Shown here: positions 1-64,000 of the stretch, piece after piece
Position numbering within the stretch: position 1 is the first letter of the stretch
How the letters are laid out: every line of letters starts with the position of its first letter
IMG/VR virus record: IMGVR_UViG_2930578203_000001
Span: 1 to 64,000 of that record
Strand: one strand, 5' to 3'
DNA: 64,000 bases
Source: a virus
Taxonomy: Duplodnaviria; Caudoviricetes
Program-made: the position numbers and the translations under genes
The notes under the pieces: generated by a model
What the model saw: the letters and a program-made list of their open reading frames with translations, nothing else
What the model was told of the DNA's origin: nothing
The model's database searches: none

Positions 1-936
1 CTACGCGGCGGCACGGGCCTGGCGGGCGGCGTGCGACGTCCCGCACCCGCCGCAGTCGGGGAGGCCGCGGATCATCCAGTCCGCGGGGCGCCGGATCTGC
101 CCCTCGTGGCGGTACCAGGAGGCGAGCTGCCACTCCTGACCGCACAGGGTGCGGCGGCCGCTCTTGTCCGGGTTGGGCAGGTGCCGGGTCGTCGCGGAGT
201 GCGTACGGACGTAGACCGGCTCACCCGTCTCCGGGTCGGGCCCGGGGTGCGCGCTCTCGTCCCGCTCCAGGGCGGCCGTCCAGCACGCGGTCACGGTGCG
301 GGTGCCGTCGTACAGGCTGGCCGCCCAGACGGCGACAGAGTTCCGGCGCACGGTGGGCAGCGCGAAGAACCGGGCCCGCCTCTTGGTGAACGCTGGGGCC
401 TTGCTGCCGCCGGGACCGTCCGCCGCATACAGGTCGGCGATTGCCTCGGCCGCCTCCTCCTTCGAGGGGTAGAAGCCGACGATGCCGCCGCGGTTGCGGC
501 ACTTTGAGGACCAGGCGGCGAACCCGCCGCGTGCCAGCTTGGCCGGGGACTCGTCGAAGACGACGCCGATCATCTCGCCGTCCAGCTCCACGTTCAGCTT
601 CATCTCGCCGGGGCGCGGGGAGTCGGGGATGACGGTGAGGCCGGCGCGCATCGGGCGCTCCTGGGGCTCCTCGGCCGCGACCGGCTCAACGGTGGGCGTC
701 TCGTCCTCGACGACCGTCGCCGGAGTCGCCTCGTACCGGCTCGCGTACGGGTTGGACGAGCGAGGCGCCTTGACGGCCTTCGCGTACGTCTCCTGTGAGC
801 TGTAGCCGAAGTGCACGAACCCCTTGCCGAGGTCACCCCAGGTGATCCACCGGATCGGGCGCCCGCCCTTGTTGAAGGTGACTTCCTCGTTGGTCTCGGG
901 GTGGATCGTGCGGTACGTGGTCTTGGTGCGGGCCAT
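1..936 (-). CDS. hypothetical protein
   Basis: 311-aa ORF, AGGAG RBS upstream, high GC3 codon usage, Cys pair near C-terminus. Confidence 0.75.
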   Translation of the reverse strand: MARTKTTYRTIHPETNEEVTFNKGGRPIRWITWGDLGKGFVHFGYSSQETYAKAVKAPRSSNPYASRYEATPATVVEDETPTVEPVAAEEPQERPMRAGLTVIPDSPRPGEMKLNVELDGEMIGVVFDESPAKLARGGFAAWSSKCRNRGGIVGFYPSKEEAAEAIADLYAADGPGGSKAPAFTKRRARFFALPTVRRNSVAVWAASLYDGTRTVTACWTAALERDESAHPGPDPETGEPVYVRTHSATTRHLPNPDKSGRRTLCGQEWQLASWYRHEGQIRRPADWMIRGLPDCGGCGTSHAARQARAAA

Positions 937-1020
937 GGCGCGGACTCCTGGTGTGCGGAAGAAGGTTGGGAGAGGGTGCCGGGGCGCGGCGGTGAGCGTC
1001 GCGCCCCGGCAGCGGTCGGG

Positions 1021-1731
1021 TTACGGACGGACGGCGGTTCCGTCGTGGGCGGCCTCGCCCTTCCACGAGATCGACGGCCAGAAGCCGACGGGGACGTACA
1101 GGAAGTCGCGGCCGCGCTCCGCCTCGTGCGCGGTGTCGGCCTTGGCCTGCTCCACCACGCGCGCGGCCGCCTCGTGGCCGATGGGGAGTTCGACGTTCGC
1201 CAGGACCCAACCGTCGTGGCGGATCACGAGGAACCGCGCCGTCGTGTACGGGGCGAGCCGGTGACCCCAGAGGTTCACGGCCTGGAAGTCGTCGCAGGCC
1301 ACGGTGAACCGCTGCCCGTGGTGCCCGTGCGGCTGACGGCACTTGGTGCACAGCAGGGACTCAGCGCCGGGGGCTCCGAAGAAGGTGAACTTGCCACAGT
1401 GCGTGGCGTTCGAGGCGTTCTCGTGCTCGGTCTTCCACTGCCCGCACAGTGCGCACGTGGGCAGGTCCGGGGACCGCTCCGGGTAGGCCGTGAACACGTC
1501 CGACAGGCCCGGGTACTCGTACCGTACGGTCCCCGCGTCGCCGCGGGCCATCACGCCGTCATTCCGGTTCACGTCGATCAGGACGGCCCGCAGGAGAGCG
1601 CGGGACATGAGCTGACCGCGCTGGTTGGACAGGGCGAACGGGCCAGCGACAAAGACGCGGTACGCCGGGTGGGACGCATCGGCGGGGTTGGTGAACTCGA
1701 CGAACGTGCGGACGGAAGCCGTGGAAGACAT
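1021..1731 (-). CDS. hypothetical protein with CxxC/His motifs
   Basis: Start MSSTASV after GGAG; CALC, HC, CTKC motifs. Confidence 0.7.
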   Translation of the reverse strand: MSSTASVRTFVEFTNPADASHPAYRVFVAGPFALSNQRGQLMSRALLRAVLIDVNRNDGVMARGDAGTVRYEYPGLSDVFTAYPERSPDLPTCALCGQWKTEHENASNATHCGKFTFFGAPGAESLLCTKCRQPHGHHGQRFTVACDDFQAVNLWGHRLAPYTTARFLVIRHDGWVLANVELPIGHEAAARVVEQAKADTAHEAERGRDFLYVPVGFWPSISWKGEAAHDGTAVRP

Positions 1732-1820
1732 GAGAACTCCAGCAGGAGAGGGCGCAGGAAGGGGGAAGGTGCCGGGGCGCGGCGCGTACGGTCGCGCCCC
1801 GGCGGGAGGGGCGTGTCTGC

Positions 1821-2147
1821 TCAGCGCGGCATGTCCGGTCCGGTGCAGGTGCAGACGGCGCGCTGGGCGAGGAGTGCGCGCTGCTCCGACCATGCGGCGT
1901 CCCGCTCGCTCGTGAGGGCCGCGTGCTGGGCGTTGCGGCTCTCCGGGTGGGCGTTCCAGTACCGGACCGCCGCGCGGTCGCTGGTCATGGCGCGCAGTGC
2001 GTTGTGTGCCTTCAGTTCGGCGCACTCGGCGCGGTAGATGGCGCGCGCGGTGATCCAAGCGGGGCAGGTGGGCGCCTCGAAGTCCTGCATCCAGGAACGG
2101 CGGCACTCCGGGTAGACGGGGCGCTCAACGACGGCGGCGGCGGTCAT
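1821..2147 (-). CDS. hypothetical protein
   Basis: GAGGAG RBS before MTAAAVV. Confidence 0.65.
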   Translation of the reverse strand: MTAAAVVERPVYPECRRSWMQDFEAPTCPAWITARAIYRAECAELKAHNALRAMTSDRAAVRYWNAHPESRNAQHAALTSERDAAWSEQRALLAQRAVCTCTGPDMPR

Positions 2148-2238
2148 GGCGGTGTTCTCCTCGGGGCATGCGGCGAGCGGGAGGGGCCGGGGCACGGGTG
2201 GCTGGACCCGCGCCCCGGGATGTGCGAGACCGGACCGG

Positions 2239-2661
2239 TCAGATGACGTCGGTGACGTCGTAGAAGCTGGCCACGCCGCGCGTGAACCGCTCCGGGGCGA
2301 GCTGGAGCCGCGTGTGCCGGACTTCGTCGCGCACGGCCTTCTCGTACGACAGCTCCGCCATGGCGCCCGTCTCGTGGTCGCTGGCCCAGAACTTCAGGAC
2401 CGACCAGTAGTCGACGCCGTACCGGGTGCGCTGAGTCACCGGGTCGATGTACTCGACGAACCGGATGATCAGGACCGGCTTACCGTCGGCACCGTTCACG
2501 ACGGACTCTCGCTTGCCCTTCCCGCCGAGGATGTTGAAGCGGTAGACGTCGGCCTGTTCGCGGGGGACGTCGGTGGGGGCGCTGGAGTTCAGCACGGTGC
2601 GCATCGGCCCGTACTGCGCGGTGAGCTGTTCCATGGGCTTGATGGCCAGGACAGCGTTCAT
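2239..2661 (-). CDS. hypothetical protein
   Basis: MNAVLAIK start follows the conserved leader element. Confidence 0.75.
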   Translation of the reverse strand: MNAVLAIKPMEQLTAQYGPMRTVLNSSAPTDVPREQADVYRFNILGGKGKRESVVNGADGKPVLIIRFVEYIDPVTQRTRYGVDYWSVLKFWASDHETGAMAELSYEKAVRDEVRHTRLQLAPERFTRGVASFYDVTDVI

Positions 2662-2670
2662 CGGCGGTGT

Positions 2671-2707
2671 TCCTTCCTTCGGGACGTTGGCGGTGCTCTC
2701 CGCCAAC
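2671..2707 (-). repeat. conserved hairpin-RBS leader, copy 1
   Basis: GTTGGCGG-AGAGCA-CCGCCAAC-GTCCCGAAGGAAGGA. Confidence 0.9.
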
Positions 2708-2833
2708 ACGGAAGACAGTACAGCAATGAGACTCCCGTGTGTAGTACCCCCTGTAAAACCAGCCCAGCATGCTCCCGCGAGTCTCCTTGCTGCGCCATTC
2801 GAGACTCGCGGGAGCTGTCGAACGTAGGACCGG

Positions 2834-3622
2834 TCAGGCTGCGGTGCCGTACCGCCCCGGGTCCTCTCGTCGCCCGCTCGGCCGGAGGGGAACGACGAAC
2901 ACCGGCACGGCCATCGCGGGGCCGCTCACTGCCGGGGCCGGCACAGACCGCACGGTGACGTCCTGGACCGCGAACAACTCGCCCTGCTCCGGCTCCTCCG
3001 GCAGCATCCGGGCCAGGTGCGCGGCGACGTCCTCCTCCGGGGCCTCCGTCAGGTGGACGCCCCCGACGTGCGCCCACACCTCGGCGGCCACGGTCCCGTG
3101 CTGCTCCCACAGCGGCCGGGAGCTGTCCCGCTCCGGGGTGTCCGGCAAGGTCCCGCGCAGACCGCGCACCAGGGCACTCAGGGCGTCCGCACGGAACTCC
3201 CGGGACCGTACGCGCATGGTGGACGCGTCCTCGTACTCCAAGTGCGGCTCAGCGGCCACAGAGCGCTTCCACGCCCCGAACACCCGGACCGCGCGGGTGG
3301 CGAGTCCTTCCACGGCGTCCAACACCCGCGTCAGGGCGGCAAGGTACCGGGCCAGAGCCCGCGCGCTGCCCTGCACCGTCAGGGGCCGGTCGTCGAGCCC
3401 GCCGTACCGCTCGTCGGTCCCGCAAATCTCCTTATAGTACGACCAGCGAGGGTTCAGGGCGAACGGGGTGGCCGCCTCCACGCCATGGACGTCGGCCAGG
3501 GTCCACGCCACGTCGTGGTGCCGCTTCGCCCTGCGCTTCGACGCGGCGGGGAACACCAGGTCGACGGTGAACCGGCCGGGGGCCGACTCATACGGGCGGG
3601 GGATCTCTACGTACGCGCTCAC
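2834..3622 (-). CDS. hypothetical protein
   Basis: GTG start follows a variant leader element with GAAGGA RBS. Confidence 0.65.
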   Translation of the reverse strand: MSAYVEIPRPYESAPGRFTVDLVFPAASKRRAKRHHDVAWTLADVHGVEAATPFALNPRWSYYKEICGTDERYGGLDDRPLTVQGSARALARYLAALTRVLDAVEGLATRAVRVFGAWKRSVAAEPHLEYEDASTMRVRSREFRADALSALVRGLRGTLPDTPERDSSRPLWEQHGTVAAEVWAHVGGVHLTEAPEEDVAAHLARMLPEEPEQGELFAVQDVTVRSVPAPAVSGPAMAVPVFVVPLRPSGRREDPGRYGTAA

Positions 3623-3630
3623 GCGCTCGT

Positions 3631-3664
3631 TCCTTCCTCTGGGTACGGCGGAAGCTCTCCGCCG
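3631..3664 (-). repeat. conserved leader, variant copy 2
   Basis: CGGCGGAGAGCTTCCGCCG-TACCCAGAGGAAGGA. Confidence 0.65.
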
Positions 3665-3707
3665 CGGGCAGGCCGGCCGCGGGACTGCGACCGGCACACT
3701 CAAGGGC

Positions 3708-4073
3708 TCAGCGGCGGCGCAGCACCCGGCCCAGCAGGGACCGAAGGGACTGGACACGCCCGCGCCGCTCGTACGCCCGGACCATCGCGGCGACGTCGGC
3801 CGGGTCCGGCGAGTTGTGCCAGATCACCTTGATGACCAGGGCCTGACGCAGCTCCCCCTCCGGACGGTCCATCAGCAGCACCGCGCCGTACCGGTCGGGC
3901 TTCCACAGCAGCCAGATGTGATCCGTCTCGGAGCTGTGCTCGAACTCCCCGGTGCGCATGGTCGGCGGGAGACCCAACAGGCGGGCCACCTCGTCGGCGA
4001 ACGACTCGAACGTCCACCTCGGCGACTCAACGGCGTGCAGGTGGGAGCGGAGCCAGGACGGCAGCGCAGACAT
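3708..4073 (-). CDS. hypothetical protein
   Basis: GAGGAAGG RBS before MSALPSW. Confidence 0.6.
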   Translation of the reverse strand: MSALPSWLRSHLHAVESPRWTFESFADEVARLLGLPPTMRTGEFEHSSETDHIWLLWKPDRYGAVLLMDRPEGELRQALVIKVIWHNSPDPADVAAMVRAYERRGRVQSLRSLLGRVLRRR

Positions 4074-4250
4074 GGGCAGGAACCTTCCTCGGAGCGGCGA
4101 ACGGACCACGGCGGGCCCGGACGCCAAGAGCGGGGCAACAGGGCAGACAGGCGGGGTTATGGGACTTCTGGGACCGTCCACACGCGCGCGGGCGCGTATG
4201 GGTCCGTGGGGCGCGGCCCGACCCCTTCGGCCGGGCGGCGCCGGGGCGGA

Positions 4251-5381
4251 TCAGGGACGGCGGTCGCGGATGTACTCGACGGGGACGGCGACGCGGAACC
4301 GGGAGCCGAGCACGCGGCGGGCGTTCTCGGCGGCATCCTCGCGGCCGTCCCGCTTGCGGAACTTCACGACGATCGGCGGGTGCGCGGGGGCGTGCCCGAT
4401 GGGCGAGTCCAGTCCGGCGGTGATCGTCGCGGTGACGGTCCATCCGAGGCCGGAGTCGCTACGGCAGTGCACGCGCACGGTGGGCGTGCCGGTGGCGACG
4501 GCGGACAGCTCCTCGGGCGTGGCGTCGACGGCGTTGTACGCCAGGGCCGCGACGCGGATCTCCTCGGCGGTGCCGGGCATGTCCGTGCCGTGCATCCGGT
4601 GCGCGCGAGGGGCGACGGCCAGGATCACCGCGCGGGCCCGCTCGACGGCGGCGCGCGCCTGGTCGTGGGCGGCGTTGCGGGCGGCGAGGGTGCGGGCGGT
4701 GCGCAGCGCTTCCCACGCCTCCTCGAGGTCCGCGCGGGTCTCGACGATCTCGAGGTGGTGCTCCGGGGCGGAGATCTTGCCCAGGGTGAGCAGGTGGCGG
4801 TCGAGGTTGGCGAGGTCGCGGGGCGCACCACCGAGGGAGGCGTGCACGGTGGACTCGTACGCGGCGAGGGCGGCGTACAGGGGCGTGGTGTCGGGCGCGG
4901 CCGGGGCGGTCTCCTCGGCGGGGGTGGGGCGCTCCTCGACGGCGGCCGGGCGCGGCATGCGCCACAGGCGGATGGACACGGGCTTGCAGTTCCACAGGCG
5001 GCGCGTCTGCTGACGGTGGGAGAGGCGGACGGAGATGGCGTTCGTCAGGGCCTTGTCCCAGCCGCGCGGGTCGTCGTCGCCGCCCTCGGTGATCTCGTCG
5101 CGCAGCGCGTGAACCGCGTCGGTGGTCATGTGGTGGAGCTGTTCGCGGATGGCCCAGTACCGCTCATCCTCGGTGAAGATGACCCGGACGCGTTCGGACT
5201 CGGCGCGCTTGCGGATGATGCGGCGCACCATCTCCTTGTTCGCCTTGCCCTGCTCCTTGTCGGCGTCGCGGCTCATGACGGCGTCGACGAGGTCGTGCGT
5301 GACGACGCGGCCGTTGTGCTCCCTGGCAGCGATGAAGATCTGCAGCGCCATCCAGTCGGCGCGCTCCGTGGCAGTGATCAC
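4251..5381 (-). CDS. hypothetical protein
   Basis: GTG start after leader element; strong GC3 bias. Confidence 0.75.
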   Translation of the reverse strand: MITATERADWMALQIFIAAREHNGRVVTHDLVDAVMSRDADKEQGKANKEMVRRIIRKRAESERVRVIFTEDERYWAIREQLHHMTTDAVHALRDEITEGGDDDPRGWDKALTNAISVRLSHRQQTRRLWNCKPVSIRLWRMPRPAAVEERPTPAEETAPAAPDTTPLYAALAAYESTVHASLGGAPRDLANLDRHLLTLGKISAPEHHLEIVETRADLEEAWEALRTARTLAARNAAHDQARAAVERARAVILAVAPRAHRMHGTDMPGTAEEIRVAALAYNAVDATPEELSAVATGTPTVRVHCRSDSGLGWTVTATITAGLDSPIGHAPAHPPIVVKFRKRDGREDAAENARRVLGSRFRVAVPVEYIRDRRP

Positions 5382-5388
5382 CGGGTGT

Positions 5389-5424
5389 TCCTTCGTTCGG
5401 GACGTCCCGGTTGCTCTCCGGGAC
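5389..5424 (-). repeat. conserved leader, copy 3
   Basis: GTCCCGG-AGAGCAA-CCGGGAC-GTCCCGAACGAAGGA. Confidence 0.9.
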
Positions 5425-5527
5425 TGTGTGGTGGGGCGGTGCGCCCTGCGCCCGTTCCGGCGTGTGCCGGCCTCTCGAGGGCGGGGCGCACCGCCCGCCG
5501 GGGGAAGGGCGGGCGGTGCGGGTGGGG

Positions 5528-5764
5528 TCAGTGCGTGTTGCTCTGTTCGGCCGTGGCCTCGTTGAGGACGTGGACGGTCATGGGCGACCGCTTGATTGCG
5601 GGGAGGGTGAGCAGTCGGGCGCGCTCCTCGACGCTGAGCTTTCCGGCCCACGTTCGGGCGGCCCGGTACTGCTGGCGTGCGAAGTAGTCGCTGAGGCCGC
5701 GCCGGACGTAGGCGGCGATGAGGGGCTCGGGGCAATCGGTGAGCTTGGCAAAGGACACGGACAT
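5528..5764 (-). CDS. small hypothetical protein
   Basis: MSVSFAK start after leader element and promoter motif. Confidence 0.65.
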   Translation of the reverse strand: MSVSFAKLTDCPEPLIAAYVRRGLSDYFARQQYRAARTWAGKLSVEERARLLTLPAIKRSPMTVHVLNEATAEQSNTH

Positions 5765-5772
5765 GGGTGACT

Positions 5773-5809
5773 TCCTTCGTTCGGGACTGCCCCGGTTGCT
5801 CTCCGGGGC
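5773..5809 (-). repeat. conserved leader, copy 4
   Basis: GCCCCGG-AGAGCAA-CCGGGGC-AGTCCCGAACGAAGGA. Confidence 0.9.
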
Positions 5810-5831
5810 GGCGGTGTGAACCGCTGAGAGA

Positions 5832-5937
5832 ACAGTACAGCAATGCGACTCAAGGGCAACAGGAACGCCGTAAGGATCTGTAAACGTGCACGTAAAACGG
5901 CTTGCCGGAGCTCCCGTCGGTCTCATGGCTGTACTTT
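5832..5937. promoter_or_regulatory. divergent promoter pair with shared GAGTCKCATTGCTGTACT-like motif
   Basis: Motif at 5832-5851 (-) and 5918-5937 (+); also at 2715-2734 (-) and 6948-6967 (+); each ends in a TACTNT -10 box. Confidence 0.7.
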
Positions 5938-5980
5938 TCCGCGTTGGCTGTGTACGTTCTGGAGCCCCGCCACCCGGCGG

Positions 5981-6018
5981 CCCGGGGTCGAGCAACCCCG
6001 GGAGTCCCGAACGAAGGA
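5981..6018 (+). repeat. conserved leader, copy 5
   Basis: CCCGGGGT-CGAGCA-ACCCCGGG-AGTCCCGAACGAAGGA. Confidence 0.9.
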
Positions 6019-6026
6019 TCACCACC

Positions 6027-6539
6027 ATGCGCATGCCGCGCCTTCTCACCCGTCGCCCCCGTCCCGCCGCGCTCCTGGCCGCTGGAGCCGCCGCGATCGC
6101 CCTCGGCACCCTGGGCACCCTCGGCGCCTCCGACGCCACCCCGGCCGACTTCGCGACCAGCCCCACCGTCACGCAGGCGGACGTGGTGGAGGCGTACAAC
6201 GACGGCTGGATCGATGGCCGCGCGGACCTGATGGGCGACGACAACCGGGACGGCTACGTCGACGAGGACGAGTCCGGATGGGACTGCGCCACGATGGGCA
6301 ACCGCCAGTGCGGCCCCGGGGTCTCGCCGCAGTGCAAGGGGGAGACCGAGTACGCCGACCTGTGCGCGACGGTAGCGGGACGCCCGGCGTACGCCTGGAC
6401 GGACGCCGACGGCACCCCGCACGCCGTGGCGGCCAGGCGGAAGCTGCTCGCCCGGCTCGACGTCACCCCAGGCACCGAGGAGTTCGCCGCCGCACCGTTC
6501 GCCCTGGACACCCTGTGGGCACAGCACAACGAGGACTGA
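6027..6539 (+). CDS. putative secreted protein with EF-hand-like loop
   Basis: Basic N-terminus plus hydrophobic stretch; DDNRDGYVDEDE motif; 4 Cys. Confidence 0.7.
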   Translation: MRMPRLLTRRPRPAALLAAGAAAIALGTLGTLGASDATPADFATSPTVTQADVVEAYNDGWIDGRADLMGDDNRDGYVDEDESGWDCATMGNRQCGPGVSPQCKGETEYADLCATVAGRPAYAWTDADGTPHAVAARRKLLARLDVTPGTEEFAAAPFALDTLWAQHNED

Positions 6540-6613
6540 CCGCCCGCTGACCCCGGCCGGGGCCGGGGGCGCACTGCTCGCGCCCCCGGCCCGGCCCCGG
6601 ACAGGAGACCGCA

Positions 6614-6838
6614 GTGACCGCCGCCAAGCTCCCCGGGCGCAACTGGCTGCGCATGGCGCCCGCCGACTTCGACCGCGACGCCCCGGCCGTCCCGGACGCT
6701 TCCGACCGTCACGTCCCCGCCGTGCCCGACGAGTGCGGCACCGTGCCGCTGTTCGGGGAGGACCCGGCGGCCGCGCGCACCCCCGGCACCCGCGTGCCGG
6801 CCGCGACGTTCCCCGAGCAAGCTGACACCCTGTTCTAG
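6614..6838 (+). CDS. small hypothetical protein
   Basis: AGGAG RBS, GTG start. Confidence 0.55.
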   Translation: MTAAKLPGRNWLRMAPADFDRDAPAVPDASDRHVPAVPDECGTVPLFGEDPAAARTPGTRVPAATFPEQADTLF

Positions 6839-6973
6839 GCCGCGAGGATAGTGCAGCCGCGAGACTTCCGGCGCACGGCGCGACCGACGTACAACCGCGT
6901 TCCACCTGCGAAATCCTCGATTCTTCCCGGGATCTCGTGGGACCCGCGAGTCTCATTGCTGTACTATCAAGGG

Positions 6974-7012
6974 GTTGGCGGAGAGCACCGCCAACAAGTC
7001 CCGAACGAAGGA
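6974..7012 (+). repeat. conserved leader, copy 6
   Basis: GTTGGCGG-AGAGCA-CCGCCAAC-AAGTCCCGAACGAAGGA. Confidence 0.9.
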
Positions 7013-7019
7013 TCACCCC

Positions 7020-7403
7020 ATGGCTTCTGTCGCCGCCCGCCGCGCACTCCGCGACCGCGTCCGCGCCCACCGCGCCGCCTCCGCCGCCCGTCGCGAAGTC
7101 GCCCGCGCCGCCCGCCGCGTCCGCCACACCGCCCGCTCCCTGACCACGCACGTCATCGCCACCGGTGCCGACCGCGCGACCGCCAAGGGCGTCGTCAAGG
7201 CCCTCCAGGGCGTCGCCAAGACCGCCCGCACCAACGGCCTCAAGGGCAAGCGGGCCCGCATCCGCCGCACCGCCCAGGGCTTCAAGCGCCACGCCGTCAC
7301 CGCCTACCGGTACACCCGCGCCCAGGTCTCCCAGATCGCCGCGCAGTACAAGCCGCGCAAGGCCGAGTACAAGGCCGTCCGCGCCGCGCTGATCGCCGTC
7401 TGA
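7020..7403 (+). CDS. highly basic Arg/Lys/Ala-rich protein, putative nucleic-acid binding
   Basis: ATG after leader element; composition. Confidence 0.75.
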   Translation: MASVAARRALRDRVRAHRAASAARREVARAARRVRHTARSLTTHVIATGADRATAKGVVKALQGVAKTARTNGLKGKRARIRRTAQGFKRHAVTAYRYTRAQVSQIAAQYKPRKAEYKAVRAALIAV

Positions 7404-7492
7404 CCGGCCCCCAGACCGCCGGGGCGCGGCCCTCCCCCGCCGCGCCCCGGCCCCCCACCTTCACCCAGCACACCCCGGAGACGGAGACACCC

Positions 7493-8299
7493 ATGCCCGC
7501 CACGCCCAACGCCCTCGCCGCCGCCCACCGCGCCCGCACCATCGCCACCATCGCCCGCACCCGCGCCGCGATCCCCGCGCCCGTGCCGAACGCCGACGGC
7601 CGCACCGCCCTGACGGACATCGCCACCCTCCTCGACGACGCCGCCACGGTGCTGGAGACCGATGAGCCCGGCACGTGGGACGGCATCGTCATCACGAACG
7701 CGCTGCCCTTCGACGCCTCGGTCGTCCTGCACGCCGCCGACGGCATTGCCGCCGCCAACCCGGCCATCGGCTTCCCGCCCCGCTTCACGCAGTACGTCAC
7801 CGCCCCCGTGCTCGGCAACGAGGTCGAGCTGCCCCTGTCGCTCCTCCCCGGCGGCCCCGTGCTGATCGCCCGGGAAGGCGACCTGTTCGCCCGGCTCCTC
7901 GCCATCCACGGCCACCTGCGGCTCATACCCCCGGCCCGGGACACGACCGCGCTCCTGGAAGGCGCATTCACCCTGCACTGGAAGCACGCCCACCTCGCCG
8001 CGTCCGAAGCCACCATGACCGACCGCCCGGCCAACCGACCCGCCGTCCCGGCCGCCGTCGAGATCGCGACCCCGGGCACCACCATGGCACTGAGCCGCGC
8101 CCACGACTCGTACGGACCGACCGTGATGTACGGGCTCACAAGCCGCCGTCTGCCTTGCCACGTCAGCGACGAGGGCGTCACTCACACCGCCGTCCGCATG
8201 GTCTCCCACCTCGGCGCCACCATCGCCACCTGCGACGACGACCGCCACCGCAACGCCGCCGCCGTCGCCGCGCGGGAGCTGTACGACTCCCTCGGCTGA
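7493..8299 (+). CDS. hypothetical protein
   Basis: GGAG RBS, MPATPNAL start, strong GC3 bias. Confidence 0.7.
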   Translation: MPATPNALAAAHRARTIATIARTRAAIPAPVPNADGRTALTDIATLLDDAATVLETDEPGTWDGIVITNALPFDASVVLHAADGIAAANPAIGFPPRFTQYVTAPVLGNEVELPLSLLPGGPVLIAREGDLFARLLAIHGHLRLIPPARDTTALLEGAFTLHWKHAHLAASEATMTDRPANRPAVPAAVEIATPGTTMALSRAHDSYGPTVMYGLTSRRLPCHVSDEGVTHTAVRMVSHLGATIATCDDDRHRNAAAVAARELYDSLG

Positions 8300-8439
8300 C
8301 CAGCCGGGCGGACGCGACACAAGCCGCGCCCGCCCGGCCCACTGGCCGACGGCCACACAGCCCGCCGCGCCCCGGGGCCGGACGTACGAGTCGCCCGGGC
8401 GCAACGCAAGCACCACCCGCATGACCAGATCACCCAGCA

Positions 8440-8474
8440 GGAGAGCACCGCGCCGGACCGTCCCGAACGAAGGA
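8440..8474 (+). repeat. conserved leader, copy 7 (left stem arm degenerate)
   Basis: GGAGAGCACCG...GTCCCGAACGAAGGA. Confidence 0.8.
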
Positions 8475-8482
8475 ACCGCACC

Positions 8483-8764
8483 GTGCCCCTGTCCGCCGTC
8501 ACCCCCTCCAAGACCGCCGCCCCGCTCGCCACCCTCCTGCCCCCATGGCGTCGCCTGAACCCTCGGCCCCGTCCTGTGCGGCATCCGCCCCAACGCCACC
8601 ATGTCCGGATCACGAACGGCCGCCACGCCCTGATCGTCGTCGAGCAGGCAGGCCGCATCGAGGTGTACGCCGACCGGCCCGACATGTTCCCCGTCTGCCA
8701 ATCATCTGCGGTAGTGCCACTACACCAGGTGACGGATCTTGTGCATATGCGTGCCGGCAAGTAG
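8483..8764 (+). CDS. hypothetical protein, 3' end possibly replaced at the defence-island junction
   Basis: Leader element upstream; base composition changes after about 8700. Confidence 0.5.
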   Translation: MPLSAVTPSKTAAPLATLLPPWRRLNPRPRPVRHPPQRHHVRITNGRHALIVVEQAGRIEVYADRPDMFPVCQSSAVVPLHQVTDLVHMRAGK

Positions 8765-8933
8765 CTTCCGCAGTAGGCTAATTGTCCTGCATAGCACTAA
8801 GTGCGTCCCTTCCGCTTGCCCTGTTTCGCGGACAGACGGTTGCACCATCTCCCTCCCGGCGGTGAGTGACCGTTGAGTGCGCGCTCTCTGCCGCAGGCTG
8901 GGTAGGCAGATACGGAGGGGAGCGGGAAGGCTG

Positions 8934-11033
8934 ATGAGATCGGCGTACAGGCTATGGCACGAAGTGCTCTCTGCAGAGTTCTTCGGTGCGGACCACGCGC
9001 TGCGGAGCACCGTTCTCTATGTCGATGACGAGATTGAACGGCAGCTCGCCGAGCTCTACGGCATCGAAACGAGTCTGGCCCAGGCCGTCGCCGACGAACT
9101 CAACTGGAGCGACCCGGAAAGACCGCTGTTCAACCACGTCCAGCGCGAGTGCGTGCAATGGGTGAACGGCGGAAGCGAGGGGCCGCCGCCTAGCCTTCCG
9201 GTACTCGCCCTGTCCGTACTGGCCGCTACCCGCATGGCCTCATCCGACGGGATGCTGAGGAGTAACTTCTACAAGCGCTGGTTTCAGGTGTTCGGCGAAC
9301 AGTTGTCCGGCTACCGCGCGAACAAGCTGAGGAAGGCATTCGAAGACGTCGCTGAGATGTGGGAGCAGCTGGACAGTTGGCTGCAGGAAACGGGCGGTCT
9401 CTTCGGCACCAGTACGGTGAGCACTGACGACTTCTACTGGAAGATCGGCTACCCCATCTCGCAGGCTCTGGTCCGCGGTTTGGACCGGCACGCCCTCACT
9501 CGCTTCTTCGCCACTACTCGCCTAAGGCCGCACAATCAGACCAAGGTCTCCGGCCGAGAGCTCTTGCGGCGGCTCCGTGTCTGGACAGCGGGCAGGGAAC
9601 GAGACCTGTCCCCCCGGCTCATGGAGGAGCTCGCAAAGGCTGCCGACACTGGCGAGACTCTCATCACCAGTCTCCTCAGACGACTTGCCGATGACTGGGA
9701 CGGCACCCTCCACGAGCCGGAGCACGGGCGTCGGCGCCGGGCTCTCGGGCTCCGGCTCATGGTCGCGGACCGCGGAAGGCGACTGGACTGGCTGGCCGAG
9801 GCTGTCGAAGCGACGCCCGAGACCGAGGTCTGCCTGCCAGGCGGGCGGACTTTCACGCTCCGTAAGGAGTACGGCAACGTCTACGGAGGGTTGGAGTCTC
9901 TCCGGCCATCCCCTCAGCAGTTGGCATACGGCGTACGTCTCGAGGGTGAGGCTCTGGTCCTTGAATGGGTGCCGCAGGAGGTCGTGCTGCTGCGGATGCA
10001 CCCGTACCTCGGCGAGTGGGTGAGCACCGAGTATTTCGAGCCTGGCGAGCAGCACTGGATCCTTGCCGCCGACTCCGCCGTCGCTGAAGTGCGCTCTATG
10101 GTCAATGCTCTTGGCGGCCGGACGGTCCGCGAGACGGCGGCGCCGACGGTGGGTTGGAAGCTGTTCAAAGGCGTCCGTGCGGTCAACGGGGGTGCCTTCG
10201 CTAGTACTTTGGATCGCGGTGGAGCGCATGCCTACGTCCTTGAGCCCCAGATCCGGCAGCACGCCGAGTTGTCCGGCGGGCTCCGCATCGCGCCCGAGTA
10301 CCGGGTGGGTTCCGGCGTTGCAGGCCACTTCCTCCGCGGCGGCGGCCCGGATCTGCTGCTGCCCGCGAGTGAATCCCCGGATGGGCTCGTGGAGGTCGTG
10401 CTCGACGGCTGCACTGAAAGGTTGCGTGCAGACCCGCGCATTCCCTTCCCGCTGCGCCTCGTCCCTCTGGACGAGGGGGAGCACCAGGTGGGCACAGCGA
10501 AGAGCAGCCAGGTCTTCACCTTGTACGACGGGCTGCACGACGGGCTTCCGCCAGGGACCGGGATGCTCGGATACAACTGCAACGGCAGCGCCCGGCGCAG
10601 GCTGAGCGAGGTCGGCGACTCCGACGCGGCTATCCGAGGTGCCTATGCACCGGACAGCATCAGGCTGCCGCGCACCGAGCTTGTGCGGAGTGATGTCCTG
10701 GAAGCGGTGCTCATCGATCACCGCGGCAGTGCGCGCAGAGTCAAGCAGCAGTCAGTCCCAGCGTGGATGGTGTCACGGCTGCCGGAAGAGGCCCGCGGCT
10801 CCTGCCTTGAGGTCGAGGTGCCTGAAGGATACGTGTGGCTGATATATCGGACGGTCGCCCGGTGGTCCGTCCGGGCACTGGCCGCAGCAGCGGACATTCC
10901 CGATCCTGCGCCGTCCCATGATGACTACGCCTGGGCACATGCGGTACTGAGCGCGGCCGAGCGCTCGCACGCCCCGGTCTGGCTCAGGTATGTAGCGGCG
11001 GCAGAAGCAATCGCCGGAAAGCGGGGAGCCTGA
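8934..11033 (+). CDS. Druantia-like accessory protein (DruF/DruH N-terminal-like)
   Basis: First gene of a coupled operon with a DUF1998 helicase; YRLWHEVL..FF and IGYPISQAL segments resemble this family from memory. Confidence 0.6.
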   Translation: MRSAYRLWHEVLSAEFFGADHALRSTVLYVDDEIERQLAELYGIETSLAQAVADELNWSDPERPLFNHVQRECVQWVNGGSEGPPPSLPVLALSVLAATRMASSDGMLRSNFYKRWFQVFGEQLSGYRANKLRKAFEDVAEMWEQLDSWLQETGGLFGTSTVSTDDFYWKIGYPISQALVRGLDRHALTRFFATTRLRPHNQTKVSGRELLRRLRVWTAGRERDLSPRLMEELAKAADTGETLITSLLRRLADDWDGTLHEPEHGRRRRALGLRLMVADRGRRLDWLAEAVEATPETEVCLPGGRTFTLRKEYGNVYGGLESLRPSPQQLAYGVRLEGEALVLEWVPQEVVLLRMHPYLGEWVSTEYFEPGEQHWILAADSAVAEVRSMVNALGGRTVRETAAPTVGWKLFKGVRAVNGGAFASTLDRGGAHAYVLEPQIRQHAELSGGLRIAPEYRVGSGVAGHFLRGGGPDLLLPASESPDGLVEVVLDGCTERLRADPRIPFPLRLVPLDEGEHQVGTAKSSQVFTLYDGLHDGLPPGTGMLGYNCNGSARRRLSEVGDSDAAIRGAYAPDSIRLPRTELVRSDVLEAVLIDHRGSARRVKQQSVPAWMVSRLPEEARGSCLEVEVPEGYVWLIYRTVARWSVRALAAAADIPDPAPSHDDYAWAHAVLSAAERSHAPVWLRYVAAAEAIAGKRGA

Positions 11034-11980
11034 TGACCGATCCAGGAGACCTGCTGCTGCGCTGGGTGAGCGAGCGGGGAGCGGGCGCGCTGTCCGACGT
11101 CAAGCAGGGCATGTGGTGGCTCGCATCCACATATTGCCCGGACATCGAGCCGGGTGCGGCGGGCCGCTGGCTGCGCGACGCCGTATCCCTCGGTCACATG
11201 GACATCGACTGGCGCAACCGGCGCTGGTCCGCGGCACCGCCCGTACTGACGCGACTGCCGCAGGCCCGAGGACTGGCCGTGCTGGCCGGGAGTCGGACGG
11301 CTGCTTTCGACAATCGCCTCGATCAGGCCGTGAAAGATGGCTTGGTAGAGCTCTTCCGGGTGCCCACTGCGCGTCCGCCGCGGGATATCCCTCTGCCTGT
11401 TTCGCTGATCGTCCAGTTCAACGACGAGGCTGGGCTGGTGCAGTGGGCGACCGGGCTTGGAGCCGAGTACACATCCTGCTTCGCTGTCCAGGGCGCTGCC
11501 CTGCTTCCACCTCTCGGACTTGAAGTGCGGACTTCTGCACCGGAGTTCGGGCAGCCGCTGGAGCAGTACAGCCTCGACCGGCGGGAATACCAGCCTGCAG
11601 GCCGCCCTCAGGGGGATGGTCTCTACCGGCTCAAGCAGCGCGAAGGCAAGCGCGTATGCCAAGTTCGGCGCAATGGCGAGTGGTACGAGACCAGCCACGA
11701 GGAAGGAGTCTACTCCGTCCTGGAGTCCCATAACCCGGAGGCCGATGTGCTCCGCTGGCTGCCCGAACAGGACTGCGGGCGGGAGAGGTTCGGGACCCTT
11801 TACGTCGACTGGGGCTACCCTCTGCCCGACCTGCACCGGCGCGTGGCCGTCATGTGCTCCGGCCTCGCGCCGCGCATCAATGCGCATGCCGAGAACCTGG
11901 CGTACGACAACGTGCCCAAGGCCGTAGCAATCAAGATCGCAGACTCGCTCGGACAGCACCTTGGAGAGAATGATGAGTGA
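11033..11980 (+). CDS. Druantia-like accessory protein (DruG-like)
   Basis: TGATG coupling; SLGHMDIDW..WSAAPPVL segment; position directly before the helicase. Confidence 0.55.
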   Translation: MTDPGDLLLRWVSERGAGALSDVKQGMWWLASTYCPDIEPGAAGRWLRDAVSLGHMDIDWRNRRWSAAPPVLTRLPQARGLAVLAGSRTAAFDNRLDQAVKDGLVELFRVPTARPPRDIPLPVSLIVQFNDEAGLVQWATGLGAEYTSCFAVQGAALLPPLGLEVRTSAPEFGQPLEQYSLDRREYQPAGRPQGDGLYRLKQREGKRVCQVRRNGEWYETSHEEGVYSVLESHNPEADVLRWLPEQDCGRERFGTLYVDWGYPLPDLHRRVAVMCSGLAPRINAHAENLAYDNVPKAVAIKIADSLGQHLGENDE

Positions 11981-14900
11981 CTCCGTCGCGGAACAGCCCC
12001 GCGACAGCGGCCAGGACGTCGACGTCCTGGGGTCGTTCGAGCACCTTAAAGAAGCGCTCTTCCGCTACTACAACACGCCGTTCGGCCTCGCTGACCAGCA
12101 CCTGGAAGAGGAACGGCAGGGCCTCTTCGACGTGGACGGCGGGGCGTGGCGGCGCCCCCTCCTGGAAGTGCGCCCGCGATACGCCACTGTGGACGCGGGG
12201 ATCGCGGAGTCTGTCCGCTCAGCGGGTGCCCACCCCGACCTCGCGGAATTGGTGCAGCTCGGCCTGCTGCAGGGTGTTCCGTCGCTCTATGAGCACCAGC
12301 ACCGAGCCCTCACCGCTGCGGTCCGCGATGGACGCGACGTCGTCGTCACAGCAGGCACCGGCTCCGGTAAGACGGAGTCGTTCATGCTGCCCATCCTGGC
12401 CGACCTCGTCCGGGAATCCGAGGTCTGGCCGGCGGGAACGCTGCCGTCCAACCGATGGTGGGCATCCCCTGACGGCGAGTACCAGCCGCAGCGGGCAGGC
12501 GAGAACAGCCGGCAGGCTGCCGTGCGCGCTCTGGTCCTCTACCCGATGAACGCCCTCGTCGACGATCAGATGATGCGCCTACGCAAGGCCCTCGACAGCG
12601 ACGAGGTCCGGGCGTGGCTTGCGCGATCACGACCCGGCCACCGCTTCTACTTCGGCCGGTACACCGGAGCGACGCCGGTCCCGGGTGACTTCGGCTCGAC
12701 CGCCGGTGTGAAGACGCTCCGCAAGGAGTTCGCCGCGACGGAGGAGCGCTCGGGCCAAGCGCAGAAGTCCGCCGGAGACGGCCGGTTCTTCATCCCGAGG
12801 CTCGACGGCGCGGAGATGCGCTCCCGCTGGGACATGATCCAGGCCCCGCCGGACATCATGATCACGAACTACAGCATGCTCAACGTCATGCTGATGCGAT
12901 CGCGCGAGTCGGGCATCTTCGACAAGACGCGCCGCTGGCTCGAGGAAGTCCCGGACGCCCGCTTCACCTTGGTTGTCGACGAACTCCACATGTACCGGGG
13001 CACCGCAGGCACCGAGATCGCCTTCCTCCTGCGCAACCTGCGCCACAGGCTCGGCCTGGACGACAAGCCAGAGAAGTTCCGGATCCTCGCGGCGTCCGCA
13101 TCCCTCGAAGCTCCCCGCGATCTGGACTTCCTGCAGGAGTTCTTCGGCGCTGACCGCGACCGGTTCGAGGTCCTCGGCGGCCAACTCGTACTGCCACCCC
13201 ACACACGCACCGACATCTCCGAGCACGCCCGAGCGTACGCGACTCTCGGCACCGCCCCGGAACCTGCTGAGGCTGAACGGCTCCTGGCTGACACAGGAGC
13301 AGCCGATGCGTTCGTCAATGCTCTGCGTGACGGCGACCGGCTCATCGCCGACTTCGACACGGAAGTCGCCGCGCGGCTCTTCCCAGGCGCTGATGCTCCA
13401 ACCCAGACGGACGCTATGCGAGGAATCCTCGCCGCGCTGCGCAGATCGGCCGCCGCTGACACGCCCAAACTTCGCGGGCATCTGTTCTTCCGCAACATCC
13501 CCGGAGTGTGGGCCTGTTCAGACCCGGCATGCCCTGATGCCCCGCGCCCGGAGGGCGCCGAGAGGACCGTCGGCAAGCTGTACTCCCGACCCACTCCCCG
13601 GTGCAGCTGCGACGCCCGGGTTCTCGAACTCCTCTACTGCCAGAACTGCGGAGACGCCTTCCTCGGCGGATACGCGCCCGAATCGGCATTCCGGAACACC
13701 AAGGGACGTCCCTTCGAAGCCGGCCTGCTCGCCGACCTGCCCGACCTCGACTCGCTTCCTGACGCTGCCGCTCTAGGGCCGAGCGCGGCCAATTACATCG
13801 TTTATTGGCCGCGTAAGGACGAACCTGCCACGGACAAACTTGGCTGGGACTCCACTTCCGACAAGGGGGTGCTGAGCGCCAGCTTCGAGTTCAAGCGCAG
13901 CAAGTACGACCCACGCACTGGCATCCTCCGGAACCAGAGCAACCACACCGGCTGGTCGTTCCACGTCAGCGTTCCCCGGTCCAAGAGGGGGAGCGCCCGG
14001 CTCAAGGCCGACCACCTTCCCGCGGCGCCGACCCAGTGCCCTTCGTGCGGCGACGACTGGGAGCTGCGGCAGGCCGGAAGCGAGCACCTCAGCCTGAGCG
14101 ACCCGCGCCGCATGCGCACCCCGGTGCGGTCTATGCGCACCGGTTTCGAGAAGGTCAACCAGGTCCTTACCACCGGGATCCTCTCGCTCCTCCCGAACCG
14201 GCAGGCCGTCGTCTTCTCCGACAGTCGGCAGGATGCAGCCAAGCTCTCAGCCGGGCTCGGCCTCCGTCACTACCAGGACCTGCTGCGCCTGCTCCTCGCC
14301 GAGGAGGTAGCGGATCAGGGCGACCCGGTGGCAGACCTCGCCGCTGTATCAGGCTTCTACCGGAAGTCGCCCGACAACCCTGTGGACAGGGAGACGGCCA
14401 AGGCCGCACGCGACCGGCTCAGGGCTCGAGACCGGGATACGTACGACGCGTGGGAGAAGCTCCAGAAGCCTCAGGCTGCAGCAAGCCTCGACGACCTTGA
14501 CGACGATCTCCCCGACCCGGCTGAGGAGGCCGCGCTCTACGGCCTTCTGAGCCGGGTGCCCAGTCTCGACAGCCACGCCGCCTCCGTTGCTGAACGCCTC
14601 GTGAAACTCGGCGCTAATCCTGGTGGGCCGAAGGCATCCCTCCAGCAGACGGCCTACCAGAAAGGCTCTCAGCTGCAGCCCTGGACCTCGCTGTACCGCT
14701 GGCCGGACGGGGGGAGCAGCGGAGTACGGGATGAATCCAGCCTTGTCCTGAGCGAGCGCCAGGAACAACTGCGCCAGGACATGCGCGAATCCCTCAGTAC
14801 CGAGCTGCTCAGCGGCCTTTTCGGCAGCGCCGGACGTGACTTCGAGTCTCTCGGCCTGGGCTGGCTCACCCTCGCGTCCGACCAGGCGCCACTCGAAGCC

Positions 14901-17561
14901 GAGCGGGCGTCGGATGCCGCCCTGGCCCGGACGAGCCTGCGGATCCTCGGCCACATGCGCCGGTTCGCCGGACTGCGCAAGCCTGCAGACAACCCACCCA
15001 AGAAGCTCCGGGAATTCTGGGCCAGTGCAGCCGATTACCTCGGTCAGGACCCGGACGACCTCCAGGCCACGGTGGAGCGGATCTGGGGGCCTGCAGTCCT
15101 CAAGTACGTCATCCAACCCGAGCACGTCGCGCTGCGCCACGGCCGTGCTGTGTCCTGGACCTGCTCCACATGCAATCGCCGCCACCTCCACCCGGGCGTC
15201 GGCATCTGCACGAAATGCCGCCGGCCCCTGCCTGCAAAGTCCGAGCAATACGAGAGCACCGACGCCGACTACTACGCCTGGATGGCACACAAGCAGTTCG
15301 GGCACTTCCGGCTCAACACCGCTGAACTCACCGGCCAGACGGACCGCCTCGACGCTCAGGCCCGCCAAGCCCGCTTCCAGGGCATCTTCCTCGATGGCAA
15401 AGAGCACGAGCTCCCAGACACTCTCGACGTCCTCTCCGTCACCACCACGATGGAAGCCGGTGTCGACATCGGTCCGCTGTCCGCAGTTCTCATGGCCAAC
15501 ATGCCCCCGACCCGGTTCAACTACCAGCAGCGTGTGGGACGCGCCGGACGCCGCAGCTCGCCGGTCGCTCTCGCTCTGACCGTGTGCCGTGGTCGCAGCC
15601 ACGACGAGTACTACTTCCAAGACCCGAAGCGCATCACCAACGACGCGACCCCGCGGCCCTACCTGTCCACCGACATGAAGGACATCTACCAGAGGGTCCT
15701 CGCCGCGGAAGTGCTGCGCCGGGCCTTTGATGCAGTGCAGGTTGCAGTGGAGGACGACGCAGGGATCGATCCGACCCGCAACGTCCACGGGCAGTTCGGG
15801 CACTGCGCCGACTGGCACGTCGTCAGCGAGGCCGTCGGCGCCTGGATCAAGTCGCATGAGGCCGAGATCCGGAGGCTCGCTGAAGCCCTCGCGGACTGGA
15901 CCCGGAGCGTATGGTCTCCAGCCGAGGCAGCGGAATGGGTTGCCTCGGAGCTTGTCGACCGCGTTGCACGGATCGCGGACCGAGCCAGCGGCCATCACGA
16001 GCTCAGCCAGCGGCTTGCAGAGTCGGGCCTGCTGCCAATGTTTGGATTCCCCACGTCGGCCCGGTACTTGTACACGAAGCGCCCCTACGACTCGTACCCG
16101 TGGCCGCCGAGCGGAGTCGTCGACCGCTCTCTGGACATCGCCATCTCGCAGTTCGCACCCGGCGCGGAGACCGTGAAGGACGGACAGGTCCACACCGCTA
16201 CCGGAGTGGTCGCGTTCGAGCCGACGGGCAGGGCCCCGCGAGCCGTGGATCAGCCACTCGGGCAGTCCATTCCCATCGGCATCTGCCGCGCCTGCGGACA
16301 CCTTGCGGACGAAGTGCGAATGTCTCCAGCACAGGAAGACGACGCGCCCCAACAGCCCTGCCGCGCCTGCGGAGCTGCTGACGGGTCATACCGCGAGATC
16401 GAACTCCGCGAACCAGCCGGCTTCTACTCCGGAGGGAAGGCCCGAGATTTCGACGGCAACTTCGCCTGGCGTGCGAGGTCGCTGGCACCGCGCACGGCCG
16501 CCGATCTCGAGCGCGGCGCGCCAGAGAAGATCGCGACGGCAGGAATGGTCGTCCACGCGGGCAAGGGCCAGCGCTTCGCAATCAACGACAACGGCGGTCG
16601 GCTCTTCAGCTTCGCGAAGCTCACCCCGACCGCACGCTGGTCCGGCGCATACCTGGAGACTGGAGCGGCGGAGGTATTCCCCTGGCTCACGAAAGACATT
16701 GCAGCCGACGAGGAACCGCTGACCACAGCCATCGGCGCTACCCAACACACCGACCTGTTCCTCCTCGGACCTCAGGCCGGCGAGATCCCCGCTCTCGGCC
16801 TGCGCCTCAACCTCACGTCCGTGCCCCAGAGCACCGGCTTCCCAGACGACCGCTCAGGCAGGCGGGCTGCCTGGTACTCGCTTGCCGCCCTGCTCCGAAC
16901 CGCCGCAGGCTCAATCCTCCAAGTACAGCCCAACGAAATCGCGTCCGGCATCCACGGCGCAGGATCCGGCAGCCGCGAGGCGCGCACTTTCGCCTTCCTC
17001 TCGGACACCCTGGACAACGGTGCTGGCTACTGCACGCACCTCGCTGAGCGCGACGTCTTCGAGCAACTGATGGCTACAGCGAACAACATGCTGGCCGCAT
17101 TCGCCACAGGAGCGCATGGCCGCGACTGCCGAGGCTCGTGCTACCAGTGCCTCCGCGACTACACAAACATGGCGTATCACAGTCTGCTCGACTGGCGACT
17201 GGCCGGCGACCTCCTCGCGATCCTCCAGGGCAGGGGTGCCGCAAGCGATCAGCGCGCCCGACGCGCCGCGGGACTGCTGCGGAACTGGGCTTCGGACTTC
17301 CCGTCCGAAGACGCGGAGTTCGTGGACGACCTCGGAGGCACGGGACCTGCTGTCCTCTTCGAGGAGCGGGTTTGGGTCGCGGCCAAGAGCCCGTTCGAGG
17401 CCGCCGACGGGTCGCTGCAGTCCGCCCGCATCAGTGTCGTGCGCGACGCTGCCGCATCTGATGGCCGGAATGTTCCCGACGTGGTGTTCATCGACGATTT
17501 CCTCCTCGACAAGGCGCCAGCGCGGGTCACAGCCCTGATCGCCGACTTCGACGCCATGTAG
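11970..17561 (+). CDS. druE: DEAD/DEAH-box helicase with C-terminal DUF1998 (DruE-like)
   Basis: AGTGSGKTE, YPMNAL, TNYSML, VDELH, TTTMEAGVD, QRVGRAGRR motifs; C-terminal DNGAGY..C..SCYQCL zinc domain. Confidence 0.8.
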   Translation: MMSDSVAEQPRDSGQDVDVLGSFEHLKEALFRYYNTPFGLADQHLEEERQGLFDVDGGAWRRPLLEVRPRYATVDAGIAESVRSAGAHPDLAELVQLGLLQGVPSLYEHQHRALTAAVRDGRDVVVTAGTGSGKTESFMLPILADLVRESEVWPAGTLPSNRWWASPDGEYQPQRAGENSRQAAVRALVLYPMNALVDDQMMRLRKALDSDEVRAWLARSRPGHRFYFGRYTGATPVPGDFGSTAGVKTLRKEFAATEERSGQAQKSAGDGRFFIPRLDGAEMRSRWDMIQAPPDIMITNYSMLNVMLMRSRESGIFDKTRRWLEEVPDARFTLVVDELHMYRGTAGTEIAFLLRNLRHRLGLDDKPEKFRILAASASLEAPRDLDFLQEFFGADRDRFEVLGGQLVLPPHTRTDISEHARAYATLGTAPEPAEAERLLADTGAADAFVNALRDGDRLIADFDTEVAARLFPGADAPTQTDAMRGILAALRRSAAADTPKLRGHLFFRNIPGVWACSDPACPDAPRPEGAERTVGKLYSRPTPRCSCDARVLELLYCQNCGDAFLGGYAPESAFRNTKGRPFEAGLLADLPDLDSLPDAAALGPSAANYIVYWPRKDEPATDKLGWDSTSDKGVLSASFEFKRSKYDPRTGILRNQSNHTGWSFHVSVPRSKRGSARLKADHLPAAPTQCPSCGDDWELRQAGSEHLSLSDPRRMRTPVRSMRTGFEKVNQVLTTGILSLLPNRQAVVFSDSRQDAAKLSAGLGLRHYQDLLRLLLAEEVADQGDPVADLAAVSGFYRKSPDNPVDRETAKAARDRLRARDRDTYDAWEKLQKPQAAASLDDLDDDLPDPAEEAALYGLLSRVPSLDSHAASVAERLVKLGANPGGPKASLQQTAYQKGSQLQPWTSLYRWPDGGSSGVRDESSLVLSERQEQLRQDMRESLSTELLSGLFGSAGRDFESLGLGWLTLASDQAPLEAERASDAALARTSLRILGHMRRFAGLRKPADNPPKKLREFWASAADYLGQDPDDLQATVERIWGPAVLKYVIQPEHVALRHGRAVSWTCSTCNRRHLHPGVGICTKCRRPLPAKSEQYESTDADYYAWMAHKQFGHFRLNTAELTGQTDRLDAQARQARFQGIFLDGKEHELPDTLDVLSVTTTMEAGVDIGPLSAVLMANMPPTRFNYQQRVGRAGRRSSPVALALTVCRGRSHDEYYFQDPKRITNDATPRPYLSTDMKDIYQRVLAAEVLRRAFDAVQVAVEDDAGIDPTRNVHGQFGHCADWHVVSEAVGAWIKSHEAEIRRLAEALADWTRSVWSPAEAAEWVASELVDRVARIADRASGHHELSQRLAESGLLPMFGFPTSARYLYTKRPYDSYPWPPSGVVDRSLDIAISQFAPGAETVKDGQVHTATGVVAFEPTGRAPRAVDQPLGQSIPIGICRACGHLADEVRMSPAQEDDAPQQPCRACGAADGSYREIELREPAGFYSGGKARDFDGNFAWRARSLAPRTAADLERGAPEKIATAGMVVHAGKGQRFAINDNGGRLFSFAKLTPTARWSGAYLETGAAEVFPWLTKDIAADEEPLTTAIGATQHTDLFLLGPQAGEIPALGLRLNLTSVPQSTGFPDDRSGRRAAWYSLAALLRTAAGSILQVQPNEIASGIHGAGSGSREARTFAFLSDTLDNGAGYCTHLAERDVFEQLMATANNMLAAFATGAHGRDCRGSCYQCLRDYTNMAYHSLLDWRLAGDLLAILQGRGAASDQRARRAAGLLRNWASDFPSEDAEFVDDLGGTGPAVLFEERVWVAAKSPFEAADGSLQSARISVVRDAAASDGRNVPDVVFIDDFLLDKAPARVTALIADFDAM

Positions 17562-17723
17562 TAGGCGACACTCACTGCGGTCTGAAAGGCGTAGCTGCAG
17601 GGGAACTTGAGATCTGTGACGGGGAGATAGGCGTCGGTAGCCGTGCATGCGCCCGCGGCTGCCGACGGCCTGTGCCAGGATGATCACCTGCGGAAGCGAT
17701 GGATGGTTGAACCGGAGGCGGAC

Positions 17724-19148
17724 ATGAGCGACCCGGTACTCCTGCAGCGGTTCGCGGCATGGCTCCAGCCGCAGCCGTCGGCGGTGGATGCTGAGCGCAG
17801 CGCGTTCTTCCAGAACGGGATCATCGTGCTCGACACGAACGTGCTCCTCAGCCTGTACGAGTACACGGAGACCTCCCGGGAAGAGGTCCTGTCGGCGCTC
17901 GAGCAGACCGCAGGACGGCTGTGGATGCCGTACCAGGTCGGCCTCGAGTTCATCCGCGGCCGCCGCAGTACGCTTGAGTCGCGGAAAAGAGCGCTTGCGG
18001 ACGCTGCGTCAGATGTGAACAAGAAGCTTATGGCCGCACGCAAGGCGATTGTCGAGGCCAAGAACCTCGTGCGTGCCCAGCTCGACAAGTATGCCCGGGC
18101 GCCGGAAGAGGTAGCCAGCCTGGATGCACTAGTAAAAGACGCAGAGGTCGACAGGCACCTGTCCGTCTACGGGGACGAGTTCAGGCGCCACCTAGACATG
18201 CTGAAAACCGATCACGGCCTGGCCCTGAATGCGACTGATGCGGAGGATCCGATCCTCCCGCGCGTCGCGGATCTCTACGGAGAGGGTGTCGGTCAGCAGC
18301 CGGACGATGAAGTGCTGCGCAAGCGCCTAGAGGAAGCAACCGCCTTCCGTTTCCCGAACAAGATTCCTCCAGGGTTCGCGGACTCCGACAAGGACACGCC
18401 CCTTAAGTCCGCTGGCGATTTCTTGCTCTGGGAAGAGGTTGTCGAGCACGTCAGCCAGCTGCCCGAGCCCAGTCGCCGAGTGCTGTTTGTATCGAACGAC
18501 ACAAAAGAGGACTGGTACGAGTCCGGCTCCGGCACTCGCAATTCGCGCCCGTGGCCGAGCTTGGTCGACGAGCTGAAGCGGAGGGCAGGGGCAGAGCTGA
18601 GGATCGAGACCCAGCTGAACTTCTACAGCGGGATTAGGGAGTTCCTGAACGTCGCACTCGCCGAGGACACGTACGCAGAGATCGTTCGGGTGTCTGAGAC
18701 CTTCGATGCGAAGATCCACGACGCCGGGCCGCTTGTAACCGAGGAGACGGCTCCCCAACTTCCCCCACCGGAGAGACTGGCGCTCGTCGCACTGGAGTCG
18801 GTGGGTCTCACATCCCCGGCCGTACGAGCTGCTGTCGACTCGTCCTCCCCGTCCCATCGGACGTTCCAGTGGTGGCTCATCGGCGTGACCGCTCAGCTTG
18901 GGCGGAGGGTTCCCGACGACAGGGAGCCCAGCGTCAGTTTCGCGGCGGCATCAAGGAGTTCCGAGCCGCCGTCACCGCTATGGCGGCCGGGTACCGTCCT
19001 GCCACCGGGCGAGTGGCTGCACCGAGACTCGTCGTGGATCGCCCCGTGGTTCATGGAGTTGCTGGACGCTGCTCCGAATACGGACCGGTCCGTACTGCGC
19101 GGACTCGCGGCGCAGCAGGCGGAGGAGAACCGTCGCTCGCGTGGCTGA
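17724..19148 (+). CDS. PIN-like domain protein
   Basis: VLDTNVLL, IPPGFAD, GDFLLW, SNDTKEDW motifs; GGAGG RBS. Confidence 0.85.
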   Translation: MSDPVLLQRFAAWLQPQPSAVDAERSAFFQNGIIVLDTNVLLSLYEYTETSREEVLSALEQTAGRLWMPYQVGLEFIRGRRSTLESRKRALADAASDVNKKLMAARKAIVEAKNLVRAQLDKYARAPEEVASLDALVKDAEVDRHLSVYGDEFRRHLDMLKTDHGLALNATDAEDPILPRVADLYGEGVGQQPDDEVLRKRLEEATAFRFPNKIPPGFADSDKDTPLKSAGDFLLWEEVVEHVSQLPEPSRRVLFVSNDTKEDWYESGSGTRNSRPWPSLVDELKRRAGAELRIETQLNFYSGIREFLNVALAEDTYAEIVRVSETFDAKIHDAGPLVTEETAPQLPPPERLALVALESVGLTSPAVRAAVDSSSPSHRTFQWWLIGVTAQLGRRVPDDREPSVSFAAASRSSEPPSPLWRPGTVLPPGEWLHRDSSWIAPWFMELLDAAPNTDRSVLRGLAAQQAEENRRSRG

Positions 19149-19365
19149 CGGCGCAGACCGGTGTACGGATTCCTGGCACGTAATTGACCACCCCTGCCAG
19201 GCTGCTGCGTTAGCGTCCCGAATGTGATGAGCCCTTGTCAGGCCCGTACGAGAGGGGCAGCGCAGCGTGACGTTCGGGATCTCCTACGTGAAGGTCGACG
19301 ACATCGTGACGATGCTCGACGCGCTCGAGCGGGCGCTCGCCAACCAGCGCCCGGACTGACCCGGG

Positions 19366-19415
19366 CGAGGTGAGGTGACGCGGCCAGAGCTGCGGATTTA
19401 CGTCACCTCACCTCG
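19366..19415. repeat. perfect 15-bp inverted repeat
   Basis: CGAGGTGAGGTGACG-N20-CGTCACCTCACCTCG. Confidence 0.85.
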
Positions 19416-19468
19416 GCGAGCACGGTAGCGCGCGACGCAAGCCGCGGCCGTCCCTACGGTCCGCGGCC

Positions 19469-19807
19469 ATGCTCACGACCGCCGCACCGCCCCACCCCCG
19501 GATGGCAGCGCTCGCCGTCCGCGCCCGGAACATCGTCGACTCCGGTCTGTGCACTCGAACGTCGGCCGTCCCTGATTGGCTCGCCCGCCTCGACCAGCTC
19601 GACCACCTGACCGCGGCCGCGGCCGCCAACCGCCGGGCCACCCTCGCGATCCTCGACGACGAGGTCGTGTGTGACCTCCTGGTCCTGTCGTACCTGCGAC
19701 ACGGCACCCCCTACGCCCTCTGGGCCGACACCCTCGCCGGATTCGCCGAGGACGTCCTCGGCACCGTCACCTGGGCGCAGCTCCACACGCGGCTGGACGC
19801 GACGTAA
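19469..19807 (+). CDS. hypothetical protein
   Basis: 112-aa ORF, GC3 bias, preceded by the CGCGAC promoter motif. Confidence 0.65.
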   Translation: MLTTAAPPHPRMAALAVRARNIVDSGLCTRTSAVPDWLARLDQLDHLTAAAAANRRATLAILDDEVVCDLLVLSYLRHGTPYALWADTLAGFAEDVLGTVTWAQLHTRLDAT

Positions 19808-19904
19808 GCCTCCCCGGCGGCTCATCGTCCCGGCTCGCTCCCGCCGTCCCTCCGCGGCCGCCGCTCCCGGCCGGCCCGATGTGCGGGGCAGGACGGACGA
19901 ATCC

Positions 19905-21386
19905 GTGGCGGCAACGAACCTCGCCCCCGCCGGGCAGGAAGCCCTGATACCTGTGGAGGAGCTGACGGGCCCCGAGCCGGTCGTCCACTGCGCGGACGCC
20001 CTCGACCACCTTCGGGCCCTCCCCGATGCCTCGGTGGACGCGATCGTGACCGATCCGCCGTACGAGCTGGGGTTCCTCGGCAAGGCGTGGGACGCCTCCG
20101 GCATCGCCTACAGCGTGGACATGTGGGCGGAGTGCCTGCGCGTCCTCAAGCCGGGCGGGCACTTGGCCGCGTTCGGCGCGACCCGCACCTACCACCGCAT
20201 GGCCGTGGCCGTCGAGGACGCCGGATTCGAGATCCGTGACTCCCTGCACTGGCTGTACGGCACCGGCTTCCCCAAGGGACAGGACGTCGGGAAGCTGATC
20301 GACCGGCGCCGCGACGACCACCCCGCCCGCCGCCGCTTCACCGCCGAGTTCGCCGCGCTCCGCGACTCCGTCGGCTGGACGAACCCGCAGATCGACGCCC
20401 TATTCGGCTTCAACGGCATGGCGCAGCACTGGACGACACAGACCAAGACCGCCGCCGTCCCGACCGTCGAACAGTGGGGTCAGTTGAAGGCGGAGATGGG
20501 GTTCGAGGCCCCGATCAGCGTCGAGGACCTAGTGCACGAGCTGAACGGGCGCAAGAACGCGCCCGGGGAGGCGTGGGAAGACCGGGAAGTCATCGGCAAG
20601 GGGCACCGGGCCCGGGGCGGCTCCGGGGTGTTCCCGCAGCTCCAGTCCGACACGTTCGACGTGACCGTACCGGCGACCGCCGAGGCCGCCCGCTGGGACG
20701 GCTGGAACACCGCCCTCAAGCCCGGCCATGAGCCGATCGTCCTGGCGCGGAAACCGCTCGAGGGCACGGTCGCCTCCAACGTCCTGGCGTACGGCACCGG
20801 CGCGATGAACACCGCGGCGTGCAAGACCCCGCCCGGCGACGCCGAGGGGCGTTGGCCGACCAATGTGCTGCTGTCGCACGCGTGGGCCGTCGACGAGGTG
20901 GGATGGATCGTTGACGGTTGCGCGGACGGCTGCGCGGAGGGGTGCCCGGTCGCCGAGCTGGACGGCCAGTCGGGGCGGCTCACCTCCGGGGCGAACCCAC
21001 GGCGCCGAGGGTCGGACAAGTTCCGCGACGTGTACGGCGACTTCAAGGGCCAGACCGCGTGCAAGCCGGTCCGGGGCGCGGACTCCGGCGGCGCCTCCCG
21101 CTTCTACCCGGCGTTCCGCTACCAGGCCAAGGCCCCCACCAGTGAGCGGCCGCGCCTCCCGGACGGCACCGTGCACCCCACGGTGAAGCCGGTCGCGCTC
21201 ATGCGCTGGTTGGTCCGGCTGCTCACCGCGCCCGGCGGGATCGTCCTGGACCCGTTCGCCGGTACCGGCACGACGCTCGAGGCCGCCCGCCTGGAGGGCT
21301 TCGACTCCATGGGCGTGGAGGCCAGGGCCGAGTACGCCGAGCTGTGCCGCCTCCGGCTGCGCCGCGAGACCGTGAGGAGCAACTGA
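19905..21386 (+). CDS. orphan N4/N6 DNA methyltransferase (beta class) with insertion
   Basis: TDPPY near N-terminus; HPTVKP and DPFAGTGTT near C-terminus. Confidence 0.9.
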   Translation: MAATNLAPAGQEALIPVEELTGPEPVVHCADALDHLRALPDASVDAIVTDPPYELGFLGKAWDASGIAYSVDMWAECLRVLKPGGHLAAFGATRTYHRMAVAVEDAGFEIRDSLHWLYGTGFPKGQDVGKLIDRRRDDHPARRRFTAEFAALRDSVGWTNPQIDALFGFNGMAQHWTTQTKTAAVPTVEQWGQLKAEMGFEAPISVEDLVHELNGRKNAPGEAWEDREVIGKGHRARGGSGVFPQLQSDTFDVTVPATAEAARWDGWNTALKPGHEPIVLARKPLEGTVASNVLAYGTGAMNTAACKTPPGDAEGRWPTNVLLSHAWAVDEVGWIVDGCADGCAEGCPVAELDGQSGRLTSGANPRRRGSDKFRDVYGDFKGQTACKPVRGADSGGASRFYPAFRYQAKAPTSERPRLPDGTVHPTVKPVALMRWLVRLLTAPGGIVLDPFAGTGTTLEAARLEGFDSMGVEARAEYAELCRLRLRRETVRSN

Positions 21387-21811
21387 TGCGCATGACCGGC
21401 TTCGACTCCACGCGCCTGCCCGGGGGCGTGTACCTCGTCTTCCAGCGGTTCGCGGATGAGGGCGCCACCTCTCGCACCTGGTCCCTGAGCGGGCTGGGGG
21501 CGCCGAAGCTGTCACTCAGCACCCTCGTGCAGACCCGAGAGGAGTTCTACGGGCCCCGGGGCAAGCGGCCGCCGGGGCTGTGGAAGCGAGTGCTGCGCGC
21601 GGTTGTCAGGAGCAACGGGCGTACGACGTCGTACTACTGCCCGGACATCCCGCCATCCCGGCTCGGGATCTCCCTGGCCGTGCCCCGCTACGTCCTCCAC
21701 CTGCGATGGGAGACGCGCCGCTTTCGCCAGGCGGCGACCGAGCACCCGGGACGGCCGTCGTGTCCGGCGTGCACGGCCGCGGGCTGGCGCCGGGCCGAGG
21801 ACGCGACGTAA
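21386..21811 (+). CDS. hypothetical protein
   Basis: TGATG coupling, GAGGAG RBS, CPAC motif. Confidence 0.6.
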   Translation: MRMTGFDSTRLPGGVYLVFQRFADEGATSRTWSLSGLGAPKLSLSTLVQTREEFYGPRGKRPPGLWKRVLRAVVRSNGRTTSYYCPDIPPSRLGISLAVPRYVLHLRWETRRFRQAATEHPGRPSCPACTAAGWRRAEDAT

Positions 21812-21912
21812 GGCGCGGCCGCCGTCCACTCTCCCCGCCTCGCCCGGGGCGTGCCCGACCAGGACCGCGACTCAGCGATCCGGCGCCCGGGGCAGACGAG
21901 GAGACCAGTGCT

Positions 21913-22266
21913 GTGGCACGACGACGGACCGGTCCCACCGACGTGGTGAAGGCCATGGTCTACGACCGCGACGGCGGCGCCTGTGTGCGCTGCGGAGCGC
22001 TGGAGAACCTGACCGTCCACCACCGGGTGAACCGCGGCATGGGCGGGGCGCGGGAGCCCTGGATCAACCAGGCGCACAACCTGCTGACCGCCTGCACCGT
22101 GTGCAACGGCTGGTTCGAGGACAACCCGCGGGAGTCGTACGAGGCCGGGTGGAAGGTGCGCCGGCCGCAGCTCCCCGGCGAGGTCCTGGTGCGCTACCCG
22201 GACGGCAGCGAATACCGGCTCACCCCGGACGGCGTCCGCGCCACGACCGTGGCGGCCGCCCGATGA
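21913..22266 (+). CDS. HNH endonuclease
   Basis: RDGGACVRCG..LTVHHR..NLLTACTVCN. Confidence 0.85.
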   Translation: MARRRTGPTDVVKAMVYDRDGGACVRCGALENLTVHHRVNRGMGGAREPWINQAHNLLTACTVCNGWFEDNPRESYEAGWKVRRPQLPGEVLVRYPDGSEYRLTPDGVRATTVAAAR

Positions 22267-22378
22267 AGCGCCGCCGCCGCACTCGCGGCTCCTCGACGTC
22301 CCGAACGGACTGGATCGCCGCCGCGATGGAAGGCCTCTTCGACGCCGTGACCGAGTTCCTGTGCTCCTGGGGGCGGCG

Positions 22379-22969
22379 ATGAAGCGCCGTCGCCAGTGCC
22401 CCGCGATCCCGGCCGCGCTCGTCGGCTCCCAGGGCTGGCGGTGCCAGCGCCTCGTCGACCACGACGGCCCGCACAAGGCCTCGTACTCCGACCGGTCAAC
22501 CATGCACTACTCGTGGGAGGGCGACGCCACCAGCATCTTCGGGTACCAGACGCTCCCCGGCACCGTCCGCTTCCGGTCGCCGCTCTGGACGCCGCAGCGC
22601 CGGTACCGCGCCGGCGAATGGACCATGAGCCTGCTGATCGCCCTGGTGCTGGGGTGGTGCTGGTCGCTGAGCGCGGCCGCCGTGTTCCTCGTGCTGGAGC
22701 TGTTCACGTCCATCCGGCGGGCGCACTTCGTCGACGTCGGCCGGTTCACCGCCGGCGTGTACCTGGTACGCCGGGACAACTACCCGGCGTTCTTCGCGAT
22801 CGGCTTCGCCCGGTACAGGCCGGAGGCCGACGCCAAGAGGAGCGGCCTGCAGGTCGTCGTCGGGCGCCTGTCGCTGATCGTGTGTGCACTGCTGCCGCGA
22901 GGCGAGTGGGCCGACTACCAGCACCGCAAGGCCGAGCGCGAGGCACTGCGGAAGGACGGCGCCCGATGA
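22379..22969 (+). CDS. hypothetical membrane protein
   Basis: Hydrophobic segment; ATGA overlaps with neighbouring genes. Confidence 0.6.
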   Translation: MKRRRQCPAIPAALVGSQGWRCQRLVDHDGPHKASYSDRSTMHYSWEGDATSIFGYQTLPGTVRFRSPLWTPQRRYRAGEWTMSLLIALVLGWCWSLSAAAVFLVLELFTSIRRAHFVDVGRFTAGVYLVRRDNYPAFFAIGFARYRPEADAKRSGLQVVVGRLSLIVCALLPRGEWADYQHRKAEREALRKDGAR

Positions 22970-23214
22970 GCCCCCGAATCACGATGAAGACCCGCGTACG
23001 GCGGCCTCGCGGGCTGCGTCTCGGGACGTGGCTGCTGTGGGTCGTCCGCCTCCCGCAGGGACCGAACCTTGGTGTCGGGCGGATCGCGATCACGGACACG
23101 CCCCGCGACCCAGCTCTCGGCCAGACCCGGGCGAGAGACGGCCAAGGACGGGTTCTGATCGTCGGCGGCGTCGCGTTCGCAGTGCTTCGATGCAGGTCAG
23201 TACCTGTGCACTGA
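22966..23214 (+). CDS. hypothetical protein
   Basis: ATGA overlap. Confidence 0.45.
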   Translation: MSPRITMKTRVRRPRGLRLGTWLLWVVRLPQGPNLGVGRIAITDTPRDPALGQTRARDGQGRVLIVGGVAFAVLRCRSVPVH

Positions 23215-23313
23215 CACGTCGCTCTCGTGGCTGTATCATTTCCGGTCGTGCGCAGGCGTGGGGTAACCCCAGTCGGCGTGAGGCGCAGCCCCGCGCCACA
23301 GCTTGAGACGGGA

Positions 23314-23964
23314 ATGGCAGCCATGCCCAAGGCCGGGATCACCTACTCGAAGAAGAAGATCGAGAAGACCGACTTCAAGGCCCTCCGCGAGGCCGCGGAG
23401 CGCACCGTGACGGAGGAGCTGGGCCGGATCGCTCGCCCGGACGACCGGATCGAGCGCGCCGCCGAGGTCATCCGCCAAGCGGACGCCGAGGTCGCACTGC
23501 ACCTCGATGACCGCGACAAGGCCGTGGCCTCCCTCTGGTTCTACGAGCACGTTCCTGGTCTCGCTGGCGCGATCGGTGTTACGCCGACCGCCTACCGCGA
23601 GGTCCTGAGCAAGGCGTTCTACGGCGGCCCCGAGCGAGTGCGCACCGAGAGCGGCCACTACGAGCTGCGGCCCGTTCCTGACCTCCCGGGCGCTGAGCTG
23701 GTCAAGGCGGCCCGGGAAGCGGGCGTGCCGTTCGTTGAGGACGCCGACGAGAAGCTGCCGAACCTGGCCACCGTCGTCGCCGAGGCGCGCGCCCGCCGCG
23801 GCGCCGCCGTGGTGTTCATGCGGGATGCCGCGCTGGCCCTGTCGGAGGAGCCGTACGGCTGGGACGGGCCGAGGATCGCCGAGCACGCCGGCGTGCAGAA
23901 GAAACTGATCTGGCAGCAGCAGGCAGCCGCCCGCGCAGCACGCGACCGCGCCGCCAAGCGCTGA
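23314..23964 (+). CDS. hypothetical protein, possible HTH DNA-binding
   Basis: CTGACA-N17-TATCAT promoter at 23211-23239; two HTH-like segments (LAGAIGVT, IAEHAGV). Confidence 0.7.
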   Translation: MAAMPKAGITYSKKKIEKTDFKALREAAERTVTEELGRIARPDDRIERAAEVIRQADAEVALHLDDRDKAVASLWFYEHVPGLAGAIGVTPTAYREVLSKAFYGGPERVRTESGHYELRPVPDLPGAELVKAAREAGVPFVEDADEKLPNLATVVAEARARRGAAVVFMRDAALALSEEPYGWDGPRIAEHAGVQKKLIWQQQAAARAARDRAAKR

Positions 23965-23983
23965 CCGACCCGCCGCACATCCC

Positions 23984-24021
23984 AGACCGGCCCCGAGTAC
24001 CTACGGGGCCGGTCTTCCCTT
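23984..24021 (+). terminator. hairpin terminator candidate
   Basis: AGACCGGCCCCG/CGGGGCCGGTCT stem followed by a T-rich tract, just after the stop codon. Confidence 0.6.
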
Positions 24022-24073
24022 TGCTCCCAGGTCAGACCGGGGCCTGATTATCAGGCGCCGGTCACCGGGGCCT

Positions 24074-24133
24074 GGAAATCCGGCTTCCGGTAGGACGGAC
24101 ACCGGCAGTCCGGTCACCGGTAGATCAGGCGCC
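24074..24133. repeat. four imperfect 15-bp tandem repeats followed by an AT-rich tract
   Basis: GGAAATCCGGCTTCC GGTAGGACGGACACC GGCAGTCCGGTCACC GGTAGATCAGGCGCC. Confidence 0.6.
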
Positions 24134-24305
24134 TTTAGTAACAAGATCAAGCACCACAATGAAGTAAGAGTTCCGATGCCTTCGCTTCGCTCAGGCATCG
24201 GCGTGCATCGCCTCCGAAGGACCCTCGAACCGACCTCCAGCGCAGCAGCAGGGCGGAGCAGAAGGAGGCGCGTCACAGAATCCGGCCGTTGGCGTTCTCT
24301 CAGAC

Positions 24306-24776
24306 ATGACGATGCGATCCATGCCCACGCGCACGATGCTCCCGCCGAACCTGACCCGGCACTTCTACGAGACCCGCCGGGCGTTCCTCAAGAGCGCCGG
24401 ACAGGACTCCACCCCGTGGTTCCAGCTCTCCCCGTTGGAGCGCGGCGTCGTCGAGTCGGAGATGGAGATCTTCCGGCAGTCGATACAGCGGGCCGAGGAG
24501 GAGCAGGACCTGCTCGCCAGCCTCGACGCCACCCGGGCCGCCGCCATCGACGAGCCAGCCGCCGAGGAGGCACCGGAACCCGCGGCCGCCGACGAGGACG
24601 CCGAGGAGGAATGCTGCCTCGGGTGCGCGGCCGTCGCCGCGGTCCTGACCCTCATCGAGGGGGTGAGCCAGAACCCGAAGCCGTCCGCCGAGGCCCCGGT
24701 GACGAACCGCTTCCCATTCAGCGTCGCCGAGGTCACCACCGTCCCCTCGACACCCGCCCGTGGGGCGTGCCGCTGA
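24306..24776 (+). CDS. hypothetical protein
   Basis: Leaderless-type start after an ECF-like promoter; acidic linker; CLGC motif. Confidence 0.65.
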   Translation: MTMRSMPTRTMLPPNLTRHFYETRRAFLKSAGQDSTPWFQLSPLERGVVESEMEIFRQSIQRAEEEQDLLASLDATRAAAIDEPAAEEAPEPAAADEDAEEECCLGCAAVAAVLTLIEGVSQNPKPSAEAPVTNRFPFSVAEVTTVPSTPARGACR

Positions 24777-24997
24777 GCGAGGAGGAGAAGGCCCGCGTGA
24801 AAGCCGCCGAGGGCAAGCTGCCCCTGTGGCTGATGACCGCGGGCATCGACCTCGACGGCACCGCGCCGCGTCTCCCCGTCACCTTCGAGGCCCGCCCGAT
24901 CAGCGTCGAGCGCCTGCTGATGATGGATCGCTCCCCCTTCGGCGACGTCCGCGCCGAGTTCTGGCGCAAGAAGCCGCCGGCCGCCGACAAGGCGTAA
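24767..24997 (+). CDS. small hypothetical protein
   Basis: GC3 bias; overlaps upstream gene. Confidence 0.55.
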   Translation: MPLSEEEKARVKAAEGKLPLWLMTAGIDLDGTAPRLPVTFEARPISVERLLMMDRSPFGDVRAEFWRKKPPAADKA

Positions 24998-25024
24998 CAG
25001 AATCCGGCGCGCGACGTACTACAG

Positions 25025-25235
25025 AGTGCGGCTGGCCCCCTGCCCCGAGATCCCCCGGGGAGAGCACTCCAGCCAGAACCCCCGGCCGGGGTGACGGCCC
25101 TGCTCCACCTCCCCGGTGCAGGGCCTCACCCCGGCAACAGACTTCCGGCAGGCCGCGGCCGCTCAGTGCGTACCTCGCCGGGCCCCCGCGGCCTGGCCGA
25201 CGGTCTGGGCATGGACCGATCGGCCAGGCCGCGAC
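25025..25235 (+). ncRNA. candidate structured non-coding RNA
   Basis: About 200 nt without a convincing ORF; several long hairpins; upstream ECF-like promoter. Confidence 0.35.
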
Positions 25236-25266
25236 ACTAGATCCCCGCGGGCGGCACCTTCCCGCC

Positions 25267-27063
25267 ATGTCCCGCACGCAGCTCTCGCCCACCACCCGCC
25301 CCCGCGTGGTCCCACCGGCCCGGGAGCTGCGCAACGGGCGTCAGCCGGGCGTCAGGTCCCGCGACGCGGCCAACGTCGCCGACCTCCTCCTCCGGGCACC
25401 CGTGCCCGCCAGGCGCCGCGCCTTCAAGCACGACCTCACCGCCCGCGAACGGCCGCACGTCATGCGGGAGGTCGAACGGGTCACCGGCTCGATGTACGGG
25501 CTCTGGCACGACACCCCCAGCGGCTTCATCGAGGACGTCCTCGGCGAAAGCATCTGGAGCCGTCAGCGCGAGATCGTCGACGCCGTCCCGTTCCATAAGC
25601 GCATCGCCGTACCGGCCGGCTTCGGCGTCGGGAAGACCTGGATCGCCGGACGCCTGGTCGCCTGGGCCGGAGCCGTCAACGCCCCCGGGACCATGGTCAT
25701 CGTCACCACCGCGACCCGATTCCGACAGGTACGAAACCAGCTCTGGCCGCACATCAGGAAGACCGTCGCTCGCGCGGGCCTGCCCGGATACTGCGACACC
25801 ACCCAGTGGAAAATCCCTGACCAGTGGGGCAATGACGTCATCGTGGCGTACGGCTTCACGGCGCCCGAGAACGACGAAGCGGCGATGCAGGGCATCCACG
25901 GCACGCCGAAGTTGCTCATCGTCGTCGACGAGGCCGGCGGTATCGCCCGCACGATCGGCAACGGCACGAACAACCTCCTCACTGGCGATGCGCGGATGCT
26001 GGCCATCGGCAACCCCGCGATGGATGACCCGCGGAGTTGGTTCGAGACGCTGTGCGAGGAAGGCGAGGACCCCGCGGAACGGGGAACGGTCACGATCCCT
26101 ATCGCGACGTTCGCCTCCCCGGCCATCACGAAGGAACGGGTCCCGTACTGCAACGACTGTCCCGACGGCGTCCCCCCGCACTCCCTCGCCATCCACCTCC
26201 CCGATCAGGAGTGGGTGGACCGCACGATCCGCGAGTACGGCGAAGATCACCCGTACGTCATCGCCAAGGTGCACGCCCGCTTCCCGAAGGGCGGTGGCGG
26301 CCTCGCGATACCCGTGACCTGGGTCGAGGACGCCCAGAACAACGACGACCCGACCGGGGCCGGCTGGCATCGGCTGTGCGACCTCGGCTTGGAAGGCGAG
26401 ACCGCCAAGCACACTGTGCGCGAAGGCGCCTGGGTCCGCCTCGGCGTCGACGTCGCCGCGGACGGCGGCGACGAATTCACGATCTACAGAGCCGTGGGCG
26501 ATGCGATCGAGATGCGGCACGCCAGCTCTGGCATGGCCAACGACAATCAGGTGAAGGTCGCCGAGAAAATCTTGGAGGAGATCCGCGCGGCGCAGCGCCT
26601 CGCCGACGCCCTGAACTCGCCCCACCCCGTCCGCGTGAAGATCGACAAGAATGGCATCGGCCACGGCGCGACCAGCATGCTGGAGGTCTGGGCGGAAAAC
26701 GGCACGCACCAGGCGCAGATTGTGGGCGTCATGGTGTCCGAGTCACCGAACCAAGACGACCCCGGCGCCGTCATGCGGCCGTACCGCAAGCGTGACGAGA
26801 TGTGGCTGGCCACCAGGGCGCTCCTCCAGCCGGACCCCTCGACCGGCACCGGCCGGCTGCGTCTCCGCGTCGACCGGCAGGCCGGCATCCAGCTCTCCAC
26901 GCCCAAGCTCGGCTCGAACACCGCTGGCTACAGCATCATCGAGTCGAAGAAGACGATGAAGGCCCGCGGTATGAAGAGTCCCGACCGGGCAGAAGCCGCC
27001 CTGCTGGCCGTGTACGAGCCGGAACCGATCAACCCGCCGCGTCGCCGTGGCCTGCTCAACTAG
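25267..27063 (+). CDS. phage terminase large subunit
   Basis: Walker A AGFGVGKT, Walker B IVVDEA, IGNP coupling motif, nuclease motifs GVDVA..GGD and SPDRAEA. Confidence 0.9.
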   Translation: MSRTQLSPTTRPRVVPPARELRNGRQPGVRSRDAANVADLLLRAPVPARRRAFKHDLTARERPHVMREVERVTGSMYGLWHDTPSGFIEDVLGESIWSRQREIVDAVPFHKRIAVPAGFGVGKTWIAGRLVAWAGAVNAPGTMVIVTTATRFRQVRNQLWPHIRKTVARAGLPGYCDTTQWKIPDQWGNDVIVAYGFTAPENDEAAMQGIHGTPKLLIVVDEAGGIARTIGNGTNNLLTGDARMLAIGNPAMDDPRSWFETLCEEGEDPAERGTVTIPIATFASPAITKERVPYCNDCPDGVPPHSLAIHLPDQEWVDRTIREYGEDHPYVIAKVHARFPKGGGGLAIPVTWVEDAQNNDDPTGAGWHRLCDLGLEGETAKHTVREGAWVRLGVDVAADGGDEFTIYRAVGDAIEMRHASSGMANDNQVKVAEKILEEIRAAQRLADALNSPHPVRVKIDKNGIGHGATSMLEVWAENGTHQAQIVGVMVSESPNQDDPGAVMRPYRKRDEMWLATRALLQPDPSTGTGRLRLRVDRQAGIQLSTPKLGSNTAGYSIIESKKTMKARGMKSPDRAEAALLAVYEPEPINPPRRRGLLN

Positions 27064-27133
27064 CGTGATCCACATATCCCGGCTTTTTACCTCATGCTGG
27101 GCATAGCTACTGTCGCCCCAGGAGGTGGTTGAA

Positions 27134-27886
27134 ATGGCTGAGCATCAACGCTTCAACTACAACCTCACTGGGCCGGTCGAGCGCGAAGTTATAGATGCGG
27201 ATGAGTTCGATGCATTTATCGCGCTCGAGCGAGCCCGCCGATACCAAATGGCCATGAGGCAGCCCGCTCGAATGGCGCCCCACGATGATGAACCATTCGA
27301 GCTAGCCAGGGAGCCAGCGGAGATCGGCGAGCTCCGTAAGGAGATGGCCCAGCTTCGGCAGGAGATGGCCCAGCTCCGCAGCCAGCCATCGCCACAGTCT
27401 GTAATGGATTCCTTGCGTCTTACTGCCGCACTACTCAAAATTCAGATCACCCAGCTCCGGCAGGAGGTGGATCGACTCCGCGGCGAGTTGGAGCAGGGTG
27501 TGGCAGACGCCATCAAGTCGGTGAGCGTTCTCCACGAGGAACTCCAGGGAACGAAGTCTGTTGCTGAGAAGTCGTTTCGGGAGGCGGCGCTTACCGACGT
27601 TGGGACAGGAGCGAAGATCTCTGCGCTTGAGAGGGCAGTGGATGACCTTCGCAAGCAGCTTCAAGCGGTGAAGCAAGAAGTGTCTGACTCGGCAAAGTCG
27701 TCTGGTAGCCGGCCACAGGAGCCGTCAGCCGCGCGGGACGTCCCACCGCGGTCACTGCCGAGGTACCAGCCATCCGACTCGAAGCCGTACCGGTATGCCA
27801 GTGACATCGAGTACATGATGAGGCAAACGCCTCGCGCGATATCCGAGTGGGAGAAGCCGTATGACCCGTACCGGGACAGGGATTGA
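27134..27886 (+). CDS. coiled-coil hypothetical protein
   Basis: GGAGG RBS, EMAQLR heptad duplication, lower GC. Confidence 0.65.
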   Translation: MAEHQRFNYNLTGPVEREVIDADEFDAFIALERARRYQMAMRQPARMAPHDDEPFELAREPAEIGELRKEMAQLRQEMAQLRSQPSPQSVMDSLRLTAALLKIQITQLRQEVDRLRGELEQGVADAIKSVSVLHEELQGTKSVAEKSFREAALTDVGTGAKISALERAVDDLRKQLQAVKQEVSDSAKSSGSRPQEPSAARDVPPRSLPRYQPSDSKPYRYASDIEYMMRQTPRAISEWEKPYDPYRDRD

Positions 27887-28048
27887 GCGTCGGCGTCATC
27901 AGGCTCGAAGCACCGGTCGCCTTGATCAGCGGCCGGTCCACGGCGGGCCGCGCGAACCCTGTGCTCCCGGGATGAGTTGAACCCTGGGCCACTCAAGTCC
28001 ACCCGCAACGGCCGCTGGCGGCCCGCAGGACCCTGGTACGGTCCCCGT

Positions 28049-28252
28049 ATGGACGTCGCAGTGCCCCTGACGGCCGCCGAGCAGGACCAGGTGCAGCTCG
28101 CCGCGGCGGCTGCGGACAAGACCGTTGAGGAGTTCCTACGGGACGCGGTCCTCAACGCCGCGAACGACCCGTTCCTTGCCGCCCTCGAGCAGGCCGCCAC
28201 CACGATCGCTGGCCGCGCCGACCGGATCCAGCACGACTACGCCACCGACTGA
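28049..28252 (+). CDS. small ribbon-helix-helix/DUF1778-like protein
   Basis: LTAAEQ..VQLAAAAADKTVEEFLRDAVL pattern. Confidence 0.55.
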   Translation: MDVAVPLTAAEQDQVQLAAAAADKTVEEFLRDAVLNAANDPFLAALEQAATTIAGRADRIQHDYATD

Positions 28253-28401
28253 CGGCACGCGGAAGGCCCGGTACCGACGGGGGATGCGGTACCGGGCCTG
28301 TGATCAGCGTACTTCCTGGTGCCGTACGGATGGACTGTTCCAGGAGGTTCGGCATGGGGCCAACGGGACGTGTTCGTCGGCCCCACGGCTGTCGCCTGAT
28401 A

Positions 28402-28821
28402 TCAGGCGATCGGGTAAGAGCCGGTGACGGTGATGATCTCCGCCGCCGTGGCCCCCTCGGAGTCGCCGTACAGGTGCTCCATGTTCAGCACCGCGGCGCC
28501 GTTCGAGCCGCTGGTGATCCGGATGCGGTCGATCTGCGTACCGTCCGACCCGGCGTAGATCTGCGCCTCACCGGTCCAGACGCCGTTGTCCGCGTCGCGG
28601 CCGTCGAGGCTGGCCTGGAAGACGTACCGGACGCCGGCCGCGGCCCGAACGGGCAGGGTCAGACCGAACCCGGCGCTGGACGCCGAAACGGTCTCCTTCT
28701 TCGCCGCGATCTGCGCGGTGAACGTGCAGACTCCATTCGCGGAGAGGTACTTGCCCGTGCCGGACGTGCCGTCGACGCCAGCGACGTTGGTGAGCTTCGG
28801 GGTCCAAGAGGTGGCGGTCAT
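28402..28821 (-). CDS. beta-rich protein resembling a tail-fibre C-terminal domain
   Basis: SWTP...GTGKY...GVCTF, LTLPV and ITVTGSY patterns; CGCGAC promoter upstream. Confidence 0.5.
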   Translation of the reverse strand: MTATSWTPKLTNVAGVDGTSGTGKYLSANGVCTFTAQIAAKKETVSASSAGFGLTLPVRAAAGVRYVFQASLDGRDADNGVWTGEAQIYAGSDGTQIDRIRITSGSNGAAVLNMEHLYGDSEGATAAEIITVTGSYPIA

Positions 28822-28963
28822 GGGCACTGCCTTCCGTAATGGGGAAAACCGTCCCGGGCGGGACAGCCGCCGAACAGTGCGCGACTCAGCCCGTTAGCGT
28901 CGCGTCCTCAAGGGGCGCGGGGCCTGATCTTCGGGTCCGGTCTCCCCCACTGCCAGACATCGC

Positions 28964-30778
28964 ATGATCCGTTGGGTAGTGTTGGCTCGATTCCTAGCCC
29001 GGAGGACACCACTGATGCCCGACCTGCTCGTCGTCGCGGCTCTGTCGGAGGCTGTGGAGAACGCCTCGGCCGTACGTCCTCTAGGCTCCAGAGGCTCACG
29101 TGGTGCGGTTGCGGAAAGCGACCCCGCAGAGCTCACGCCTACGGCTACGGCGGTGCTGGCCGCAATTCCAGCCTGGTGGAGGGCTCAGGCTGCGGCGGCA
29201 GGCCTCACCGGTCGCTGGCTGGACATCGAGACAGCCCTTCAAGCGGATCCGCCCGTTGACGTTCCGAATGATCCTCCTCTGGGTGACTCCTGGGGTTCGC
29301 TTACGCCAGAGCAGGTAGGGGCTGCGTATGTGGAGGCTCTTTCGTCCGCCACACGCGCGCGCCACGGCCGTCACTACACACCACCCGAGCTCGCTTCGCA
29401 CTTGTGGGGGCTGGCACGCACGTCCCTGGATCTTCCTCCGCAGAAGCAGGTTCTTCCCGGGTTGGTGCGCGACCCAGCATGTGGCGCCGGGGCGCTGCTC
29501 CTGCCAGCGTTGAGGGAACATCTCCACGCCTCCTTCGGCGTCGATCCGGCGCTGACGCTGGCGGGTCTCCCCAACGTGATCCAGGGAGTCGATACCGACC
29601 CGGCCGCCGTATGGGTCGCCAACGTCGTTCTGGCCGCGGAGATGCTTCCCACCCTCGCCCGCGTCCCCGAGAAGCTACGCAAACCGTTGCCGTCGCTGGC
29701 TCGCGTGGGCGACGGTCTTGCCGCCCCCAACCAGCAGGCGCGAGTCGTCTTGATGAACCCGCCATACGGTCGCGTTCGACTCTCGCCCAGCGAACGCGAC
29801 CGCTACGCGCATGTGCTGTACGGGCACGCCAACATGTATGGCCTTTTCATGGCAGCGGCCGTGGCCTCATTGGACAGCGCGGGCGTTCTGGCGGCTCTTG
29901 TCCCCACGAGTTTCACCAGCGGACGCTATTTCTCAAAGCTGCGTACCTACCTGGGCCGCGAAGCTGGGATGAGCGCCGTCACATTCGTTGAGGACCGCAG
30001 CGGCGTGTTTACCTCCGTCCTTCAAGAGACTTGCCTGGCCACTTTCGAGCGGCGCAGGCGGAAGAAGACGCGGATCAGCAGCCTGGGCAGCGCAGAAACC
30101 ACGATCGCGAGCGTGAAGACCCAGAGGACCGGCGAGCCATGGGTATTGCCGCGCCGGTCGGATGACGCGCCCGTGGCTGCTGCTGCCTCCGCCATGACGG
30201 AGTCCCTCGCCTCACTGGGGTGGCGGGCTTCGACCGGGCCACTTGTGTGGAATCGTCGCAGCGCTGACCTGCATCCAAACTGGGGTCCGTCTCGGTCTCA
30301 CGTCATCTGGGCAGCAGATCTCGACGGTGGCGTGCTGCACCGTGACGCGGCCCGCGACTCGATGCGATACATGGCACTCACCGCGCCGTCTGACCTCAAG
30401 GTCATGGTTTTGGATGAGCCGGCAGTTCTAGTACAGCGCACGACTGCTCCTGAACAGTCACGAAGACTTGTAGCCGCGCTCCTCGACGACGAAGCGCTGA
30501 AAGTTCGCCACGGACGGGTCACGGTTGAGAACCACGTCAACGTGCTGCGGCCTACCGCTGCCGACCCCGTACTCACGAACGAAGCTATGACGAGGTTGTT
30601 GGCCACCAGAGCACTGGACAGGGTAGTGCGCTGCATCTCGGGCTCCGTCGCGCTTAGCGCATACGAACTGGAGTCGATCCCGCTGCCCGACCGTGATGTC
30701 GTGGCCAAGTGGAACGACCTTGAGGGCGACGCGCTCGAAGCCGCTGTTGCCGCCGCTTACCGGCCGAAAGGCAGTTGA
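28964..30778 (+). CDS. N6-adenine DNA methyltransferase (gamma class, Eco57I/PstI-like); start uncertain
   Basis: GRHYTP, DPACGAG, MNPPY, STGPLVWNR, VENHVN motifs. Confidence 0.9.
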   Translation: MIRWVVLARFLARRTPLMPDLLVVAALSEAVENASAVRPLGSRGSRGAVAESDPAELTPTATAVLAAIPAWWRAQAAAAGLTGRWLDIETALQADPPVDVPNDPPLGDSWGSLTPEQVGAAYVEALSSATRARHGRHYTPPELASHLWGLARTSLDLPPQKQVLPGLVRDPACGAGALLLPALREHLHASFGVDPALTLAGLPNVIQGVDTDPAAVWVANVVLAAEMLPTLARVPEKLRKPLPSLARVGDGLAAPNQQARVVLMNPPYGRVRLSPSERDRYAHVLYGHANMYGLFMAAAVASLDSAGVLAALVPTSFTSGRYFSKLRTYLGREAGMSAVTFVEDRSGVFTSVLQETCLATFERRRRKKTRISSLGSAETTIASVKTQRTGEPWVLPRRSDDAPVAAAASAMTESLASLGWRASTGPLVWNRRSADLHPNWGPSRSHVIWAADLDGGVLHRDAARDSMRYMALTAPSDLKVMVLDEPAVLVQRTTAPEQSRRLVAALLDDEALKVRHGRVTVENHVNVLRPTAADPVLTNEAMTRLLATRALDRVVRCISGSVALSAYELESIPLPDRDVVAKWNDLEGDALEAAVAAAYRPKGS

Positions 30779-30779
30779 G

Positions 30780-31874
30780 TTGAGGAAGATCATCAGTCCC
30801 GAGGAAGCCGAGCGGCGGCTGCAAGTCATCTTCCCTCGTGCGGCCTTCGACACGGTACTTTCATCGCCGTTGGCTGGATGGGCAGTAGCCGCTCTGATCT
30901 ATGTCGAAGCCGTATGCAGCCCGAGCGACGAAGCGGAGACCGTCCAGTGGGCACGTCCGTCCACCGTCGTGTGGATGTCCACGGCCACCCTGGAGCGAGA
31001 GACAGACGCTGAGCGTCTTGCCTGGCGCACTGCCGCGTTCAAGAACAGCAAACAGGTGGAGAACCTCCAGGATTCGTGGGGCATTCCTTTCCAGCCCAAA
31101 TACAAGGACAACACTCGCGAAACACTGCGGGACGAGACCTTTCGGGCATGGAGGGAACACAACGCGATCCGAAAGCGATCTGGACTTCCTAGCAATAGCA
31201 GCAAGCCCACTTGGTCATTGCTCGACGACTTCGCAGACCTTTTTGATCCCGACATGTCGGATGAAGTTTTCAGAGAAGCCGCCACCCAATGGCGCGACAA
31301 ACACATGACCCCCGGTACAAAGCTCAAGGCTCTCCGCGCACTTAACGCGGAGGCAGCCCAGCATGCCGTGGTTGTAACGCTCCCGGACGGCACGACTCGA
31401 ACGCTCGAACCCGGCGGCTCATCCCTCATAATCAAGGGCGTCATCGAAGAGTGGGCTCCAAGCCGCCTGGGGCAGCCAGTAGTTCTGGCAATCTCCGAAC
31501 CAGGCGACAAAGTTCACCTCGGGGACAAGAAGATGCTACAGGCGCTCGGTATCAAGATTGATCCCAAAGACGTGCTCCCCGACGTGTTGATCGCCGATGC
31601 CAGCCCGGACCCGGTCGAGTTCTGGATCATCGAAGCCGTAGCGTCGGATGGAGTTGTGACTACTGGGCGCCGCAAGGCGCTTTTGGAGTGGGCCGCACAG
31701 CAAAACATCAAGCCAGTTCACTGTTCGTTTCTTAGCGCCTTCGGGTCTCGGAATGCCGCCCCAGCCAGGAAGCGCCTCAAAGACCTCGCCCCCAACACCT
31801 GGGCGTGGTTCGCTGATGAACCCGGTCACGAACTCGCCTGGTATCAAATGTTTCCCACCGCAGAGGAAGTCTGA
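30780..31874 (+). CDS. BsuBI/PstI-family type II restriction endonuclease
   Basis: DNTRETLRDE, LEPGGSSLIIKGVIEEWAP, LPDV..IEAVASDG motifs; adjacent to the MTase. Confidence 0.85.
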   Translation: MRKIISPEEAERRLQVIFPRAAFDTVLSSPLAGWAVAALIYVEAVCSPSDEAETVQWARPSTVVWMSTATLERETDAERLAWRTAAFKNSKQVENLQDSWGIPFQPKYKDNTRETLRDETFRAWREHNAIRKRSGLPSNSSKPTWSLLDDFADLFDPDMSDEVFREAATQWRDKHMTPGTKLKALRALNAEAAQHAVVVTLPDGTTRTLEPGGSSLIIKGVIEEWAPSRLGQPVVLAISEPGDKVHLGDKKMLQALGIKIDPKDVLPDVLIADASPDPVEFWIIEAVASDGVVTTGRRKALLEWAAQQNIKPVHCSFLSAFGSRNAAPARKRLKDLAPNTWAWFADEPGHELAWYQMFPTAEEV

Positions 31875-31952
31875 TCACCTGAGGAAAATCACTTGCTCCA
31901 TGGCGTTTCTCCGGAAGTCGTGGAGCGGGTAGGGGCCTTCGGACTGGACGGA

Positions 31953-33131
31953 TCACTTCGGCGTTTGGGCATCCGGGCTGTGCACCGGAATCTTCCTGAA
32001 TGGGTCCTTGGACGCGTCCTTGGCCGGGCGCACGTACCTCTCCCGGGGGATTCGCGAACCCTTCTTCCAGCGGCCGGCCTCCTCGAGTTCTTCGTCCGTC
32101 GCGCCGTTCATGCCGAGGTCGGTGGCGCCGCCGGCGCGAAGGCTGTGCGAGGACACGGGACGGCCGTCTGTCTTGAGCCCGGCCGCCCCAAACCACAACT
32201 TCACGCGCTCGTTGACGGTCTGCGGGCGCAGGTAGGCACCGCGCTTGGTGGCCCCCCGCCTCTCCCGGGTCTCCGCCGAGGCGACCTTGCCGCTCCGTAG
32301 AACCTCCCGGAATACGGGGCCCGTGGTGATGCCCTGCTCGGCGAGGTAGCGAACCCAGCGGCGCAACCGGAAGACCAAGTTGAGGTCCGGCCGATCGTGG
32401 AGAACGAGCGTCTGTTCCTCGCCCTTGTGGGTCTTGTCTTCAGCGAGCCATACCAACACTCGGTCGTCGAGGATGGTCACGTCCTCGAGGTCCAGGTCAA
32501 CGTCTTCGATACTGCGGCCGAGGAACCGGTACCCGAAGGCGAACATCGCCGAGTCGCGCCAGCCAATCGGCCGGTTGTCGGCTTCAGTCTTCTCCATCAT
32601 CGGGACCAGGTACGGCAGCGTGATGGGGAACGCTTCCTTCCTGCGCAGCGCCCGCTTGTTCTTCTTCCGGTACTGCGTCAGGAGCAGCAGGAAAAGGCTG
32701 TTGTCCGGCTTCTTCCCGGGCGGCATGGACGTCCGGATCAGCGACATGTAGTGCCGGATCGTGGTGACCTTGAGCCCTCTCGCCATCAGGTGGCGGCCGT
32801 ACTCGGTGTACGTCGCCGTCGTGCACGGTTTCGCCACCCGCCCCTGCTCCGCACACCACGCCTCGAACAGTCGCATCGCCGTACGCCGCTGCGGCGAACC
32901 TTCCTCCTCGGCCTCCTTGAGGGCCTGGGCGGTCTCCTCGCTGACGTACAGGTCCCGCTCGGTGTACGTCGCGCGCGGGTCGTCACTGGTTGGGATGCCC
33001 TCGCCGGGCATCAGGACCGTGTGCGCGTCGACGAGCGGGCGGGCAGCCGGCGCCGTGCGCCCCAGCTCCCCGCCCTCGACGATCTCGGCGTAAACGACTT
33101 CCTCGTCCACGTCCTGGTTTCGCAGGCTCAC
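31953..33131 (-). CDS. tyrosine recombinase (Cre-like)
   Basis: RDSAM..GRSIE, KTH, SHSLRAGGAT, GRW and C-terminal RY catalytic residues. Confidence 0.9.
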   Translation of the reverse strand: MSLRNQDVDEEVVYAEIVEGGELGRTAPAARPLVDAHTVLMPGEGIPTSDDPRATYTERDLYVSEETAQALKEAEEEGSPQRRTAMRLFEAWCAEQGRVAKPCTTATYTEYGRHLMARGLKVTTIRHYMSLIRTSMPPGKKPDNSLFLLLLTQYRKKNKRALRRKEAFPITLPYLVPMMEKTEADNRPIGWRDSAMFAFGYRFLGRSIEDVDLDLEDVTILDDRVLVWLAEDKTHKGEEQTLVLHDRPDLNLVFRLRRWVRYLAEQGITTGPVFREVLRSGKVASAETRERRGATKRGAYLRPQTVNERVKLWFGAAGLKTDGRPVSSHSLRAGGATDLGMNGATDEELEEAGRWKKGSRIPRERYVRPAKDASKDPFRKIPVHSPDAQTPK

Positions 33132-33490
33132 GCTGGAGCCGCGTCTTCCATCGCCTTCCTCCGGAGCGGAAGCAACAACGCGTGCAGGGTGATGATCTGC
33201 GAGGCGGTGGCTGTACCCGTCTCGGTGAGCTGCCGGACCAAGTGAAGGAGGCTTCCGGGCCCTTGCAGGTCCCGCCTGTACAGCAGGACCCGGGCGTTCT
33301 GGTCTCGAGGGAGCCGAGTCGGGAAGTGACCGATGCTCGCCGCGGCCAGCCCTTCCTCGATCCTCTCGAGGATCCGCGCTCCAGCAACCTGTTCGCCCGC
33401 CATGGTCAACAGCTCGAACACGCCTGTCTCGCGATACCCGCCGTCCGTCTCAAGCATCGTGGCGTACTTCTGCCAGCGTGTGTCTGTCAT
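33128..33490 (-). CDS. hypothetical protein
   Basis: Coupled to the recombinase by a GTGA overlap. Confidence 0.6.
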   Translation of the reverse strand: MTDTRWQKYATMLETDGGYRETGVFELLTMAGEQVAGARILERIEEGLAAASIGHFPTRLPRDQNARVLLYRRDLQGPGSLLHLVRQLTETGTATASQIITLHALLLPLRRKAMEDAAPA

Positions 33491-33675
33491 CGCGCAGTTC
33501 CTTCTGTGGCCGCCACGAACGAGGCGACCCACTCGTCCATGTCATCCGGCATCGGGTGCGGGTTGGGCTCCGGTGGGCGAATCAGGCGGAGCATCGTCCA
33601 CTGCTCCACGGGCACGCGCTCTGCGCGCGTGCCCACCGGGTAGCGGGCGTTCCACTCGTCTGCGTTGATGTTCAC
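33487..33675 (-). CDS. small hypothetical protein
   Basis: WNARYPVGT phage-like motif; ATGA overlap. Confidence 0.5.
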   Translation of the reverse strand: MNINADEWNARYPVGTRAERVPVEQWTMLRLIRPPEPNPHPMPDDMDEWVASFVAATEGTAR

Positions 33676-33683
33676 GGTCCCTC

Positions 33684-34631
33684 TCACTTCTTCGTGTAGA
33701 CGGTGCCGCAGTGGAAGCACAGGGCGACCTCTTCATCGGGCTCAGCGCGGGTGTTGGCCAACATCACTCCGTCCTGCCCGCAGGCTGGGCAATTTTGCAG
33801 TCCGGCCGTGTCGTCCTCGTCGAGGACTTCCTGCCAGTAGGACACGGCGGCGTCTGTGGGCGATTCAAAGGTCCGCAAACAGAACCGGCAAGCCACGGGA
33901 CTGTCGCCTACCACCAGAGCTACCCGTCGGCAGGACGGGCAGTGCACCACGCGCTCGGCGACCTCGTCCAGGCCGCCGGCCAGGTCCTGCTCGCGCTTCT
34001 TGACGAGCACTTCGATGTCCCGCAGACGTCTCCGGACGGCTTCCATCGTGGTGGCTACCTCCGTCGCTTCGGTCGACAGGCTCCGCTGCAGGTGACGCGG
34101 AACGAAGTCGATAAGGAAGCTCAGCACTCCGGCCGCGCGTGATTCGACGGCGTAGGCGCTGGCCTTATGCCCGTAGTGGGTCAGAGCGTTCCGAGTCTTC
34201 GCCAGGTCGCCAATGGCCTTGCGTTCCTTGGCGGTGATCGACACACCGACGATCTGCGTGAGGCGGTCCAGGGCGGCAGTTGTGCCGCAGCTATCGAAGC
34301 TGCCCGACTCGTACGCGGCGCGCGTGGCATTGCCCGGGTCCTTGAAGACCAGGCTCCAGTGCTCGCGCACGAGGCGGGCCTTGAGCAGTACCTCGGTGGC
34401 CGCCTGGAGATGGAGGACGCCGTACTTCAGGTGGCGGTCGCTGAGCCAGAGCGGGGCTGGCTGGGAGAACTGCGGGTGCTTAGCGGCTTCGGGCCACAGC
34501 GACCCCGCGTCCATCGGGACCTGAATCTTGCCCGTCAGGTACAGCACCGCGCTGCTGAGGTAGTCCATGCCGTTGCGCACCAGAGTGAAATCCATCTCGG
34601 GACGCTCGGGCAACGACTCGTCGCTGGGCAA
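33684..34631 (-). CDS. HEPN-like domain protein with C-terminal zinc ribbons
   Basis: ATEVLLK and RNALTH (Rx4H) motifs; CPSC, CRFC, CPAC, CFHC. Confidence 0.65.
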   Translation of the reverse strand: MPSDESLPERPEMDFTLVRNGMDYLSSAVLYLTGKIQVPMDAGSLWPEAAKHPQFSQPAPLWLSDRHLKYGVLHLQAATEVLLKARLVREHWSLVFKDPGNATRAAYESGSFDSCGTTAALDRLTQIVGVSITAKERKAIGDLAKTRNALTHYGHKASAYAVESRAAGVLSFLIDFVPRHLQRSLSTEATEVATTMEAVRRRLRDIEVLVKKREQDLAGGLDEVAERVVHCPSCRRVALVVGDSPVACRFCLRTFESPTDAAVSYWQEVLDEDDTAGLQNCPACGQDGVMLANTRAEPDEEVALCFHCGTVYTKK

Positions 34632-34673
34632 GTCCCCTCCCGGGGGTCGGTGACTGACGTGGCGCCAAGATTA

Positions 34674-34699
34674 CCGACAACAATCACAGTTGTTGTCGG
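34674..34699. repeat. 10-6-10 inverted repeat in a divergent intergenic region
   Basis: CCGACAACAA-TCACAG-TTGTTGTCGG. Confidence 0.8.
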
Positions 34700-34733
34700 C
34701 TACTCATCAGTAACACCGTAGAGTCTTCCTCGA

Positions 34734-34770
34734 AGGGCGGAGAGCACCGCCCTGAGTCCCGAACGAAGGA
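34734..34770 (+). repeat. conserved leader, copy 8
   Basis: AGGGCGG-AGAGCA-CCGCCCT-GAGTCCCGAACGAAGGA. Confidence 0.9.
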
Positions 34771-34778
34771 GCACCGCC

Positions 34779-34967
34779 ATGGCGGGCTGGATCAACAGCA
34801 CCCAGCAGCAGCGCGACCACAACGGGCAGCGGAACATCTGCGCCGCAGACGGCCAGCCCGGCACCGACGCCGACCCGCTCGTGAAAACGACCGACGGATA
34901 CCGCGTCCACCTCTCCGACACCACCGACCCGGCCAACGGCTTCTACGGCCAGCAGCAGGTGAGTTGA
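34779..34967 (+). CDS. small hypothetical protein
   Basis: ATG follows leader copy 8. Confidence 0.7.
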   Translation: MAGWINSTQQQRDHNGQRNICAADGQPGTDADPLVKTTDGYRVHLSDTTDPANGFYGQQQVS

Positions 34968-34968
34968 G

Positions 34969-35244
34969 ATGCGCACCAAGTTGCGACTCCTTGCCTGGGC
35001 CTTGGGCCTCCTGGCTCTCGCCCACCCCGCCTTCGGCTCGTTCGCGCTCGACCTGCTCGGCATCGCCGTCGCCATGGCCGCCACCGCGGTGGGCGCAGTT
35101 GTCGGATGGGCCCTGGCGAACATCTCGCTGACCCTCACGGCCGTGTCCGGGGTTCTCCTGCTTCGCGCGTTCCCTGGCGTTCCGCGCTGGTTCCGCCATT
35201 CGTGGGTCGCTTCGGTCGCTGCCGTCGCCCCCGAAGAGGCGTAA
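34969..35244 (+). CDS. small membrane protein
   Basis: Hydrophobic, 3 likely TM segments. Confidence 0.65.
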   Translation: MRTKLRLLAWALGLLALAHPAFGSFALDLLGIAVAMAATAVGAVVGWALANISLTLTAVSGVLLLRAFPGVPRWFRHSWVASVAAVAPEEA

Positions 35245-35321
35245 CAACCCGCCTGTTCGAAGCGTTCGATTCTTCGCTCAGAACGATTCTCCGCTCAGCC
35301 CTGCCGAGGAGCACAACTTGC

Positions 35322-35552
35322 ATGCCCGTCTCAGAAGCGCCAGAGCCGTCAGCCGAAGAGGTCGTGAAGGGACTATTCGAGGAGACCGGACTTCACCCGT
35401 CCCTCGTTCCCACTTACACCGCCGCGGTGCTCGCCCTGCGCGACCGCGAGAAAGCCGCGGAACTCCGCGCAGCCGGTTTCGGCGCCGCCGCTGATTTCAT
35501 CGAGCCGGACTCTGCCGTCATTGCCGAGGCGTTCGGCCGCGAGGACCAGTAG
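35322..35552 (+). CDS. hypothetical protein
   Basis: GAGGAG RBS; ECF-like promoter upstream. Confidence 0.55.
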   Translation: MPVSEAPEPSAEEVVKGLFEETGLHPSLVPTYTAAVLALRDREKAAELRAAGFGAAADFIEPDSAVIAEAFGREDQ

Positions 35553-35600
35553 CCCCAACTCTCGCGCACCGCGCGACCGTACGGCGCCCGGTGCGCGAGT

Positions 35601-35637
35601 TCCAGCGGAGAGCACCGCCGGAGTCCCGAAGGAAGGA
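35601..35637 (+). repeat. conserved leader, copy 9
   Basis: TCCAGCGG-AGAGCA-CCGCCGGA-GTCCCGAAGGAAGGA. Confidence 0.9.
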
Positions 35638-35643
35638 ACCGCG

Positions 35644-36555
35644 ATGTCCCGTCGCAAGATCGTCACCATCCTGCTCCCCCCGCCCGAGCCGGAGCCGGAG
35701 TACGAGCTGTACCAAGAGCTGAGGCACGACGCCGAGTTGAGGAGCCGGCCTCCGCTGGGACCGGACGACCTTCGGCGCATGACGGAGGTGTCCGCGCGCC
35801 GCGGCCGCGACTGGTGCACGGCCGTACTGGGGCGGGGCTTCCCTGGGATCGAACGCGTTTCCAGCGTCGACGGCTGGATGCTGGTCGCCGCCGACGAGCT
35901 GAACCTCGACCCGCCGCTCCCCCGCCGAATCGTCGAGGAGCGAGAAGCCGCGGAACAGCGGCGCAAGGCCGAAGCAACCCTGGCCGCGGTGAAGTTGGAG
36001 ACGGAGAAGCGCCAGTGGGACCTGCTAGTCGGCAGCGCGCCCGTCACGCTGACCGTGCACGAGAACACGCGGCACACGGGCCCGAATGGCTCCACCCGGC
36101 ACGCCGTGCCCCCGGCCGACGTCGTCTCCGGAAAGGCGCGGAAGCATCCCGCGGACAGGGGGCTGTGCGAGACGCCCGACCGCGCTGACCCACTGCACCT
36201 GGGCGATGCCGTCGACCTCCCGCCCAACTGCGTGCGCTGCCTGGACTACGCAGCCAAGATCCGCGCCGCAGACGCTCCGGCCCCGCCGACGGACGCCGAG
36301 GCGGCCCTGCTACGGCTCATCTCCTCCGGCATGGTCTTCACCTTCAGTGTCCGCGGCTGCATCACGATCCGAGACACCAGCCAGCGCAGCCGCGCCGCCT
36401 GGGGGCACCTGGGCCGGAAGGTCGACGTCGCGGTGAAGAAGCTCCAGAAGAAGGGCTGGGTGTCCCAGGACCAGGAGTACGGCGCGACGCAAAAGGGAGT
36501 CCGCGGCCACCGTTGGCGACTCACCGAAGCCGGTACCGCCGCACTGGAGGGCTGA
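35644..36555 (+). CDS. hypothetical protein with Zn-binding and C-terminal wHTH-like motifs
   Basis: Follows leader copy 9; H..LC..CVRC; LQKKGWV...WRLTEAG. Confidence 0.7.
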   Translation: MSRRKIVTILLPPPEPEPEYELYQELRHDAELRSRPPLGPDDLRRMTEVSARRGRDWCTAVLGRGFPGIERVSSVDGWMLVAADELNLDPPLPRRIVEEREAAEQRRKAEATLAAVKLETEKRQWDLLVGSAPVTLTVHENTRHTGPNGSTRHAVPPADVVSGKARKHPADRGLCETPDRADPLHLGDAVDLPPNCVRCLDYAAKIRAADAPAPPTDAEAALLRLISSGMVFTFSVRGCITIRDTSQRSRAAWGHLGRKVDVAVKKLQKKGWVSQDQEYGATQKGVRGHRWRLTEAGTAALEG

Positions 36556-36559
36556 CGCC

Positions 36560-37195
36560 ATGGTCCGCATCACCGCCAAGCAGTACCGGGAAATCCTGGC
36601 GCAACGCCGCCGCGGGGCTCAGCCTCCCGCGGCGGCGGCCGCCGTCCCGAAGAAGCCGGCCGCGTCCCCGGGCCCACCGTCCATCCCGACGCCGCCCGCG
36701 GTCGAGCCGCTCCTCGCCGGGCTTCCCCACCCGGGACGGCACTGGACCCTGCTCATGCCGTACGCCGAGGAGATGCTGACCAGCAACAAGCGGTACCGGC
36801 ATTGGAGCGTTGAGCACAGCATCCGCAAGCGGCTCCGCGCGGACGCCACCGGCCTCAGCCGACCCATGCAGATACCACAGCTCCAACGCGCGGCCATCTT
36901 CTACGTGCTGCACCCGCGGAAACTCAACCGCTCCCGAGACCCCGGGAACTGGGCCCCGACCGCGAAGGCGTACGTCGACGGCTTGGTGACCCCCAACCCG
37001 GATCTGCCTCGCCTTCGTCACCTTCTCCCGGACGACGACCACGAGCACCTGCTCGGCCCGAACCCCCTCATGGGTGCGCCCGTAGAGACCGGCTTCGCCC
37101 GGATGTCCCTCGTCATCGTCGAACTTCACGGCACGCTGACCAGCGCGAACGGCGAAACCGTAACAGGAACCGGCACTTCGACGTACAGGAACTGA
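36560..37195 (+). CDS. RusA-like Holliday junction resolvase
   Basis: LTSN, RDPGNWAPTAKAYVDGL, LPDDD acidic motifs. Confidence 0.7.
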   Translation: MVRITAKQYREILAQRRRGAQPPAAAAAVPKKPAASPGPPSIPTPPAVEPLLAGLPHPGRHWTLLMPYAEEMLTSNKRYRHWSVEHSIRKRLRADATGLSRPMQIPQLQRAAIFYVLHPRKLNRSRDPGNWAPTAKAYVDGLVTPNPDLPRLRHLLPDDDHEHLLGPNPLMGAPVETGFARMSLVIVELHGTLTSANGETVTGTGTSTYRN

Positions 37196-37235
37196 GGGCT
37201 GGCCCGCCCTCACCTCAACGAGGAGATGCCCCTCC

Positions 37236-37877
37236 ATGAGCACCAGACACCCCGTGTCCCTCCAGATCTACGACCGCAACGGCGTACCTGAGCACACGCC
37301 GATCTGGGACCGGGCGCGCTCCGTCAACACGGTCATCGCCGCGTTCGCCCGCGGCGGCACCCTCCTCGACCGCGACGGCGTCGACGAGCGCCTCGCCGAG
37401 ATCGCTGACAAGGCCGCGTGCTCGCTCCTCCGCGACCGCTGGAAGGACGACTTCCAGGTCGCCGCGTACGGCGAACTGCTCTGCACCATCGCCGCCCTGC
37501 GCGAAATCCTCGGCTACTCCCCCACGCCCACGGCCGTTGAGGTCTTCGACTGGGCCCGCCAGCAGAAGCAGAAGGCCGCCGAGGCGATCGACGGCCCCGT
37601 GCAGGACTTCGTCATCCAGTTCCTCAACGGGCCGTACTCCGGGGTGATCCTGACGTTCCCGGGCGAAACGCAGGGGCCGGGCGGAGGGCCGGGCCTATCC
37701 CTCACCGTCCCGATCGCGTGGGGGGACGACAGCGACCCCGGCCGCGGTGAAGCCCGGTACGCGCGGACCGAGGAGCCCACCGGCGAAGGACTGTGGCTGT
37801 ACCGGCTTGCTGAAGACGTTCCCGACGGCGCCCGCCCGCACATCACCGTCCCGGACCGGAAGGGCGTCCGCGCGTGA
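37236..37877 (+). CDS. hypothetical protein
   Basis: GAGGAG RBS; F..GPY.G motif. Confidence 0.65.
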   Translation: MSTRHPVSLQIYDRNGVPEHTPIWDRARSVNTVIAAFARGGTLLDRDGVDERLAEIADKAACSLLRDRWKDDFQVAAYGELLCTIAALREILGYSPTPTAVEVFDWARQQKQKAAEAIDGPVQDFVIQFLNGPYSGVILTFPGETQGPGGGPGLSLTVPIAWGDDSDPGRGEARYARTEEPTGEGLWLYRLAEDVPDGARPHITVPDRKGVRA

Positions 37878-38116
37878 TATCCCTGCTTACCGCCGTCATC
37901 CCGTCCCCCGCCGCCGACGCCGCTCACGACGCCGCGCACGCGACGGCCGCCCGCTTCCGACAGGGCGCCTACTCCGTGCCGTGCCCGGAGTGCCACGTCC
38001 CGGCCGGCGTGCTGTGCCTCGCCCGACGCGACGTGCACACCGCCCGTCGGAACGCATACCGGCAGAACCCCGAGACCACCGGCTTCGTGCCCCTCCTCGT
38101 GGCGCGTGTCCGATGA
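37874..38116 (+). CDS. small zinc-finger protein
   Basis: CPEC..PAG..C...H..R. Confidence 0.65.
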   Translation: MISLLTAVIPSPAADAAHDAAHATAARFRQGAYSVPCPECHVPAGVLCLARRDVHTARRNAYRQNPETTGFVPLLVARVR

Positions 38117-38373
38117 GCGAAACCACCGCGGCCGAAGCCGCCCGAAAAGCCGCCACCTGGGCGCACTGCGCCGAGGACGCCAACAAGTACGCGCACGACC
38201 ATGAGCAGCAGGCGAGGGAGCACGCGGTCCAGCGGGACAGCGGCCAGGCCGCCGCCTACACGTCGCGGGCCGAGGAGTGGGTGCGGCTTCGCGGCACGGC
38301 TGTGGACATGGCGAACATGTGGGCCAACGTTGCCGGCGCCCTGCAACTCGCTGAGCTGGGTGAGCACTCGTGA
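38113..38373 (+). CDS. hypothetical protein
   Basis: ATGA-coupled operon member. Confidence 0.6.
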   Translation: MSETTAAEAARKAATWAHCAEDANKYAHDHEQQAREHAVQRDSGQAAAYTSRAEEWVRLRGTAVDMANMWANVAGALQLAELGEHS

Positions 38374-39035
38374 CGGCCCTCGCGGTAGAGGCCCCAGCAG
38401 CCCGGCCCGAGTGGGACGGCCGCCTGGTCGTGCGCGCCGCGGGCCGCCCGCTCCTGCACATCGGCGCCGAGGGCGTCAACGCGCCCACGGTGCCCATGTT
38501 CACCGTGGCGCTGGAGTGCGCTCCGGACGCCGAACAGGCCCCCGGCGTACGGCCGTGGGACGGACCCGTCACCGAAGCGAACATCTGCCCGGCCTGCCTG
38601 CGCTCCCTGCGCGGTGAACCGGAGCCCGAGGCGCCCCGCCTCGTCCCCGCCGGCGTCGTCGAAGCCCTGCCCCAGCCAGTTCCCGAGCCAGCCCGCGACG
38701 GCCGCCACCTCCAGGCCGTTCCCAACCTCCCGGTGTACGCCGAGGCGCCTCTGCCCGCCGAGCACGGCGGCCGCCCGATCACCTGGTCCCGCTGGACGAC
38801 CGCGCCCGTCATCACCCACCACGATCCCTCGTGCGAGTGTTGCGGGGACCCGGGCCCCGGCGAGATGGCCGGCGGCCGCCAGAGCAACCCGATGTCGCGG
38901 ACCGACCCCTTGCGCCGCTACGTCGCCTACCGCTGCACCGCGTGCCAGGAGATGACCGCGTACGAGCAGGTCGGCAGCGAGCTCAACACCATCGCACATC
39001 ACAAGTCGCGCGCCCCGAAGGACTGCAACCGATGA
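38370..39035 (+). CDS. hypothetical Cys-rich protein
   Basis: CPAC, CECC, CTAC motifs; coupled. Confidence 0.65.
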   Translation: MTALAVEAPAARPEWDGRLVVRAAGRPLLHIGAEGVNAPTVPMFTVALECAPDAEQAPGVRPWDGPVTEANICPACLRSLRGEPEPEAPRLVPAGVVEALPQPVPEPARDGRHLQAVPNLPVYAEAPLPAEHGGRPITWSRWTTAPVITHHDPSCECCGDPGPGEMAGGRQSNPMSRTDPLRRYVAYRCTACQEMTAYEQVGSELNTIAHHKSRAPKDCNR

Positions 39036-39295
39036 GCACCACCCTCACCCTCGTTCGCGACACCAGCATCCTCGAGCAGCGCGTCGCCCTGATCGCGTGC
39101 GGTCAGCGTCCCGGCAAGACCCAGGCGTGCGTAACCCACCGCAGCAAGGGCGCCGCCCTGCTGAACATCGCCTCCACGGGGGCCGCGGACGCCCTCGCAG
39201 CGGCGATCTGCGGAACCGGGAAGGGGCCCGCCTGCCACGACTGCAAGGACAAAGCCGCAGGGATCATCAGCGCCTACAACGAGGAGATCCGGTGA
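39032..39295 (+). CDS. small Cys-rich protein with internal duplication
   Basis: Two A.I.CG....AC..H/C..K units. Confidence 0.6.
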   Translation: MSTTLTLVRDTSILEQRVALIACGQRPGKTQACVTHRSKGAALLNIASTGAADALAAAICGTGKGPACHDCKDKAAGIISAYNEEIR

Positions 39296-39750
39296 CAACG
39301 GCCGTAGCGCTCCAGGACGCAGAGATCTTCGACGTGGACGGCACGCTCGTCGACGTCGAACCCATCCGCCACCTGATCAAGGGTCCCGGCGGATTCACCG
39401 CCTTCCACCGCGCCAGCATCAACTGCCAACCGCACCAGTACATCGTCGACGCCGCTCGCGAAGCCCACGCCCGAGGCTGGGCTGTGCTCATCGTGACCGG
39501 TCGCGATCGACGCTGGGAACGGCTGACCGCCATGTGGCTCGCCCTTCACGGTGTGCCGTCCGACGGGCTGTGGATGCGCGGCCGCGGAGACTACCGCCCG
39601 GACTACGTCATCAAGCGGGAGCTGCTGCGCTCCATCCGCCGGACGTACAACGTGGTCCGCGCCTGGGACGACAACCCGAACGTCATCCGCCTGTGGCACG
39701 AGGAGGACATCCCCGTCGAGGTGGTCCCCGGATGGGTGGACGAACAGTGA
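39292..39750 (+). CDS. HAD-family phosphatase (polynucleotide kinase 3'-phosphatase-like)
   Basis: FDVDGTL, VTGR, MR..GD.RPD..IK, DDNP motifs. Confidence 0.85.
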   Translation: MTTAVALQDAEIFDVDGTLVDVEPIRHLIKGPGGFTAFHRASINCQPHQYIVDAAREAHARGWAVLIVTGRDRRWERLTAMWLALHGVPSDGLWMRGRGDYRPDYVIKRELLRSIRRTYNVVRAWDDNPNVIRLWHEEDIPVEVVPGWVDEQ

Positions 39751-40061
39751 GCCAGCCCGGGAACCACGAGATCACCGCCGCCGATCTGGCGACGGGCGAA
39801 CTGTCCTACGCGCTCCCCCTCGAAGGCTGGAGCGGCATGACACTGCACTGCCAGGTCGACGCCATCGGCCCGTCCGACCGACACCCCGACCTCGTGAAGC
39901 TCGAGGTGTCGTTCCCCCTGGTGGCGCGCGCCGGAACCAACTGCCCGACGTGCGGACCGACGACTCCCGAACAGCGTCACCGCCGCCCGGGAGTGCAGCG
40001 CTGCTCGAACTGCAAGGAGCACCTGGGGCCAAACCCGCTCGTCGACGGCGCAGTCCTGTGA
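39747..40061 (+). CDS. hypothetical zinc-ribbon protein
   Basis: CPTC...CSNC; coupled. Confidence 0.55.
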   Translation: MSQPGNHEITAADLATGELSYALPLEGWSGMTLHCQVDAIGPSDRHPDLVKLEVSFPLVARAGTNCPTCGPTTPEQRHRRPGVQRCSNCKEHLGPNPLVDGAVL

Positions 40062-40259
40062 GGGGCATCTACCACCTGGTCACCGACGGGCTCACCCAGA
40101 CCACCCCATGTAGGAAGCTGCACCAGGTGCATGAGGTCGTGATCTGGCAGCTGTGGCCGAGCGAACTCGCCCGCGACTGGCTCGGGCTGGAGCTGCGGCC
40201 GCTGCCTCTCCTCCCCCGTACGTGCGGACGCTGATGGAGACCGCCCGCCCCCTCCTCTC

Positions 40260-40291
40260 ATCTCGCCGAGATTGAGTAATCTCGGCGAGAT
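40260..40291. repeat. 32-bp palindrome, lox-like 12-8-12 layout
   Basis: ATCTCGCCGAGA-TTGAGTAA-TCTCGGCGAGAT. Confidence 0.8.
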
Positions 40292-40353
40292 CTTCCAATC
40301 TCCCCAAAAGATCGTCACAATGAGGGCTGTTGCTGATCACGATGGGAGTGCCG

Positions 40354-40611
40354 ATGCCGGCCGACACCGACTCACCACGAGTCCTACGGCTCACGTTCGA
40401 GTTCCACGTCCCGCGCGGCCTGCGGGTCAACATCCGGAACGACCGCCGTTTCACCGCTGTTGAAGCCTTGATTGCCGCGGTGCAGAGCCTCGCCGGTCAG
40501 GTCTTTCCGTGGGCCAGCAAGATGACGGTCCGGCACGAGTGGTCCTACGCCTGGTGGGACGAGACCGTGGAACGCGAGTTGCCGACCACGGAGAAGAACA
40601 CACCGAAGTAG
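40354..40611 (+). CDS. hypothetical protein
   Basis: GGAG RBS. Confidence 0.55.
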   Translation: MPADTDSPRVLRLTFEFHVPRGLRVNIRNDRRFTAVEALIAAVQSLAGQVFPWASKMTVRHEWSYAWWDETVERELPTTEKNTPK

Positions 40612-40666
40612 CCGCGGCCGCGCGACAGATCCACAACCGAACACCTGGCGTCATGGCCAGACCCCA

Positions 40667-40702
40667 CCGGCGGAGAGCACCGCCGGAGTCCCGAACGAAG
40701 GA
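40667..40702 (+). repeat. conserved leader, copy 10
   Basis: CCGGCGG-AGAGCA-CCGCCGG-AGTCCCGAACGAAGGA. Confidence 0.9.
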
Positions 40703-40773
40703 ACACCGCGATGCCCTCGCGCACTTCACTCCCCTGCCGTCTCTCCACTCTCACCCTGTCGAGGTGAGGTGAC

Positions 40774-42777
40774 GTGTTCCGACCTGTAGATGCGCACGAT
40801 CACGTCACCTCGCCCGTCGAGAAGGTCCCCTCGGGGAGCCGTGCTCGCCAGGCCCTGGGCACCGTGTGCCGCCTGTGCGGCCGCCTCCGTTACGAGTTGA
40901 TCCCGGCCGCGGCCACCGCCAGCATGACGTGTCTGGGCTGGCTGCACCACGCCGTCGGCGTCGGCCCGGAGGGCTGGGGCGGCTACGGCCTGGGCCTCGC
41001 AGCCGCCGGCGCCCTGACGTACGGCGGACTCAAGTTCAAAAACGCGCCCGCCGCATCCCTCGGCGTCGCCTCCACCGGCGCCCTCGTGAACACCGCGGTC
41101 GGCGCGATGACCGGCCCGTCCGTCCCGTCGCTCATCGCGGGCGGGGTCGTCACGATCGCCTCGTACGGCGTCTACGTCCCGTGGCTCATCAAGACCCGCC
41201 ACGAGCGGATCGCCCTGCAGATCAAGGCCGCCAAGACCGCCCCTCTGCCCGACGGAATGGGCGTCAACGTCACCCAGGCCGGCGTAACCGGCGACAGCGT
41301 CGAGGAGACCGCCCTGCGGCGTGCTCTGGTTGCCCTCGGCGTCCCCGCTCAGGACGTCTCCCGCATCGTGTTCACCGACACCGGATGGCACGCCGCGGTG
41401 ACGCTCCCGCCCGGCAAGAACACCTCCGCCGAGACTGTCATCGCCAAGCAGACCCAGCTCGAGGCGAACCTCGACCTCCCCGGGAAGCTGCGCCTGGCCG
41501 TCGGCGCACAGGCCAACCAGCTCATCGTCCGCATGCAGACGAACGACCCGCTCGCCGAGACGATCGCGTGGCCGGGCCCCGCCATTACCTCGGTGGAGCA
41601 CGCGCTGCCCATCGGCATCTACCCGGACGGTTCGCAGGTCTTCATCGACCTCGTCGCCGGGCACGTCCTGATCGCGGGCGGCACGGACATGGGCAAGTCC
41701 GGCGTCATCAACTGCGTGATCGGCAACCTCGTTGCGTGCGAGGACGCCGAGATCCTAGGCATCGATATGAAGCCCGGTGCGCTCGAGCTGGGCCCGTGGC
41801 GCCGCAACATGCTTGCCCTGGCCGACGACGCCGACGGCGCCCGCCAGGTCCTCACCATGGTCAAGGCGGAGATGATCCGCCGCGGCAAGTACCTTGCGAC
41901 CCTCCGGGGCCCGAAGGGTGAGCCGGTCCGGAAGTGGACGAGCGAGCACGGCCCGTACTGGATTCTGGTCGTCGACGAGCTTGCCGAACTCCTGCGCCAG
42001 GCCCCGGACGTGGCCTCGGAGCTGGTCACGATCAACCAGGTGGCCCGCGCCATGGGTATCCGCGTGATCGCGGCCACGCAGTCCCCCAGCGAGCAGGCGT
42101 TTGGCGGCAAGGGCACGGACGCCCGGCAGCAGTACAGCACCCGCATCGGGCTGCCCGTGTTCGAGACCGAGCCCATCAACATGATCTTCGGCCGGGGCGC
42201 GTACGGCCGCGGATGGCGGCTCGACTGGCTCGACCTGCCCGGCAAGGTCATGGTCTCGTCCCGGCGCTACGCAGACCCTCGTGAGGGCCGCTGCTACTAC
42301 GTGACGGACCGCGACATCGTCGTCGTCTCCACGGAGCACGCCCGGCACGAGGACGAGGAGCCCGCCGAGCCCGCGTGGCCGCACCCCCAGCACGAGCCGG
42401 ACCCCGACCCTGAGCCGCCGACTCCGCCACCCGGCAGTGGCGGTGGGGGCCCGCGCGGCGGCCGGCCTCACCTCCGGCCCGTGCCGACCTTCCCGGACGG
42501 CTCCCGCATCCCCGACAACCGCATTGCGCTGTGGGAGGCCCTGCAGAAGGCAGGCCCCGACGGTGTGACGAAGCCCGAACTGGTCGCCGACGACATCGTC
42601 GGACACGGCTCCAGCGCCACCCAGCCGCTCACTCAGTGGACCAAGAAGGGATGGCTGGACGACTCCGGCAAGCGCGGCCAGGCCAAGGTCTGGCGCTTGG
42701 TCGCCGTAGCCCACACACCGCGCCCCGAAGTGACCAGCACCGACGAGGAGAACTCCGCATGTCCCGCAAGCCTGTAG
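40774..42777 (+). CDS. traB: FtsK/SpoIIIE-family conjugal DNA translocase (TraB-like)
   Basis: N-terminal TM helices, Walker A GGTDMGKS, IDMKPG, Walker B VVDE, ATQ motif, C-terminal wHTH. Confidence 0.85.
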   Translation: MFRPVDAHDHVTSPVEKVPSGSRARQALGTVCRLCGRLRYELIPAAATASMTCLGWLHHAVGVGPEGWGGYGLGLAAAGALTYGGLKFKNAPAASLGVASTGALVNTAVGAMTGPSVPSLIAGGVVTIASYGVYVPWLIKTRHERIALQIKAAKTAPLPDGMGVNVTQAGVTGDSVEETALRRALVALGVPAQDVSRIVFTDTGWHAAVTLPPGKNTSAETVIAKQTQLEANLDLPGKLRLAVGAQANQLIVRMQTNDPLAETIAWPGPAITSVEHALPIGIYPDGSQVFIDLVAGHVLIAGGTDMGKSGVINCVIGNLVACEDAEILGIDMKPGALELGPWRRNMLALADDADGARQVLTMVKAEMIRRGKYLATLRGPKGEPVRKWTSEHGPYWILVVDELAELLRQAPDVASELVTINQVARAMGIRVIAATQSPSEQAFGGKGTDARQQYSTRIGLPVFETEPINMIFGRGAYGRGWRLDWLDLPGKVMVSSRRYADPREGRCYYVTDRDIVVVSTEHARHEDEEPAEPAWPHPQHEPDPDPEPPTPPPGSGGGGPRGGRPHLRPVPTFPDGSRIPDNRIALWEALQKAGPDGVTKPELVADDIVGHGSSATQPLTQWTKKGWLDDSGKRGQAKVWRLVAVAHTPRPEVTSTDEENSACPASL

Positions 42778-43085
42778 TTCCGACCAACGTCTACCCGGGC
42801 ATCATGGCGTCCCACATGCCCGTCGAGCAGTATCAAGCGGCGCACGGCTGCACCTGCGAGCACTCGCACGACCACGGTCAGGCACCCGTCCAGCAAATCA
42901 TCATCAAGCAGTCCGACCCGTGGGTCCGGTACATGGCGATCGGCTTCGCCGGGGCCAGCATCGGCCTCCTGGTCCTCGCGAGCGTCGTGGCGACACTGAT
43001 CGCTGCCGGCCTGTGCGCGCTGTGCATCGCGGTCGCCACCTGGGCGATAAGGGCCCTGCTCAGCGGCCGCAAAGACTCCAAGTAG
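42759..43085 (+). CDS. SpdD-like membrane spread protein
   Basis: Pro/His-rich N-terminus plus a long hydrophobic C-terminus; directly after traB. Confidence 0.55.
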   Translation: MSRKPVVPTNVYPGIMASHMPVEQYQAAHGCTCEHSHDHGQAPVQQIIIKQSDPWVRYMAIGFAGASIGLLVLASVVATLIAAGLCALCIAVATWAIRALLSGRKDSK

Positions 43086-43179
43086 CCGTAGCGCGCGCCT
43101 GCTTCGGGGAAGGGCCCTGGCCGACCTGCTGGGGCCTTTGGCGTGTCCGTGTCGGATGGCCGTGCGATGATCCTCCGTC

Positions 43180-43635
43180 ATGGGGAGATACACATGGGGG
43201 AAGAGGGTCGCCGGGCTGGTCCTGGCCGCGACCATGGCGGCCGTAAGCGGCTGCAGCAGCTCGGACGACGAGAGCGACGCGAAGCCGGCCGCGAAGGCGA
43301 AGACGGTGAGCGTGGAGGCCGCGTCCACCACGTTCCAGGATGCGGTGACGAAGTTCGACACAGACGGCGGGTGCCTGGAGAAGGAGCCCGGTACGTGCTG
43401 GAAGCAGATGACCGCACTGATGGAGCCCGCGCGCGATCTGCGGAAGGCGATGAACTCGGAGAAGTCCGTGGGCGCGGACTTCTGGACGGACGCGTACGCC
43501 CTGATCGACACCATGGAGGACGGCATCGCCGTCGGTGAGGATCAGGGCGCCACCGCGTACGGCACAAACCGGCCGAAGGTCCTCGGGTCCGCGCACGATC
43601 TGTCCGACTGGCTCGACGAGAACCCGATCAAGTAG
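43180..43635 (+). CDS. putative lipoprotein
   Basis: Signal peptide with VSGC lipobox. Confidence 0.7.
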   Translation: MGRYTWGKRVAGLVLAATMAAVSGCSSSDDESDAKPAAKAKTVSVEAASTTFQDAVTKFDTDGGCLEKEPGTCWKQMTALMEPARDLRKAMNSEKSVGADFWTDAYALIDTMEDGIAVGEDQGATAYGTNRPKVLGSAHDLSDWLDENPIK

Positions 43636-43687
43636 CAGAAACGAAGCGGCATCCGCGCGCGGCCGCGGCCCGCCGGATGCCGCCGGC

Positions 43688-44182
43688 CTACTCGCCCTTC
43701 GGCTTCCCTGCGGCCAGTCCGGGAGCGAGCCGGGCGCACCGCGCGGCGTACGCAGACAGGTGCTCGGTCTCGAACTCCGCGGCGTTCCAGTCCTCCTCAA
43801 GAACATCGCCGCCCGGCCAGATGTAGGCCCACCCTCTCGCGCCGGTGGACAGGGCCACTTCACGAAGGTCGTACCGCTCGTCCTCGAACGCGTCGAGGAT
43901 GCGCCACTCCTCGTTGCTCAGGTCGGTCAGGACCACTCCGGACGCGGAGCCGCCGAGCGCGTGCACGACGAGCCCTGGATAGAGGCGGTCTGCGAGCGCG
44001 GCCGCGCGGTACCCGGGAGCAGCCGCCGGGGCCTGCTCGGGTATCCGCCCCAATAGGGCCTTGAGGACGGCGTCGAACTGGAGCGTGCCGTAGCAGAACA
44101 GCACGTCGGGGCCTTGCGAGAGTCGGTCCCGGCGACCAGAGGTCTCCGGGACCAGGGCGGGGCTGGTTATCGTCTGGATCAT
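43688..44182 (-). CDS. gamma-glutamylcyclotransferase (AIG2-like) family protein
   Basis: LFCYGTL, YPGL, LDAFE motifs. Confidence 0.85.
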   Translation of the reverse strand: MIQTITSPALVPETSGRRDRLSQGPDVLFCYGTLQFDAVLKALLGRIPEQAPAAAPGYRAAALADRLYPGLVVHALGGSASGVVLTDLSNEEWRILDAFEDERYDLREVALSTGARGWAYIWPGGDVLEEDWNAAEFETEHLSAYAARCARLAPGLAAGKPKGE

Positions 44183-44195
44183 TGGCGTTCCGGTC

Positions 44196-44768
44196 TCAGG
44201 GAGAGGGCAGGTACATCGCGTCGTAGACGGGCGACTCTGGGGCGTGCTTGATCTGTCCCATAATCGTGTACCCCCACCGCAGGTATGCATCGTGGGCAGG
44301 TTGGTTATCGACGATGCACGTCAGGGCTGTGGCGGTCTCCGCGCGGCCAGCAATGACCGCGTCGTGGATCTGGCGGCCGAGCCCGTTGTTCTGGAACTCG
44401 GGGAGCACCATCAGTTCCCGCAGCCAGAAGATTCTGCCGGCGTCGGCCAGGACGACGAGGTCGTTCGGCCGCCGGTTGCCGAGTGACGTCCACCAGGGCT
44501 TGTCGGCGGGCAGGGTCGCGCCGTGCACGTACCCGATGATTCGGCCGTCCTGCCAAGCGGTCACGGTCTCGAACCCCGCGGTATCGAACGCCGCCTCCAA
44601 TCGCTCCCGGAAGGAGTCGGCGGAGAAGAACGGGTCTCCCTTGTACGGCGGGACGTCGTACACGTGGGCGTAGACGTCGACCAGCTCGGAGGTTATGTCC
44701 TTCGCCGACTTCGCATCGTGCCGCTGGAACTGCGGTGCCACGGTGTGCACTCTCCTTTTCTCGCTCAC
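44196..44768 (-). CDS. GNAT N-acetyltransferase
   Basis: ELMVLPEFQNNGLG, NQPAHDAYLRWGY. Confidence 0.85.
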   Translation of the reverse strand: MSEKRRVHTVAPQFQRHDAKSAKDITSELVDVYAHVYDVPPYKGDPFFSADSFRERLEAAFDTAGFETVTAWQDGRIIGYVHGATLPADKPWWTSLGNRRPNDLVVLADAGRIFWLRELMVLPEFQNNGLGRQIHDAVIAGRAETATALTCIVDNQPAHDAYLRWGYTIMGQIKHAPESPVYDAMYLPSP

Positions 44769-46096
44769 GCGACGTGAGCACGGATCTGTTCGAGCAAGTC
44801 CCCCACCCCGCGTGCGCGCTGATGGGGGATCATCCCGTTGTGGACGATCTTCAACTGCGAGGCGGTCCGCGTCGAGGACATGCCAGCCTCAACTAGACGT
44901 AGGGCTTCGGTGGCGGCAGCGAGGCCGTGGTCGACGTCGCCGTTCTCCACCGCCGCGACCGAGAGCCGCCCGAGGCACATCCCGCGGTTCCGGGAGTGGG
45001 CTGCATCCTGCAACGCCTCGGACTGAGCCAGGAGCGCCTGTGCGCGGGCTGTTTGGCCGAGGTCGAGGCGGCACATGCCTTCCAGGCAGGTCAGCTCCGC
45101 GAGGTTGAGGAACAGGGCCCAGTCCGGGTCTCGCTCGTCGTTGCCGCGTTCCCACTCCTGCCAGGCCCGCTTGATGGCCGCATCGCAGTTGAAGGTGTCG
45201 CCGAGGCGGGCGTACCCCTGCGCCTCTCGGATCGCAAGGAGGGCTATGACGCGGGTGGGCGCGTCCCACAGTTCCGCATGCCGTTGGCCGAGCTTGGCGA
45301 AGCGTACGGCCTCACGTCCCTTGTTCAGGTCGACGGCCTGTCGGGACATGTTGCTCAGCGTGCGGCTGGCCAGCACGTCGTCGCTGGTGTAGTTGGCCGC
45401 GTTCAGAGCTTCGGAGAAGTACTGGCGGGCCTTGTCCTGGAGGCCGGCGTCGTAGCAGAACCATCCGAGTGACGTGGTGAGCTTGCCAGCAAGAGCGTGG
45501 AGCTGCTGACCGAGGGCGTCATCGTAGATACCGCGGTCGATCATGTGGTGCACCCAGAGCAGGTGCGCCCGGGTCGGCCGCCACAGCCTGTTGGCGCCGA
45601 ACTGCTGGTCAATCGCGTAGTTGTCGTCCGCGGCGGCCGAGAGGAATTCGACCTCTTCTGGCACGATCCGCCACTCGCCGGACCTGCCGGTGCCGGTGCT
45701 GGTCTCGGCTAGCCACGGTGGCGGCGCCTCGTCGGCGAGGGGGGCCGGGCTGGTGGCGACCAGCAACGGGCCAGCTGCGGGTTCTTGGCTGATCAAAGGC
45801 ACCGGTGTGAGGACGACGGGGCCACCACCGCTCTCGGCGACCCGTGGCCGCAGGCCCAGCTCCTCAACGGGACGCCTCCAGTAGGCGGCCAGTACCGCGC
45901 GGGTGCCGGGGTGGGGCCACGGAGGGGGCTCCTTGCTTTCCCACTTCGAGAGTTGGCGGACGGTGAACGTCGGGAGCTTCTTGCCAATCCGCCGCTCGTC
46001 GAAGAGGCGCTTGGCGAGGGTGGTCAGGGCGTCGACCATCTCCTCTTGCGTCAGGTTCGCGTCCTCGCGTAACCGCTTGAGTTCACGCATCTCCAC
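44765..46096 (-). CDS. XRE-type HTH regulator with TPR-like C-terminus (NsdA-like)
   Basis: LKRLRE..LTQEE..LSKWE N-terminus; LGWFCYDAG..ARQYF..AL. Confidence 0.8.
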   Translation of the reverse strand: MEMRELKRLREDANLTQEEMVDALTTLAKRLFDERRIGKKLPTFTVRQLSKWESKEPPPWPHPGTRAVLAAYWRRPVEELGLRPRVAESGGGPVVLTPVPLISQEPAAGPLLVATSPAPLADEAPPPWLAETSTGTGRSGEWRIVPEEVEFLSAAADDNYAIDQQFGANRLWRPTRAHLLWVHHMIDRGIYDDALGQQLHALAGKLTTSLGWFCYDAGLQDKARQYFSEALNAANYTSDDVLASRTLSNMSRQAVDLNKGREAVRFAKLGQRHAELWDAPTRVIALLAIREAQGYARLGDTFNCDAAIKRAWQEWERGNDERDPDWALFLNLAELTCLEGMCRLDLGQTARAQALLAQSEALQDAAHSRNRGMCLGRLSVAAVENGDVDHGLAAATEALRLVEAGMSSTRTASQLKIVHNGMIPHQRARGVGDLLEQIRAHVA

Positions 46097-46183
46097 CGCC
46101 TCATCGCGATCCGGTGCGCCTCACGGTAGCGACTCCCGTCGCGGTGCGTGAGGGTTCGTCAATTGAAAGCCCTGGTCAGGAGG

Positions 46184-46240
46184 AAAGGGCGGGCGAAAGG
46201 GCGGGCAAAGGGCGGGCAAAGGGCGGGTAGGAGGCGGGCA
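46184..46240. repeat. AAAGGGCGGGC direct repeats (4-5 copies) in a divergent promoter region
   Basis: Visible tandem array between the regulator and the 46335 operon. Confidence 0.8.
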
Positions 46241-46334
46241 GAGTTCCGTCGAAAAGACCTGTTCACCGCCCGGCGACTTCGCTGCACTGGGTCACGCCGC
46301 ACACACCGTGTGTGCCGTGATGCCGGGAGGGCTC

Positions 46335-46934
46335 ATGAAGACCCGCGAGATCGCCGAGCACGAGACCGTGTCCGCGTGGCTCTCCGCGGCGACGGCGCAC
46401 CCGGAGACGGCTACCGCGCTCTGGCATGAGAACCCCCACCTCCCGCGGCGCCTCGGGTGCGGCCAGACCTTTGACATCGTGCTGTCTGACCGATCGTTGG
46501 TCGAGGCGGCGTATCAGCTCCTCGACCAGTACGAGCAGCCGCTCGGGCCCGCCGTGCTGTTCTCCAACCTTCGCTCCGCGGCCGTTCTGGTTCCGCGAGG
46601 CACGGTGGCGGGCTGGTACGGCCTGATGGCCGCCTCACAGTGGCCCGAACGACTCCCCCGGCCGGCGTGCCTCGGCGAGGGGCACGCGATTCTCGTGCCC
46701 GCGCTTGTCCCCCGGCCGACGGCTGGGCTCGTTCGCTGGCTAGTGCCTCCCGACGGCGAGCAGTCCGTCGGGGGAGCGCCGCTGCTCACCAGCCCCGTCC
46801 CGCTCGCACGATGCCTCTCCGAGGCGGGTGCCCTTCTCGCGCCCGTAGAGCGGACTCCCCTCAGCAGGGCCGTGTCGGCAGTCAGGTCAGTCCTGCCGTC
46901 CCCGTCAGTCCTGCCATCCCCCAAGAGGACGTGA
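46335..46934 (+). CDS. hypothetical protein
   Basis: GGAGG RBS; first gene of a coupled operon. Confidence 0.7.
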   Translation: MKTREIAEHETVSAWLSAATAHPETATALWHENPHLPRRLGCGQTFDIVLSDRSLVEAAYQLLDQYEQPLGPAVLFSNLRSAAVLVPRGTVAGWYGLMAASQWPERLPRPACLGEGHAILVPALVPRPTAGLVRWLVPPDGEQSVGGAPLLTSPVPLARCLSEAGALLAPVERTPLSRAVSAVRSVLPSPSVLPSPKRT

Positions 46935-47428
46935 TGACGACGACAGCCGTACGACCGTCCCGCGCGGTGCCCCTCCGCGACGCGGACCTGGTGGACCAGT
47001 GGGTCGACATCGCGCCCCACTACGGCGGCCCGCTCCGTAAGGCAGACGCCCACCGCGTAGGCGTCCTACGCAGGATCGCCGCCGCCCGAATCCGGCACTA
47101 TGGCCTGGAAGACCTGCTCGACGAGGTGATGCTCCTCGTCTCCGAGTTGGTGACCAACGCGGTACTGCACAGCAGAACCAGCCGGATCGGCCTGATGATG
47201 GCCGTACGAGATGGCTTCCTGCACATCGACGTCATCGACGGTATGCCGGGCTACGCGACGCTCAAGAAGGTGAGCGCGGACGCCGAGTCGGGGCGCGGCC
47301 TCGCCCTGGTCGAAGCCGTGGTCAAAGAGTGCGGCGGGAACTGGGGCACGAGCGACGCCGGCAGGAAGACCTGGTGCCGCCTCGCTGTGCCGCAGGAGCC
47401 GAAAGGCGTGCCGGAGGAGTCGCAGTGA
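46934..47428 (+). CDS. ATP-binding protein (HATPase_c, anti-sigma-like)
   Basis: VSELVTNAVLH, ESGRGL, GRKTWC. Confidence 0.9.
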   Translation: MTTTAVRPSRAVPLRDADLVDQWVDIAPHYGGPLRKADAHRVGVLRRIAAARIRHYGLEDLLDEVMLLVSELVTNAVLHSRTSRIGLMMAVRDGFLHIDVIDGMPGYATLKKVSADAESGRGLALVEAVVKECGGNWGTSDAGRKTWCRLAVPQEPKGVPEESQ

Positions 47429-47856
47429 CGGCCCTCCAGGCTCTGACGCCCGGGTGGGCCCATCCCGTGCGTGCGGCCGTTCCCCCTTTCACCGAGGCCG
47501 GACTGAAAAGGGTCCTGGAGAAGGTGCAGCGATGGGCGCCGTACGTCGACGGTTCCTTACTCGACGACGTCGCGGCCGTCCTGGACGACTACACGCCCCC
47601 CGAAGACAAGGTCGAGGAGCACGCGCAGCGGCTCCGCGGGCATCTGATGCGACTCGTCAACCTCGCAGTCACCTCCCAGACGGATCAGAGGGACCAGCGA
47701 ATAGCCGACCTCGTCGAGCGGGGCCATCACATCCGATCCGAGGAAGTACCCAGCGACCATCGCCGTGCCGTTGGGCACGTCCGGCAGATGGCGTGGACGC
47801 TCAACGAACTCCTCGAACTGTTGGTGGGGAACCAGTGCCTTACGGAGGAGCCGTGA
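47425..47856 (+). CDS. DUF6415-like protein
   Basis: LRGHLMRL motif and position after the HATPase gene. Confidence 0.6.
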   Translation: MTALQALTPGWAHPVRAAVPPFTEAGLKRVLEKVQRWAPYVDGSLLDDVAAVLDDYTPPEDKVEEHAQRLRGHLMRLVNLAVTSQTDQRDQRIADLVERGHHIRSEEVPSDHRRAVGHVRQMAWTLNELLELLVGNQCLTEEP

Positions 47857-48563
47857 CCTTCCCGTCCCTCAGACTCGCGTACAACCCTCGGGCCATAGAG
47901 CCCCGGGACCCGCGCCTGTCCCTAGTGCCCTACATCACGCAGAGGGCTGGGGAAGACGCAGCGCCGGAAAACCTCTTCATCGTCCGGCACGCGTCCGGCC
48001 CGCGGCTGTACTACCGAGATGAGGACCCCAGGGACCGAGACCCGCGAGGCGCCCTGTGGGCCCGGTGCGGCTGGAACCCCGTCGATGCGCAAGGCCGGAT
48101 CACCGGTGAACCGCAGTGGAAGCTGATGCACCCCCACCGGCAGATGGTGTGCATGCAGACGATGCTCTGTCAGATTTGCTCACTCCCTGCCAGGACGCCG
48201 CTCGGCTTCATCTTCCTCGCGGGCCCCCGGGACCACGACCCGGCCCAGGCGAGCATTCTCACGAACCAGCCTCCCGTGTGCCGTAAGCACGCCCGTGCAG
48301 CCGCGAAACTCTGCCCACACCTGGAGGACAACCCCATGGTGTTCCTTGCCAGGAGCGCGCCCCTGTACGGCGTGCACGGCACCGTGTACGGCCGCGACGG
48401 TGGAGGCGTGAAGGTCGTCGCCCAGCCGGACGCACCGTTGCCCTACGGCCACGCGAACATCGGGACCTTTCTCGCCTCGCAGTTGGTTCGCCGCCTCCAG
48501 TCGTTCCGCGCCGTCGGCCTCGACGAGCTGCTGGAGGACCTGGCGGCCCCCGCCGCCGCATAG
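47853..48563 (+). CDS. conserved hypothetical protein with Cys motifs
   Basis: VPYIT, HPHRQ..M..LCQIC, PPVC..H......CPHL. Confidence 0.75.
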   Translation: MTFPSLRLAYNPRAIEPRDPRLSLVPYITQRAGEDAAPENLFIVRHASGPRLYYRDEDPRDRDPRGALWARCGWNPVDAQGRITGEPQWKLMHPHRQMVCMQTMLCQICSLPARTPLGFIFLAGPRDHDPAQASILTNQPPVCRKHARAAAKLCPHLEDNPMVFLARSAPLYGVHGTVYGRDGGGVKVVAQPDAPLPYGHANIGTFLASQLVRRLQSFRAVGLDELLEDLAAPAAA

Positions 48564-48847
48564 ACCCCTGCCTGGTGCCCACACGACCGGCTCTGTGGCC
48601 ATCAGGCAGGCAGCAAAGCTCCGCCCGTACGACAACGGCATTCGGCGCGGGCGGAGACGAGGCGCTGGGGCTATACCCCCTGAGCCCCAGCGCCGGCCCA
48701 CTTCGCACGCGATTCGAAAGTTGATCGGTGCCCCTCGAGGCGCCACCGCCCTACGAGACCCACCCGCTGTCGGATCGCCTTTGGCGCCCTGGCGGCACCA
48801 GCACCAGAGCGACACACCTAGGCCCCCAAGAGAGAAGGAAGCTCCGC

Positions 48848-49750
48848 GTGTTCATCGACATCCCGAGCGAACTCGAAGCCTCTCTGATCGACTGTTCTCT
48901 CCCGCCCAGGGAACTGAACGGTTCGTTCCTGGCGCAGTCCACCATGGCGAAGTACCGGACCGAGCTGACGGCCACCCCGCGGTTCGAGGAAATCACCGCG
49001 ACCCTGCGCCACGCGCTGACCGGAAAGGGTGGCGGATACGCCGTGCTGCGCCTGGGAAACCTCGCCAAGGCGCTGGGGATCGAGGATGACCGGTTCCTGC
49101 GGCTGGTGACGGGCTTCGCGGCCGAGGTGGCTGTCCCCTTCTCGCCCTTCCCACGGTGGCCCCTTTGGAAGGACATCGGGGTCAAGGTCGACAAGGATCC
49201 CGGCAAGTCCAGCGGCATCGGGTACAACGCGTTTCACATGGACCTGGTGAACGGGACCCTGCCCCCGGACTACACCACGCTCCTCTGCGTTCGCCGCGAC
49301 CCGCTCGGCGGCGGCCCCAGCATCCTTTCCGACGCCCACGCGGCGGTGGCGAGGCTGTCGGAGGACAGCCGCGCTCTGCTGGCCGAGTCGGCCTACCACT
49401 ACGGGACCTTCTTCGACCTGTTCGGCGTGGGCGAGGAGTACAAGCCGTTTCCGATCCTGGACGGCTCCGACCCGGGCGAGGGGTTCGTCCGGTTCACCGC
49501 CAAGATGCTGGAGAGGTCCGAGCTCGGCCAGGCGCACGCCGACGCCGCCAGGGAACTCGCCGAAGAGCTCGTCCGGGGTCAGGTCTCCTTCATGCTTCAG
49601 CCCGGGGACTACCTCATCGTGAACCAGCGCCGTTTCCTGCACGGTCGGGAGGCGCTCCACAGCGGTCAGGAAACCGTCCCGGTCTCCGATCGGCGGCTAC
49701 TCCTCCAGTTGTTCCTGCGCGCGAGGGCCGGCGATGACTCCGCCGCGTAG
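48848..49750 (+). CDS. TauD/TfdA-family Fe(II)/2-oxoglutarate dioxygenase
   Basis: FHMD (HxD), LQPGD..VNQ..LHGR, RRLL. Confidence 0.85.
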   Translation: MFIDIPSELEASLIDCSLPPRELNGSFLAQSTMAKYRTELTATPRFEEITATLRHALTGKGGGYAVLRLGNLAKALGIEDDRFLRLVTGFAAEVAVPFSPFPRWPLWKDIGVKVDKDPGKSSGIGYNAFHMDLVNGTLPPDYTTLLCVRRDPLGGGPSILSDAHAAVARLSEDSRALLAESAYHYGTFFDLFGVGEEYKPFPILDGSDPGEGFVRFTAKMLERSELGQAHADAARELAEELVRGQVSFMLQPGDYLIVNQRRFLHGREALHSGQETVPVSDRRLLLQLFLRARAGDDSAA

Positions 49751-49889
49751 CCAGCCGACGGCACCGGTGACCCACCGAGTGCCGCCCCCGGGTCCAGCCC
49801 CGGAGCACGCGGCACGGCCACGGGGCTGGGGCCGGTCGGGCGCCTCTGGAAACCGTCGCGCACCCGGTCCCCCGGGCCCGTGCACGGAT

Positions 49890-50663
49890 CTAGATGCGCG
49901 AGTTGCTCAGCGACTGCCACACAGCGCCGACGAGCGCCCGCGTCGCCCGCGGGACCGACAGGCGCTCGTGCCGGCGGTACAGGGCCCAGTTGTATTGCAC
50001 GAGCGACAGCTTGTTGGAGGACAGCGATCCCGCCTGGTGGGCCCTGTAAATCGCAAGTGGCTCAGCCAGGCCACGGGCGTCAGCGCCGTCCCGCATGATC
50101 GACAGCCACAGGGCGTAGTCCTGGCGTTTGCGCATCTCCGGCATCAGCCTCGTGCCCAGGACATTGCGGTCGTACATGGCGGTGAGTGCACCGATGTGGT
50201 CTCGGACCAGCATCGCGCGGTAGTCCACGTGCTCCCGCGCACGGACCACCCGCCCGTTCGGGACCCAGTCGGTGCTCTCACCGTCGTAGTCGGCGTCCAT
50301 CTTGAAGTACGAGGTGAACGTCAGCGGCGCATCACCTTCCGCGGCGAAGGCGAGCTGTTTCTCGGTCTTCTCAGGAAGCCACATGTCGTCGCTGTCAAGA
50401 AAGGCGATGTAGTCCCCGCGGGCCCGCTCGATCGCGAGGTTGCGGGCCCGGCCCGCACCGCCCCGTTCGGGTGCCGACTGAGGCAGGACGCGCTCGTCCT
50501 GCTTGGCGAACTCGCGGAGCAGGTCCATGGAGGCATCAGAGGACTGGTCGTCGGTGACCAGCAGCTCCAGGTCGCTGTGGGTCTGCGTGAGTACCGATCG
50601 GACGGCCGCGCCGAGGGTGGCTGCCGAGTTGTACACGGGCATCACGACCGACACCAGGGGCAC
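49890..50663 (-). CDS. glycosyltransferase family 2 (TuaG-like)
   Basis: VSVVMPVYN, FLDSDD, QDYALWL, SLSSNK. Confidence 0.9.
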   Translation of the reverse strand: MPLVSVVMPVYNSAATLGAAVRSVLTQTHSDLELLVTDDQSSDASMDLLREFAKQDERVLPQSAPERGGAGRARNLAIERARGDYIAFLDSDDMWLPEKTEKQLAFAAEGDAPLTFTSYFKMDADYDGESTDWVPNGRVVRAREHVDYRAMLVRDHIGALTAMYDRNVLGTRLMPEMRKRQDYALWLSIMRDGADARGLAEPLAIYRAHQAGSLSSNKLSLVQYNWALYRRHERLSVPRATRALVGAVWQSLSNSRI

Positions 50664-51681
50664 AGCACTTCTCCTTGCCAGACCAGGAACGACGGTCCAT
50701 TCAAGCACCGGAATCGAGTAGGAGCTGCCATGCAGATAGTTGTCGCTGGTCAGGGCTATGTAGGGCTTCCCCTGGCCGTACGCGCGGCCGAGGTGGGACA
50801 CCGTGTCGTCGGCTACGACGTGAACACGGACCGTGTCCAGCAGCTCACCGCCGGCCAGTCCTACGTGCGGGACGTGGACTCCTCACGGCTGCGCGCAGTG
50901 CTGGACTCCGGGGCCTACTCCGCGACCGCCGACGGTGCCGCGCTGGCCGGCTTCGACATCGCGGTGATCACCGTGCCGACCCCGCTGCGGGACGGCGTGC
51001 CCGACCTCACCTACATCGAGTCCTGCGCCCGGACACTGGGTGGGCACCTGTGCCCCGGCGCGACGGTGGTCCTGGAGTCCACGAGCTATCCCGGCACCAC
51101 CGAGGAGCTGCTGCTGCCGATCCTGGAAAAGACCTCGGGCCTCAAGGGCGGGGCGGACTTCCTGGCCGGCTTCAGCCCCGAGCGGATCGGAAACAAGCGG
51201 TGGTCGTTCGACAGGACGCCGAAGCTGGTGTCCGGAATCGACGCCAAATCGCTCGACGTGATCAAGAGCTTCTACGACGGCATCTTCGAGACCACGGTGC
51301 CGGTGTCAGGGCCGAAGGTCGCCGAGCTGGCCAAGCTGCTGGAGAACACCTTCCGGTTCGTCAACATCTCCATGATCAACGAGATGGCGATGCTGGCCGA
51401 TGCCCTAGGCGTGAACATCTGGGAGGCGATCGACGCCGCCGCGACCAAGCCGTTCGGATTCACGAAGTTCACCCCGGGGCCGGGGGTCGGCGGGCACTGC
51501 CTGCCCGTCGACCCGATGTTCCTCTCGTGGAAGGCCCAGCAGGAGCTTGGCATCCCGTTCCGGTTCGCGGAACTCGCCGCCGACGTGAACCGGCACATGC
51601 CTGACTACGTCGTCCGGCGCCTCGTGGAAGCACTCAACAAGCGAGGCATGCCGGTCAGCGGATCGCGGATTCTGCTGCTAG

Positions 51682-52551
51682 AGGTTGTCCCGTAACTGCT
51701 GGCCAGAGGTGAGATGATCTTGCCGTGGCTGGTGTGATCACGGCGTCGGAGCCCTCGTGGATAGGCCCGTTCACCGGGCTGAGCCCTCGGCAGTTCAACA
51801 AGCTGATCACCGCGCTGCGGCGTGAGGGGGCCGATCCGGTCCGCAAGGGCCGACCGTGGTCGCTGCCGTTGGAGGACCGGGTGCTGCTGGTGGCCGCGTA
51901 CTGGCGCACCAACCTCACCCTGCGTCAACTCGCCCCGCTGTTCGGCGTCTCGAAGTCGGCGGCCGACCGGATCGTCGCCCACCTTGGGCCGGCTCTCGCC
52001 CTCCAGCCCCGGCGGCGGTTCCGTAAGGAGGCCGTGCTCATCGTGGACGGCACGCTGGTCCCCACCCGCGACCGGACCGTGGCCGCCTCCAGCAAGAACT
52101 ACCGCTACTCCACCAACCACCAGGTCGTCATCGACGCCGACACCCGCCTCGTGGTGGCCGTCGGCAAGCCACTGCCCGGCAACCGCAACGACTGCCGGGC
52201 CTGGCAGGACTCCGGCGCGAAGGCCGCCGTCGGCACCACCCCCACGGTGATCGCCGACGGCGGCTACCGGGGCACCGGGCTGACCATCCCGCACTACCGT
52301 CGGCACAAGGACGAGGAACTGCCGACCTGGAAGGAGGAGCACAACGCCTCCCACCGCAAGGTGCGAGCCCGCGTCGAGCACACCTTCGCCCGCATGAAGA
52401 GCTGGAAGATCCTCCGCGACTGCCGCCTCAAGGGCGACGGCGTCCACCACGCCATGCTCGGCATCGCCCGCCTGCACAACCTCACCCTCACCGGATGACA
52501 GGCAAACAAGCAGGTCAGCCTGCATGCCTCAAATCATTTACGGGACAACCT
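51682..52551 (+). mobile_element. IS5-family (IS112-like) insertion sequence, about 870 bp
   Basis: 14-bp terminal IRs AGGTTGTCCCGTAA/TTACGGGACAACCT flanked by duplicated CTAG (or TA). Confidence 0.9.
51725..52498 (+). CDS. IS5-family DDE transposase
   Basis: IVDGT, ADGGY, RARVEH motifs; N-terminal HTH. Confidence 0.92.
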   Translation: MAGVITASEPSWIGPFTGLSPRQFNKLITALRREGADPVRKGRPWSLPLEDRVLLVAAYWRTNLTLRQLAPLFGVSKSAADRIVAHLGPALALQPRRRFRKEAVLIVDGTLVPTRDRTVAASSKNYRYSTNHQVVIDADTRLVVAVGKPLPGNRNDCRAWQDSGAKAAVGTTPTVIADGGYRGTGLTIPHYRRHKDEELPTWKEEHNASHRKVRARVEHTFARMKSWKILRDCRLKGDGVHHAMLGIARLHNLTLTG

Positions 52552-52902
52552 CTAGGCCTGACCTACAAGTTCAACGCCACCGACCTTCGCAATTCCCCGT
52601 CGGCACGTGTCGCCGAACTTCTCATCGGCCTCGGCGCCGATGTCTGCGGCGCCGAACCCAACATCCCGGACGGCAACGACACCGGGCTGAACGTGCCCCG
52701 AGTCCCTGCCACCCCGGAAGAAGTAGCCGCCGCTGATGCGGTGGTTCTTCTGATGGATCATCCGCGATTCGACCTCGCGATGATCGAGGAGCACGCGCCG
52801 TACGTGCTCGACTGCCGAAACCGCCTGTCCGGAGCGAACGTCGAGACCCTGTAGCTCCCGAACCCTCCTGGCCTGCTGCTGACTTCAACCCCCGGAGTTC
52901 CC

Positions 52903-54288
52903 TTGCGTGAAGAATGGGAGCACGTCCACACGGACTACGCCCGGCCCGCGCATCGCCCCGCTCCTGCCTCGTTGGCCGAGAGCGAGGGCGACTGGCGCCG
53001 CTACCTGGAAGGTGACACCCCGAACGGTTGGCTGATCCAGCACAGCGCGATGGCGGAAGCGCTCGCCAGCGGCCGGCCTATGTACCTGCTGCACACCACC
53101 AGGGACATCGCCGCGATTCGCACCAGCGGTGAGCTGCACGTCTCCACCGGGTGCCTGGTCGGGACCCTGTACTGCTCCCCTCTGGTACCTCAGCGTGAAG
53201 GAATGCGTCCGCACAATCTCGGCGCCTACCTGATGCAGACGAAGCCCGACACCACGCCCATGATCTTCGAGGTCATCCCGGACGCTCCGATCCCAACCAA
53301 GGGTGTGGATTATCTGCATCTCGGTGCCATCCACCTGCGTACCTACCTGCGCTACCGGAGCTTTCTCACCCGGGCCGAGAACGACCAGCTCGACCATGCG
53401 GTGCTGGCCGGACTGGGCTCCGCGGCCGGATTCCTCGACCTGGCCCTGCGCAACGCAGTCGGCCGCACCACGGCGGCCCCCGAGTTCATCGACCAGTTGG
53501 CCGCTGCCGTGCCCGCCGTACCGTTTCTCGGCTACCTGTACTTCGAGGTGCTGTCCGAGTACCTGATGCTCAACTCCACGACTCCGGAGACCAAGGGCTA
53601 CGCCAATGCCGGAGAGCTGAACAACTGGCTGTACAAGCGACTCGCGTTCGCCGCCGTGGACGGCATGCACCGGTTGTTCGACCTGGCCCGCTTTCATCCG
53701 CGCCACCAGCAGCTCGTCCAGCTCATCGCCGGCATGGAACCGGCGCTCGCTCCGGGAGTCGCCGAGTACGTGCGGCAGCGACTGTCCCATCTGTTCGCCC
53801 GGCTCGCGCTGCACCCGTCCCAGGACGCGGCCACGGTGACCTTCCAGGGCATTGATCTCAGCGCACTCCGGTACGTCGCGCCGGGACTGATCGGGCAGAT
53901 GATCTTTCGCGAGATCCGGTACATGCCGCGCTATCGGCAGCTCTACCACTGCTTCGAGAAGGCCAAGGCACTGGAGGCTTGGGACTACTGGAACCACGAG
54001 GGCATCCCCACACCCTTCAACGGCATCCTCCCCAAGGGCGAGATCGGGATACACCCCGTCTACCCCCGGTCGGCCGTCAGGGCGTGGACGGCAAAGCAGG
54101 ACAGCAGAGGCTTCCTGCACCCAGCCCAGGAGATCACCGCGGTTCTCACGCCCCACCTGGCGTCGTGGTGGGCGCCCCCTCGCAGCCGCGGACGGGTGAT
54201 CACCACTGATCCGCAGGTCACAGTGGACCGTAGTGCCCCGTCCTCGGTTCCCGCACACCGATCATCCATCGAGGGGATCTCCGCGTGA
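52903..54288 (+). CDS. hypothetical protein (461 aa)
   Basis: Long ORF coupled by GTGA to the GT4 gene; no motif recognised. Confidence 0.75.
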   Translation: MREEWEHVHTDYARPAHRPAPASLAESEGDWRRYLEGDTPNGWLIQHSAMAEALASGRPMYLLHTTRDIAAIRTSGELHVSTGCLVGTLYCSPLVPQREGMRPHNLGAYLMQTKPDTTPMIFEVIPDAPIPTKGVDYLHLGAIHLRTYLRYRSFLTRAENDQLDHAVLAGLGSAAGFLDLALRNAVGRTTAAPEFIDQLAAAVPAVPFLGYLYFEVLSEYLMLNSTTPETKGYANAGELNNWLYKRLAFAAVDGMHRLFDLARFHPRHQQLVQLIAGMEPALAPGVAEYVRQRLSHLFARLALHPSQDAATVTFQGIDLSALRYVAPGLIGQMIFREIRYMPRYRQLYHCFEKAKALEAWDYWNHEGIPTPFNGILPKGEIGIHPVYPRSAVRAWTAKQDSRGFLHPAQEITAVLTPHLASWWAPPRSRGRVITTDPQVTVDRSAPSSVPAHRSSIEGISA

Positions 54289-55451
54289 CCACGAAACCCT
54301 TGACGATCCTCACCGGCATCAACCGCACGTCCGAGCCTTCGTCCGGCAGCATGATCCTGGTCAGCGACCTCTACCGCGCCATGCCCGACACCCATACGAC
54401 CTTCCTTGGCCGGACACCGGTCCATCAGGTGTGGATGACCGCGTTCGATCACCTGATCCCCCTCTCCACGACGAAACGACCCCAGGGCCCCGGCTTCGAC
54501 ACCTACGTGGACGAGCTGACGCAAGAGGTAGGGACGCTCATCGAGCAGATCCGACCGGACGCCATCCACGCCCAGAACGTTGGGTTCGCCCTCAGCCTCG
54601 CGTTCAGTCGCACCGCCGGAACCATCCCGATCATCTCCATCGCTCACGGCCCCGAAGTGATGGCGGCCGAGCGCAACACGGCGGAACACGAGGCCGTGCT
54701 CGAAGTCGCCGGCGCCAGCGCCGCGATCGTCACCCCGACCTCCGTCCTCGCCGACCGCATCGACCGCCTCACCGGGCGCCGGTTTACCGACCGCATCGCC
54801 ATCATCCCGTGGGGCATCCGTCTGGCCGATGCCCATGTACGCGATCAGCCTTCCGCAGGGACCGGACCCCTGTCTCTGGTGCAAGCCGGTCGCCTGGACG
54901 ACAACAAATCCACGATCACCGCTATCGAATCCCTCGCATTCACCGATCAGCCGCACCACTTGACCGTGATCGGCAACGGACCCATACGGGAGCATCTGGA
55001 ACAGCGGGCTATCGACGCCGGCCTGCGGGATCGGGTCCATTTTCATCCGTTCCTGCCCCGCGCCGAACTGTGGCGCCGTCTGCCGAACTTCGACGCCTGG
55101 GTCTTCACAACCACGGGTCTGGAGGCTTTCGGGCTCGTCCTCATTGAGGCTCAAGCTCACGGACTCCCGGTTGTCTACTCCGATCTTCCCGGAGTGAGGG
55201 AAATCCTCGGAGGCGCTGGCATCGCCTACACTCCGGGCGACCCGCGCTCGCTGGCTGTGGCCCTAGACGAGATGGGCCGGGACTCCCACCAGCGCCGGGC
55301 CCTGAACAAGGCGGCTCTCGATAACGCGCGCCGATACGACATCACTACCACCGGCCGCCAGCTTCGCGAACTGACGCTCCGCGTTACTTCCCCACGGGGC
55401 AGTCATCGGTGGGGCCCGTGCACCAAGGGCCCCACCGATGTTGGGGTGTAA
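54285..55451 (+). CDS. glycosyltransferase family 4
   Basis: PDAIHAQ, GRL...K, EAFGLVLIEA..GLPVV. Confidence 0.9.
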   Translation: MTTKPLTILTGINRTSEPSSGSMILVSDLYRAMPDTHTTFLGRTPVHQVWMTAFDHLIPLSTTKRPQGPGFDTYVDELTQEVGTLIEQIRPDAIHAQNVGFALSLAFSRTAGTIPIISIAHGPEVMAAERNTAEHEAVLEVAGASAAIVTPTSVLADRIDRLTGRRFTDRIAIIPWGIRLADAHVRDQPSAGTGPLSLVQAGRLDDNKSTITAIESLAFTDQPHHLTVIGNGPIREHLEQRAIDAGLRDRVHFHPFLPRAELWRRLPNFDAWVFTTTGLEAFGLVLIEAQAHGLPVVYSDLPGVREILGGAGIAYTPGDPRSLAVALDEMGRDSHQRRALNKAALDNARRYDITTTGRQLRELTLRVTSPRGSHRWGPCTKGPTDVGV

Positions 55452-55527
55452 CAGAACGCGGTCGTTGACGTTCCTGCTGTGAAGGGGGTGGCGCTTTACG
55501 TCAACCCAGCATGGATCCGGAGGAACG

Positions 55528-56037
55528 GTGACGACCGCTATAGCTGCCCTTTCGTCCACGGCCGGCAGGTCGCACCTGCAGGAGTCTCTGTTCTCTTGGC
55601 TCGCCCCGGAGAGCACTCCGCCCATGCCCGATACCAAGGCCCTGGTGGATGCCGACCCGGAAGGCCCGCCCGAGCCCCCAGCCGAGGAGGAGAAGGCCGA
55701 CCTCTCCCATGTCTGGGTTGTGGCCGCGGAGATCGAGGTCATCCCGAAGATTGCGAAGGTGGCCGACTACCGCGGCAGCTTCAAGGCGACCGAGGGCCAG
55801 CGCATCGACGCGCTCGAGGTCTACTGCAAGGGATGCCGGCGCCCGTACGACGAGGTCACCGGCCAGGACTGCTCAGCGAAGATCGACAACCGGCACTTGA
55901 TCGGCGGAGACCAGAGCACCCGGGCTAAGCGGAAGATTCCCGTCCCGCCCCGAAACGCCCGGGTCGTGCCCGGCGGCCGTATCCAGCGCCGCGGTATCGA
56001 GGCTTACGTGGGAGGGGTGTCCCGGCCCCCGCGCTGA
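55528..56037 (+). CDS. hypothetical phage protein
   Basis: GGAGG RBS, CKGC motif, ECF-like promoter upstream. Confidence 0.7.
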   Translation: MTTAIAALSSTAGRSHLQESLFSWLAPESTPPMPDTKALVDADPEGPPEPPAEEEKADLSHVWVVAAEIEVIPKIAKVADYRGSFKATEGQRIDALEVYCKGCRRPYDEVTGQDCSAKIDNRHLIGGDQSTRAKRKIPVPPRNARVVPGGRIQRRGIEAYVGGVSRPPR

Positions 56038-56078
56038 CCCCGCGACACTAACTCCGCCCGCTGTCCACTGTGCGCGGC

Positions 56079-56432
56079 GTGACTACTCAGCGAACCTCCT
56101 GGGCGCTCGCGCGTGAAGCCGCCGGCCTGTTCCTCACCGCGTTCGGCCTGCTCGGCGTCCTCGTGGCGTTGGGCGCACTCCACTGGGCCGCCGGACTCTC
56201 CACCGCGATGGCCGGCCTCCTCGCCACGGGCCTGCTCATGCGCCCGAAGCCGACCGCGGCACCCTGGGCGCACCTTGCCCGTGCCGCCGTCTGCATCCTC
56301 GGCTACGGCGGTCTCACCGGCTGCGCGTTCGCCCTCTGCACCCCCCTGGGCTGGATCGGCGTCTCCCTGGCGGTCGTGCTCCTCGGCCTGTGGCTCACCA
56401 CCCGTGAGCACGAGGACGAGGGGGCCCGCTGA
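56079..56432 (+). CDS. 4-TM membrane protein
   Basis: Hydrophobic; TGATG-coupled to the portal gene. Confidence 0.7.
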   Translation: MTTQRTSWALAREAAGLFLTAFGLLGVLVALGALHWAAGLSTAMAGLLATGLLMRPKPTAAPWAHLARAAVCILGYGGLTGCAFALCTPLGWIGVSLAVVLLGLWLTTREHEDEGAR

Positions 56433-58891
56433 TGCCCCGCCAGTTCCTCCCCACGCTCCGGGGACTCCTCGTTCCGCGCTCCCCTGCTCCCCCACCCGCG
56501 CCAACCGCTGAGACCAAGGACCTGCTCGCGGGCAACGCCTACGTGTCGATGACGTACGCCGGCGTCACCAACGTGTGGGGCACGCCCGGCCGCGCGGACG
56601 GCTGGGACATGGAACGCGTCATCGTCGAGGGCTACGAACGCTCCATCTGGACCTTCAAGTCCATCGAGGCGATCAGTAAGCACGCCAGCACCCTCCCGAT
56701 CCAGATCGGCCGGGGCGGAGACGAACGGCGCTTCGAGGAGACCCTCGACGACCACCCACTGTTGAAGCTGCTCAACAAGAAGGCCAATCCGCTCGAGACC
56801 GGCGATGTCTTCAAGAAACGGCTGAGCGCACAGCTCCTTCTGTCGAAGAAGGGCGTCTTCATCGAGAAGACCTACAGCCGCGGCGGCAACCTCGTACGCC
56901 TCGACCTGCTTCCCCCTGACCGCGTCCAGATCATCCCGGACGACCGCAACGCCGACTACGTGAAGCACTTCGAGTTCACGGACTACAGCGGCCACGTCCG
57001 GGAACTGCTGCCCAAGCACGTCATCTGGATTCGCGACCCCCACCCTCTCGACCCCTTCTGCGGCGTCACCCCGCTTGAAGCGGCGGGCCTGTCCATCGAC
57101 CTGGACGTCAAGGCCCGCACCTACAACATCAGCTTTATTGACAATGACGGCAGACCGGGCGGAATCGTCGGTATCGACCTGGACGGAGTCGACCAGCGCG
57201 AAGTCGACCGCATCCAGAAGCGACTGGCGCCCGGCGCGCACAACGCTGGCCAGCTCACCCTCGTCGGCACCGGGCCCGGCGGAGTCACCTACGTCGACAC
57301 CTCCGCCCGCCCTCGCGAGATGGCCTACGAGACGCTGTCCGGCACCTCCAAGGGCGAGATCCTGGCCGCGTTCGGTGTCCCCGAAAGCATCGTCGGCAAC
57401 GCCTCCGAGCGGACCTACGCGAACGCTGACCGCGAGGAATACAACTTCTGGGACCACACGGAGCTGCCCCACCTCAACCTGATCGCCTCCGGGTTCGACC
57501 CGGACCTCGATGACGAGTGGATCGTCCGCTTCGACACCTCCAGTGTTCAGGCGTTGGAGTTCCCCCGCCGCCAGGCCCGCGAGGAAGCCCGCAAGGAGTG
57601 GGAAGCCGGCCTCATCACGATCGACGAGTACCGGGAGATCGCGGGTCGACCGGCATTCAACGTCCCACAGTCCCGGGCCCTTTGGATCTCTCCGCAGAAG
57701 GCCCCCGTACCCGCCAACGACCAGGACGCCGCCGCACTGGGCCTCGGTCCCGACCCGGCCGCGGGCGGAACACCCGGAGCCGCGCCCACCGGTGCCCCGC
57801 TCCCGCCGGGCACCGCTCCGGATACCGCGGCCGCCGACGTCGCCGCCGCCCGCGCTCTGGACGCTGGCCCGAGCGCCGCCGCGGATGTCGCCGCAGCGCG
57901 GGCGCAGGGCACGCCCCTCGCCCTGCCTGCCGGTTCGACGGCTACCGACGCCGTCGCCGCGGCCCGCGCCGCCACTACCGACAGCGGCCCCGGTGACGCG
58001 GCCGCCGACGTCGACCGCGCCCGCAGCACCCAGGACGCTGCACTCCCCGGCGACGACGCCGAGGACGTCGACGCCGCACGCGCCGCGGTCGAGACCAAGG
58101 CCCTGCCCGAGGACGACGGATACGAGGTCACTGACGACGACTTCGACGCTCTGTCCATGGCCGTGTCCGCGGCCGTCACCGCGCTCCTCGCACGCCAGGA
58201 AGGCGTCATACTCGCCCGGCTCCGCGCCCCGAAGATCCGCAAGTACACGAGGTACTGGGAGCCCGAGAACGACGACGACGTCCGGCACGTCGACGCCGAT
58301 CTCGACCAGGACCGTGTGGTCAGCGCCGCCCGCTGGGCCGAGGAGACCAGCCAATCCCTGACCCCGATCCTTCAGCAGGCGGCCATCGCCACGGCACGCA
58401 AGGTCGGCCAGGCCCTCACCGGCACGGACGAGGTCCCGCCGTCCGCGGCCGCGGCCGCCATCGTCACCGCGGCGTACGCCGGCGAGGCCATCACCGGATT
58501 CCTCACCGAACTCGCCACCGTCCTCCGCGACGCCCAGCACGACGCCGCTGATGTCGGCGACTTGGCGCACGCCGTCGTCAGGTACTACCACTCCGCAGAG
58601 CCTGTTCTGATCGCCCGCGTCGCCGAGACGTGCGCCGTGGCGACCATCAACGGCGCAGCGGACGCCGCGGCAGAGCACGCCGGTCCGCACGTCGTCCGGA
58701 CCTGGGTCACCCGCGCAGACAACCGAGTACGGCCCGCGCACAAGGCCCTCCAGGACAAGACGCTGCCGGTCGGCACCCCGTACACCATCGACGGCGCCAG
58801 CCTCCGCTACCCCGGCGACCCCTTCGCCCCGATCGCCCTCACGATCAACTGCCGCTGTCGCCTGCACTACGCCACCGACTCGAAGGAGTGA
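56432..58891 (+). CDS. phage portal protein fused to a MuF/gpF-like head morphogenesis domain
   Basis: HPLLKLL..NP, G.TPL.A, ILAAFGVP, ITIDEYR portal motifs; C-terminal WVT..D.RVR..H, PGDP, INCRC. Confidence 0.9.
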   Translation: MPRQFLPTLRGLLVPRSPAPPPAPTAETKDLLAGNAYVSMTYAGVTNVWGTPGRADGWDMERVIVEGYERSIWTFKSIEAISKHASTLPIQIGRGGDERRFEETLDDHPLLKLLNKKANPLETGDVFKKRLSAQLLLSKKGVFIEKTYSRGGNLVRLDLLPPDRVQIIPDDRNADYVKHFEFTDYSGHVRELLPKHVIWIRDPHPLDPFCGVTPLEAAGLSIDLDVKARTYNISFIDNDGRPGGIVGIDLDGVDQREVDRIQKRLAPGAHNAGQLTLVGTGPGGVTYVDTSARPREMAYETLSGTSKGEILAAFGVPESIVGNASERTYANADREEYNFWDHTELPHLNLIASGFDPDLDDEWIVRFDTSSVQALEFPRRQAREEARKEWEAGLITIDEYREIAGRPAFNVPQSRALWISPQKAPVPANDQDAAALGLGPDPAAGGTPGAAPTGAPLPPGTAPDTAAADVAAARALDAGPSAAADVAAARAQGTPLALPAGSTATDAVAAARAATTDSGPGDAAADVDRARSTQDAALPGDDAEDVDAARAAVETKALPEDDGYEVTDDDFDALSMAVSAAVTALLARQEGVILARLRAPKIRKYTRYWEPENDDDVRHVDADLDQDRVVSAARWAEETSQSLTPILQQAAIATARKVGQALTGTDEVPPSAAAAAIVTAAYAGEAITGFLTELATVLRDAQHDAADVGDLAHAVVRYYHSAEPVLIARVAETCAVATINGAADAAAEHAGPHVVRTWVTRADNRVRPAHKALQDKTLPVGTPYTIDGASLRYPGDPFAPIALTINCRCRLHYATDSKE

Positions 58892-58896
58892 CCGCC

Positions 58897-59109
58897 ATGT
58901 GGGCAGCGATTTGGATCGCATGGACCGCCGCGTTTGCCGTGGCAGAGGGCATCGCCCTGGCCAATCGGCGCGACGAGGACACCCTGTCGGAGAACGTCCG
59001 TCGCCTGTTCCGTACCCGCACCAGCAGAGCTGGGAGAGCCGCCTTCGCCGTCGGTTGGTTCGGGTTCTCGGGCTGGTTCGCTCTCCACATCCTCACGGAG
59101 AACATGTGA
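58897..59109 (+). CDS. small membrane protein
   Basis: AAGGAG RBS, two TM segments, DTLSE motif. Confidence 0.7.
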   Translation: MWAAIWIAWTAAFAVAEGIALANRRDEDTLSENVRRLFRTRTSRAGRAAFAVGWFGFSGWFALHILTENM

Positions 59110-59118
59110 GTGCGGCCG

Positions 59119-59895
59119 TTACGGGCGCTTCGGAACCAGTTCCTCGGGCAGCCCCAGGTCACGGCATGCCTCTCTGATCAGCTTCTTCATGGGATCGCCC
59201 TTCAGAAGGGGGCTCATCACGCTCGCTGCTTGAAGCAGGGGAACGGGCATCCAGCACAGATCGGCGAGCCGATCGGCAGGCGACTGCTCGTACAAGGTGA
59301 CCTTGTCGTCCTCGACTCCTGAAACGAACGCCGAGGCCGTGAGGTCGGTGGTGTGGGCGTACGAGGACAGGTTCCGGTAAACCGGGTACATCATCGCCGA
59401 TCCGTACGCCTTCACCATGTTGTCGAAGTTGGACAGCTCGCCGACGAGTCGCCCATGTCGCTTGCGTTCCTCCTCCGTGTTGAAGCCGAAGTCGGGCTTC
59501 TCCCCGAGATCGACGCTCTCCGGCAGCTGCCACCCCACACCTTCCAGGTTGGTCAGCAGCTTCTCGCGGGACTTGTACGACTCGGAGACCAATGCCTTGT
59601 AGGCATCGTCACCGTTGTCGGCCAACCAATTGATGGCATAGGCGTGCCCCACAAGGTTCCTCATCAAAGGCACTACCTCGACTGTGAAACCCTGGTCGTA
59701 GAGGGCGATCATGGCGTCTGCCGTTCGGTTGGTGAACCGCCACCACCCTGCGAGAACCGCAAATACGGACGTCGATGTCTCAGCCGACGCCAACTCCTGC
59801 ACGTGTAGGGCAGCCCCAGCCCCCGCTGTCAGTTTCGGCACAATCGCCCGGACTCGCTTCGCGGTCTTCTCATCGGCTCGATACGCAAAGGTCAT
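59119..59895 (-). CDS. DUF5677/HEPN-like protein (moron)
   Basis: LMRNLVG and YRNLSSYAH motifs; opposite orientation, lower GC. Confidence 0.6.
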   Translation of the reverse strand: MTFAYRADEKTAKRVRAIVPKLTAGAGAALHVQELASAETSTSVFAVLAGWWRFTNRTADAMIALYDQGFTVEVVPLMRNLVGHAYAINWLADNGDDAYKALVSESYKSREKLLTNLEGVGWQLPESVDLGEKPDFGFNTEEERKRHGRLVGELSNFDNMVKAYGSAMMYPVYRNLSSYAHTTDLTASAFVSGVEDDKVTLYEQSPADRLADLCWMPVPLLQAASVMSPLLKGDPMKKLIREACRDLGLPEELVPKRP

Positions 59896-59995
59896 AGCGA
59901 GCGACGCTACGCCCCGCGGGAGCAGCACGGCAGCCGAATATGGCCAGGTCGCCGGGGCGCGACGCTAACCACCTGTGCTGTGCATGGTCCGCGCC

Positions 59996-62900
59996 ATGCT
60001 GAATCGCCCCAATGCACAGGCTGAGTCGCAGGACCTGAGTCGCGACCTCGAGGTCAAGGTCACGCGTCGGCCGTGGAACCCTGCTCTGCACCCCCGGGAC
60101 AGCAAGGGCCGCTTCATCGAGACCGGCGGGGTGGTGAGGACCTGGGGCGGCAAGCTCGCGCGCGTCATCCGCGCGCTCCCGCACGACCGCATCCTCGTCC
60201 AGGACCAGACCGGCCCGGACGAGTTCCGCGGCCGCAGGCACACCACCAGTGCCAAGTGGGTCAGCATGGTCGCGCGCCCCGACGGCAGCGCGCCCACCGA
60301 CGACGAAGAGAAGGTCGCCGAAGAGGACGAGCGGCGCACCCAGGACCCGCGCCGCGGCAACGGCGTTGCCCGCGACGACGACGGCGACCCCAACACCCCG
60401 AACGACCCGCACGACCAGGACGACAAGGGCCGCCCGATCGGCGAGGACGACGGCGACGGCCCGGACGACGATGACGACCAGGACGAGCCCGAGGACGGCG
60501 CCCACCCGGTCAACGTCGATGCCCTGCCGAACCAGCAGCACGCCGCCGGGGCCCGGTACGCCGATACCGCCGCCGTCCGCCGCCACTTCATGCAGGTTGC
60601 GGCCCAGCCCGGCACGAGCACGGACATGGCCACCTTCCTGCGCTCGGTGGCACACGACGACGACCTGCGGACCACCTCGTCCGGCCGACTCGTCATCCTC
60701 CTCGACGACCGGCCCGAGCACGCTGGCCGCTGGAACCTCACTGCAACCGGCTCCGGACAGCGCGTCGACGCCGCCGGCACCTTCGCCACCGCCGAGGACA
60801 CCGCCCGATTCGCCGAACACCTCGACAAGACCGCCGTGAACGGTCAGCTCACCAAGTTTCAGCAGCCGTTCGACTTCTCCGACCCGCAACTGGACCGGGA
60901 GGCCCGCGACTGGCGCTCCACCAGGGGCGAGAACATCCAGGGCGCTATCCAGCGGGCCCGTAAGGAGTTCGACGGCACGGACACCGCCCCGGCCTCCCCG
61001 AAGCCCGCACAGGCCCCCTCCGCCGCTGCCGCGGACGGACGGCGCTTCACCACCCTGCAGGACGTCCGCGCGCACTGGACTGACATGCGTACCCGCCTGA
61101 GCCAGGGCGGCCCCGAGACGCAGAACGCCGTGCGGATTCTGGACACCCTGATCAACGACGACCGGCTCAAGCTCGTAGGCCGTGGGCAGCTCGTCACGCG
61201 ACGAGACGAAAACGGCGACTGGCTCCTCGTCGCCACCGGCAGCGGCTACACCCTGCGCGGGCAGACCCTGCACCCCCGCTTCGAGTCGCAGGAAGAGGCA
61301 CAGCGCTTCGGCCGCTTCCTCGTCGCCTCCGGCATCAAGGGCGAGAACGGCGAGCCGCTGGACATGTCCCGCGGTGCCATCAGCCGGTGGCGCTCCGAGG
61401 ACAACCAGTCCTTCAGCGAGGTCGTCGACGAGGCTCTCGCCAAGTGGCAGAGGGAGCGCGGCGGAGACGCCCCGGCCGGACAGAACGCACCAGCGCCGGA
61501 CGCGCCGCAGGCCCATGACGAGACCGGCGCCCCTGCGCAGCCGGAGGCGGAACCCGCACCGGCCCCGGCCGTCCCCGAGGGTGCTAAACCCGTCGACGGG
61601 GTCGACGGCTACCACTACGTCAACGACGGCGGATCAATCACCCTGTATGGCCCCGACGGACAGGTCGCCGCGACCAGCGAGCGCGGCTACCCGCCGAAGG
61701 CCAAGATCGACGGCGTCACCGTGCCCGTCCCTCAGTACCCGAAGCAGGGCGCCGCGGTGATGGCCCGGCTGCACCGCGGCGCCCAGAACCCGGACCAGCG
61801 CGACCGGATCACCGCGGCGTGGGTGATGAAGCCCGGCAAGGACGGCAAGCCCGCCAAGCGGGTCATGGTCTTCCGCGGCACCATCAAGGGCGACGAGCGG
61901 GACTACGACGCCGTGGGCTCCACCCGCGCCATCAAGTGGGCCCCGTCCCTGCGGGCGTACTCGACCCAGTCGAACATGACCGAGGCCACGCGGGACGAGC
62001 GGATCTCCGAGGTCCTGTCCAAACTCGCCCGCCAGGGCCGCAACATCCACGTCACCGACGAGACCGCCGCGGGCAGCCCCGATGCACCGGCCAACGCCGT
62101 CGACGAGACCGAGGCCCTGCGCAAGGCCATCGCCAACGCGGACGACCCTCGCCTGTCGCAGTTGAAGTACGAGCGGTGGGCATCGCTCAACCGCACCCGC
62201 TCTGAGGCCAACCGCAAGCGTCTGAACTCTGAGATCGCAATGATCGACGACGAGTTGAAGCGCCGCCGAATCGAGCGGGACGAGGCCGCCGCCCGGGACG
62301 TCTCCTCGCTCAGCGACGACGACATCGCCAACCGCATCCGCGAGTCACAGGAGGAGCGCGGTACATACGGTGCCCGCAAGGGCCAGGACGCCAACGACGT
62401 CGAGCGGGCCATCTACAGCGAGCGCCGCCGCCGCTCGCAGGCCCTCGTCGACGACGACACCGACCTGACCACGGCCGCCGAGGACGACCTGGCCAAGGCC
62501 CGCGAGACCATCGCCGAACGCGTCCGCATGCACCAGGCCGCCGGCGACGACCCCGAGGCCGAGCGCACCATGCGCCAGGCCCTGCAGAACCGGCACGACG
62601 CCATCGTGGGCGAGCAGCAGAGCCGCCATGCCCAGAAGATCGCCGATCGGCCGCCGGTCGCCGACCTCACCGACGAGGAACTGTCGCAGGAGTACAACGA
62701 CTTGCTCCGGCGCGACTTCCGGAAGGCCCCTCCGGAGGCGCAGCAGGTCCTCGAGGGCCGCATGGAGGACGTCAAGCGGGAGCGCCGCGACCGGGAAAAG
62801 CGGGCCATCACCGACCGCGATGCCCCCGAGAACCTGAGCGATGAGGACCTGAAGGCGGAGTACACCGAGCTTCGCCGCACGCGCTCCTCGTACACCGGGA

Positions 62901-64000
62901 CCGACGACGTCAAGGCGGCCCGCAAGGAACGCATGGCCGCGCTGGAGGCCGAGCAGAACCGCCGCAGCTCCACGCCGGAGGTCGAGCAGCTCGTCGCCCG
63001 CGTCGACAACCCCGACGACAACGGCATGATCAGCATCGGCGGCGGCAGCGATTACGGCTACGTCGACTACCGGGACCAGACGCACGGGCACACGACCCGC
63101 GAGATCGGGTGGACCTGGGGCAAGCACAGTTGGGGGCACGCAGACACCGCCTATCCCTCCCGCGCCGCAGCTCTGGCAGCGATGGTCCAGGCGTACGACA
63201 ACGACCCCGACACCCGAGGTGAGCGCACCTGGGGCCGTAAGCGCCCCGTGTTCGTGCCGAAGATGTTCGTCGAGCTCTACCAGAACGAGCGTCTTCGCGA
63301 CCGGCTCGCCGGCGCCAGCGAGGAACGGCAGTACCTCTACAGCCTGTTCCGGGACCGGTACGGCTGGGACGACGGCGTGAACCCCCTGGTGCCCAGCAAC
63401 AAAAAGGGCCACCACATCAAGGGCCGGAAGCTGTGGGTGCCCGAAGGCCTCCTCGCCGAACTGAACCGGGTGACGGAGGAGCTGTCCCGGGACATGTCCG
63501 TGCGGGCCGCGGACCGGGACGCGGACAGTTCCGACCGCCAGAAGGCCAAGACCCGGCTCGCGTCCATCAACGTGGCTCTGCACGGCATTGAGGCGCAGCG
63601 CGAGTCAGTCCGCAAGAATGGCGGGGACGACGACCGAAAGGTCATCTCCCGCGAGGAGATCGAGGCACAGCAGGCCGCACTCCGTGCAGCGCTGGGAGGC
63701 GACGATGACGAACATGTTCAGTCCGATGGTCCGGGATCACTGGCGGACGTACCGGCCCAAGGAGTGGGCGGCGATGACCGATCCGGAGGCGTTCGTCGAG
63801 ACGAAGGCCAGGGAGATCGAGACTCAGATTCTCAAGGCCGAGGAGGCGCTGGAGAAGACCGTTCCGGAGCCGACGGAGTACGAGGAGCAGGTCGGCCGGC
63901 ACAAGCAGATCAGGGCGGACGCAACAGCGATGGTCCTGGCGGATCTTCTGCCGGAGCCGGAGCCCGAGGCGGAGAAGGCGCCGGAGCAGACGCCGATGGA
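59996..64000 (+). CDS. giant phage protein, 5' part only (runs off the window)
   Basis: Frame read by eye over long stretches with no stop found and strong GC3; N-terminal WNPALHPRDSKGRF motif; probably absent from the ORF track because it has no stop in the window. Confidence 0.85.
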   Translation, partial: MLNRPNAQAESQDLSRDLEVKVTRRPWNPALHPRDSKGRFIETGGVVRTWGGKLARVIRALPHDRILVQDQTGPDEFRGRRHTTSAKWVSMVARPDGSAPTDDEEKVAEEDERRTQDPRRGNGVARDDDGDPNTPNDPHDQDDKGRPIGEDDGDGPDDDDDQDEPEDGAHPVNVDALPNQQHAAGARYADTAAVRRHFMQVAAQPGTSTDMATFLRSVAHDDDLRTTSSGRLVILLDDRPEHAGRWNLTATGSGQRVDAAGTFATAEDTARFAEHLDKTAVNGQLTKFQQPFDFSDPQLDREARDWRSTRGENIQGAIQRARKEFDGTDTAPASPKPAQAPSAAAADGRRFTTLQDVRAHWTDMRTRLSQGGPETQNAVRILDTLINDDRLKLVGRGQLVTRRDENGDWLLVATGSGYTLRGQTLHPRFESQEEAQRFGRFLVASGIKGENGEPLDMSRGAISRWRSEDNQSFSEVVDEALAKWQRERGGDAPAGQNAPAPDAPQAHDETGAPAQPEAEPAPAPAVPEGAKPVDGVDGYHYVNDGGSITLYGPDGQVAATSERGYPPKAKIDGVTVPVPQYPKQGAAVMARLHRGAQNPDQRDRITAAWVMKPGKDGKPAKRVMVFRGTIKGDERDYDAVGSTRAIKWAPSLRAYSTQSNMTEATRDERISEVLSKLARQGRNIHVTDETAAGSPDAPANAVDETEALRKAIANADDPRLSQLKYERWASLNRTRSEANRKRLNSEIAMIDDELKRRRIERDEAAARDVSSLSDDDIANRIRESQEERGTYGARKGQDANDVERAIYSERRRRSQALVDDDTDLTTAAEDDLAKARETIAERVRMHQAAGDDPEAERTMRQALQNRHDAIVGEQQSRHAQKIADRPPVADLTDEELSQEYNDLLRRDFRKAPPEAQQVLEGRMEDVKRERRDREKRAITDRDAPENLSDEDLKAEYTELRRTRSSYTGTDDVKAARKERMAALEAEQNRRSSTPEVEQLVARVDNPDDNGMISIGGGSDYGYVDYRDQTHGHTTREIGWTWGKHSWGHADTAYPSRAAALAAMVQAYDNDPDTRGERTWGRKRPVFVPKMFVELYQNERLRDRLAGASEERQYLYSLFRDRYGWDDGVNPLVPSNKKGHHIKGRKLWVPEGLLAELNRVTEELSRDMSVRAADRDADSSDRQKAKTRLASINVALHGIEAQRESVRKNGGDDDRKVISREEIEAQQAALRAALGGDDDEHVQSDGPGSLADVPAQGVGGDDRSGGVRRDEGQGDRDSDSQGRGGAGEDRSGADGVRGAGRPAQADQGGRNSDGPGGSSAGAGARGGEGAGADADG
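63705..64000 (+). CDS. TnpV-like protein nested in the +1 frame of the giant ORF (partial)
   Basis: GGAGG RBS; MTNMFSPMVRDHWRTYRPKEW...VGRHKQIRADATAMVLADLL; GC3 bias moves to this frame. Confidence 0.7.
   Translation, partial: MTNMFSPMVRDHWRTYRPKEWAAMTDPEAFVETKAREIETQILKAEEALEKTVPEPTEYEEQVGRHKQIRADATAMVLADLLPEPEPEAEKAPEQTPM

Follow-up and report, generated by a model that had tools for sequence, protein, structure and literature searches.

Covarying hairpin leaders upstream of non-structural genes in a Gilgamesh-like phage-plasmid of Streptomyces

What role can a short hairpin have that recurs before start codon after start codon in a single replicon? The question is raised by the window analysed here, a stretch of 64,000 bp spanning positions 1-64,000 of IMGVR_UViG_2930578203_000001 (full length 121,298 bp). 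The record is related to Gilgamesh, a temperate Streptomyces phage with ParA/ParB, and the replicon is a Gilgamesh-like phage-plasmid of Streptomyces rather than a plain conjugative plasmid. A first-pass annotation of the window had described ten leaders with a covarying stem, a fixed (A)GAGCA loop and a ribosome-binding site 6-9 nt before a start codon. We refer to them as H-leaders.

Copies, anatomy and downstream genes

The ten leaders are real. The pattern GTCCCGAASGAAGGA has nine exact matches in the window, three on the minus strand (2671, 5389 and 5773) and six on the plus strand (6004, 6998, 8460, 34756, 35623 and 40688), to which a variant at 3631 is added. Shuffled sequences held 0.41 matches on average and 3 at most, and none of 100 shuffles reached 10. 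One match with two mismatches, at 50859, is unrelated. The full record contains 10 exact copies, the extra one lying outside the window at 107722-107736 on the minus strand, and an independent repeat finder recovered the same repeat families. Together with the 3631 variant, all 11 copies in the record are sense-oriented and stand immediately upstream of a start codon.

Reading the flanks confirmed the described anatomy. Loops of the canonical copies in the window are AGAGCA, AGAGCAA or CGAGCA, of the general form (N)GAGCA(A), the stem GTTGGCGG/CCGCCAAC occurs twice, and 6-9 nt separate the end of the linker from an ATG or GTG start codon. On the minus strand, the first leader (2659..2709; 63.6 bits and E=1e-14 with the covariance model) has its hairpin at 2686-2709 (GTGTTGGCGG, loop AGAGCA, CCGCCAAC) and its linker and SD at 2671-2685, ahead of the ATG (2661-2659) of a 140-aa orphan. 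The leader at 5379..5427 (hairpin 5404-5424, GTCCCGG/AGAGCAA/CCGGGAC; linker 5389-5403; 47.6 bits) precedes the GTG of a 376-aa orphan and is itself preceded, at a distance of 6-13 nt, by the end of a long GC hairpin. The one at 5762..5812 (hairpin 5789-5809, GCCCCGG/AGAGCAA/CCGGGGC; linker 5773-5787; 42.3 bits) precedes the ATG of a 78-aa orphan, with an extra small hairpin (GCGGT tcac ACCGC) between it and its promoter-like box.

On the plus strand, the leader at 5979..6029 (hairpin 5981-6002, CCCGGGGT/CGAGCA/ACCCCGGG; linker 6004-6018; 55.2 bits) leads to the ATG for a 170-aa protein with an N-terminus resembling a signal peptide, and that at 6972..7022 (hairpin 6974-6995, GTTGGCGG/AGAGCA/CCGCCAAC; linker 6998-7012; 61.8 bits) to the ATG at 7020 of a 127-aa arginine-rich basic protein. 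The leader at 34731..34781 (hairpin 34734-34753, AGGGCGG/AGAGCA/CCGCCCT; linker 34756-34770; 59.9 bits) serves the ATG of a 62-aa orphan. At 35599..35646 (hairpin 35602-35621, CCAGCGG/AGAGCA/CCGCCGG with one A.C mismatch; linker 35623-35637; 45.2 bits) the leader comes 2 nt after the end of an 11-bp GC hairpin, and the ATG is that of the first gene in a run (35644-40234) with 4-nt start/stop overlaps. The last leader in the window (40664..40713; hairpin 40667-40686, CCGGCGG/AGAGCA/CCGCCGG; linker 40688-40702; 66.2 bits) places its ATG at 40711, the start of an 18-codon uORF within the segment 40711..42777. This uORF (40711-40767, MPSRTSLPCRLSTLTLSR followed by a stop) ends within the GAGGTGAGGTGAC GTG start region of an FtsK/SpoIIIE-family (TraB-like) gene at 40774-42777.

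Two copies depart from this plan, as the annotation had noted. The leader at 3620..3668 on the minus strand (hairpin 3646-3665, CGGCGG/AGAGCTT/CCGCCG; 21.2 bits, E=0.0011) has the degenerate linker TACCCAGAGGAAGGA and a GTG start for a 262-aa orphan; two relatives have canonical counterparts, and this copy is a real variant of the H-leader. At 8432..8485 on the plus strand (34.6 bits) the loop and 3' arm (8438-8456), the linker (8460-8474) and the GTG at 8483 are present but the left arm is lost; in relatives a stem of 6 bp persists, with a single bulged C. Elsewhere in the record, a leader at ~112.6 kb combines a promoter-like box with a hairpin of loop AGAGCGA, but its SD lies ~115 nt downstream: hairpin and SD are separable elements.

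The genes that carry H-leaders, about a dozen, are unrelated and non-structural. Their description as orphans plus the leader of traB holds, with no Pfam family in nine of the ten downstream ORFs tested and the uORF standing before the TraB-like gene. The 127-aa protein, the sole binder candidate examined, is conserved, has a pI of 12 and an arginine-rich N-terminal helix, and gave no significant sequence or fold match.

Promoter-like boxes and predicted 5' ends

Three copies had been reported to follow shortly after a -10 box, and we find the stem preceded, at 5-9 nt, by a -10-like box in the copies at 2671 (TACTGT), 6998 (TACTAT) and 34756 (TAGAGT, 34719-34724). Two of these copies follow conserved promoter/operator-like boxes, GAGTCTCATTGCTGTACTGT at 2715..2734 on the minus strand (repeat family D9), whose TACTGT is separated from the hairpin by 5-7 nt, and GAGTCTCATTGCTGTACTAT at 6948..6967 on the plus strand, which ends 6 nt before its hairpin. 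A further conserved box, GAGTCGCATTGCTGTACTGT, lies at 5832..5851 on the minus strand, and a diverged copy, GGTCTCATGGCTGTACTTT, at 5919..5937 on the plus strand. Of 43 distinct hairpins with GTACTRT at most 30 nt upstream, 33 begin at a distance of 3-8 nt from the box, 17 of them at exactly 6 nt; for the other 10 the distance is 21-23 nt, and another small hairpin intervenes. Judging from these boxes, transcription would start at or close to the base of the stem. A generic sigma-70 scanner called no promoter over the H-leader regions. In copies that have no box, a strong GC hairpin ends 2-15 nt upstream. GC-rich intergenic hairpins also punctuate the transcription units downstream; they have no U-tracts, and no terminator was called at them.

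Selection on an RNA structure and its conservation in relatives

The first-pass annotation had attributed the pattern to selection on a single-stranded structure and proposed a covariance model as the check. Such a model gave 129 matches in total, 119 of them distinct. In the distinct copies, 92.0% of stem cells hold standard pairs, against 59.9% in shuffles. The covariation score, 0.693 compared with 0.159 in shuffles, was reached by 0 of 500; sliding the stem registers by 1-3 columns brought it to 0.152 or less. RNAalifold predicted 7 pairs on the loop-anchored alignment A2, with double changes in 7/7. Both A2, selected for 5 or more pairs, and alignment A4, fitted to the model, lean towards structure. 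As an unbiased control, we took pattern matches picked by loop plus linker alone, with no selection on pairing: stems of 5 bp or more occur in 31/38 matches on Streptomyces/Kitasatospora contigs and 34/53 on IMG/VR contigs, but in just 4/94 chance matches from other taxa. The strong covariation and this chance-match control uphold the view that selection acts on a single-stranded RNA hairpin, and the data support an RNA structure kept by compensatory changes on the sense strand. Over the six inner stem positions, G.U outnumbers A.C on that strand (37 vs 19 cells), an excess of ~2:1 among copies that are not phylogenetically independent. The top of the hairpin is fixed: the loop is AGAGCA, optionally extended by a seventh A or G, in 91/107 tallied hairpins, and a G-C pair closes it in 107 of the 119 distinct copies. 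The annotation had recognised no described family, and an Rfam search with the H-leader likewise returned no matching one.

The model found the leader in each of 7 relatives, at 5-17 copies per genome. At E<0.01 the NBC_01220 plasmid has 17 and Gilgamesh has 14; at E<=0.001 five IMG/VR relatives have 9, 10, 12, 5 and 16. Pairing is kept through compensatory change. The motif is retained before the corresponding genes in 3/3 full genomes, and individual stems are retained position by position across genomes that are ~80% identical. Gene content varies among relatives in units bounded by H-leaders.

The linker had been called invariant, which is correct within each lineage and fails across lineages. 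This record and 6 relatives have GTCCCGAAC, 3 relatives GCCCGAAC, 1 relative CACCCCGAAC, and Gilgamesh ACCACGAAG; the unstructured spacer is CCCGAAC in the record's lineage and CCACGAAG in that of Gilgamesh. The spacer is uniform among the copies of each genome, whereas stems vary from copy to copy. Such a concerted change is explained more simply by co-evolution with a reader than by gene conversion, because conversion would need to skip the stems.

Possible roles of the H-leader

We tentatively favour a structured mRNA leader family that probably serves as a docking site for a trans-acting factor setting the stability or translation of non-structural operons. Each leader consists of a sense-strand hairpin of 5-10 bp, free in stem sequence and fixed at its top (G-C closing pairs, AGAGCA with or without an extra A or G); a short unstructured spacer, the SD GAAGGA and a start codon come after it. 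The hairpin lies either where a primary transcript is predicted to begin, its base ~6 nt past the -10-like box, or a few nucleotides past the GC-rich hairpin closing the preceding cistron. Acting on RNA, it may cap and protect the 5' end of the message, while the fixed loop and closing pairs, read with the lineage-specific spacer, would dock a putative factor, most simply encoded by the element itself. Such a factor could set jointly the stability and/or translation of about a dozen non-structural operons, in this record those of the accessory orphans, the TraB-like translocase leader and an AAA-ATPase operon. The phage-plasmid nature of the replicon, the lineage-bound linker, the position of the hairpin at a predicted 5' end or after a GC hairpin and the ~115-nt SD gap point to a role at the mRNA 5' end or in factor binding rather than to a pure ribosome-binding enhancer. 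The constant SD adjacency would also fit a purely translational role, promoter proximity would also fit antitermination, and loop conservation might be due to an intrinsic fold or to a host factor instead of an element-encoded one.

The leader might also work without any binder or regulon, as a 5'-terminal barrier to 5'-end-dependent RNases that insulates an unstructured ribosome-binding stretch. Stabiliser hairpins of this kind are known from the ompA and aprE leaders, and the stem base at the predicted +1, the placement of operon-internal hairpins after that of the upstream cistron, the free stem sequence and an A/C-rich linker that is, with the SD, partly unpaired (mean unpaired probability of the linker 0.51-0.80 in single-sequence folds) all agree with it. 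A pure barrier requires no specific loop, however, and a genome-wide, lineage-specific spacer is unexpected if the host ribosome is the sole reader, which makes this account rather doubtful. We consider it unlikely that the hairpin is a nut/boxB-like site where a small phage protein loads onto the nascent RNA so that RNA polymerase reads through the intergenic GC hairpins: antitermination needs no fixed short distance to an SD, yet nearly all of the 10-17 sites per genome have one, the 6-7 nt loop is not a GNRA-like pentaloop, the hairpins to be read through do not look like terminators, and no similarity to N, Q, NusG or LoaP has come up. That idea draws on the promoter-proximal position of most promoter-bearing copies, the GC-rich hairpins downstream, the ~112.6 kb leader whose hairpin is distant from any SD, and the 127-aa basic protein encoded right after one promoter and hairpin, an order resembling pL-nutL-N of lambda.

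Two further accounts have little probability. Identical linker and SD before unrelated genes, and the leader-bounded units in which relatives differ, could suggest a mobile or recombination-spread repeat carrying its own RBS (REP2/CREN-like), or a boundary promoting gene shuffling, with no function in RNA. The copies are not near-identical, though, since stems differ while loop and linker are fixed, and the flanks read have no terminal repeats or target duplications; each position retains its own stem and is therefore vertically inherited under structural selection rather than recently transposed, so that this account is very improbable. Least probable of all is a signal in DNA, whether an operator or a hairpin promoter extruded from supercoiled DNA, of the kind that the virion RNA polymerase of N4 phage recognises. 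A covarying stem with a fixed loop and fixed downstream sequence does follow the logic of N4 early promoters, and the element encodes, next to its portal gene, a giant protein of 5,686 aa. That protein has SNF2/helicase domains and matched no solved RNA polymerase by sequence, however, the loop has 6-7 nt rather than 3, loop-to-linker spacing shifts with stem length, G.U is commoner than A.C on the sense strand, and an operator would conserve its arms.

Several known systems resemble the H-leader in part. In lambda, the boxB hairpin, with a GNRA-like pentaloop, is bound by the arginine-rich N protein. Like boxB, the H-leader of this temperate phage is a short promoter-proximal hairpin, predicted on nascent RNA, that conserves loop and closing pairs rather than stem, and a small arginine-rich protein is encoded just after one copy; lambda, however, has two nut sites against 10-17 H-leaders per genome, nearly every one of them joined to an SD at constant spacing, and the loops differ in size. 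Neither a boxA-like element nor a homologue of N turned up. The ompA and aprE stabiliser stem-loops share a stem at or within a few nucleotides of the (here predicted) 5' end with a strong SD close by, but they are single-gene elements with no conserved loop, whereas H-leaders form a multi-copy family that keeps the loop invariant and varies the spacer by lineage.

The comparison with cluster K mycobacteriophages made in the first-pass annotation is apt as an analogy. Their start-associated sequence (SAS) is GGGATAGGAGCCC, and the ESAS has 17-bp arms that are conserved in sequence and for which the authors report little support for an mRNA hairpin (2011, PMC3203893; PMC12699233). Like the H-leader, SAS/ESAS are actinobacteriophage motifs found ~10-20 times per genome just upstream of non-structural gene starts, conserved at matching gene families across relatives with lineage-specific differences in consensus, and they too join a start-proximal fixed sequence to an upstream inverted repeat. 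The hosts and phage groups are not those of the H-leader, whose arms of 5-10 bp are free in sequence and change in compensation while the loop is conserved instead; SAS itself, sought here at up to 2 mismatches, gave 0 matches. The H-leader, which matches no Rfam family, is a distinct variant among the start-associated leader motifs of actinophages.

Copies and anatomy of the H-leader

The H-leader is a sense-strand leader made up of a hairpin with a fixed loop, a spacer or linker, the SD GAAGGA and a start codon; we name its copies by window position (2671, 3631, 5389, 5773, 6004, 6998, 8440, 34756, 35623 and 40688). The 15-nt linker GTCCCGAASGAAGGA has nine exact matches in the window (shuffles: mean 0.41, maximum 3) and a tenth at 107722-107736(-), in the 121,298-bp record beyond the window. 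All of these copies are in sense orientation, with an ATG or GTG 6-9 nt downstream. The ten leaders reported by the first-pass annotation are confirmed in every particular, as nine exact linkers and the variant at 3631, with the stems that it gave. The linker and promoter-box families were also recovered by an independent repeat finder.

The hairpins 5' of the linker have loops AGAGCA, AGAGCAA, CGAGCA or CAGAGCAA. Their arms of 5-10 bp vary in sequence with compensatory changes, and the conserved part is the loop of 6-7 nt. In a tally of 107 hairpins, 55 loops are AGAGCA, 27 AGAGCAA and 9 AGAGCAG, so that AGAGCA with or without a seventh A or G makes up 91; of 119 distinct copies, 107 have a G-C closing pair. 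The stem at 35623 contains a single A.C mismatch, and 3631, whose loop is AGAGCTT, is a degenerate variant. At 8440 the 5' arm is gone, as the annotation had noticed, and relatives keep the stem: counterparts of 3631 and 8440 in two relatives are canonical or have a bulged 6-bp stem.

One leader is built differently. At 112500-112680(-) of the record (8470-8700 of the fetched locus L181), a promoter-like box is followed by the hairpin GGCTGGG / AGAGCGA / CCCAGC, a conserved AT-rich stretch containing CCTAGGTGTAACAAAAATCGGCGG, the linker-like GTCCCAAAC and AAGGAAGGAACACC, and an ATG. This long-leader arrangement is kept in several relatives, and because its SD lies ~115 nt further downstream, the hairpin is separable from the ribosome-binding site.

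Two simple pairings within the leader were considered and rejected. A loop-to-linker pseudoknot finds no loop complement in the leaders read, and SD sequestration is not a shared feature, since an upstream CUUCC pairs with GGAAG only in copies 2671 and 34756. A combined complement pattern revealed no separate antisense copy elsewhere in the record; its matches were the reverse strands of leaders, or lay in or beside coding sequence without leader context.

A leader hairpin under RNA-type structural selection

As a chance control, public collections were searched for GAGCA, 5-14 nt and CCCGAASGAAGGA, pairing not being required. A stem of at least 5 bp flanked the loop in 31 of 38 matches on Streptomyces or Kitasatospora contigs and in 34 of 53 on IMG/VR contigs, against 4 of 94 on contigs of other taxa, which represent chance occurrences. 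The stemless IMG/VR matches were unrelated metagenomic contigs or the bulged orthologue of 8440. This search is the unbiased control, because an alignment of model hits is fitted to the model.

In A2, a loop-anchored alignment of 34 diverse copies with a six-nucleotide loop, chosen for at least 5 pairs and therefore biased at the inner pairs, 89.5% of cells are paired (60.9% in shuffles) and double changes occur at all 8 pairs; RNAalifold predicts 7 pairs from it, with double changes in all. A covariance model built from A2 recovers 10 full copies in the record (E <= 3.6e-7), the 3631 variant (E = 0.0011) and a partial match at 112.5 kb (E = 0.007), and no further match with E < 0.1 in the whole record. 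Over 68 loci it gives 129 matches, 119 of them distinct, with 92.0% of cells paired. The covariation score of 0.693, compared with 0.159 in shuffles, was reached by none of 500 shuffles, and sliding the alignment registers by 1-3 columns brought it to 0.152 or less. The copies were thus aligned and modelled as the annotation had proposed, and its suggestion of selection on a single-stranded structure is borne out both by this covariation and by the rarity of stems among the chance matches. The hairpin is under RNA-type structural selection and lies on the sense strand of 5' leaders. At the six inner stem positions, 37 G.U and 19 A.C cells were counted under a rule that treats both alike, an asymmetry that modestly favours RNA read on the sense strand.

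Stems vary from copy to copy within each genome, whereas the spacer is uniform per genome: GTCCCGAAC in this record and six relatives, GCCCGAAC in three relatives, CACCCCGAAC in one and ACCACGAAG in Gilgamesh, a Streptomyces phage. The linker portrayed as invariant is therefore so within a genome but differs between lineages, with CCCGAAC in the lineage of this record and CCACGAAG in that of Gilgamesh. At E<0.01 the covariance model finds 17 matches in the NBC_01220 plasmid of Streptomyces sp. and 14 in Gilgamesh, and at E<=0.001 five IMG/VR relatives have 9, 10, 12, 5 and 16. In the region compared among the three full genomes, wherever a leader bears the motif in one, the motif precedes the corresponding gene in the other two; the hairpin is inherited position by position across the element family. 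The motif is spread through a large group of Streptomyces phage-plasmids, homologues of one linked gene are found on many 121-134 kb contigs from many Streptomyces species, and the motif pattern was also matched on a Streptomyces chromosome. The 16-mer GGCGGAGAGCACCGCC was discarded as a family probe: it matched 116 IMG/VR stretches, mostly one conserved coding sequence of unrelated contigs, and about 18 were true leaders by reading, all with the Gilgamesh-type spacer.

The replicon, its genes and the sequences around the leaders

Part of the region is ~79-81% identical to Gilgamesh (129 kb, isolated on Streptomyces lividans), and the same region matches the 129.6-kb circular plasmid of Streptomyces sp. 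NBC_01220. The Gilgamesh annotation includes terminase, portal-MuF, capsid, tape measure, two tyrosine integrases, ParA/ParB, an FtsK-like translocase and a sigma factor. This record has a portal-MuF gene, a 5,686-aa SNF2-helicase protein, an integrase, an FtsK/SpoIIIE gene, an AAA ATPase, an IstB-like ATPase and a sigma factor with sigma-70 regions 2 and 4. Because gene kinds of the Gilgamesh type are present and the record is classed as a virus, the replicon is, by its gene content, a phage-plasmid. The 5,686-aa ORF starts directly 3' of the portal-MuF gene, at 59975-64000 of the window, and runs on to 77035 of the record; its Pfam matches are SNF2/helicase domains only, and its Gilgamesh counterpart is gp48, a 13.9-kb gene. 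An N4-like RNA polymerase was rejected for this giant protein on its Pfam content and the lack of a PDB sequence match to a polymerase; it may instead be an anti-restriction protein like DarB, packaged in the virion.

The copies in this record, the NBC_01220 plasmid and Gilgamesh all stand ahead of non-structural genes. An AAA ATPase is among the genes behind H-leaders, and one leader heads a series of genes (35644-40234) in which stops and starts overlap. The description of the downstream genes as unrelated orphans held up, 9 of the 10 small orphans tested having no Pfam family. The supposed traB leader does lie ahead of a translocase gene, but this gene is the FtsK-like translocase of the phage-plasmid. 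Also behind an H-leader, the 40688 copy, an 18-codon uORF, MPSRTSLPCRLSTLTLSR, at 40711-40767(+) has its stop overlapping the start region of the FtsK/SpoIIIE translocase gene. It is kept in three relatives with 17-20 codons, an N-terminus MPSR[TS] and a C-terminus ending in SR or AR, and its stop falls inside GAGGTGA(G/C)GTGACGTG, also conserved in the three; this arrangement suggests translational coupling or a regulatory leader peptide. Elsewhere, window 7403-8483, compared with 9221-10678 of L002 and 9758-11521 of L001 (fetched loci of relatives), seemingly lacks two genes that both relatives have, the counterparts of Gilgamesh gp131 and gp132, as identified solely by gene order and leader sequences. 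Because this difference falls between leader/hairpin units, such units may mark where accessory genes are exchanged.

The record holds six copies of a conserved 20-nt promoter/operator-like box, GAGTCTCATTGCTGTACTRT: four in the window, at 2715-2734(-), 5832-5851(-), 5919-5937(+) and 6948-6967(+), and two beyond it, at record positions 107796-107809(+) and 112653-112666(-). In Gilgamesh the box takes a lineage-specific form, GTTTCCnnTGGTGTACTRT. Among 43 distinct hairpins from all fetched loci with GTACTRT at most 30 nt upstream, 33 start 3-8 nt after it (17 at exactly 6 nt), and the remaining 10 start at 21-23 nt, the gap being filled by a small additional hairpin. If TACTRT is a -10 box of the TANNNT type, transcripts are predicted to begin at the stem base. 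Since a generic sigma-70 scanner called no promoter in the box regions, these starts are ones that we infer. Upstream of copies without a box, at a distance of 2-15 nt, a strong GC-rich hairpin ends the cistron before; such hairpins have no U-tract and were not called as terminators.

Other structured sequences lie between the genes. Near 107.75 kb, the GTCTCATT part of the box stands in an inverted pair (AATGAGAC ... GTCTCATT) between divergent genes, resembling a repressor operator. At 34674-34699, ~20 nt 5' of a -10-like TAGAGT, a near-perfect 26-bp palindrome, CCGACAACAATCACAGTTGTTGTCGG, lies in the divergent region between 33684-34631(-) and 34779(+); Gilgamesh and the NBC_01220 plasmid have a similar palindrome at the matching place, and it is probably an operator. 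A second family of intergenic hairpins, whose stem CGGGGCGCG ... CGCGCCCCG is fixed and whose loop varies, has three copies in the window just 3' of stop codons (980-1008, 1773-1801 and 7420-7449). A looser core pattern gives 9 matches in Gilgamesh and 2 in the NBC_01220 plasmid; these hairpins have no U-tract, and their stem is conserved, not covarying.

Possible readers of the hairpin and known systems

We prefer a model in which a protein-recognised leader hairpin protects the 5' end and co-ordinates the stability and/or translation of about a dozen non-structural operons, and give it somewhat less than an even chance. The preference comes from two lines of reasoning. With its stem base either at the predicted +1 or behind the 3' hairpin of the cistron before it, the hairpin would be an element of the message's 5' end. 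A reader would specifically recognise the single-stranded parts, loop and spacer, because the loop and closing pairs are invariant and the spacer, unlike the stems, has changed in concert in all copies of a genome. Such concerted change is more simply explained by a co-evolving reader than by gene conversion that skips the stems.

The systems that offer themselves for comparison are the ompA/aprE stabilisers, lambda N/boxB and the N4 promoters. A factor-independent stabiliser that also insulates the ribosome-binding site is unlikely, if far from negligible. Stabiliser stem-loops of this 5'-terminal kind start within a few nt of the mRNA 5' end and lengthen the half-life of the message; for 33 of the 43 box-bearing hairpins, the spacing would put the predicted 5' end at the stem base. 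The boxB-like antitermination site is in our view improbable: the promoter proximity of the hairpins, the copy at 112.6 kb without an adjacent SD and the neighbouring arginine-rich 127-aa protein speak for it, but it is weakened by the constant closeness to an SD and by how many sites there are. Lambda-type nut sites, moreover, have a boxB hairpin with a GNRA-like pentaloop, and 91 of 107 loops here are AGAGCA with or without A or G, so that the likeness to boxB drawn at first pass extends to promoter proximity and stops at the 6-7 nt loop. Nut sites also come with a boxA element and a cognate N-like RNA-binding antiterminator, for which the one lead here is the 127-aa protein, without a significant homologue of known function. 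Very little speaks for a mobile or recombination-boundary repeat, since mobile RBS-bearing repeats of the REP2/CREN-like kind are near-identical copies with presence/absence polymorphism at orthologous sites, whereas here the copies of one genome have different stems and orthologous leaders in three genomes keep theirs. Scarcely credible, too, is a hairpin promoter or operator acting at the DNA level: N4-type promoters, which a virion RNA polymerase reads, have a 5-7 bp stem and a loop of 3 nt, but the H-leader loop is 6-7 nt and the giant protein has no sequence match to a solved RNA polymerase.

As reader in the preferred model of a protein-recognised leader, an arginine-rich protein of 127 aa (7020-7403(+), phrog_10890; gp129 in Gilgamesh), encoded behind the 6998 leader copy, is a candidate and a lead only. 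It has a pI of 12.0, 26% Arg+Lys and a long arginine-rich N-terminal helix, and its 87 homologues, many on 121-134 kb contigs, are from Streptomyces wherever a source is named. It has no Pfam match and belongs to a PHROGs family of unknown function; its profile matched nothing significant in the PDB (best E = 0.32), and Foldseek with a confident AlphaFold model (pLDDT 89.1) found nothing significant either (best ribosomal protein S7, E = 0.33, TM 0.23). The names 'L20' and 'HK97 gp10', given automatically to two homologues, are unsupported. A more specific and doubtful proposal is that the loop and lineage spacer form the RNA operator of an element-encoded regulator, for which this protein is the best lead, in a self-contained, co-evolving regulon of 10-17 sites. 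The protein would be expressed from behind one H-leader and exert post-transcriptional or antitermination control over the 10-17 sites. The logic would be like that of N-boxB, except that here each site is fused to a ribosome-binding site and marks the start of a non-structural operon.

The earlier impression that the leader belongs to no described family stands. Rfam 15 gave no match at gathering thresholds over the 64-kb window, and when 2500-8600 was scanned permissively, the only hits were mir-593 (E=8.6) and an L2 leader (E=1.1), neither anywhere near its threshold; a search of the literature found no description of the motif among the papers listed. The H-leader motif is real, widespread and uncatalogued, small leader hairpins as such being unsurprising. 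It provides a compact sequence signature for recognising such elements, including integrated copies, and might be used as a standard 5' UTR part for Streptomyces gene expression. Because S. lividans is the laboratory host on which Gilgamesh was isolated, mutants of the loop and stem, with compensatory ones, are directly testable.

The closest described phenomenon is that of the start-associated sequences (SAS/ESAS) of cluster K mycobacteriophages, which the first-pass annotation had cited in comparison. As the published passages on them have it, SAS/ESAS were described in 2011, and their function is still given as unverified in a study of 2025; ESAS are imperfect 17-bp inverted repeats of conserved sequence with a 4-13 bp spacer, upstream of SAS, for which the authors found an mRNA hairpin little supported (PMC3203893; PMC12699233). 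On these accounts, the two systems share their genomic habit, comparable copy numbers, conservation by gene family and lineage-specific changes of consensus, but differ in that ESAS arms are 17 bp of conserved sequence whereas H-leader arms are 5-10 bp and covary around a fixed loop. The 13-bp SAS consensus GGGATAGGAGCCC (PMC12699233), allowing up to 2 mismatches, has no match in the window, where 2.2 are expected by chance. Because this consensus is absent, the arms covary and the loop is fixed, the H-leader is not a member of the SAS/ESAS system, and the comparison holds as a likeness only. We class it with the repeated start-associated leader motifs of actinophages, as one whose RNA hairpin can be demonstrated. 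With its compensatory hairpin evolution, invariant loop and spacer concerted within lineages, it is a cleaner case than SAS/ESAS and, should the element-encoded regulator prove true, would be the first mechanistically tractable case of a start-associated sequence in actinophages.

Follow-up and report, generated by a model that had tools for sequence, protein, structure and literature searches.

The phage-coded sigma factors gp55 of T4 and gp33/34 of SPO1 redirect the host RNA polymerase to short, phage-specific promoters of structural and lysis genes. These late sigma factors, which come from lytic phages, have diverged strongly and act at promoters that consist of a −10 type element alone. 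At the T4 middle promoters (MotA/AsiA), a phage box replaces the −35 element, and the −10 element TAnnnT is kept. Stoperators of cluster A mycobacteriophages are single asymmetric blocks that are found across early and late operons.

Here, we present an analysis of a DNA motif, referred to as class A, in a window of 64,000 nt (the whole stretch of DNA analyzed) and in the 121,298-bp contig of which it is part. The contig is a relative of the Streptomyces phage Gilgamesh (MN234216; 129,136 bp; host S. lividans). As in the case of T4 gp55 and SPO1 gp33/34, many short phage-specific putative promoters lie before structural and lysis genes; unlike in those systems, the candidate reader is an ordinary ECF-type sigma factor, the phage is a temperate actinophage, and the sites are bipartite and predicted to be partly leaderless. 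Similar to the MotA/AsiA-dependent promoters, class A has a phage-specific box and keeps an A and a T in its putative −10 element; however, this element starts with C rather than T in 30 of 37 sites, and none of the proteins that we identified is MotA- or AsiA-like. Class A sites resemble stoperators in being many, asymmetric, orientation-specific and intergenic, but differ from them by being bipartite (with 15 or 14 free bases), by having start codons at a fixed distance, and by lying only before late-type genes. Taken as a whole, we lean toward the reading that class A is a phage-private late promoter class, most likely read by the ECF sigma factor of the phage.

Results

Class A is a bipartite motif

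The consensus of class A is (CAGsr)CGCGAC-RYWA-R, followed by 15 (rarely 14) free bases and CAnnGT(CC). The degenerate 10-mer CGCGACRYWA matches nine times in the window compared with 1.37 expected matches (SD 0.96, largest value 4), and none of 100 dinucleotide shuffles of the window reached nine. GCGAC alone is not enriched (347 occurrences versus 408.6 expected) and, therefore, the signal lies in the longer context. The contig has 18 core matches, 17 of which are on the plus strand, and 12 full bipartite matches. In order-3 and order-5 Markov simulations (60 each), the core had a mean of 1.4 matches with maxima of 4 and 6, and the full pattern a mean of 0.03 to 0.05 with a maximum of 1. In a scan with a position weight matrix (PWM), 18 class A sites of the contig scored above the null maximum of 17.2, and we estimate the total in the contig at ~22 sites; the Gilgamesh-like family has ~20 to 24 copies per genome.

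The information content peaks at offsets −4 to 10 and 25 to 32. The first block is 15 to 16 nt long and the box spans about −43 to −28; the second block keeps an A at position 2 and a T at position 6, and a CC directly after it is also conserved. The first and second blocks do not base-pair with each other, and an Rfam scan of the window gave no family at gathering score. Ranking of k-mers over the whole contig was uninformative as a motif finder, codon-bias words dominating the result. A methylation site was rejected as an explanation of class A, since the motif is specific to one strand and restricted to intergenic DNA.

Class A sites in the window precede packaging, head and other genes

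An earlier note on the window had described seven copies of the motif, and all seven were located, with CGCGACRYWA starting at 19431, 19798, 21802, 25230, 28904 (minus strand), 56041, and 59958. Each hexamer that it had listed (TACGGT, CATCGT, CACTCT, CACCTT, CACTGT, CACTGT, and CATGGT, respectively) is present at its site, 19 nt after GCGAC or, at 19431, 18 nt after it. Two further sites, which that note did not contain, start at 36483 (a perfect match with CACCGT at N15) and 8313 (with a poor second block). The four start codons said to lie 6 to 8 nt past the hexamer do so: ATG at 19469 (8 nt), ATG at 25267 (6 nt), GTG at 56079 (7 nt), and ATG at 59996 (7 nt).

The first of these putative promoters (19427 to 19462, plus strand; PWM score 25.2) has the 14-nt spacer and the −10 element TACGGT, is orthologous to Gilgamesh 124890, and precedes the predicted leaderless ATG at 19469 of a 112-aa ORF. 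The TAA stop codon of this ORF (19469 to 19807) falls within the RYWA of the next site (19794 to 19830, plus strand; CATCGT; PWM score 27.6; orthologous to Gilgamesh 125257), which is upstream of a gene for an N6/N4 DNA methylase (start at 19881 or 19905, end at 21386). The site at 21798 to 21834 (plus strand; CACTCT; PWM score 32.7) lies upstream of an HNH endonuclease gene (21913/21943 to 22266; phrog_740, E = 1.6e-25) and is orthologous to Gilgamesh 125824, at gp151 HNH. At 25226 to 25262 (plus strand; CACCTT; PWM score 27.7; orthologous to Gilgamesh 129063), the site is followed by the predicted leaderless ATG at 25267 of the gene for the terminase large subunit (TerL; 25267 to 27063; phrog_2, E = 6.8e-19).

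The sole minus-strand class A site (28872 to 28908; CACTGT; PWM score 30.3) has no orthologous site in Gilgamesh; it is followed by a leader of ~46 nt with a Shine-Dalgarno sequence (SD) and an ORF of 139 to 141 aa (28821/28827 to 28402). A family search with its product gave no match, and among phages it has a single homologue, a hypothetical protein from Streptomyces phage Sycamore. A site at 36479 to 36515 (plus strand; CACCGT; PWM score 24.1), also without an orthologous site in Gilgamesh, is inside the 3′ end of the ORF at 35644 to 36555, and the gene downstream (36560 to 37195) has a weak RusA-like match.

The site at 56037 to 56073 (plus strand; CACTGT; PWM score 28.8; orthologous to Gilgamesh 28756) precedes the predicted leaderless GTG at 56079 of a 117-aa ORF, after which come a gene for a portal-MuF fusion (56432 to 58891; PF04860, E = 5.2e-42) and an ORF at 58888 to 59109. 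The site at 59954 to 59990 (plus strand; CATGGT; PWM score 27.4; orthologous to Gilgamesh 31952) precedes the predicted leaderless ATG of a giant ORF in the virion module, the start part of which occupies 59996 to 64000 (plus strand) of the window. This ORF has 5,679 aa, ends at 77035 of the contig, and is the largest target of the putative class A regulon. Finally, a doubtful site at 8309 to 8345 (plus strand) has a perfect first block but a poor, displaced second block (CCCACT/CACTGG); its PWM score of 17.1 is just below the null maximum, and an orthologous site was not found. Of the targets proposed earlier, TerL, the portal-MuF operon, the giant ORF, the methylase, the HNH gene, and ORF 19469 are confirmed, and only the designation "tail-like gene" for the minus-strand ORF is not supported; the tail genes that carry class A lie outside the window.

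Class A sites are oriented and lie in short intergenic gaps

All 22 class A sites of the contig point in the same direction as the downstream gene, and 16 of the 18 core sites fall largely within the 10.4% of the contig that the gene map leaves uncovered. The sites are embedded in one long co-directional gene array, in short gaps directly downstream of the stop codon of the upstream gene. The targets in the contig are the genes for TerL, the portal operon, the giant ORF, capsid, tail tube, minor tail proteins, fibre, the TerS operon, and lysin, together with the methylase gene, the HNH gene, and a few genes of unknown function. Matches before capsid and tail genes had been predicted for the full element; they were found, and lysis genes have them as well. 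The minus-strand early and replication operons of the contig contain no class A sites.

Start codons lie 6 to 8 nt past the hexamer, without an SD, at 7 of 22 sites in the contig and 10 of 24 in Gilgamesh. The other sites have an SD-type word before the predicted start, and their leaders are mostly 28 to 33 nt, with some of 40 to 75 or about 210 nt. At 18 of the 24 Gilgamesh sites, the start that we predict is also the one annotated in the deposited record; the motif allows gene starts to be corrected, e.g., TerL as deposited for Gilgamesh is too short by 12 codons. For the lysin leader, an anti-SD/SD hairpin is not supported (RNAalifold, −0.1 kcal/mol; mean z of −0.02 for per-sequence folds of 28 sequences).

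Class A is conserved at orthologous sites

Gilgamesh shares with the contig the genome plan of TerL, portal-MuF, and giant ORF, and the capsid protein and the sigma factor (gp92) are 84.6% and 62% identical, respectively. It differs by an inverted FtsK-like block and by some of the downstream genes; among these, gp150 occupies the slot of the methylase of the contig. There are 19 exact matches to the core in Gilgamesh, each on the plus strand, and 18 of them are orthologous to sites in the contig. Over these 18 pairs, each of the two blocks is 84% identical, compared with 65% for the spacer and 50 to 54% for the flanks, and several pairs switch bases inside the RYWA degeneracy. About 30 relatives keep class A at orthologous sites; in the lysin promoter, CA..CGCGAC...A and CAC.GT.C are invariant in 28 relatives. 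The Gilgamesh record has no annotated regulatory feature, and our literature search found no paper on this phage or on the motif.

Class A is restricted to the phage

In four host genomes (7 to 9 Mb), 27 of 27 full class A matches are inside the prophage and on one strand, and a reversed-motif control gave a single match. This bears out the earlier proposal that the motif is specific to the element, class A being absent from these four chromosomes outside the prophage. We also surveyed 401 Streptomyces genomes, 12 with and 389 without the phage sigma factor. The 12 genomes have 5 to 13 class A matches each; among the 389 others, one has six matches, three have three, and the rest have at most two. 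The genome with six matches, G026, is a thirteenth case: it holds a distant relative of the phage that has this sigma operon, at 37% identity. Clusters of at least five matches occurred only where the phage is present. Class A is carried by 29 of 29 sigma-bearing loci; this co-occurrence is not proof that the sigma factor reads class A because any conserved gene of the lineage would show the same association. The published Samy prophage is an unrelated phage (PMC11302927).

The phage encodes a BldN-like ECF sigma factor

The earlier note had suggested looking for a sigma factor gene outside the window, and one was found at 118.6 to 119.2 kb of the contig (118556 to 119224, minus strand). Judged by its family matches (PF04542, 7.2e-19; PF08281, 1.2e-12; TIGR02937, 105 bits versus a cutoff of 42.9), the 222-aa BldN-like product is an ECF sigma factor, and it is the only sigma-family protein found in the phage. 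Region 2 and the region 4.2 helix are invariant across relatives. BldN is both its closest cellular and its closest solved relative (6dxo_A, 99 bits); we take structure 6dxo to be the BldN-RsbN entry. The phage protein is 37 to 38% identical to the products of host genes that reach 260 to 263 bits with the BldN model, above its cutoff, and the region 4.2 helices are similar. However, it scores 102.5 bits against the BldN equivalog TIGR02952, which is below the cutoff of 206.45, and it has a conserved C-terminal extension of ~45 aa not shared with BldN.

The sigma gene is translationally coupled to a gene for a 128-aa protein (p128) and is followed by a gene for a single-pass membrane protein (p504). 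The topology of p504 is that described for RsbN (PMC6101532). Neither p504 nor p128 matches RsbN in sequence or fold. Protein atlas searches with both proteins gave no usable match; In PDB sequence searches, p504 had no match and p128 matched only at E of about 1. The AlphaFold2 models of the two proteins are of low confidence (pLDDT of 57 and 69), and Foldseek of the p128 model against the PDB gave nothing at E ≤ 0.001. Upstream of the sigma gene is an invariant block, GGTTATGCT, of the host-type TAnnnT; neither class A nor class C has a site there, and a scan for consensus sigma-70 promoters and terminators around the sigma operon found nothing.

The phage has two additional putative promoter classes

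Class B, a host-type class, is TG(G/C)TGTACTAT and comes with a conserved hairpin leader. The host-type promoters of the phage use TACTAT or TATGCT, versus the C as the first base in class A. Class C (GTAACA-N15-CGTAC) has four sites in the phage, is conserved in Gilgamesh, and shows AAC and CGT, the hallmarks of ECF promoters, at 16 nt. Class C matches in five host genomes (5 of 5) and in five genomes with a diverged phage sigma factor (9 of 9) are without exception in prophage regions or class A-carrying contigs. G026, one of the latter five, has no class C match, which cannot be read as absence because its phage TerL starts 138 nt from a contig end and a gp22-like gene was not found there.

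The conserved host block CGTAAC-N17-CGTT beside bldN is in register with phage CRYWA...GT over 20 positions. CGTAA is exact in 10 of 37 class A sites, and the first block ends in TAAC in 13 of 37, the other sites having AAG. In 9 of the 13 TAAC sites, the distance from this C to the G of GT is 17 nt, i.e., the canonical ECF spacing, which equals that in class C and is one less than in the host rsbN-side block. Class A differs from the BldN-type promoter in that offset 10 (after AA) is never C (0 of 37 sites), in that the −10 element is nGT(CC) and not CGT, and in the extra CGCGAC upstream.

Discussion

That class A is a promoter, as originally proposed, we consider highly likely. This conclusion, drawn from comparative sequence analysis, is supported by the two conserved blocks with a free spacer, the orientation and non-coding position of the sites, the distance to the putative leaderless starts, and the conservation at orthologous sites. 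Very probably, only one family, that of the Gilgamesh-like temperate Streptomyces siphoviruses, uses class A. We infer the transcription starts and the identity of the reader, and the term "late" reflects solely the functions of the target genes.

We suggest that transcripts would begin 6 to 8 nt past the second block and, therefore, would be leaderless at some genes and elsewhere have a leader, commonly of ~30 nt, carrying an SD. Because class A precedes packaging, head, tail, and lysis genes, it would tie these scattered genes into a single late morphogenesis programme. The host has no class A regulon of its own and, therefore, a phage-encoded factor would have to provide the specificity. 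The most likely candidate is the single ECF sigma factor of the phage, and we consider the chances that it reads class A to be evenly balanced. As its gene has a host-type promoter and no class A site, the sigma factor would act one step earlier in the cascade than the class A genes. Several observations argue against it as the reader: (i) the first block is longer than what sigma region 4 usually reads; (ii) the A and T of the second block are bases that the primary sigma factor also needs; (iii) ECF sigma factors usually autoregulate, but this gene has no class A site upstream; (iv) the recognition helix has diverged in the G026 phage (GTIRVLQCRALAKL versus GAVRTLTVRALRKL) while class A there is unchanged; and (v) class C competes for the same sigma factor. 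Indeed, class C resembles a textbook ECF/BldN promoter more closely than class A does and could be the true target.

Three of these points would also fit with a possible, if rather unlikely, alternative in which the host RNA polymerase with HrdB reads class A, helped, as by MotA/AsiA at T4 middle promoters, by a phage activator or a sigma-appropriating factor on CGCGAC-RYWA, and the ECF sigma factor serves class C, e.g., at the replication operon. The length of the first block, which is too long for region 4 alone, the A and T of the second block, and the constancy of class A where the sigma helix diverged are all as expected from this model. Moreover, class C is phage-private with ECF hallmarks, GCGACA-N18-CAnnGT is similar to a weak TTGACA-N17-TAnnnT, and the family has several conserved helix-turn-helix proteins. 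However, the C in place of T as the first base of the second block and the conserved CC after it are not explained by a primary sigma factor, the class A box has no dyad symmetry, and class A, with TAAC in about a third of the sites, is in register with the BldN-type promoter.

Returning to the ECF sigma factor as the reader, an extended version, which we regard as unlikely, is a three-tier phage-private programme with class B as early, class C as second, and class A as late promoters, in which the late switch would be a captured copy of the BldN/RsbN module that the host uses in development. The sigma factor would then be held by p128 and/or the RsbN-like p504, and the replacement of the C of "AAC" together with the added CGCGAC would keep the phage and host regulons orthogonal. 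If so, a membrane or envelope signal would be required for head, tail, and lysis genes to fire.

It is very improbable that the first block is a stoperator-kind site at which an immunity repressor blocks elongation through late genes in the lysogen. The many asymmetric copies in one orientation relative to transcription, in short gaps after stop codons, are reminiscent of such sites, but a second conserved block at a fixed spacing is left unexplained, as are the SD-less start codons 6 to 8 nt past it, which need a transcript that starts there; moreover, the minus-strand early and replication operons lack class A. Least probable of all is that the motif acts in RNA, e.g., as a processing site at which a long late transcript would be cut to give leaderless 5′ ends: read-through transcripts of the co-directional array would contain the sites, but two short unpaired blocks with a free spacer of fixed length are the signature of protein-DNA recognition.

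The geometry of class A points to leaderless late genes in a phage. With no class A match outside the prophage in four host genomes, the sigma factor and class A are a compact candidate for an orthogonal expression switch in Streptomyces engineering. Our findings also raise the question of how one ECF sigma factor relates to two private promoter classes. Altogether, class A provides a concrete regulatory map, open to testing, for a family of large temperate Streptomyces phages that is widespread yet unstudied.

Results

Class A is the bipartite motif CGCGACRYWA-N15(14)-CAnnGT; we refer to its first block as the core and to both blocks together as the full pattern. The earlier note had proposed that seven such sites mark a late, partly leaderless regulon, and the positions, hexamers, and spacings of all seven are as described there. 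Two sites in the window come in addition to these, 36483 (perfect) and 8313 (weak). In the window, the core occurs 9 times against 1.37 expected, a count reached in 0/100 shuffles, and GCGAC alone is not enriched. The contig, i.e., the whole virus record, contains 18 core matches (17 on the plus strand) and 12 full bipartite matches, compared with 1.4 and 0.03-0.05, respectively, in Markov simulations of the contig. In a position matrix trained on the 37 exact sites of the contig and of Streptomyces phage Gilgamesh, conservation reaches further, to CAGsr-CGCGAC-RYWA-R for block one and CAnnGT-CC for block two; with this matrix, 18 contig sites score above the best site of 12 simulated contigs. 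The weaker sites 77375 and 112684 are confirmed by orthology, while the sites 8313 and 78217 stay doubtful.

The virus record is a single sequence of 121,298 bp with 68% G+C, of which the window covers the first 64 kb. The gene map was drawn from third-position G+C and scanned against Pfam, PHROGs, and NCBIfam. In the window, it comprises a helicase/PIN island (8.9-19.1 kb), an N6/N4 methylase (19881-21386), an HNH gene (21943-22266), TerL (25267-27063), an integrase and FtsK-like block (32-43.6 kb), accessory genes with an IS, a portal-MuF fusion (56432-58891), and a giant ORF that starts at 59996 and reaches contig position 77035, past the window. Outside the window, the giant ORF is followed by a prohead protease fused to NUDIX, the capsid, tail tube, tape measure, minor tails, and fibre; a replication block on the minus strand, a ParB-like gene, TerS, lysin, and SSB also lie there, and an integrase is located at the contig end. 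Gilgamesh is the nearest described phage (84.6% identity for the capsid, 62% for the sigma factor), and its whole record and annotation were used for comparison.

Several regions of this map deserve description in their own right. The island (8877-19148) has a lower third-position G+C of 0.77-0.81 and codes for 718-aa and 315-aa proteins without a family match, a 1,866-aa DEAD/Helicase_C/MrfA-Zn protein, and a PIN_8 protein; it looks like a defence-type insertion. The block at 31953-43635, with a tyrosine integrase, a RusA-like gene, a PNKP-phosphatase, and an FtsK/SpoIIIE-like gene, is inverted in Gilgamesh, where it spans genes 8-27 and has integrase genes on its flanks, and may be an invertible or once-independent conjugative module. 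The accessory region (43688-55451) encodes a GGACT-family protein, a GNAT protein, an NsdA-family regulator (273 bits), an anti-sigma-kinase-like HATPase_c_2 protein, DUF6415, a TauD-like dioxygenase, UDP-glucose dehydrogenase, a GT4 glycosyltransferase, and an IS with a DDE transposase (51734-52498). The giant ORF codes for 5,679 aa between portal and prohead protease, and the second quarter of the protein carries methyltransferase (Eco57I-like) and SNF2/ResIII/Helicase_C domains. Its counterpart in Gilgamesh is gp48 (4,620 aa). A role as a packaged, DarB-like anti-restriction protein is possible.

Class A sites are conserved among relatives. In Gilgamesh, the core is matched exactly at 19 sites, without exception on the plus strand, and 18 contig sites have an orthologous partner there. 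In anchored, ungapped comparisons of these pairs, the two blocks are each 84% identical and the spacer between them 65%; the surroundings of the predicted start reach 76%, against 50-54% for the flanks. Several pairs switch within the allowed degeneracy (e.g., GTTA versus ACAA); what is kept is the pattern and not just the sequence. The sigma factor (73-94% identity) also led us to 29 more loci, in viral contigs and in Streptomyces genomes; in 29/29 of them the motif occupies the same two places near the sigma gene, the lysin promoter and the promoter of the ParB-like/TerS operon. Among 28 aligned lysin promoters, CA..CGCGAC...A and CAC.GT.C are invariant and the spacer is free.

The motif is restricted to phage DNA. 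In four whole host genomes (7.2-9.2 Mb), 27/27 full-pattern matches lie inside one prophage and on a single strand, and a reversed-pattern control gave 1 match. The sigma factor is present at E <= 1e-40 in 12/401 sampled Streptomyces genomes, each with 5-13 motif matches; the other 389 have at most 2 matches, except for three genomes with 3 and one with 6 (Fisher p = 4e-22 for at least 5 matches). The genome with 6 matches (G026) holds a distant phage relative (capsid 67%, portal 57%) with the same three-gene sigma operon at 37-40% identity. Equal frequency in DNA of similar G+C content, which the earlier note had named as speaking against a promoter class, is not what we found, since such DNA is without the motif.

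All 22 contig sites are co-directional with the downstream gene, and 16/18 core sites fall for the most part in the 10.4% of the contig left uncovered by the gene map, typically 4-20 nt 3' of the preceding stop codon. The map placed the other two in coding DNA: core site 89978 is upstream of the true start at 90064, the map having over-extended this ORF, and core site 36483 is genuinely located in the 3'-terminal 73 nt of the ORF before it. At seven contig sites, an in-frame start codon (19469, 25267, 56079, 59996, 77411, 88602, and 98883) follows the second block by 6-8 nt without a Shine-Dalgarno sequence, a leaderless geometry. The remaining sites have an SD-type word before the predicted start, with leaders of mostly 28-33 nt, some of 40-75 nt, and one of ~210 nt. 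In Gilgamesh, 10/24 sites are leaderless, and the starts predicted from the promoters match the independently deposited annotation at 18/24 sites. The annotated starts of gp45, gp48, gp50, and gp144 differ from the predicted ones; for gp45 and gp48, the annotated ATG falls inside the second block. The deposited start of TerL (gene 1) is base 1 of the record. An ATG at 129101, which a class A second block precedes by 7 nt and which lies 36 nt before the record end, opens a reading frame that runs across the record ends into TerL; the deposited TerL seems to be 12 codons short.

About 25 nt past the second block of the ParB-like/TerS operon promoter lies a dyad, GGYGACGTCRCC (contig about 112720-112760), which is conserved at the same place in the relatives' loci L007-L035, in either orientation, and is followed by a leader of ~210 nt. 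We regard this dyad as a possible operator or a site related to parS or pac.

Other repeated signals were also observed. A conserved leader of ~45 nt is present at window 5398(-), 5782(-), 6009, 7003, 8465, 34761, and 40693 and contig 107731(-), with a related copy near window 2700(-) and 35608. It consists of a hairpin with the loop GGAGAGCA(A/C)C, then GTCCCGAACGAAGGA, 7-9 nt, and the start codon; its stems co-vary, both sides being changed in 6/10 pairs. Several copies are preceded by the host-type -10 block TG(G/C)TGTACT(A/G)T (class B), and the Gilgamesh counterpart has the same design with ACCACGAAG..GAAGGA. The leader has no Rfam entry and is similar in kind to the start-associated sequences known from cluster K mycobacteriophages. 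Gilgamesh also carries four copies (46147, 53006, 53068, and 94110; record parts L004/L005) of a 16-bp palindrome with the form TTGCCCAATTGGGCAA, of which the 121,298-bp contig has none.

Discussion

The earlier observation is confirmed and extended, and its interpretation as a promoter is supported: class A is very likely a promoter class, and, with only slightly less confidence, its specificity factor is encoded by the phage. The co-occurrence of motif and sigma factor does not by itself identify the reader, as the same co-occurrence holds for every gene conserved in the phage lineage.

A sigma gene outside the window had been predicted, and the contig contains one recognisable sigma factor, of the ECF type (contig 118556-119224, minus strand). 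Region 2 and the region 4.2 helix (GAVRTLTVRxLRKLA) of this sigma do not vary among relatives from 94% down to 60% overall identity, and a basic C-terminal extension of ~45 aa is conserved. The closest solved relative is chain 6dxo_A. The nearest host relatives (37-38% identity) pass the BldN model at 260-263 bits; the phage sigma fails it at 102 bits. rsbN is described as adjoining bldN and having its own BldN-dependent promoter (PMC4255298), and between host bldN and its neighbour gene CGTAAC-N17-CGTT is invariant in three genomes. In this host block, the final A of CGTAA and the G of GT are 20 positions apart, as are A9 and G29 in the phage motif. Like the host block, 10/37 phage sites read CGTAA exactly; the first block ends in TAAC at 13/37 sites, 9 of which have 17 nt from TAAC to the G of GT. 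Offset 10, aligned with the hallmark C of AAC, is C in 0/37 sites, and the second block begins with C at 30/37, unlike the phage's host-type promoters, which use TACTAT or TATGCT. Because of these features combined, a holoenzyme of the ECF type with the phage sigma would be the most economical reader of class A.

An alternative is that the sigma serves a different class, in which case class A would need a second factor. A check for host-type ECF promoters brought out class C (GTAACA-N15-(C)GACGTAC), a second phage-private, promoter-like class whose canonical ECF geometry is nearer the textbook ECF promoter than that of class A. Its sites (window 24994-25019, 37160-37186, and 55448-55473; contig 112610(-), facing the minus-strand replication operon) precede the 37236 and 55528 ORFs, the replication operon, and the stretch that leads up to the TerL promoter. 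In Gilgamesh, two sites have exact-pattern orthologues and a third a looser one at 28112. Strict matches in five host genomes are in prophage regions in 5/5 cases, and in five genomes with diverged phage sigmas 9/9 matches are in contigs also carrying class A; G026, with contigs that end at the relevant places, has 0 matches. Moreover, the recognition helix of the G026 sigma is altered, yet class A is unchanged there. Finally, neither class precedes the sigma gene, where we find the conserved block GGTTATGCT instead; based on this upstream sequence, the sigma is probably made early by the host polymerase. Because of the competing class C, the differing G026 helix, and a sigma gene preceded by neither class, we regard the ECF sigma as about evenly poised to be the class A factor.

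Two partners share the operon with the sigma (contig 116631-118572, outside the window). p128, a charged protein of ~128 aa, has its start overlapping the sigma stop by 17 nt, and p504, a protein of ~500 aa (504 aa in the contig), follows; this arrangement is found in 29/29 relatives and G026. In p504, a conserved N-domain of ~90 aa and a basic stretch are joined by a single hydrophobic helix and a long tail rich in Pro and Thr, a single-pass membrane topology as described for the anti-sigma RsbN (PMC6101532). Sequence and fold searches gave no match supporting kinship of p128 or p504 with RsbN, and for this reason we keep the relationship of p504 to RsbN only as an idea.

Full-text literature searches found no paper on Gilgamesh, the class A motif, or an ECF sigma regulon in a Streptomyces phage. 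Phage sigma factors that direct many late promoters are a well-known kind of system, as in T4 (gp55) and SPO1 (gp33/34). Compared with these, what would be unusual here is the use of an ordinary ECF sigma akin to a host developmental sigma, together with an extended first block and a large fraction of leaderless genes.

Follow-up and report, generated by a model that had tools for sequence, protein, structure and literature searches.

Here we describe a segment of viral DNA, positions 63705-64043, that very probably (we put it at about 0.82) codes for protein in two frames at once, with a small TnpV-like gene, here called gene B, nested inside a giant gene for a DarB-like protein, both of them protein-coding. 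The window, which is the whole stretch of DNA analysed, comprises the first 64,000 nucleotides of a 121-kb IMG/VR record of the Caudoviricetes. Bacteria and their mobile elements rarely have long, fully nested genes on the same strand with selection acting on each of the two frames, and the textbook nested cases, Rz1 and comS, are short. In the present case, a gene of 90-185 codons, assigned to the TnpV family through its relatives, lies within the spacer of a very large protein and has been kept over several orders of Actinomycetota. The arrangement of an embedded pair, with conservation of both frames and with a small coding sequence lying out of frame and wholly inside a larger gene, was found in 52 of 52 related loci.

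Results

The giant gene and its setting

The giant open reading frame runs on the plus strand from 59975 to 77035 of the record and comprises 5,686 codons, of which the 5' part, 59975..64000, lies inside the window. Searches against PHROG and Pfam identify its product as a DarB-like polyvalent methylase-helicase protein. Residues 1345-2900 match PHROG 10089 ('DarB-like antirestriction') with an E-value of 1.2e-268 and 896 bits, the match extending from residue 1366 to residue 2863, and the Pfam domains SNF2-rel_dom, ResIII, Helicase_C, Eco57I, and N6_Mtase are present, so that the protein has both the fusion of an N6-adenine methylase with an SF2/SNF2 helicase and the profile match that mark the DarB-like family. 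Ahead of this core lies an N-terminal module, module A (59975..63703, plus strand; ~1,243 residues), whose coding signature in the giant frame is normal, GC at the third codon position being 0.88-0.96 up to ~63600. Over its first ~300 residues, module A shares 35% identity with the N-terminus encoded by the giant CDS on plasmid NZ_CP070374.1, and against Pfam the module gave only a weak match to DUF6158. The gene sits in the head-assembly block of the element: the portal protein gene (56432..58891, plus strand; phrog_2662, E 5e-81) is directly 5' of it, and on the other side, downstream of the window, are the genes for the head protease (78287-80206), the major head protein (80372-81721), and the tape measure (90889-94935). 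FtsK/SpoIIIE-like genes are also found on the element. Because the giant gene sits between portal and protease, module A probably has a role in capsid targeting, and the single point that speaks for packaging of the giant protein is this same position.

A probable nested gene with its own signals and codon signature

Gene B occupies 63705-64043 on the plus strand (63705..64000 of it in the window), in the +1 frame relative to the giant gene, and its 112 codons end at a TAG at 64041-64043. Its translation reads MTNMFSPMVRDHWRTYRPKEW..., and the product would be an acidic helical protein of ~13 kDa with a pI of 4.6. A Shine-Dalgarno (SD)-like GGGAGG, which the giant frame reads as Gly-Gly, is found on the plus strand at 63694..63699, 5 nt before the ATG of B at 63705; the GGAGG ribosomal binding site that a first-pass annotation had noticed ahead of the +1 frame is indeed there, its core at 63695-63699. 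On either side of B, the GC content at giant-frame codon positions 1/2/3 is ~0.7/0.45/0.93, and within 63751-64050 it becomes 0.92/0.71/0.38. Read in the +1 frame, this same segment gives 0.71/0.38/0.92, the normal signature of high-GC coding DNA, just as the normal codon bias claimed earlier for that frame would have it. When the whole 17-kb ORF was scanned with a 120-nt sliding window, the codon signature departed from the giant frame in exactly one segment, 63605-64115. The giant ORF contains dozens of alternative-frame ORFs of at least 70 codons, and B alone among them carries the coding signature; because those dozens exist without it, an open alternative frame is commonplace in the giant ORF and a frame switch in codon bias is not.

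Across B, the giant frame reads ...AALGGDDDEHVQSDGPGSLADVPAQGVGG... and is without a stop codon. The resulting spacer (63704..~64045, plus strand) has 113 residues of low complexity, among them 31 Gly, 18 Asp, 16 Ala, and 12 Arg, and leads from module A to RFRP..., the N-terminal motif of the methylase. The first-pass description of the giant frame from 63705 as an open, low-complexity sequence of G, D, R, and S holds up, with Ala as a further component, and both frames are open to base 64000 as it had stated. Beyond the window, B ends at its TAG and the giant frame at 77035. The earlier annotation had allowed that the giant frame might stop shortly after the window with no downstream domains, as in a simple overlap from a lost stop; instead, it continues for ~4,330 more codons through the DarB-like methylase-helicase module. 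Genuine coding in the giant frame sets in again a few bases 3' of the stop of B.

Conservation of the layout

The frame that lies -1 to B is open across all of B in 52/52 related loci, made up of 8/8 Streptomyces plasmid-type loci (the window included), 11/11 plasmids of other Actinomycetota (from Amycolatopsis, Pseudarthrobacter, Micromonospora, Arthrobacter, Paenarthrobacter, Kocuria, Sinomonas, Microbacterium, Leifsonia, Pseudonocardia, and Thermobifida), 21/21 Streptomyces genome loci, and 12/12 IMG/VR loci. The loci were collected by similarity to B or to the adjoining DNA, so the conservation of B itself is partly by construction, a bias that does not bear on the openness of the other frame. 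Many of these loci are closely related, and the genome and IMG/VR samples, which consist of Streptomyces-type relatives only, may share an origin; the number of independent lineages is ~9. The start codon of B is ATG in all eight Streptomyces plasmid-type loci, six of which have GGAGG, GGGAGG, or GGAAGG 5-9 nt before it, and an SD-like word occurs at -17 to -4 of B in 16 of the 21 Streptomyces genome loci. The length of B varies from 90 to 185 codons among relatives. The gene, its ATG, and its stop are maintained across lineages whose B proteins are <50% identical, in at least five orders of Actinomycetota. The single frame switch in codon bias is also seen in 7/7 further homologues on Streptomyces plasmids, where the annotation in every case has a single giant CDS.

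In the 11 non-Streptomyces plasmids, which are usually annotated with two separate genes, the methylase-helicase frame begins 55-196 nt 5' of B, and several of them encode, upstream of B and in the methylase frame, a short peptide containing (D/E)GQLS(F/L/I). There, B has on one side this short conserved peptide, with which the methylase-helicase protein begins, and on the other the methylase domain. The giant frame is broken outside B in three of these 11 loci (L016, L019, and L020) and in two of the 21 genome loci (L030 and L039), and on one plasmid (L003) an IS5 cuts the downstream gene but leaves B in place; an intact host gene is therefore not required for B to persist. Searching GenBank phages by tblastn with B and its Pseudarthrobacter homologue returned zero matches. 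An in-frame fused form of B was not found, in that 0 of 272 longer homologue candidates scored, which speaks only weakly against the existence of such a form.

Chance and selection

Given the B protein and the local codon usage, the probability that the giant frame would be open by chance ranges from 0.002 to 0.62 per locus and is 0.15-0.21 at the window locus; its product over 9 representatives that are <50% identical to one another is 2e-6. The pattern of substitutions follows the frame switch. In the flanks, variability is highest at giant-frame codon position 3, with 0.84-0.91 changes per site, and in the overlap it is highest at giant position 1, which is position 3 of B. This peak and the values at the other two positions are 0.51, 0.28, and 0.27 in one clade, 0.40, 0.29, and 0.29 in another, and 0.45, 0.17, and 0.07 in the Arthrobacter type, where the lowest rate, 0.07 per site, falls on the second codon position of B. 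The silent sites of B are about half as variable as those of the flanks. A comparison of dN/dS in both frames, which the first-pass annotation had proposed as a check, gave 0.27-0.69 in the frame of B and 0.96-4.3 in the giant frame, the nested frame having the lower value in 7/7 pairs. Taken by themselves, the values of 0.27-0.69 are moderately low only.

The B protein family and its link to TnpV

A profile built from B and 9 close relatives retrieved 388 representative clusters at E<=1e-3, mostly of 75-280 residues and matched from residue 1. When the query and its best 149 hits were compared with Pfam, 46 of these 150 family members matched PF14198 (TnpV) at E<=0.01, the best of them at 2.3e-8, and any other Pfam family was matched by at most 2. 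The peptide of the window has no Pfam match: it neither matches TnpV at E<=1 nor reaches the 27-bit gathering cut-off of PF14198, and the hmmscan against TnpV that had been proposed for the nested peptide is negative. Its homologues come closer. The best one compared directly, L011, scores 21.9 bits (E 1.8e-4), below that cut-off, and sub-threshold colinear matches to TnpV (E 1.8e-4 to 0.15) are found in 5/6 homologues and extend over almost the entire 111-position profile, from position 24 to position 110. PGAP gives the name 'TnpV protein' to 16 of 57 plasmid homologues, and the ESM Atlas neighbours of B carry the name 'TnpV protein family'. The size and setting are also those of a TnpV-type protein, which has ~100-130 residues and belongs to a mobile element; B has 112 residues, and its homologues are on plasmids. 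Membership of B in TnpV is, as far as these profiles indicate, transitive only, through its relatives, so the resemblance proposed in the first-pass annotation holds indirectly, by way of the family, and fails for the window peptide. NCBIfam gave no meaningful match for B or 4 homologues, and PHROGs gave no match for B.

The AlphaFold2 model of B has a pLDDT of 94.4 and a pTM of 0.73, with five helices. Foldseek searches with this model returned nothing at E<=1e-3 against the PDB, a search of BFVD likewise found nothing at E<=1e-3, and the best hit of a wide VIA-align fold search, with a Z of 6.0, does not rise above what helical bundles give as noise. We also considered B as a lambda-Xis-like excisionase, and the predicted all-helical structure lends this no support. 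Together, the 388 clusters, the confident predicted fold, and the TnpV matches among relatives indicate that B represents a real protein family.

Discussion

The 52/52 conservation of the layout, the phase of the substitutions, the lower dN/dS of the nested frame, and the confidently predicted fold all support the proposal of the first-pass annotation that B is a true overlapping gene. In this model, ribosomes coming from the 5' end of the giant gene would read on through the overlap and produce a Gly/Asp/Ala/Arg-rich spacer, presumably disordered, that forms the connection between module A and the methylase-helicase core. B would be an independent small gene of the TnpV superfamily, on which ribosomes would initiate internally at its own GGAGG-ATG and terminate at the TAG, a few bases ahead of RFRP, the N-terminal motif of the methylase. 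The sequence constraint would lie on B; the giant frame would need only to remain open and to be acceptable as a linker.

Programmed recoding offers a different account of the same frames, in which a +1 shift into B near 63700 yields an A-B fusion with its end at the TAG of B, and/or a shift back at the TAG yields a B-methylase-helicase isoform. SD-like elements stimulate +1 shifting in prfB, and an SD-like GGAGG does stand just 5' of the frame switch; moreover, TAG is the stop of B in 49/52 loci, compared with 7 of the 52 strong ORFs in the record, and is always a few bases ahead of the methylase motif. However, the codons preceding that stop vary by lineage (GCG, CTG, CGG, GTG, ATT, CTC, and GAG), and positions 63690-63710 hold no zero-frame stop, obvious pause codon, or repeat-type heptamer, so the combination of a conserved slippery sequence and a pause element that characterizes a frameshift site was not found. 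No shift is needed for the giant frame to be open, B has its own conserved SD, ATG, and stop and begins with a conserved Met, and its relatives elsewhere are free-standing small proteins, matched from residue 1. The frameshift product that the first-pass annotation had entertained is for these reasons disfavoured, and we consider it very unlikely. We give slightly less credence still to three ordinary genes (A, B, and methylase-helicase), with a giant frame that is open over B by chance and a core that starts downstream of it. Such an opening can arise because the -1 frame of high-GC genes has few stops; the single-locus probability of 0.15-0.21 at the window is not small, and PGAP places the start of the methylase-helicase gene after B in several plasmids (L010-L013, L015, and L017). 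Module A, however, has no stop codon, and therefore its ribosomes must read on. At the window locus the interval from the stop of B to the RFRP...ANL motif contains no in-frame ATG, GTG, or TTG, and in L011-L013 this conserved motif is upstream of the start chosen by PGAP. Chance openness also fits poorly with 52/52 open loci and the product of 2e-6 over the diverged representatives, with the short methylase-frame peptide found repeatedly 5' of B among the 11 plasmids, in several of them, and with the reduced synonymous variability of B.

Gene B might also be a relic, a once free-standing gene that was engulfed by a gene fusion and is now untranslated, its signature and open frame not yet decayed. 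The lack of a direct family match for the window peptide would suit this, but the nested frame, ATG, and stop have been kept over lineages <50% identical in B and from at least five orders, substitutions are rarest at the second codon position of B (Arthrobacter type), and the confident AlphaFold model rests on covariation within the family; a relic is accordingly highly improbable. As for an artefact, with compensating frameshift errors or recent mutations within an in-frame giant domain, a well-formed peptide out of frame could give that first impression, but the out-of-frame layout with its own start and stop is found in 52/52 records from different assemblies, and on this conservation we reject a sequencing error or compensated frameshift, whose probability is negligible.

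Returning to the nested pair, the relative frame is shared by the plasmids of other Actinomycetota, and on that comparison the layout is ancient. We infer that the methylase-helicase gene was probably extended N-terminally across a pre-existing upstream tnpV-like gene, an extension that the stop-poor -1 frame of high-GC DNA would have allowed. As to function, the odds are roughly even that B acts as an acidic helical chaperone or adaptor partner of the giant protein in packaging or transfer. It is a more tentative and rather doubtful idea that the nesting itself is functional, with B as an obligate cis-acting partner of the DarB-like protein (chaperone, packaging/transfer adaptor, or methylase gatekeeper) that is made from the same mRNA where the spacer emerges, and with the TAG as part of the control point. 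A TAG just before the methylase domain would then avoid an NTG start in the giant frame, or permit a low-level recoded B-methylase isoform. If this were true, anti-restriction would become a role for the TnpV family, for which no function has been demonstrated since it was known from Tn4451. More generally, the physical tie between TnpV and DarB-type anti-restriction proteins provides a concrete hypothesis for both, and the locus is a natural system for studying how high-GC genomes extend genes across their neighbours through stop-poor frames. It also exposes an inconsistency among annotation pipelines: some call one giant CDS and miss B, while others call B but start the methylase-helicase gene short of its true 5' end, so that the conserved N-terminal peptide is lost.

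Comparison with known systems

In Bacillus subtilis, comS lies out of frame inside srfA. By analogy, B and the giant gene would form a similar pair, a small functional gene out of frame in a giant multi-domain gene on the same transcript; comS, however, has 46 codons and is a lineage-specific regulator, whereas B has 90-185 residues and belongs to a widespread family that is also free-standing. TnpV of Tn4451 (PF14198) is, like B, a small protein of ~110 residues from mobile elements, but the B peptide is below the Pfam threshold and is predicted to be an all-helical bundle. To our knowledge, TnpV has no demonstrated function, and we know of no methylase-helicase host gene in the context of Tn4451.

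The lambda spanin genes Rz and Rz1 are a closer parallel in layout, Rz1 being entirely embedded in the +1 frame of Rz according to PMC5295617. Both pairs have a whole small gene within a larger one on the same strand, in the +1 frame and in a phage-type element; in both, the embedded gene overlies a linker, a region where the host protein can absorb changes; and in both, related elements have been annotated with the genes embedded and with the genes separated. The differences are that the host here is a 5,686-codon polyvalent anti-restriction gene with an embedded gene of 112 codons (90-185 in relatives), that the layout is widespread in plasmids and phage-like elements of high-GC Actinomycetota, and that the B/giant pair is known from sequence, its products not being known to interact.

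The giant gene itself resembles darB of phage P1 and its relatives. DarB-like polyvalent proteins are described by Iyer et al. 2017 (PMC5512222) as having a methylase-SF2 helicase dyad after an N-terminal domain called LPD36, and the giant protein has the same dyad preceded by an N-terminal domain; the RFRP... region would, by our own equation, correspond to LPD36. Phage JC1 gp69, which is DarB-like, is found in virions according to the gp69 passages of PMC9144972. As in other DarB-like systems, the giant gene lies in a head-assembly block and adjoins the portal gene. The main text of Iyer et al. 2017 (PMC5512222) does not contain the words TnpV, overlapping, or frameshift, and the gp69 passages of PMC9144972 mention no nested gene; in searches of the openly accessible literature, we found no description of a TnpV-like gene nested in a DarB-like gene. 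Compared with the known DarB-like proteins, the new element here is the embedded gene.

Results

A coding signature switch inside the giant gene

The giant gene, which encodes a DarB-like methylase-helicase, runs on the plus strand from 59975 to 77035 of the record (5,686 codons) and extends past the window end. Inside it, on the same strand but in the +1 frame, lies B (63705-64043), a nested TnpV-like gene of 112 codons that reads MTNMFSPMVRDHWRTYRPKEW... from its ATG at 63705 and ends at a TAG (64041-64043); a GGAGG Shine-Dalgarno (SD) sequence (63695-63699) stands 5 nt before the ATG. Read in the giant frame, the same DNA gives a spacer of 113 residues, among them 31 Gly, 18 Asp, 16 Ala and 12 Arg. 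In both flanks the GC content of the giant frame at codon positions 1, 2 and 3 is about 0.7, 0.45 and 0.93, whereas in 63751-64050 it is 0.92, 0.71 and 0.38, the values of normal coding sequence read in the +1 frame. A sliding scan along the full length of the 17-kb ORF found the signature departing from the giant frame in one segment alone (63605-64115), and none of the dozens of other alternative-frame ORFs of at least 70 codons in the giant ORF carried it. The first-pass annotation had described a well-formed +1 frame with normal codon bias behind an SD sequence; the GGAGG, the ATG and the GC pattern bear this out, and the case for a real coding frame rests on a switch unique in the giant ORF, beyond the mere openness of an alternative frame.

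Once both frames were followed past the window, as that annotation had proposed, B ended at its TAG and the giant frame went on to 77035; the early stop without downstream domains that it had named as grounds for doubt is absent, since the DarB-like core follows the overlap. Immediately downstream of the stop of B, the giant frame continues as RFRPNPADAPKG...ANVEAIRVLKKLEAENRPAT...WSGWG and then the methylase. Residues 1345-2900 of the giant protein match PHROG 10089 'DarB-like antirestriction' (E 1.2e-268) as well as the Pfam families SNF2-rel_dom, ResIII, Helicase_C and Eco57I, and an overlapping piece matches N6_Mtase. A methylase-helicase dyad of this kind is described by Iyer et al. (PMC5512222), who report a fused domain at its N-terminus and name it LPD36, and we infer that the RFRP... 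region of the giant protein is this domain. No in-frame ATG, GTG or TTG occurs between the nested stop and the conserved region at the window locus, so the core is reachable solely by reading through the spacer.

The layout in relatives

A blastn search of plasmids with 1.8 kb around the site returned 66 records, from which seven Streptomyces plasmids, each with one giant CDS, were examined (CP108533.1, NZ_OX371413.1, NZ_CP107912.1, NZ_CP109251.1, NZ_CP109351.1, NZ_CP115940.1 and NZ_CP070374.1). All seven have a single signature switch right before the methylase motif, a giant frame without a stop, and a +1 ORF, 90-114 codons long, that begins with ATG; counting the window, six of eight loci have a GGAGG-like word 5-9 nt before that ATG. 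Common to all the nested genes are the motif R-x-H-W-x-x-[FY]-R-P...D-P-E and a TAG stop, and nested proteins with as little as 37% identity to the B of the window are still encoded in the +1 frame, with a giant-frame piece on either side. A decayed copy in NZ_CP109265.1 (L003 4001-5588) keeps B as an annotated free-standing CDS of 117 residues; of the upstream module only some 40 codons are left, and an IS5 transposase cuts the methylase gene about 300 nt downstream.

In plasmids of Amycolatopsis, Pseudarthrobacter and Micromonospora, B is annotated as its own CDS immediately before a 'helicase' gene; in their DNA, the helicase frame is open across the entire B, from a start codon lying 55-196 nt upstream. 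With eight further genera added from a tblastn search of 57 records, this frame was open through B in 11 of 11 non-Streptomyces plasmids, whose nested genes have 93-185 codons. Among the 57 tblastn rows, 16 are named 'TnpV protein' and five fall under a CDS named helicase. In these plasmids a conserved RF(R/V/L/I)P...ANL motif is located after the stop of B and before the helicase start called by the annotation pipeline PGAP, and in several of them the first residues of the helicase frame form a short peptide in which basic residues precede (D/E)GQLS(F/L/I) (L011 3278-3353, L013 2425-2500, L014 1129-1204, L012 3296-3398), which opens as MAGRKKQ(I/V)DGQLSF(D/E)ALW in L011, L013 and L014. Because the PGAP gene start lies downstream of B, this opening peptide, possibly a signal for transfer or targeting, is missing from the annotation; the older pTC2 annotation (CP000476.1) already called the long ORF from upstream of B.

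Species-representative genomes scanned with an alignment of close B relatives added 21 loci, all in Streptomyces. In every one of these the giant frame runs across B, and in 19 it is open over the full +/-3 kb, the other two (L030 and L039) being broken outside the overlap; the IMG/VR loci were open throughout (12 of 12). Across all sets together, every one of the 52 loci keeps the nested layout; many of these loci are closely related, and the IMG/VR loci may have sources in common with the genome loci.

Chance and selection

To gauge openness by chance, the nested protein was held fixed and synonymous codons were redrawn from local usage. The giant frame stayed open with P of 0.002-0.62 per locus (0.15-0.21 for the window), and the product over nine representatives with nested proteins less than 50% identical to one another was 2e-6.

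Variability was compared in four alignments, with 14, 13, 4 and 3 distinct sequences. In the flanks it was highest at codon position 3 of the giant frame (0.84-0.91 minimum changes per site in two large Streptomyces clades), and in the overlap it was highest, in all four alignments, at giant-frame position 1 (third position of B): 0.51 versus 0.28 and 0.27 at the other two positions, 0.40 versus 0.29 and 0.29, 0.28 versus 0.20 and 0.22, and 0.45 versus 0.17 and 0.07. In the Arthrobacter-type set, the second codon position of B was the most conserved. Pairwise dN/dS, the check proposed at first pass, was lower in the nested frame (0.27-0.69) than in the giant frame (0.96-4.3) in seven of seven pairs. 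Substitution phase and dN/dS together thus place protein-level constraint on the frame of B, and the giant frame across the overlap is constrained mainly to remain open. Silent sites of B are about half as variable as those of the flanks, as would be expected if the other frame imposed a second constraint.

The stop of B (64041-64043 of the record and the homologous sites in L002-L055), always a few bases upstream of the methylase motif, is TAG at 49 of 52 loci, TGA at two and TAA at one; the 52 strong ORFs of the record end in TGA 41 times, TAG seven times and TAA four times. One possible reason for the preference is that a TGA stop would create NTG in the giant frame, immediately ahead of the methylase domain, where it could serve as a start codon.

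The small protein

A large protein collection contains 10 protein calls of 105-112 residues that are close relatives of B. At E<=1e-3, the profile built from them matched 388 representative clusters, of which nearly all are small proteins and matched from residue 1. Taking the query with its best 149 profile matches, 46 of the 150 match Pfam TnpV at E<=0.01 (best E 2.3e-8), and no other family was matched by more than two. The resemblance to TnpV noted at first pass therefore holds only indirectly, through these relatives and through ESM Atlas neighbours that carry the name 'TnpV protein family', but the window's own peptide gave no Pfam TnpV match, and five of six homologues matched below threshold. 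AlphaFold2 with the family alignment predicts five helices (pLDDT 94.4, pTM 0.73); the model bore no convincing resemblance to solved or viral predicted structures. B is acidic (pI 4.6) with a mass of 13 kDa. For the TnpV of Tn4451, an Xis-like role has only been postulated (PMC3158075).

Genomic setting

The record (121,298 bp, GC 68%), whose bases 1-64000 form the window, is classed by IMG/VR as a provirus, with a CheckV completeness estimate of 93%. The giant gene lies between the portal gene (56432-58891) and the genes for head protease and major head protein (record 78287-81721) and tape measure (record 90889-94935); the slot between portal and head genes is the usual site for a capsid-carried polyvalent protein. 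Its N-terminus (window 59975-60300) has the motif HPRDSKGRF, also found at the N-terminus of the giant CDS of NZ_CP070374.1, which is likewise placed after a portal gene; the motif may be a capsid-targeting element. The head-tail block is joined with an FtsK/SpoIIIE-like gene (window 40774-42777) of the type used by Streptomyces conjugative plasmids, and the closest relative in the plasmid collection, CP108533.1, is a 129.7-kb circular plasmid with 85% identity over the tested 1.8 kb. The record looks more like a phage-plasmid-type element than a classical integrated prophage. A 257-residue ORF at window 51725-52498 matches the PHROG transposase family phrog_4716 (E 5e-15), possibly marking an insertion sequence inside the element.

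Discussion

At the level of sequence, the comparison establishes two conserved frames, of which B has its own SD, ATG and stop and the core has no separate start. A programmed frameshift product, as suggested at first pass, would make recoding rather than separate initiation the source of B; this is disfavoured, since there is no conserved slippery site and B has signals of its own. An account by three ordinary genes, namely module A (the N-terminal part of the giant gene, 59975-63703), B and the methylase-helicase, fails because module A has no stop and the core no start. Artefact is ruled out by the conservation of the layout.

In the reading we prefer, the giant protein would be translated straight through, with the overlap serving as a flexible spacer, and B would be produced by internal initiation. 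The arrangement may have arisen when the 5' end of a methylase-helicase gene was extended over an upstream tnpV-like gene, probably by way of the stop-poor -1 frame of high-GC DNA, and the 1,243-residue N-terminal module of the Streptomyces phage-like elements would then have been gained later. A partnership of B with the giant protein is conjecture, with odds near even.

Our search, outside whose reach lay supplements and subscription journals, found no literature on a TnpV-like gene nested in DarB-like genes. Same-strand embedding as such is familiar from comS in srfA. It is documented as well for Rz1 in Rz (PMC5295617). Beside these, the present layout is notable for how long and how old the overlap is, and for the systematic mis-annotation that results from it.
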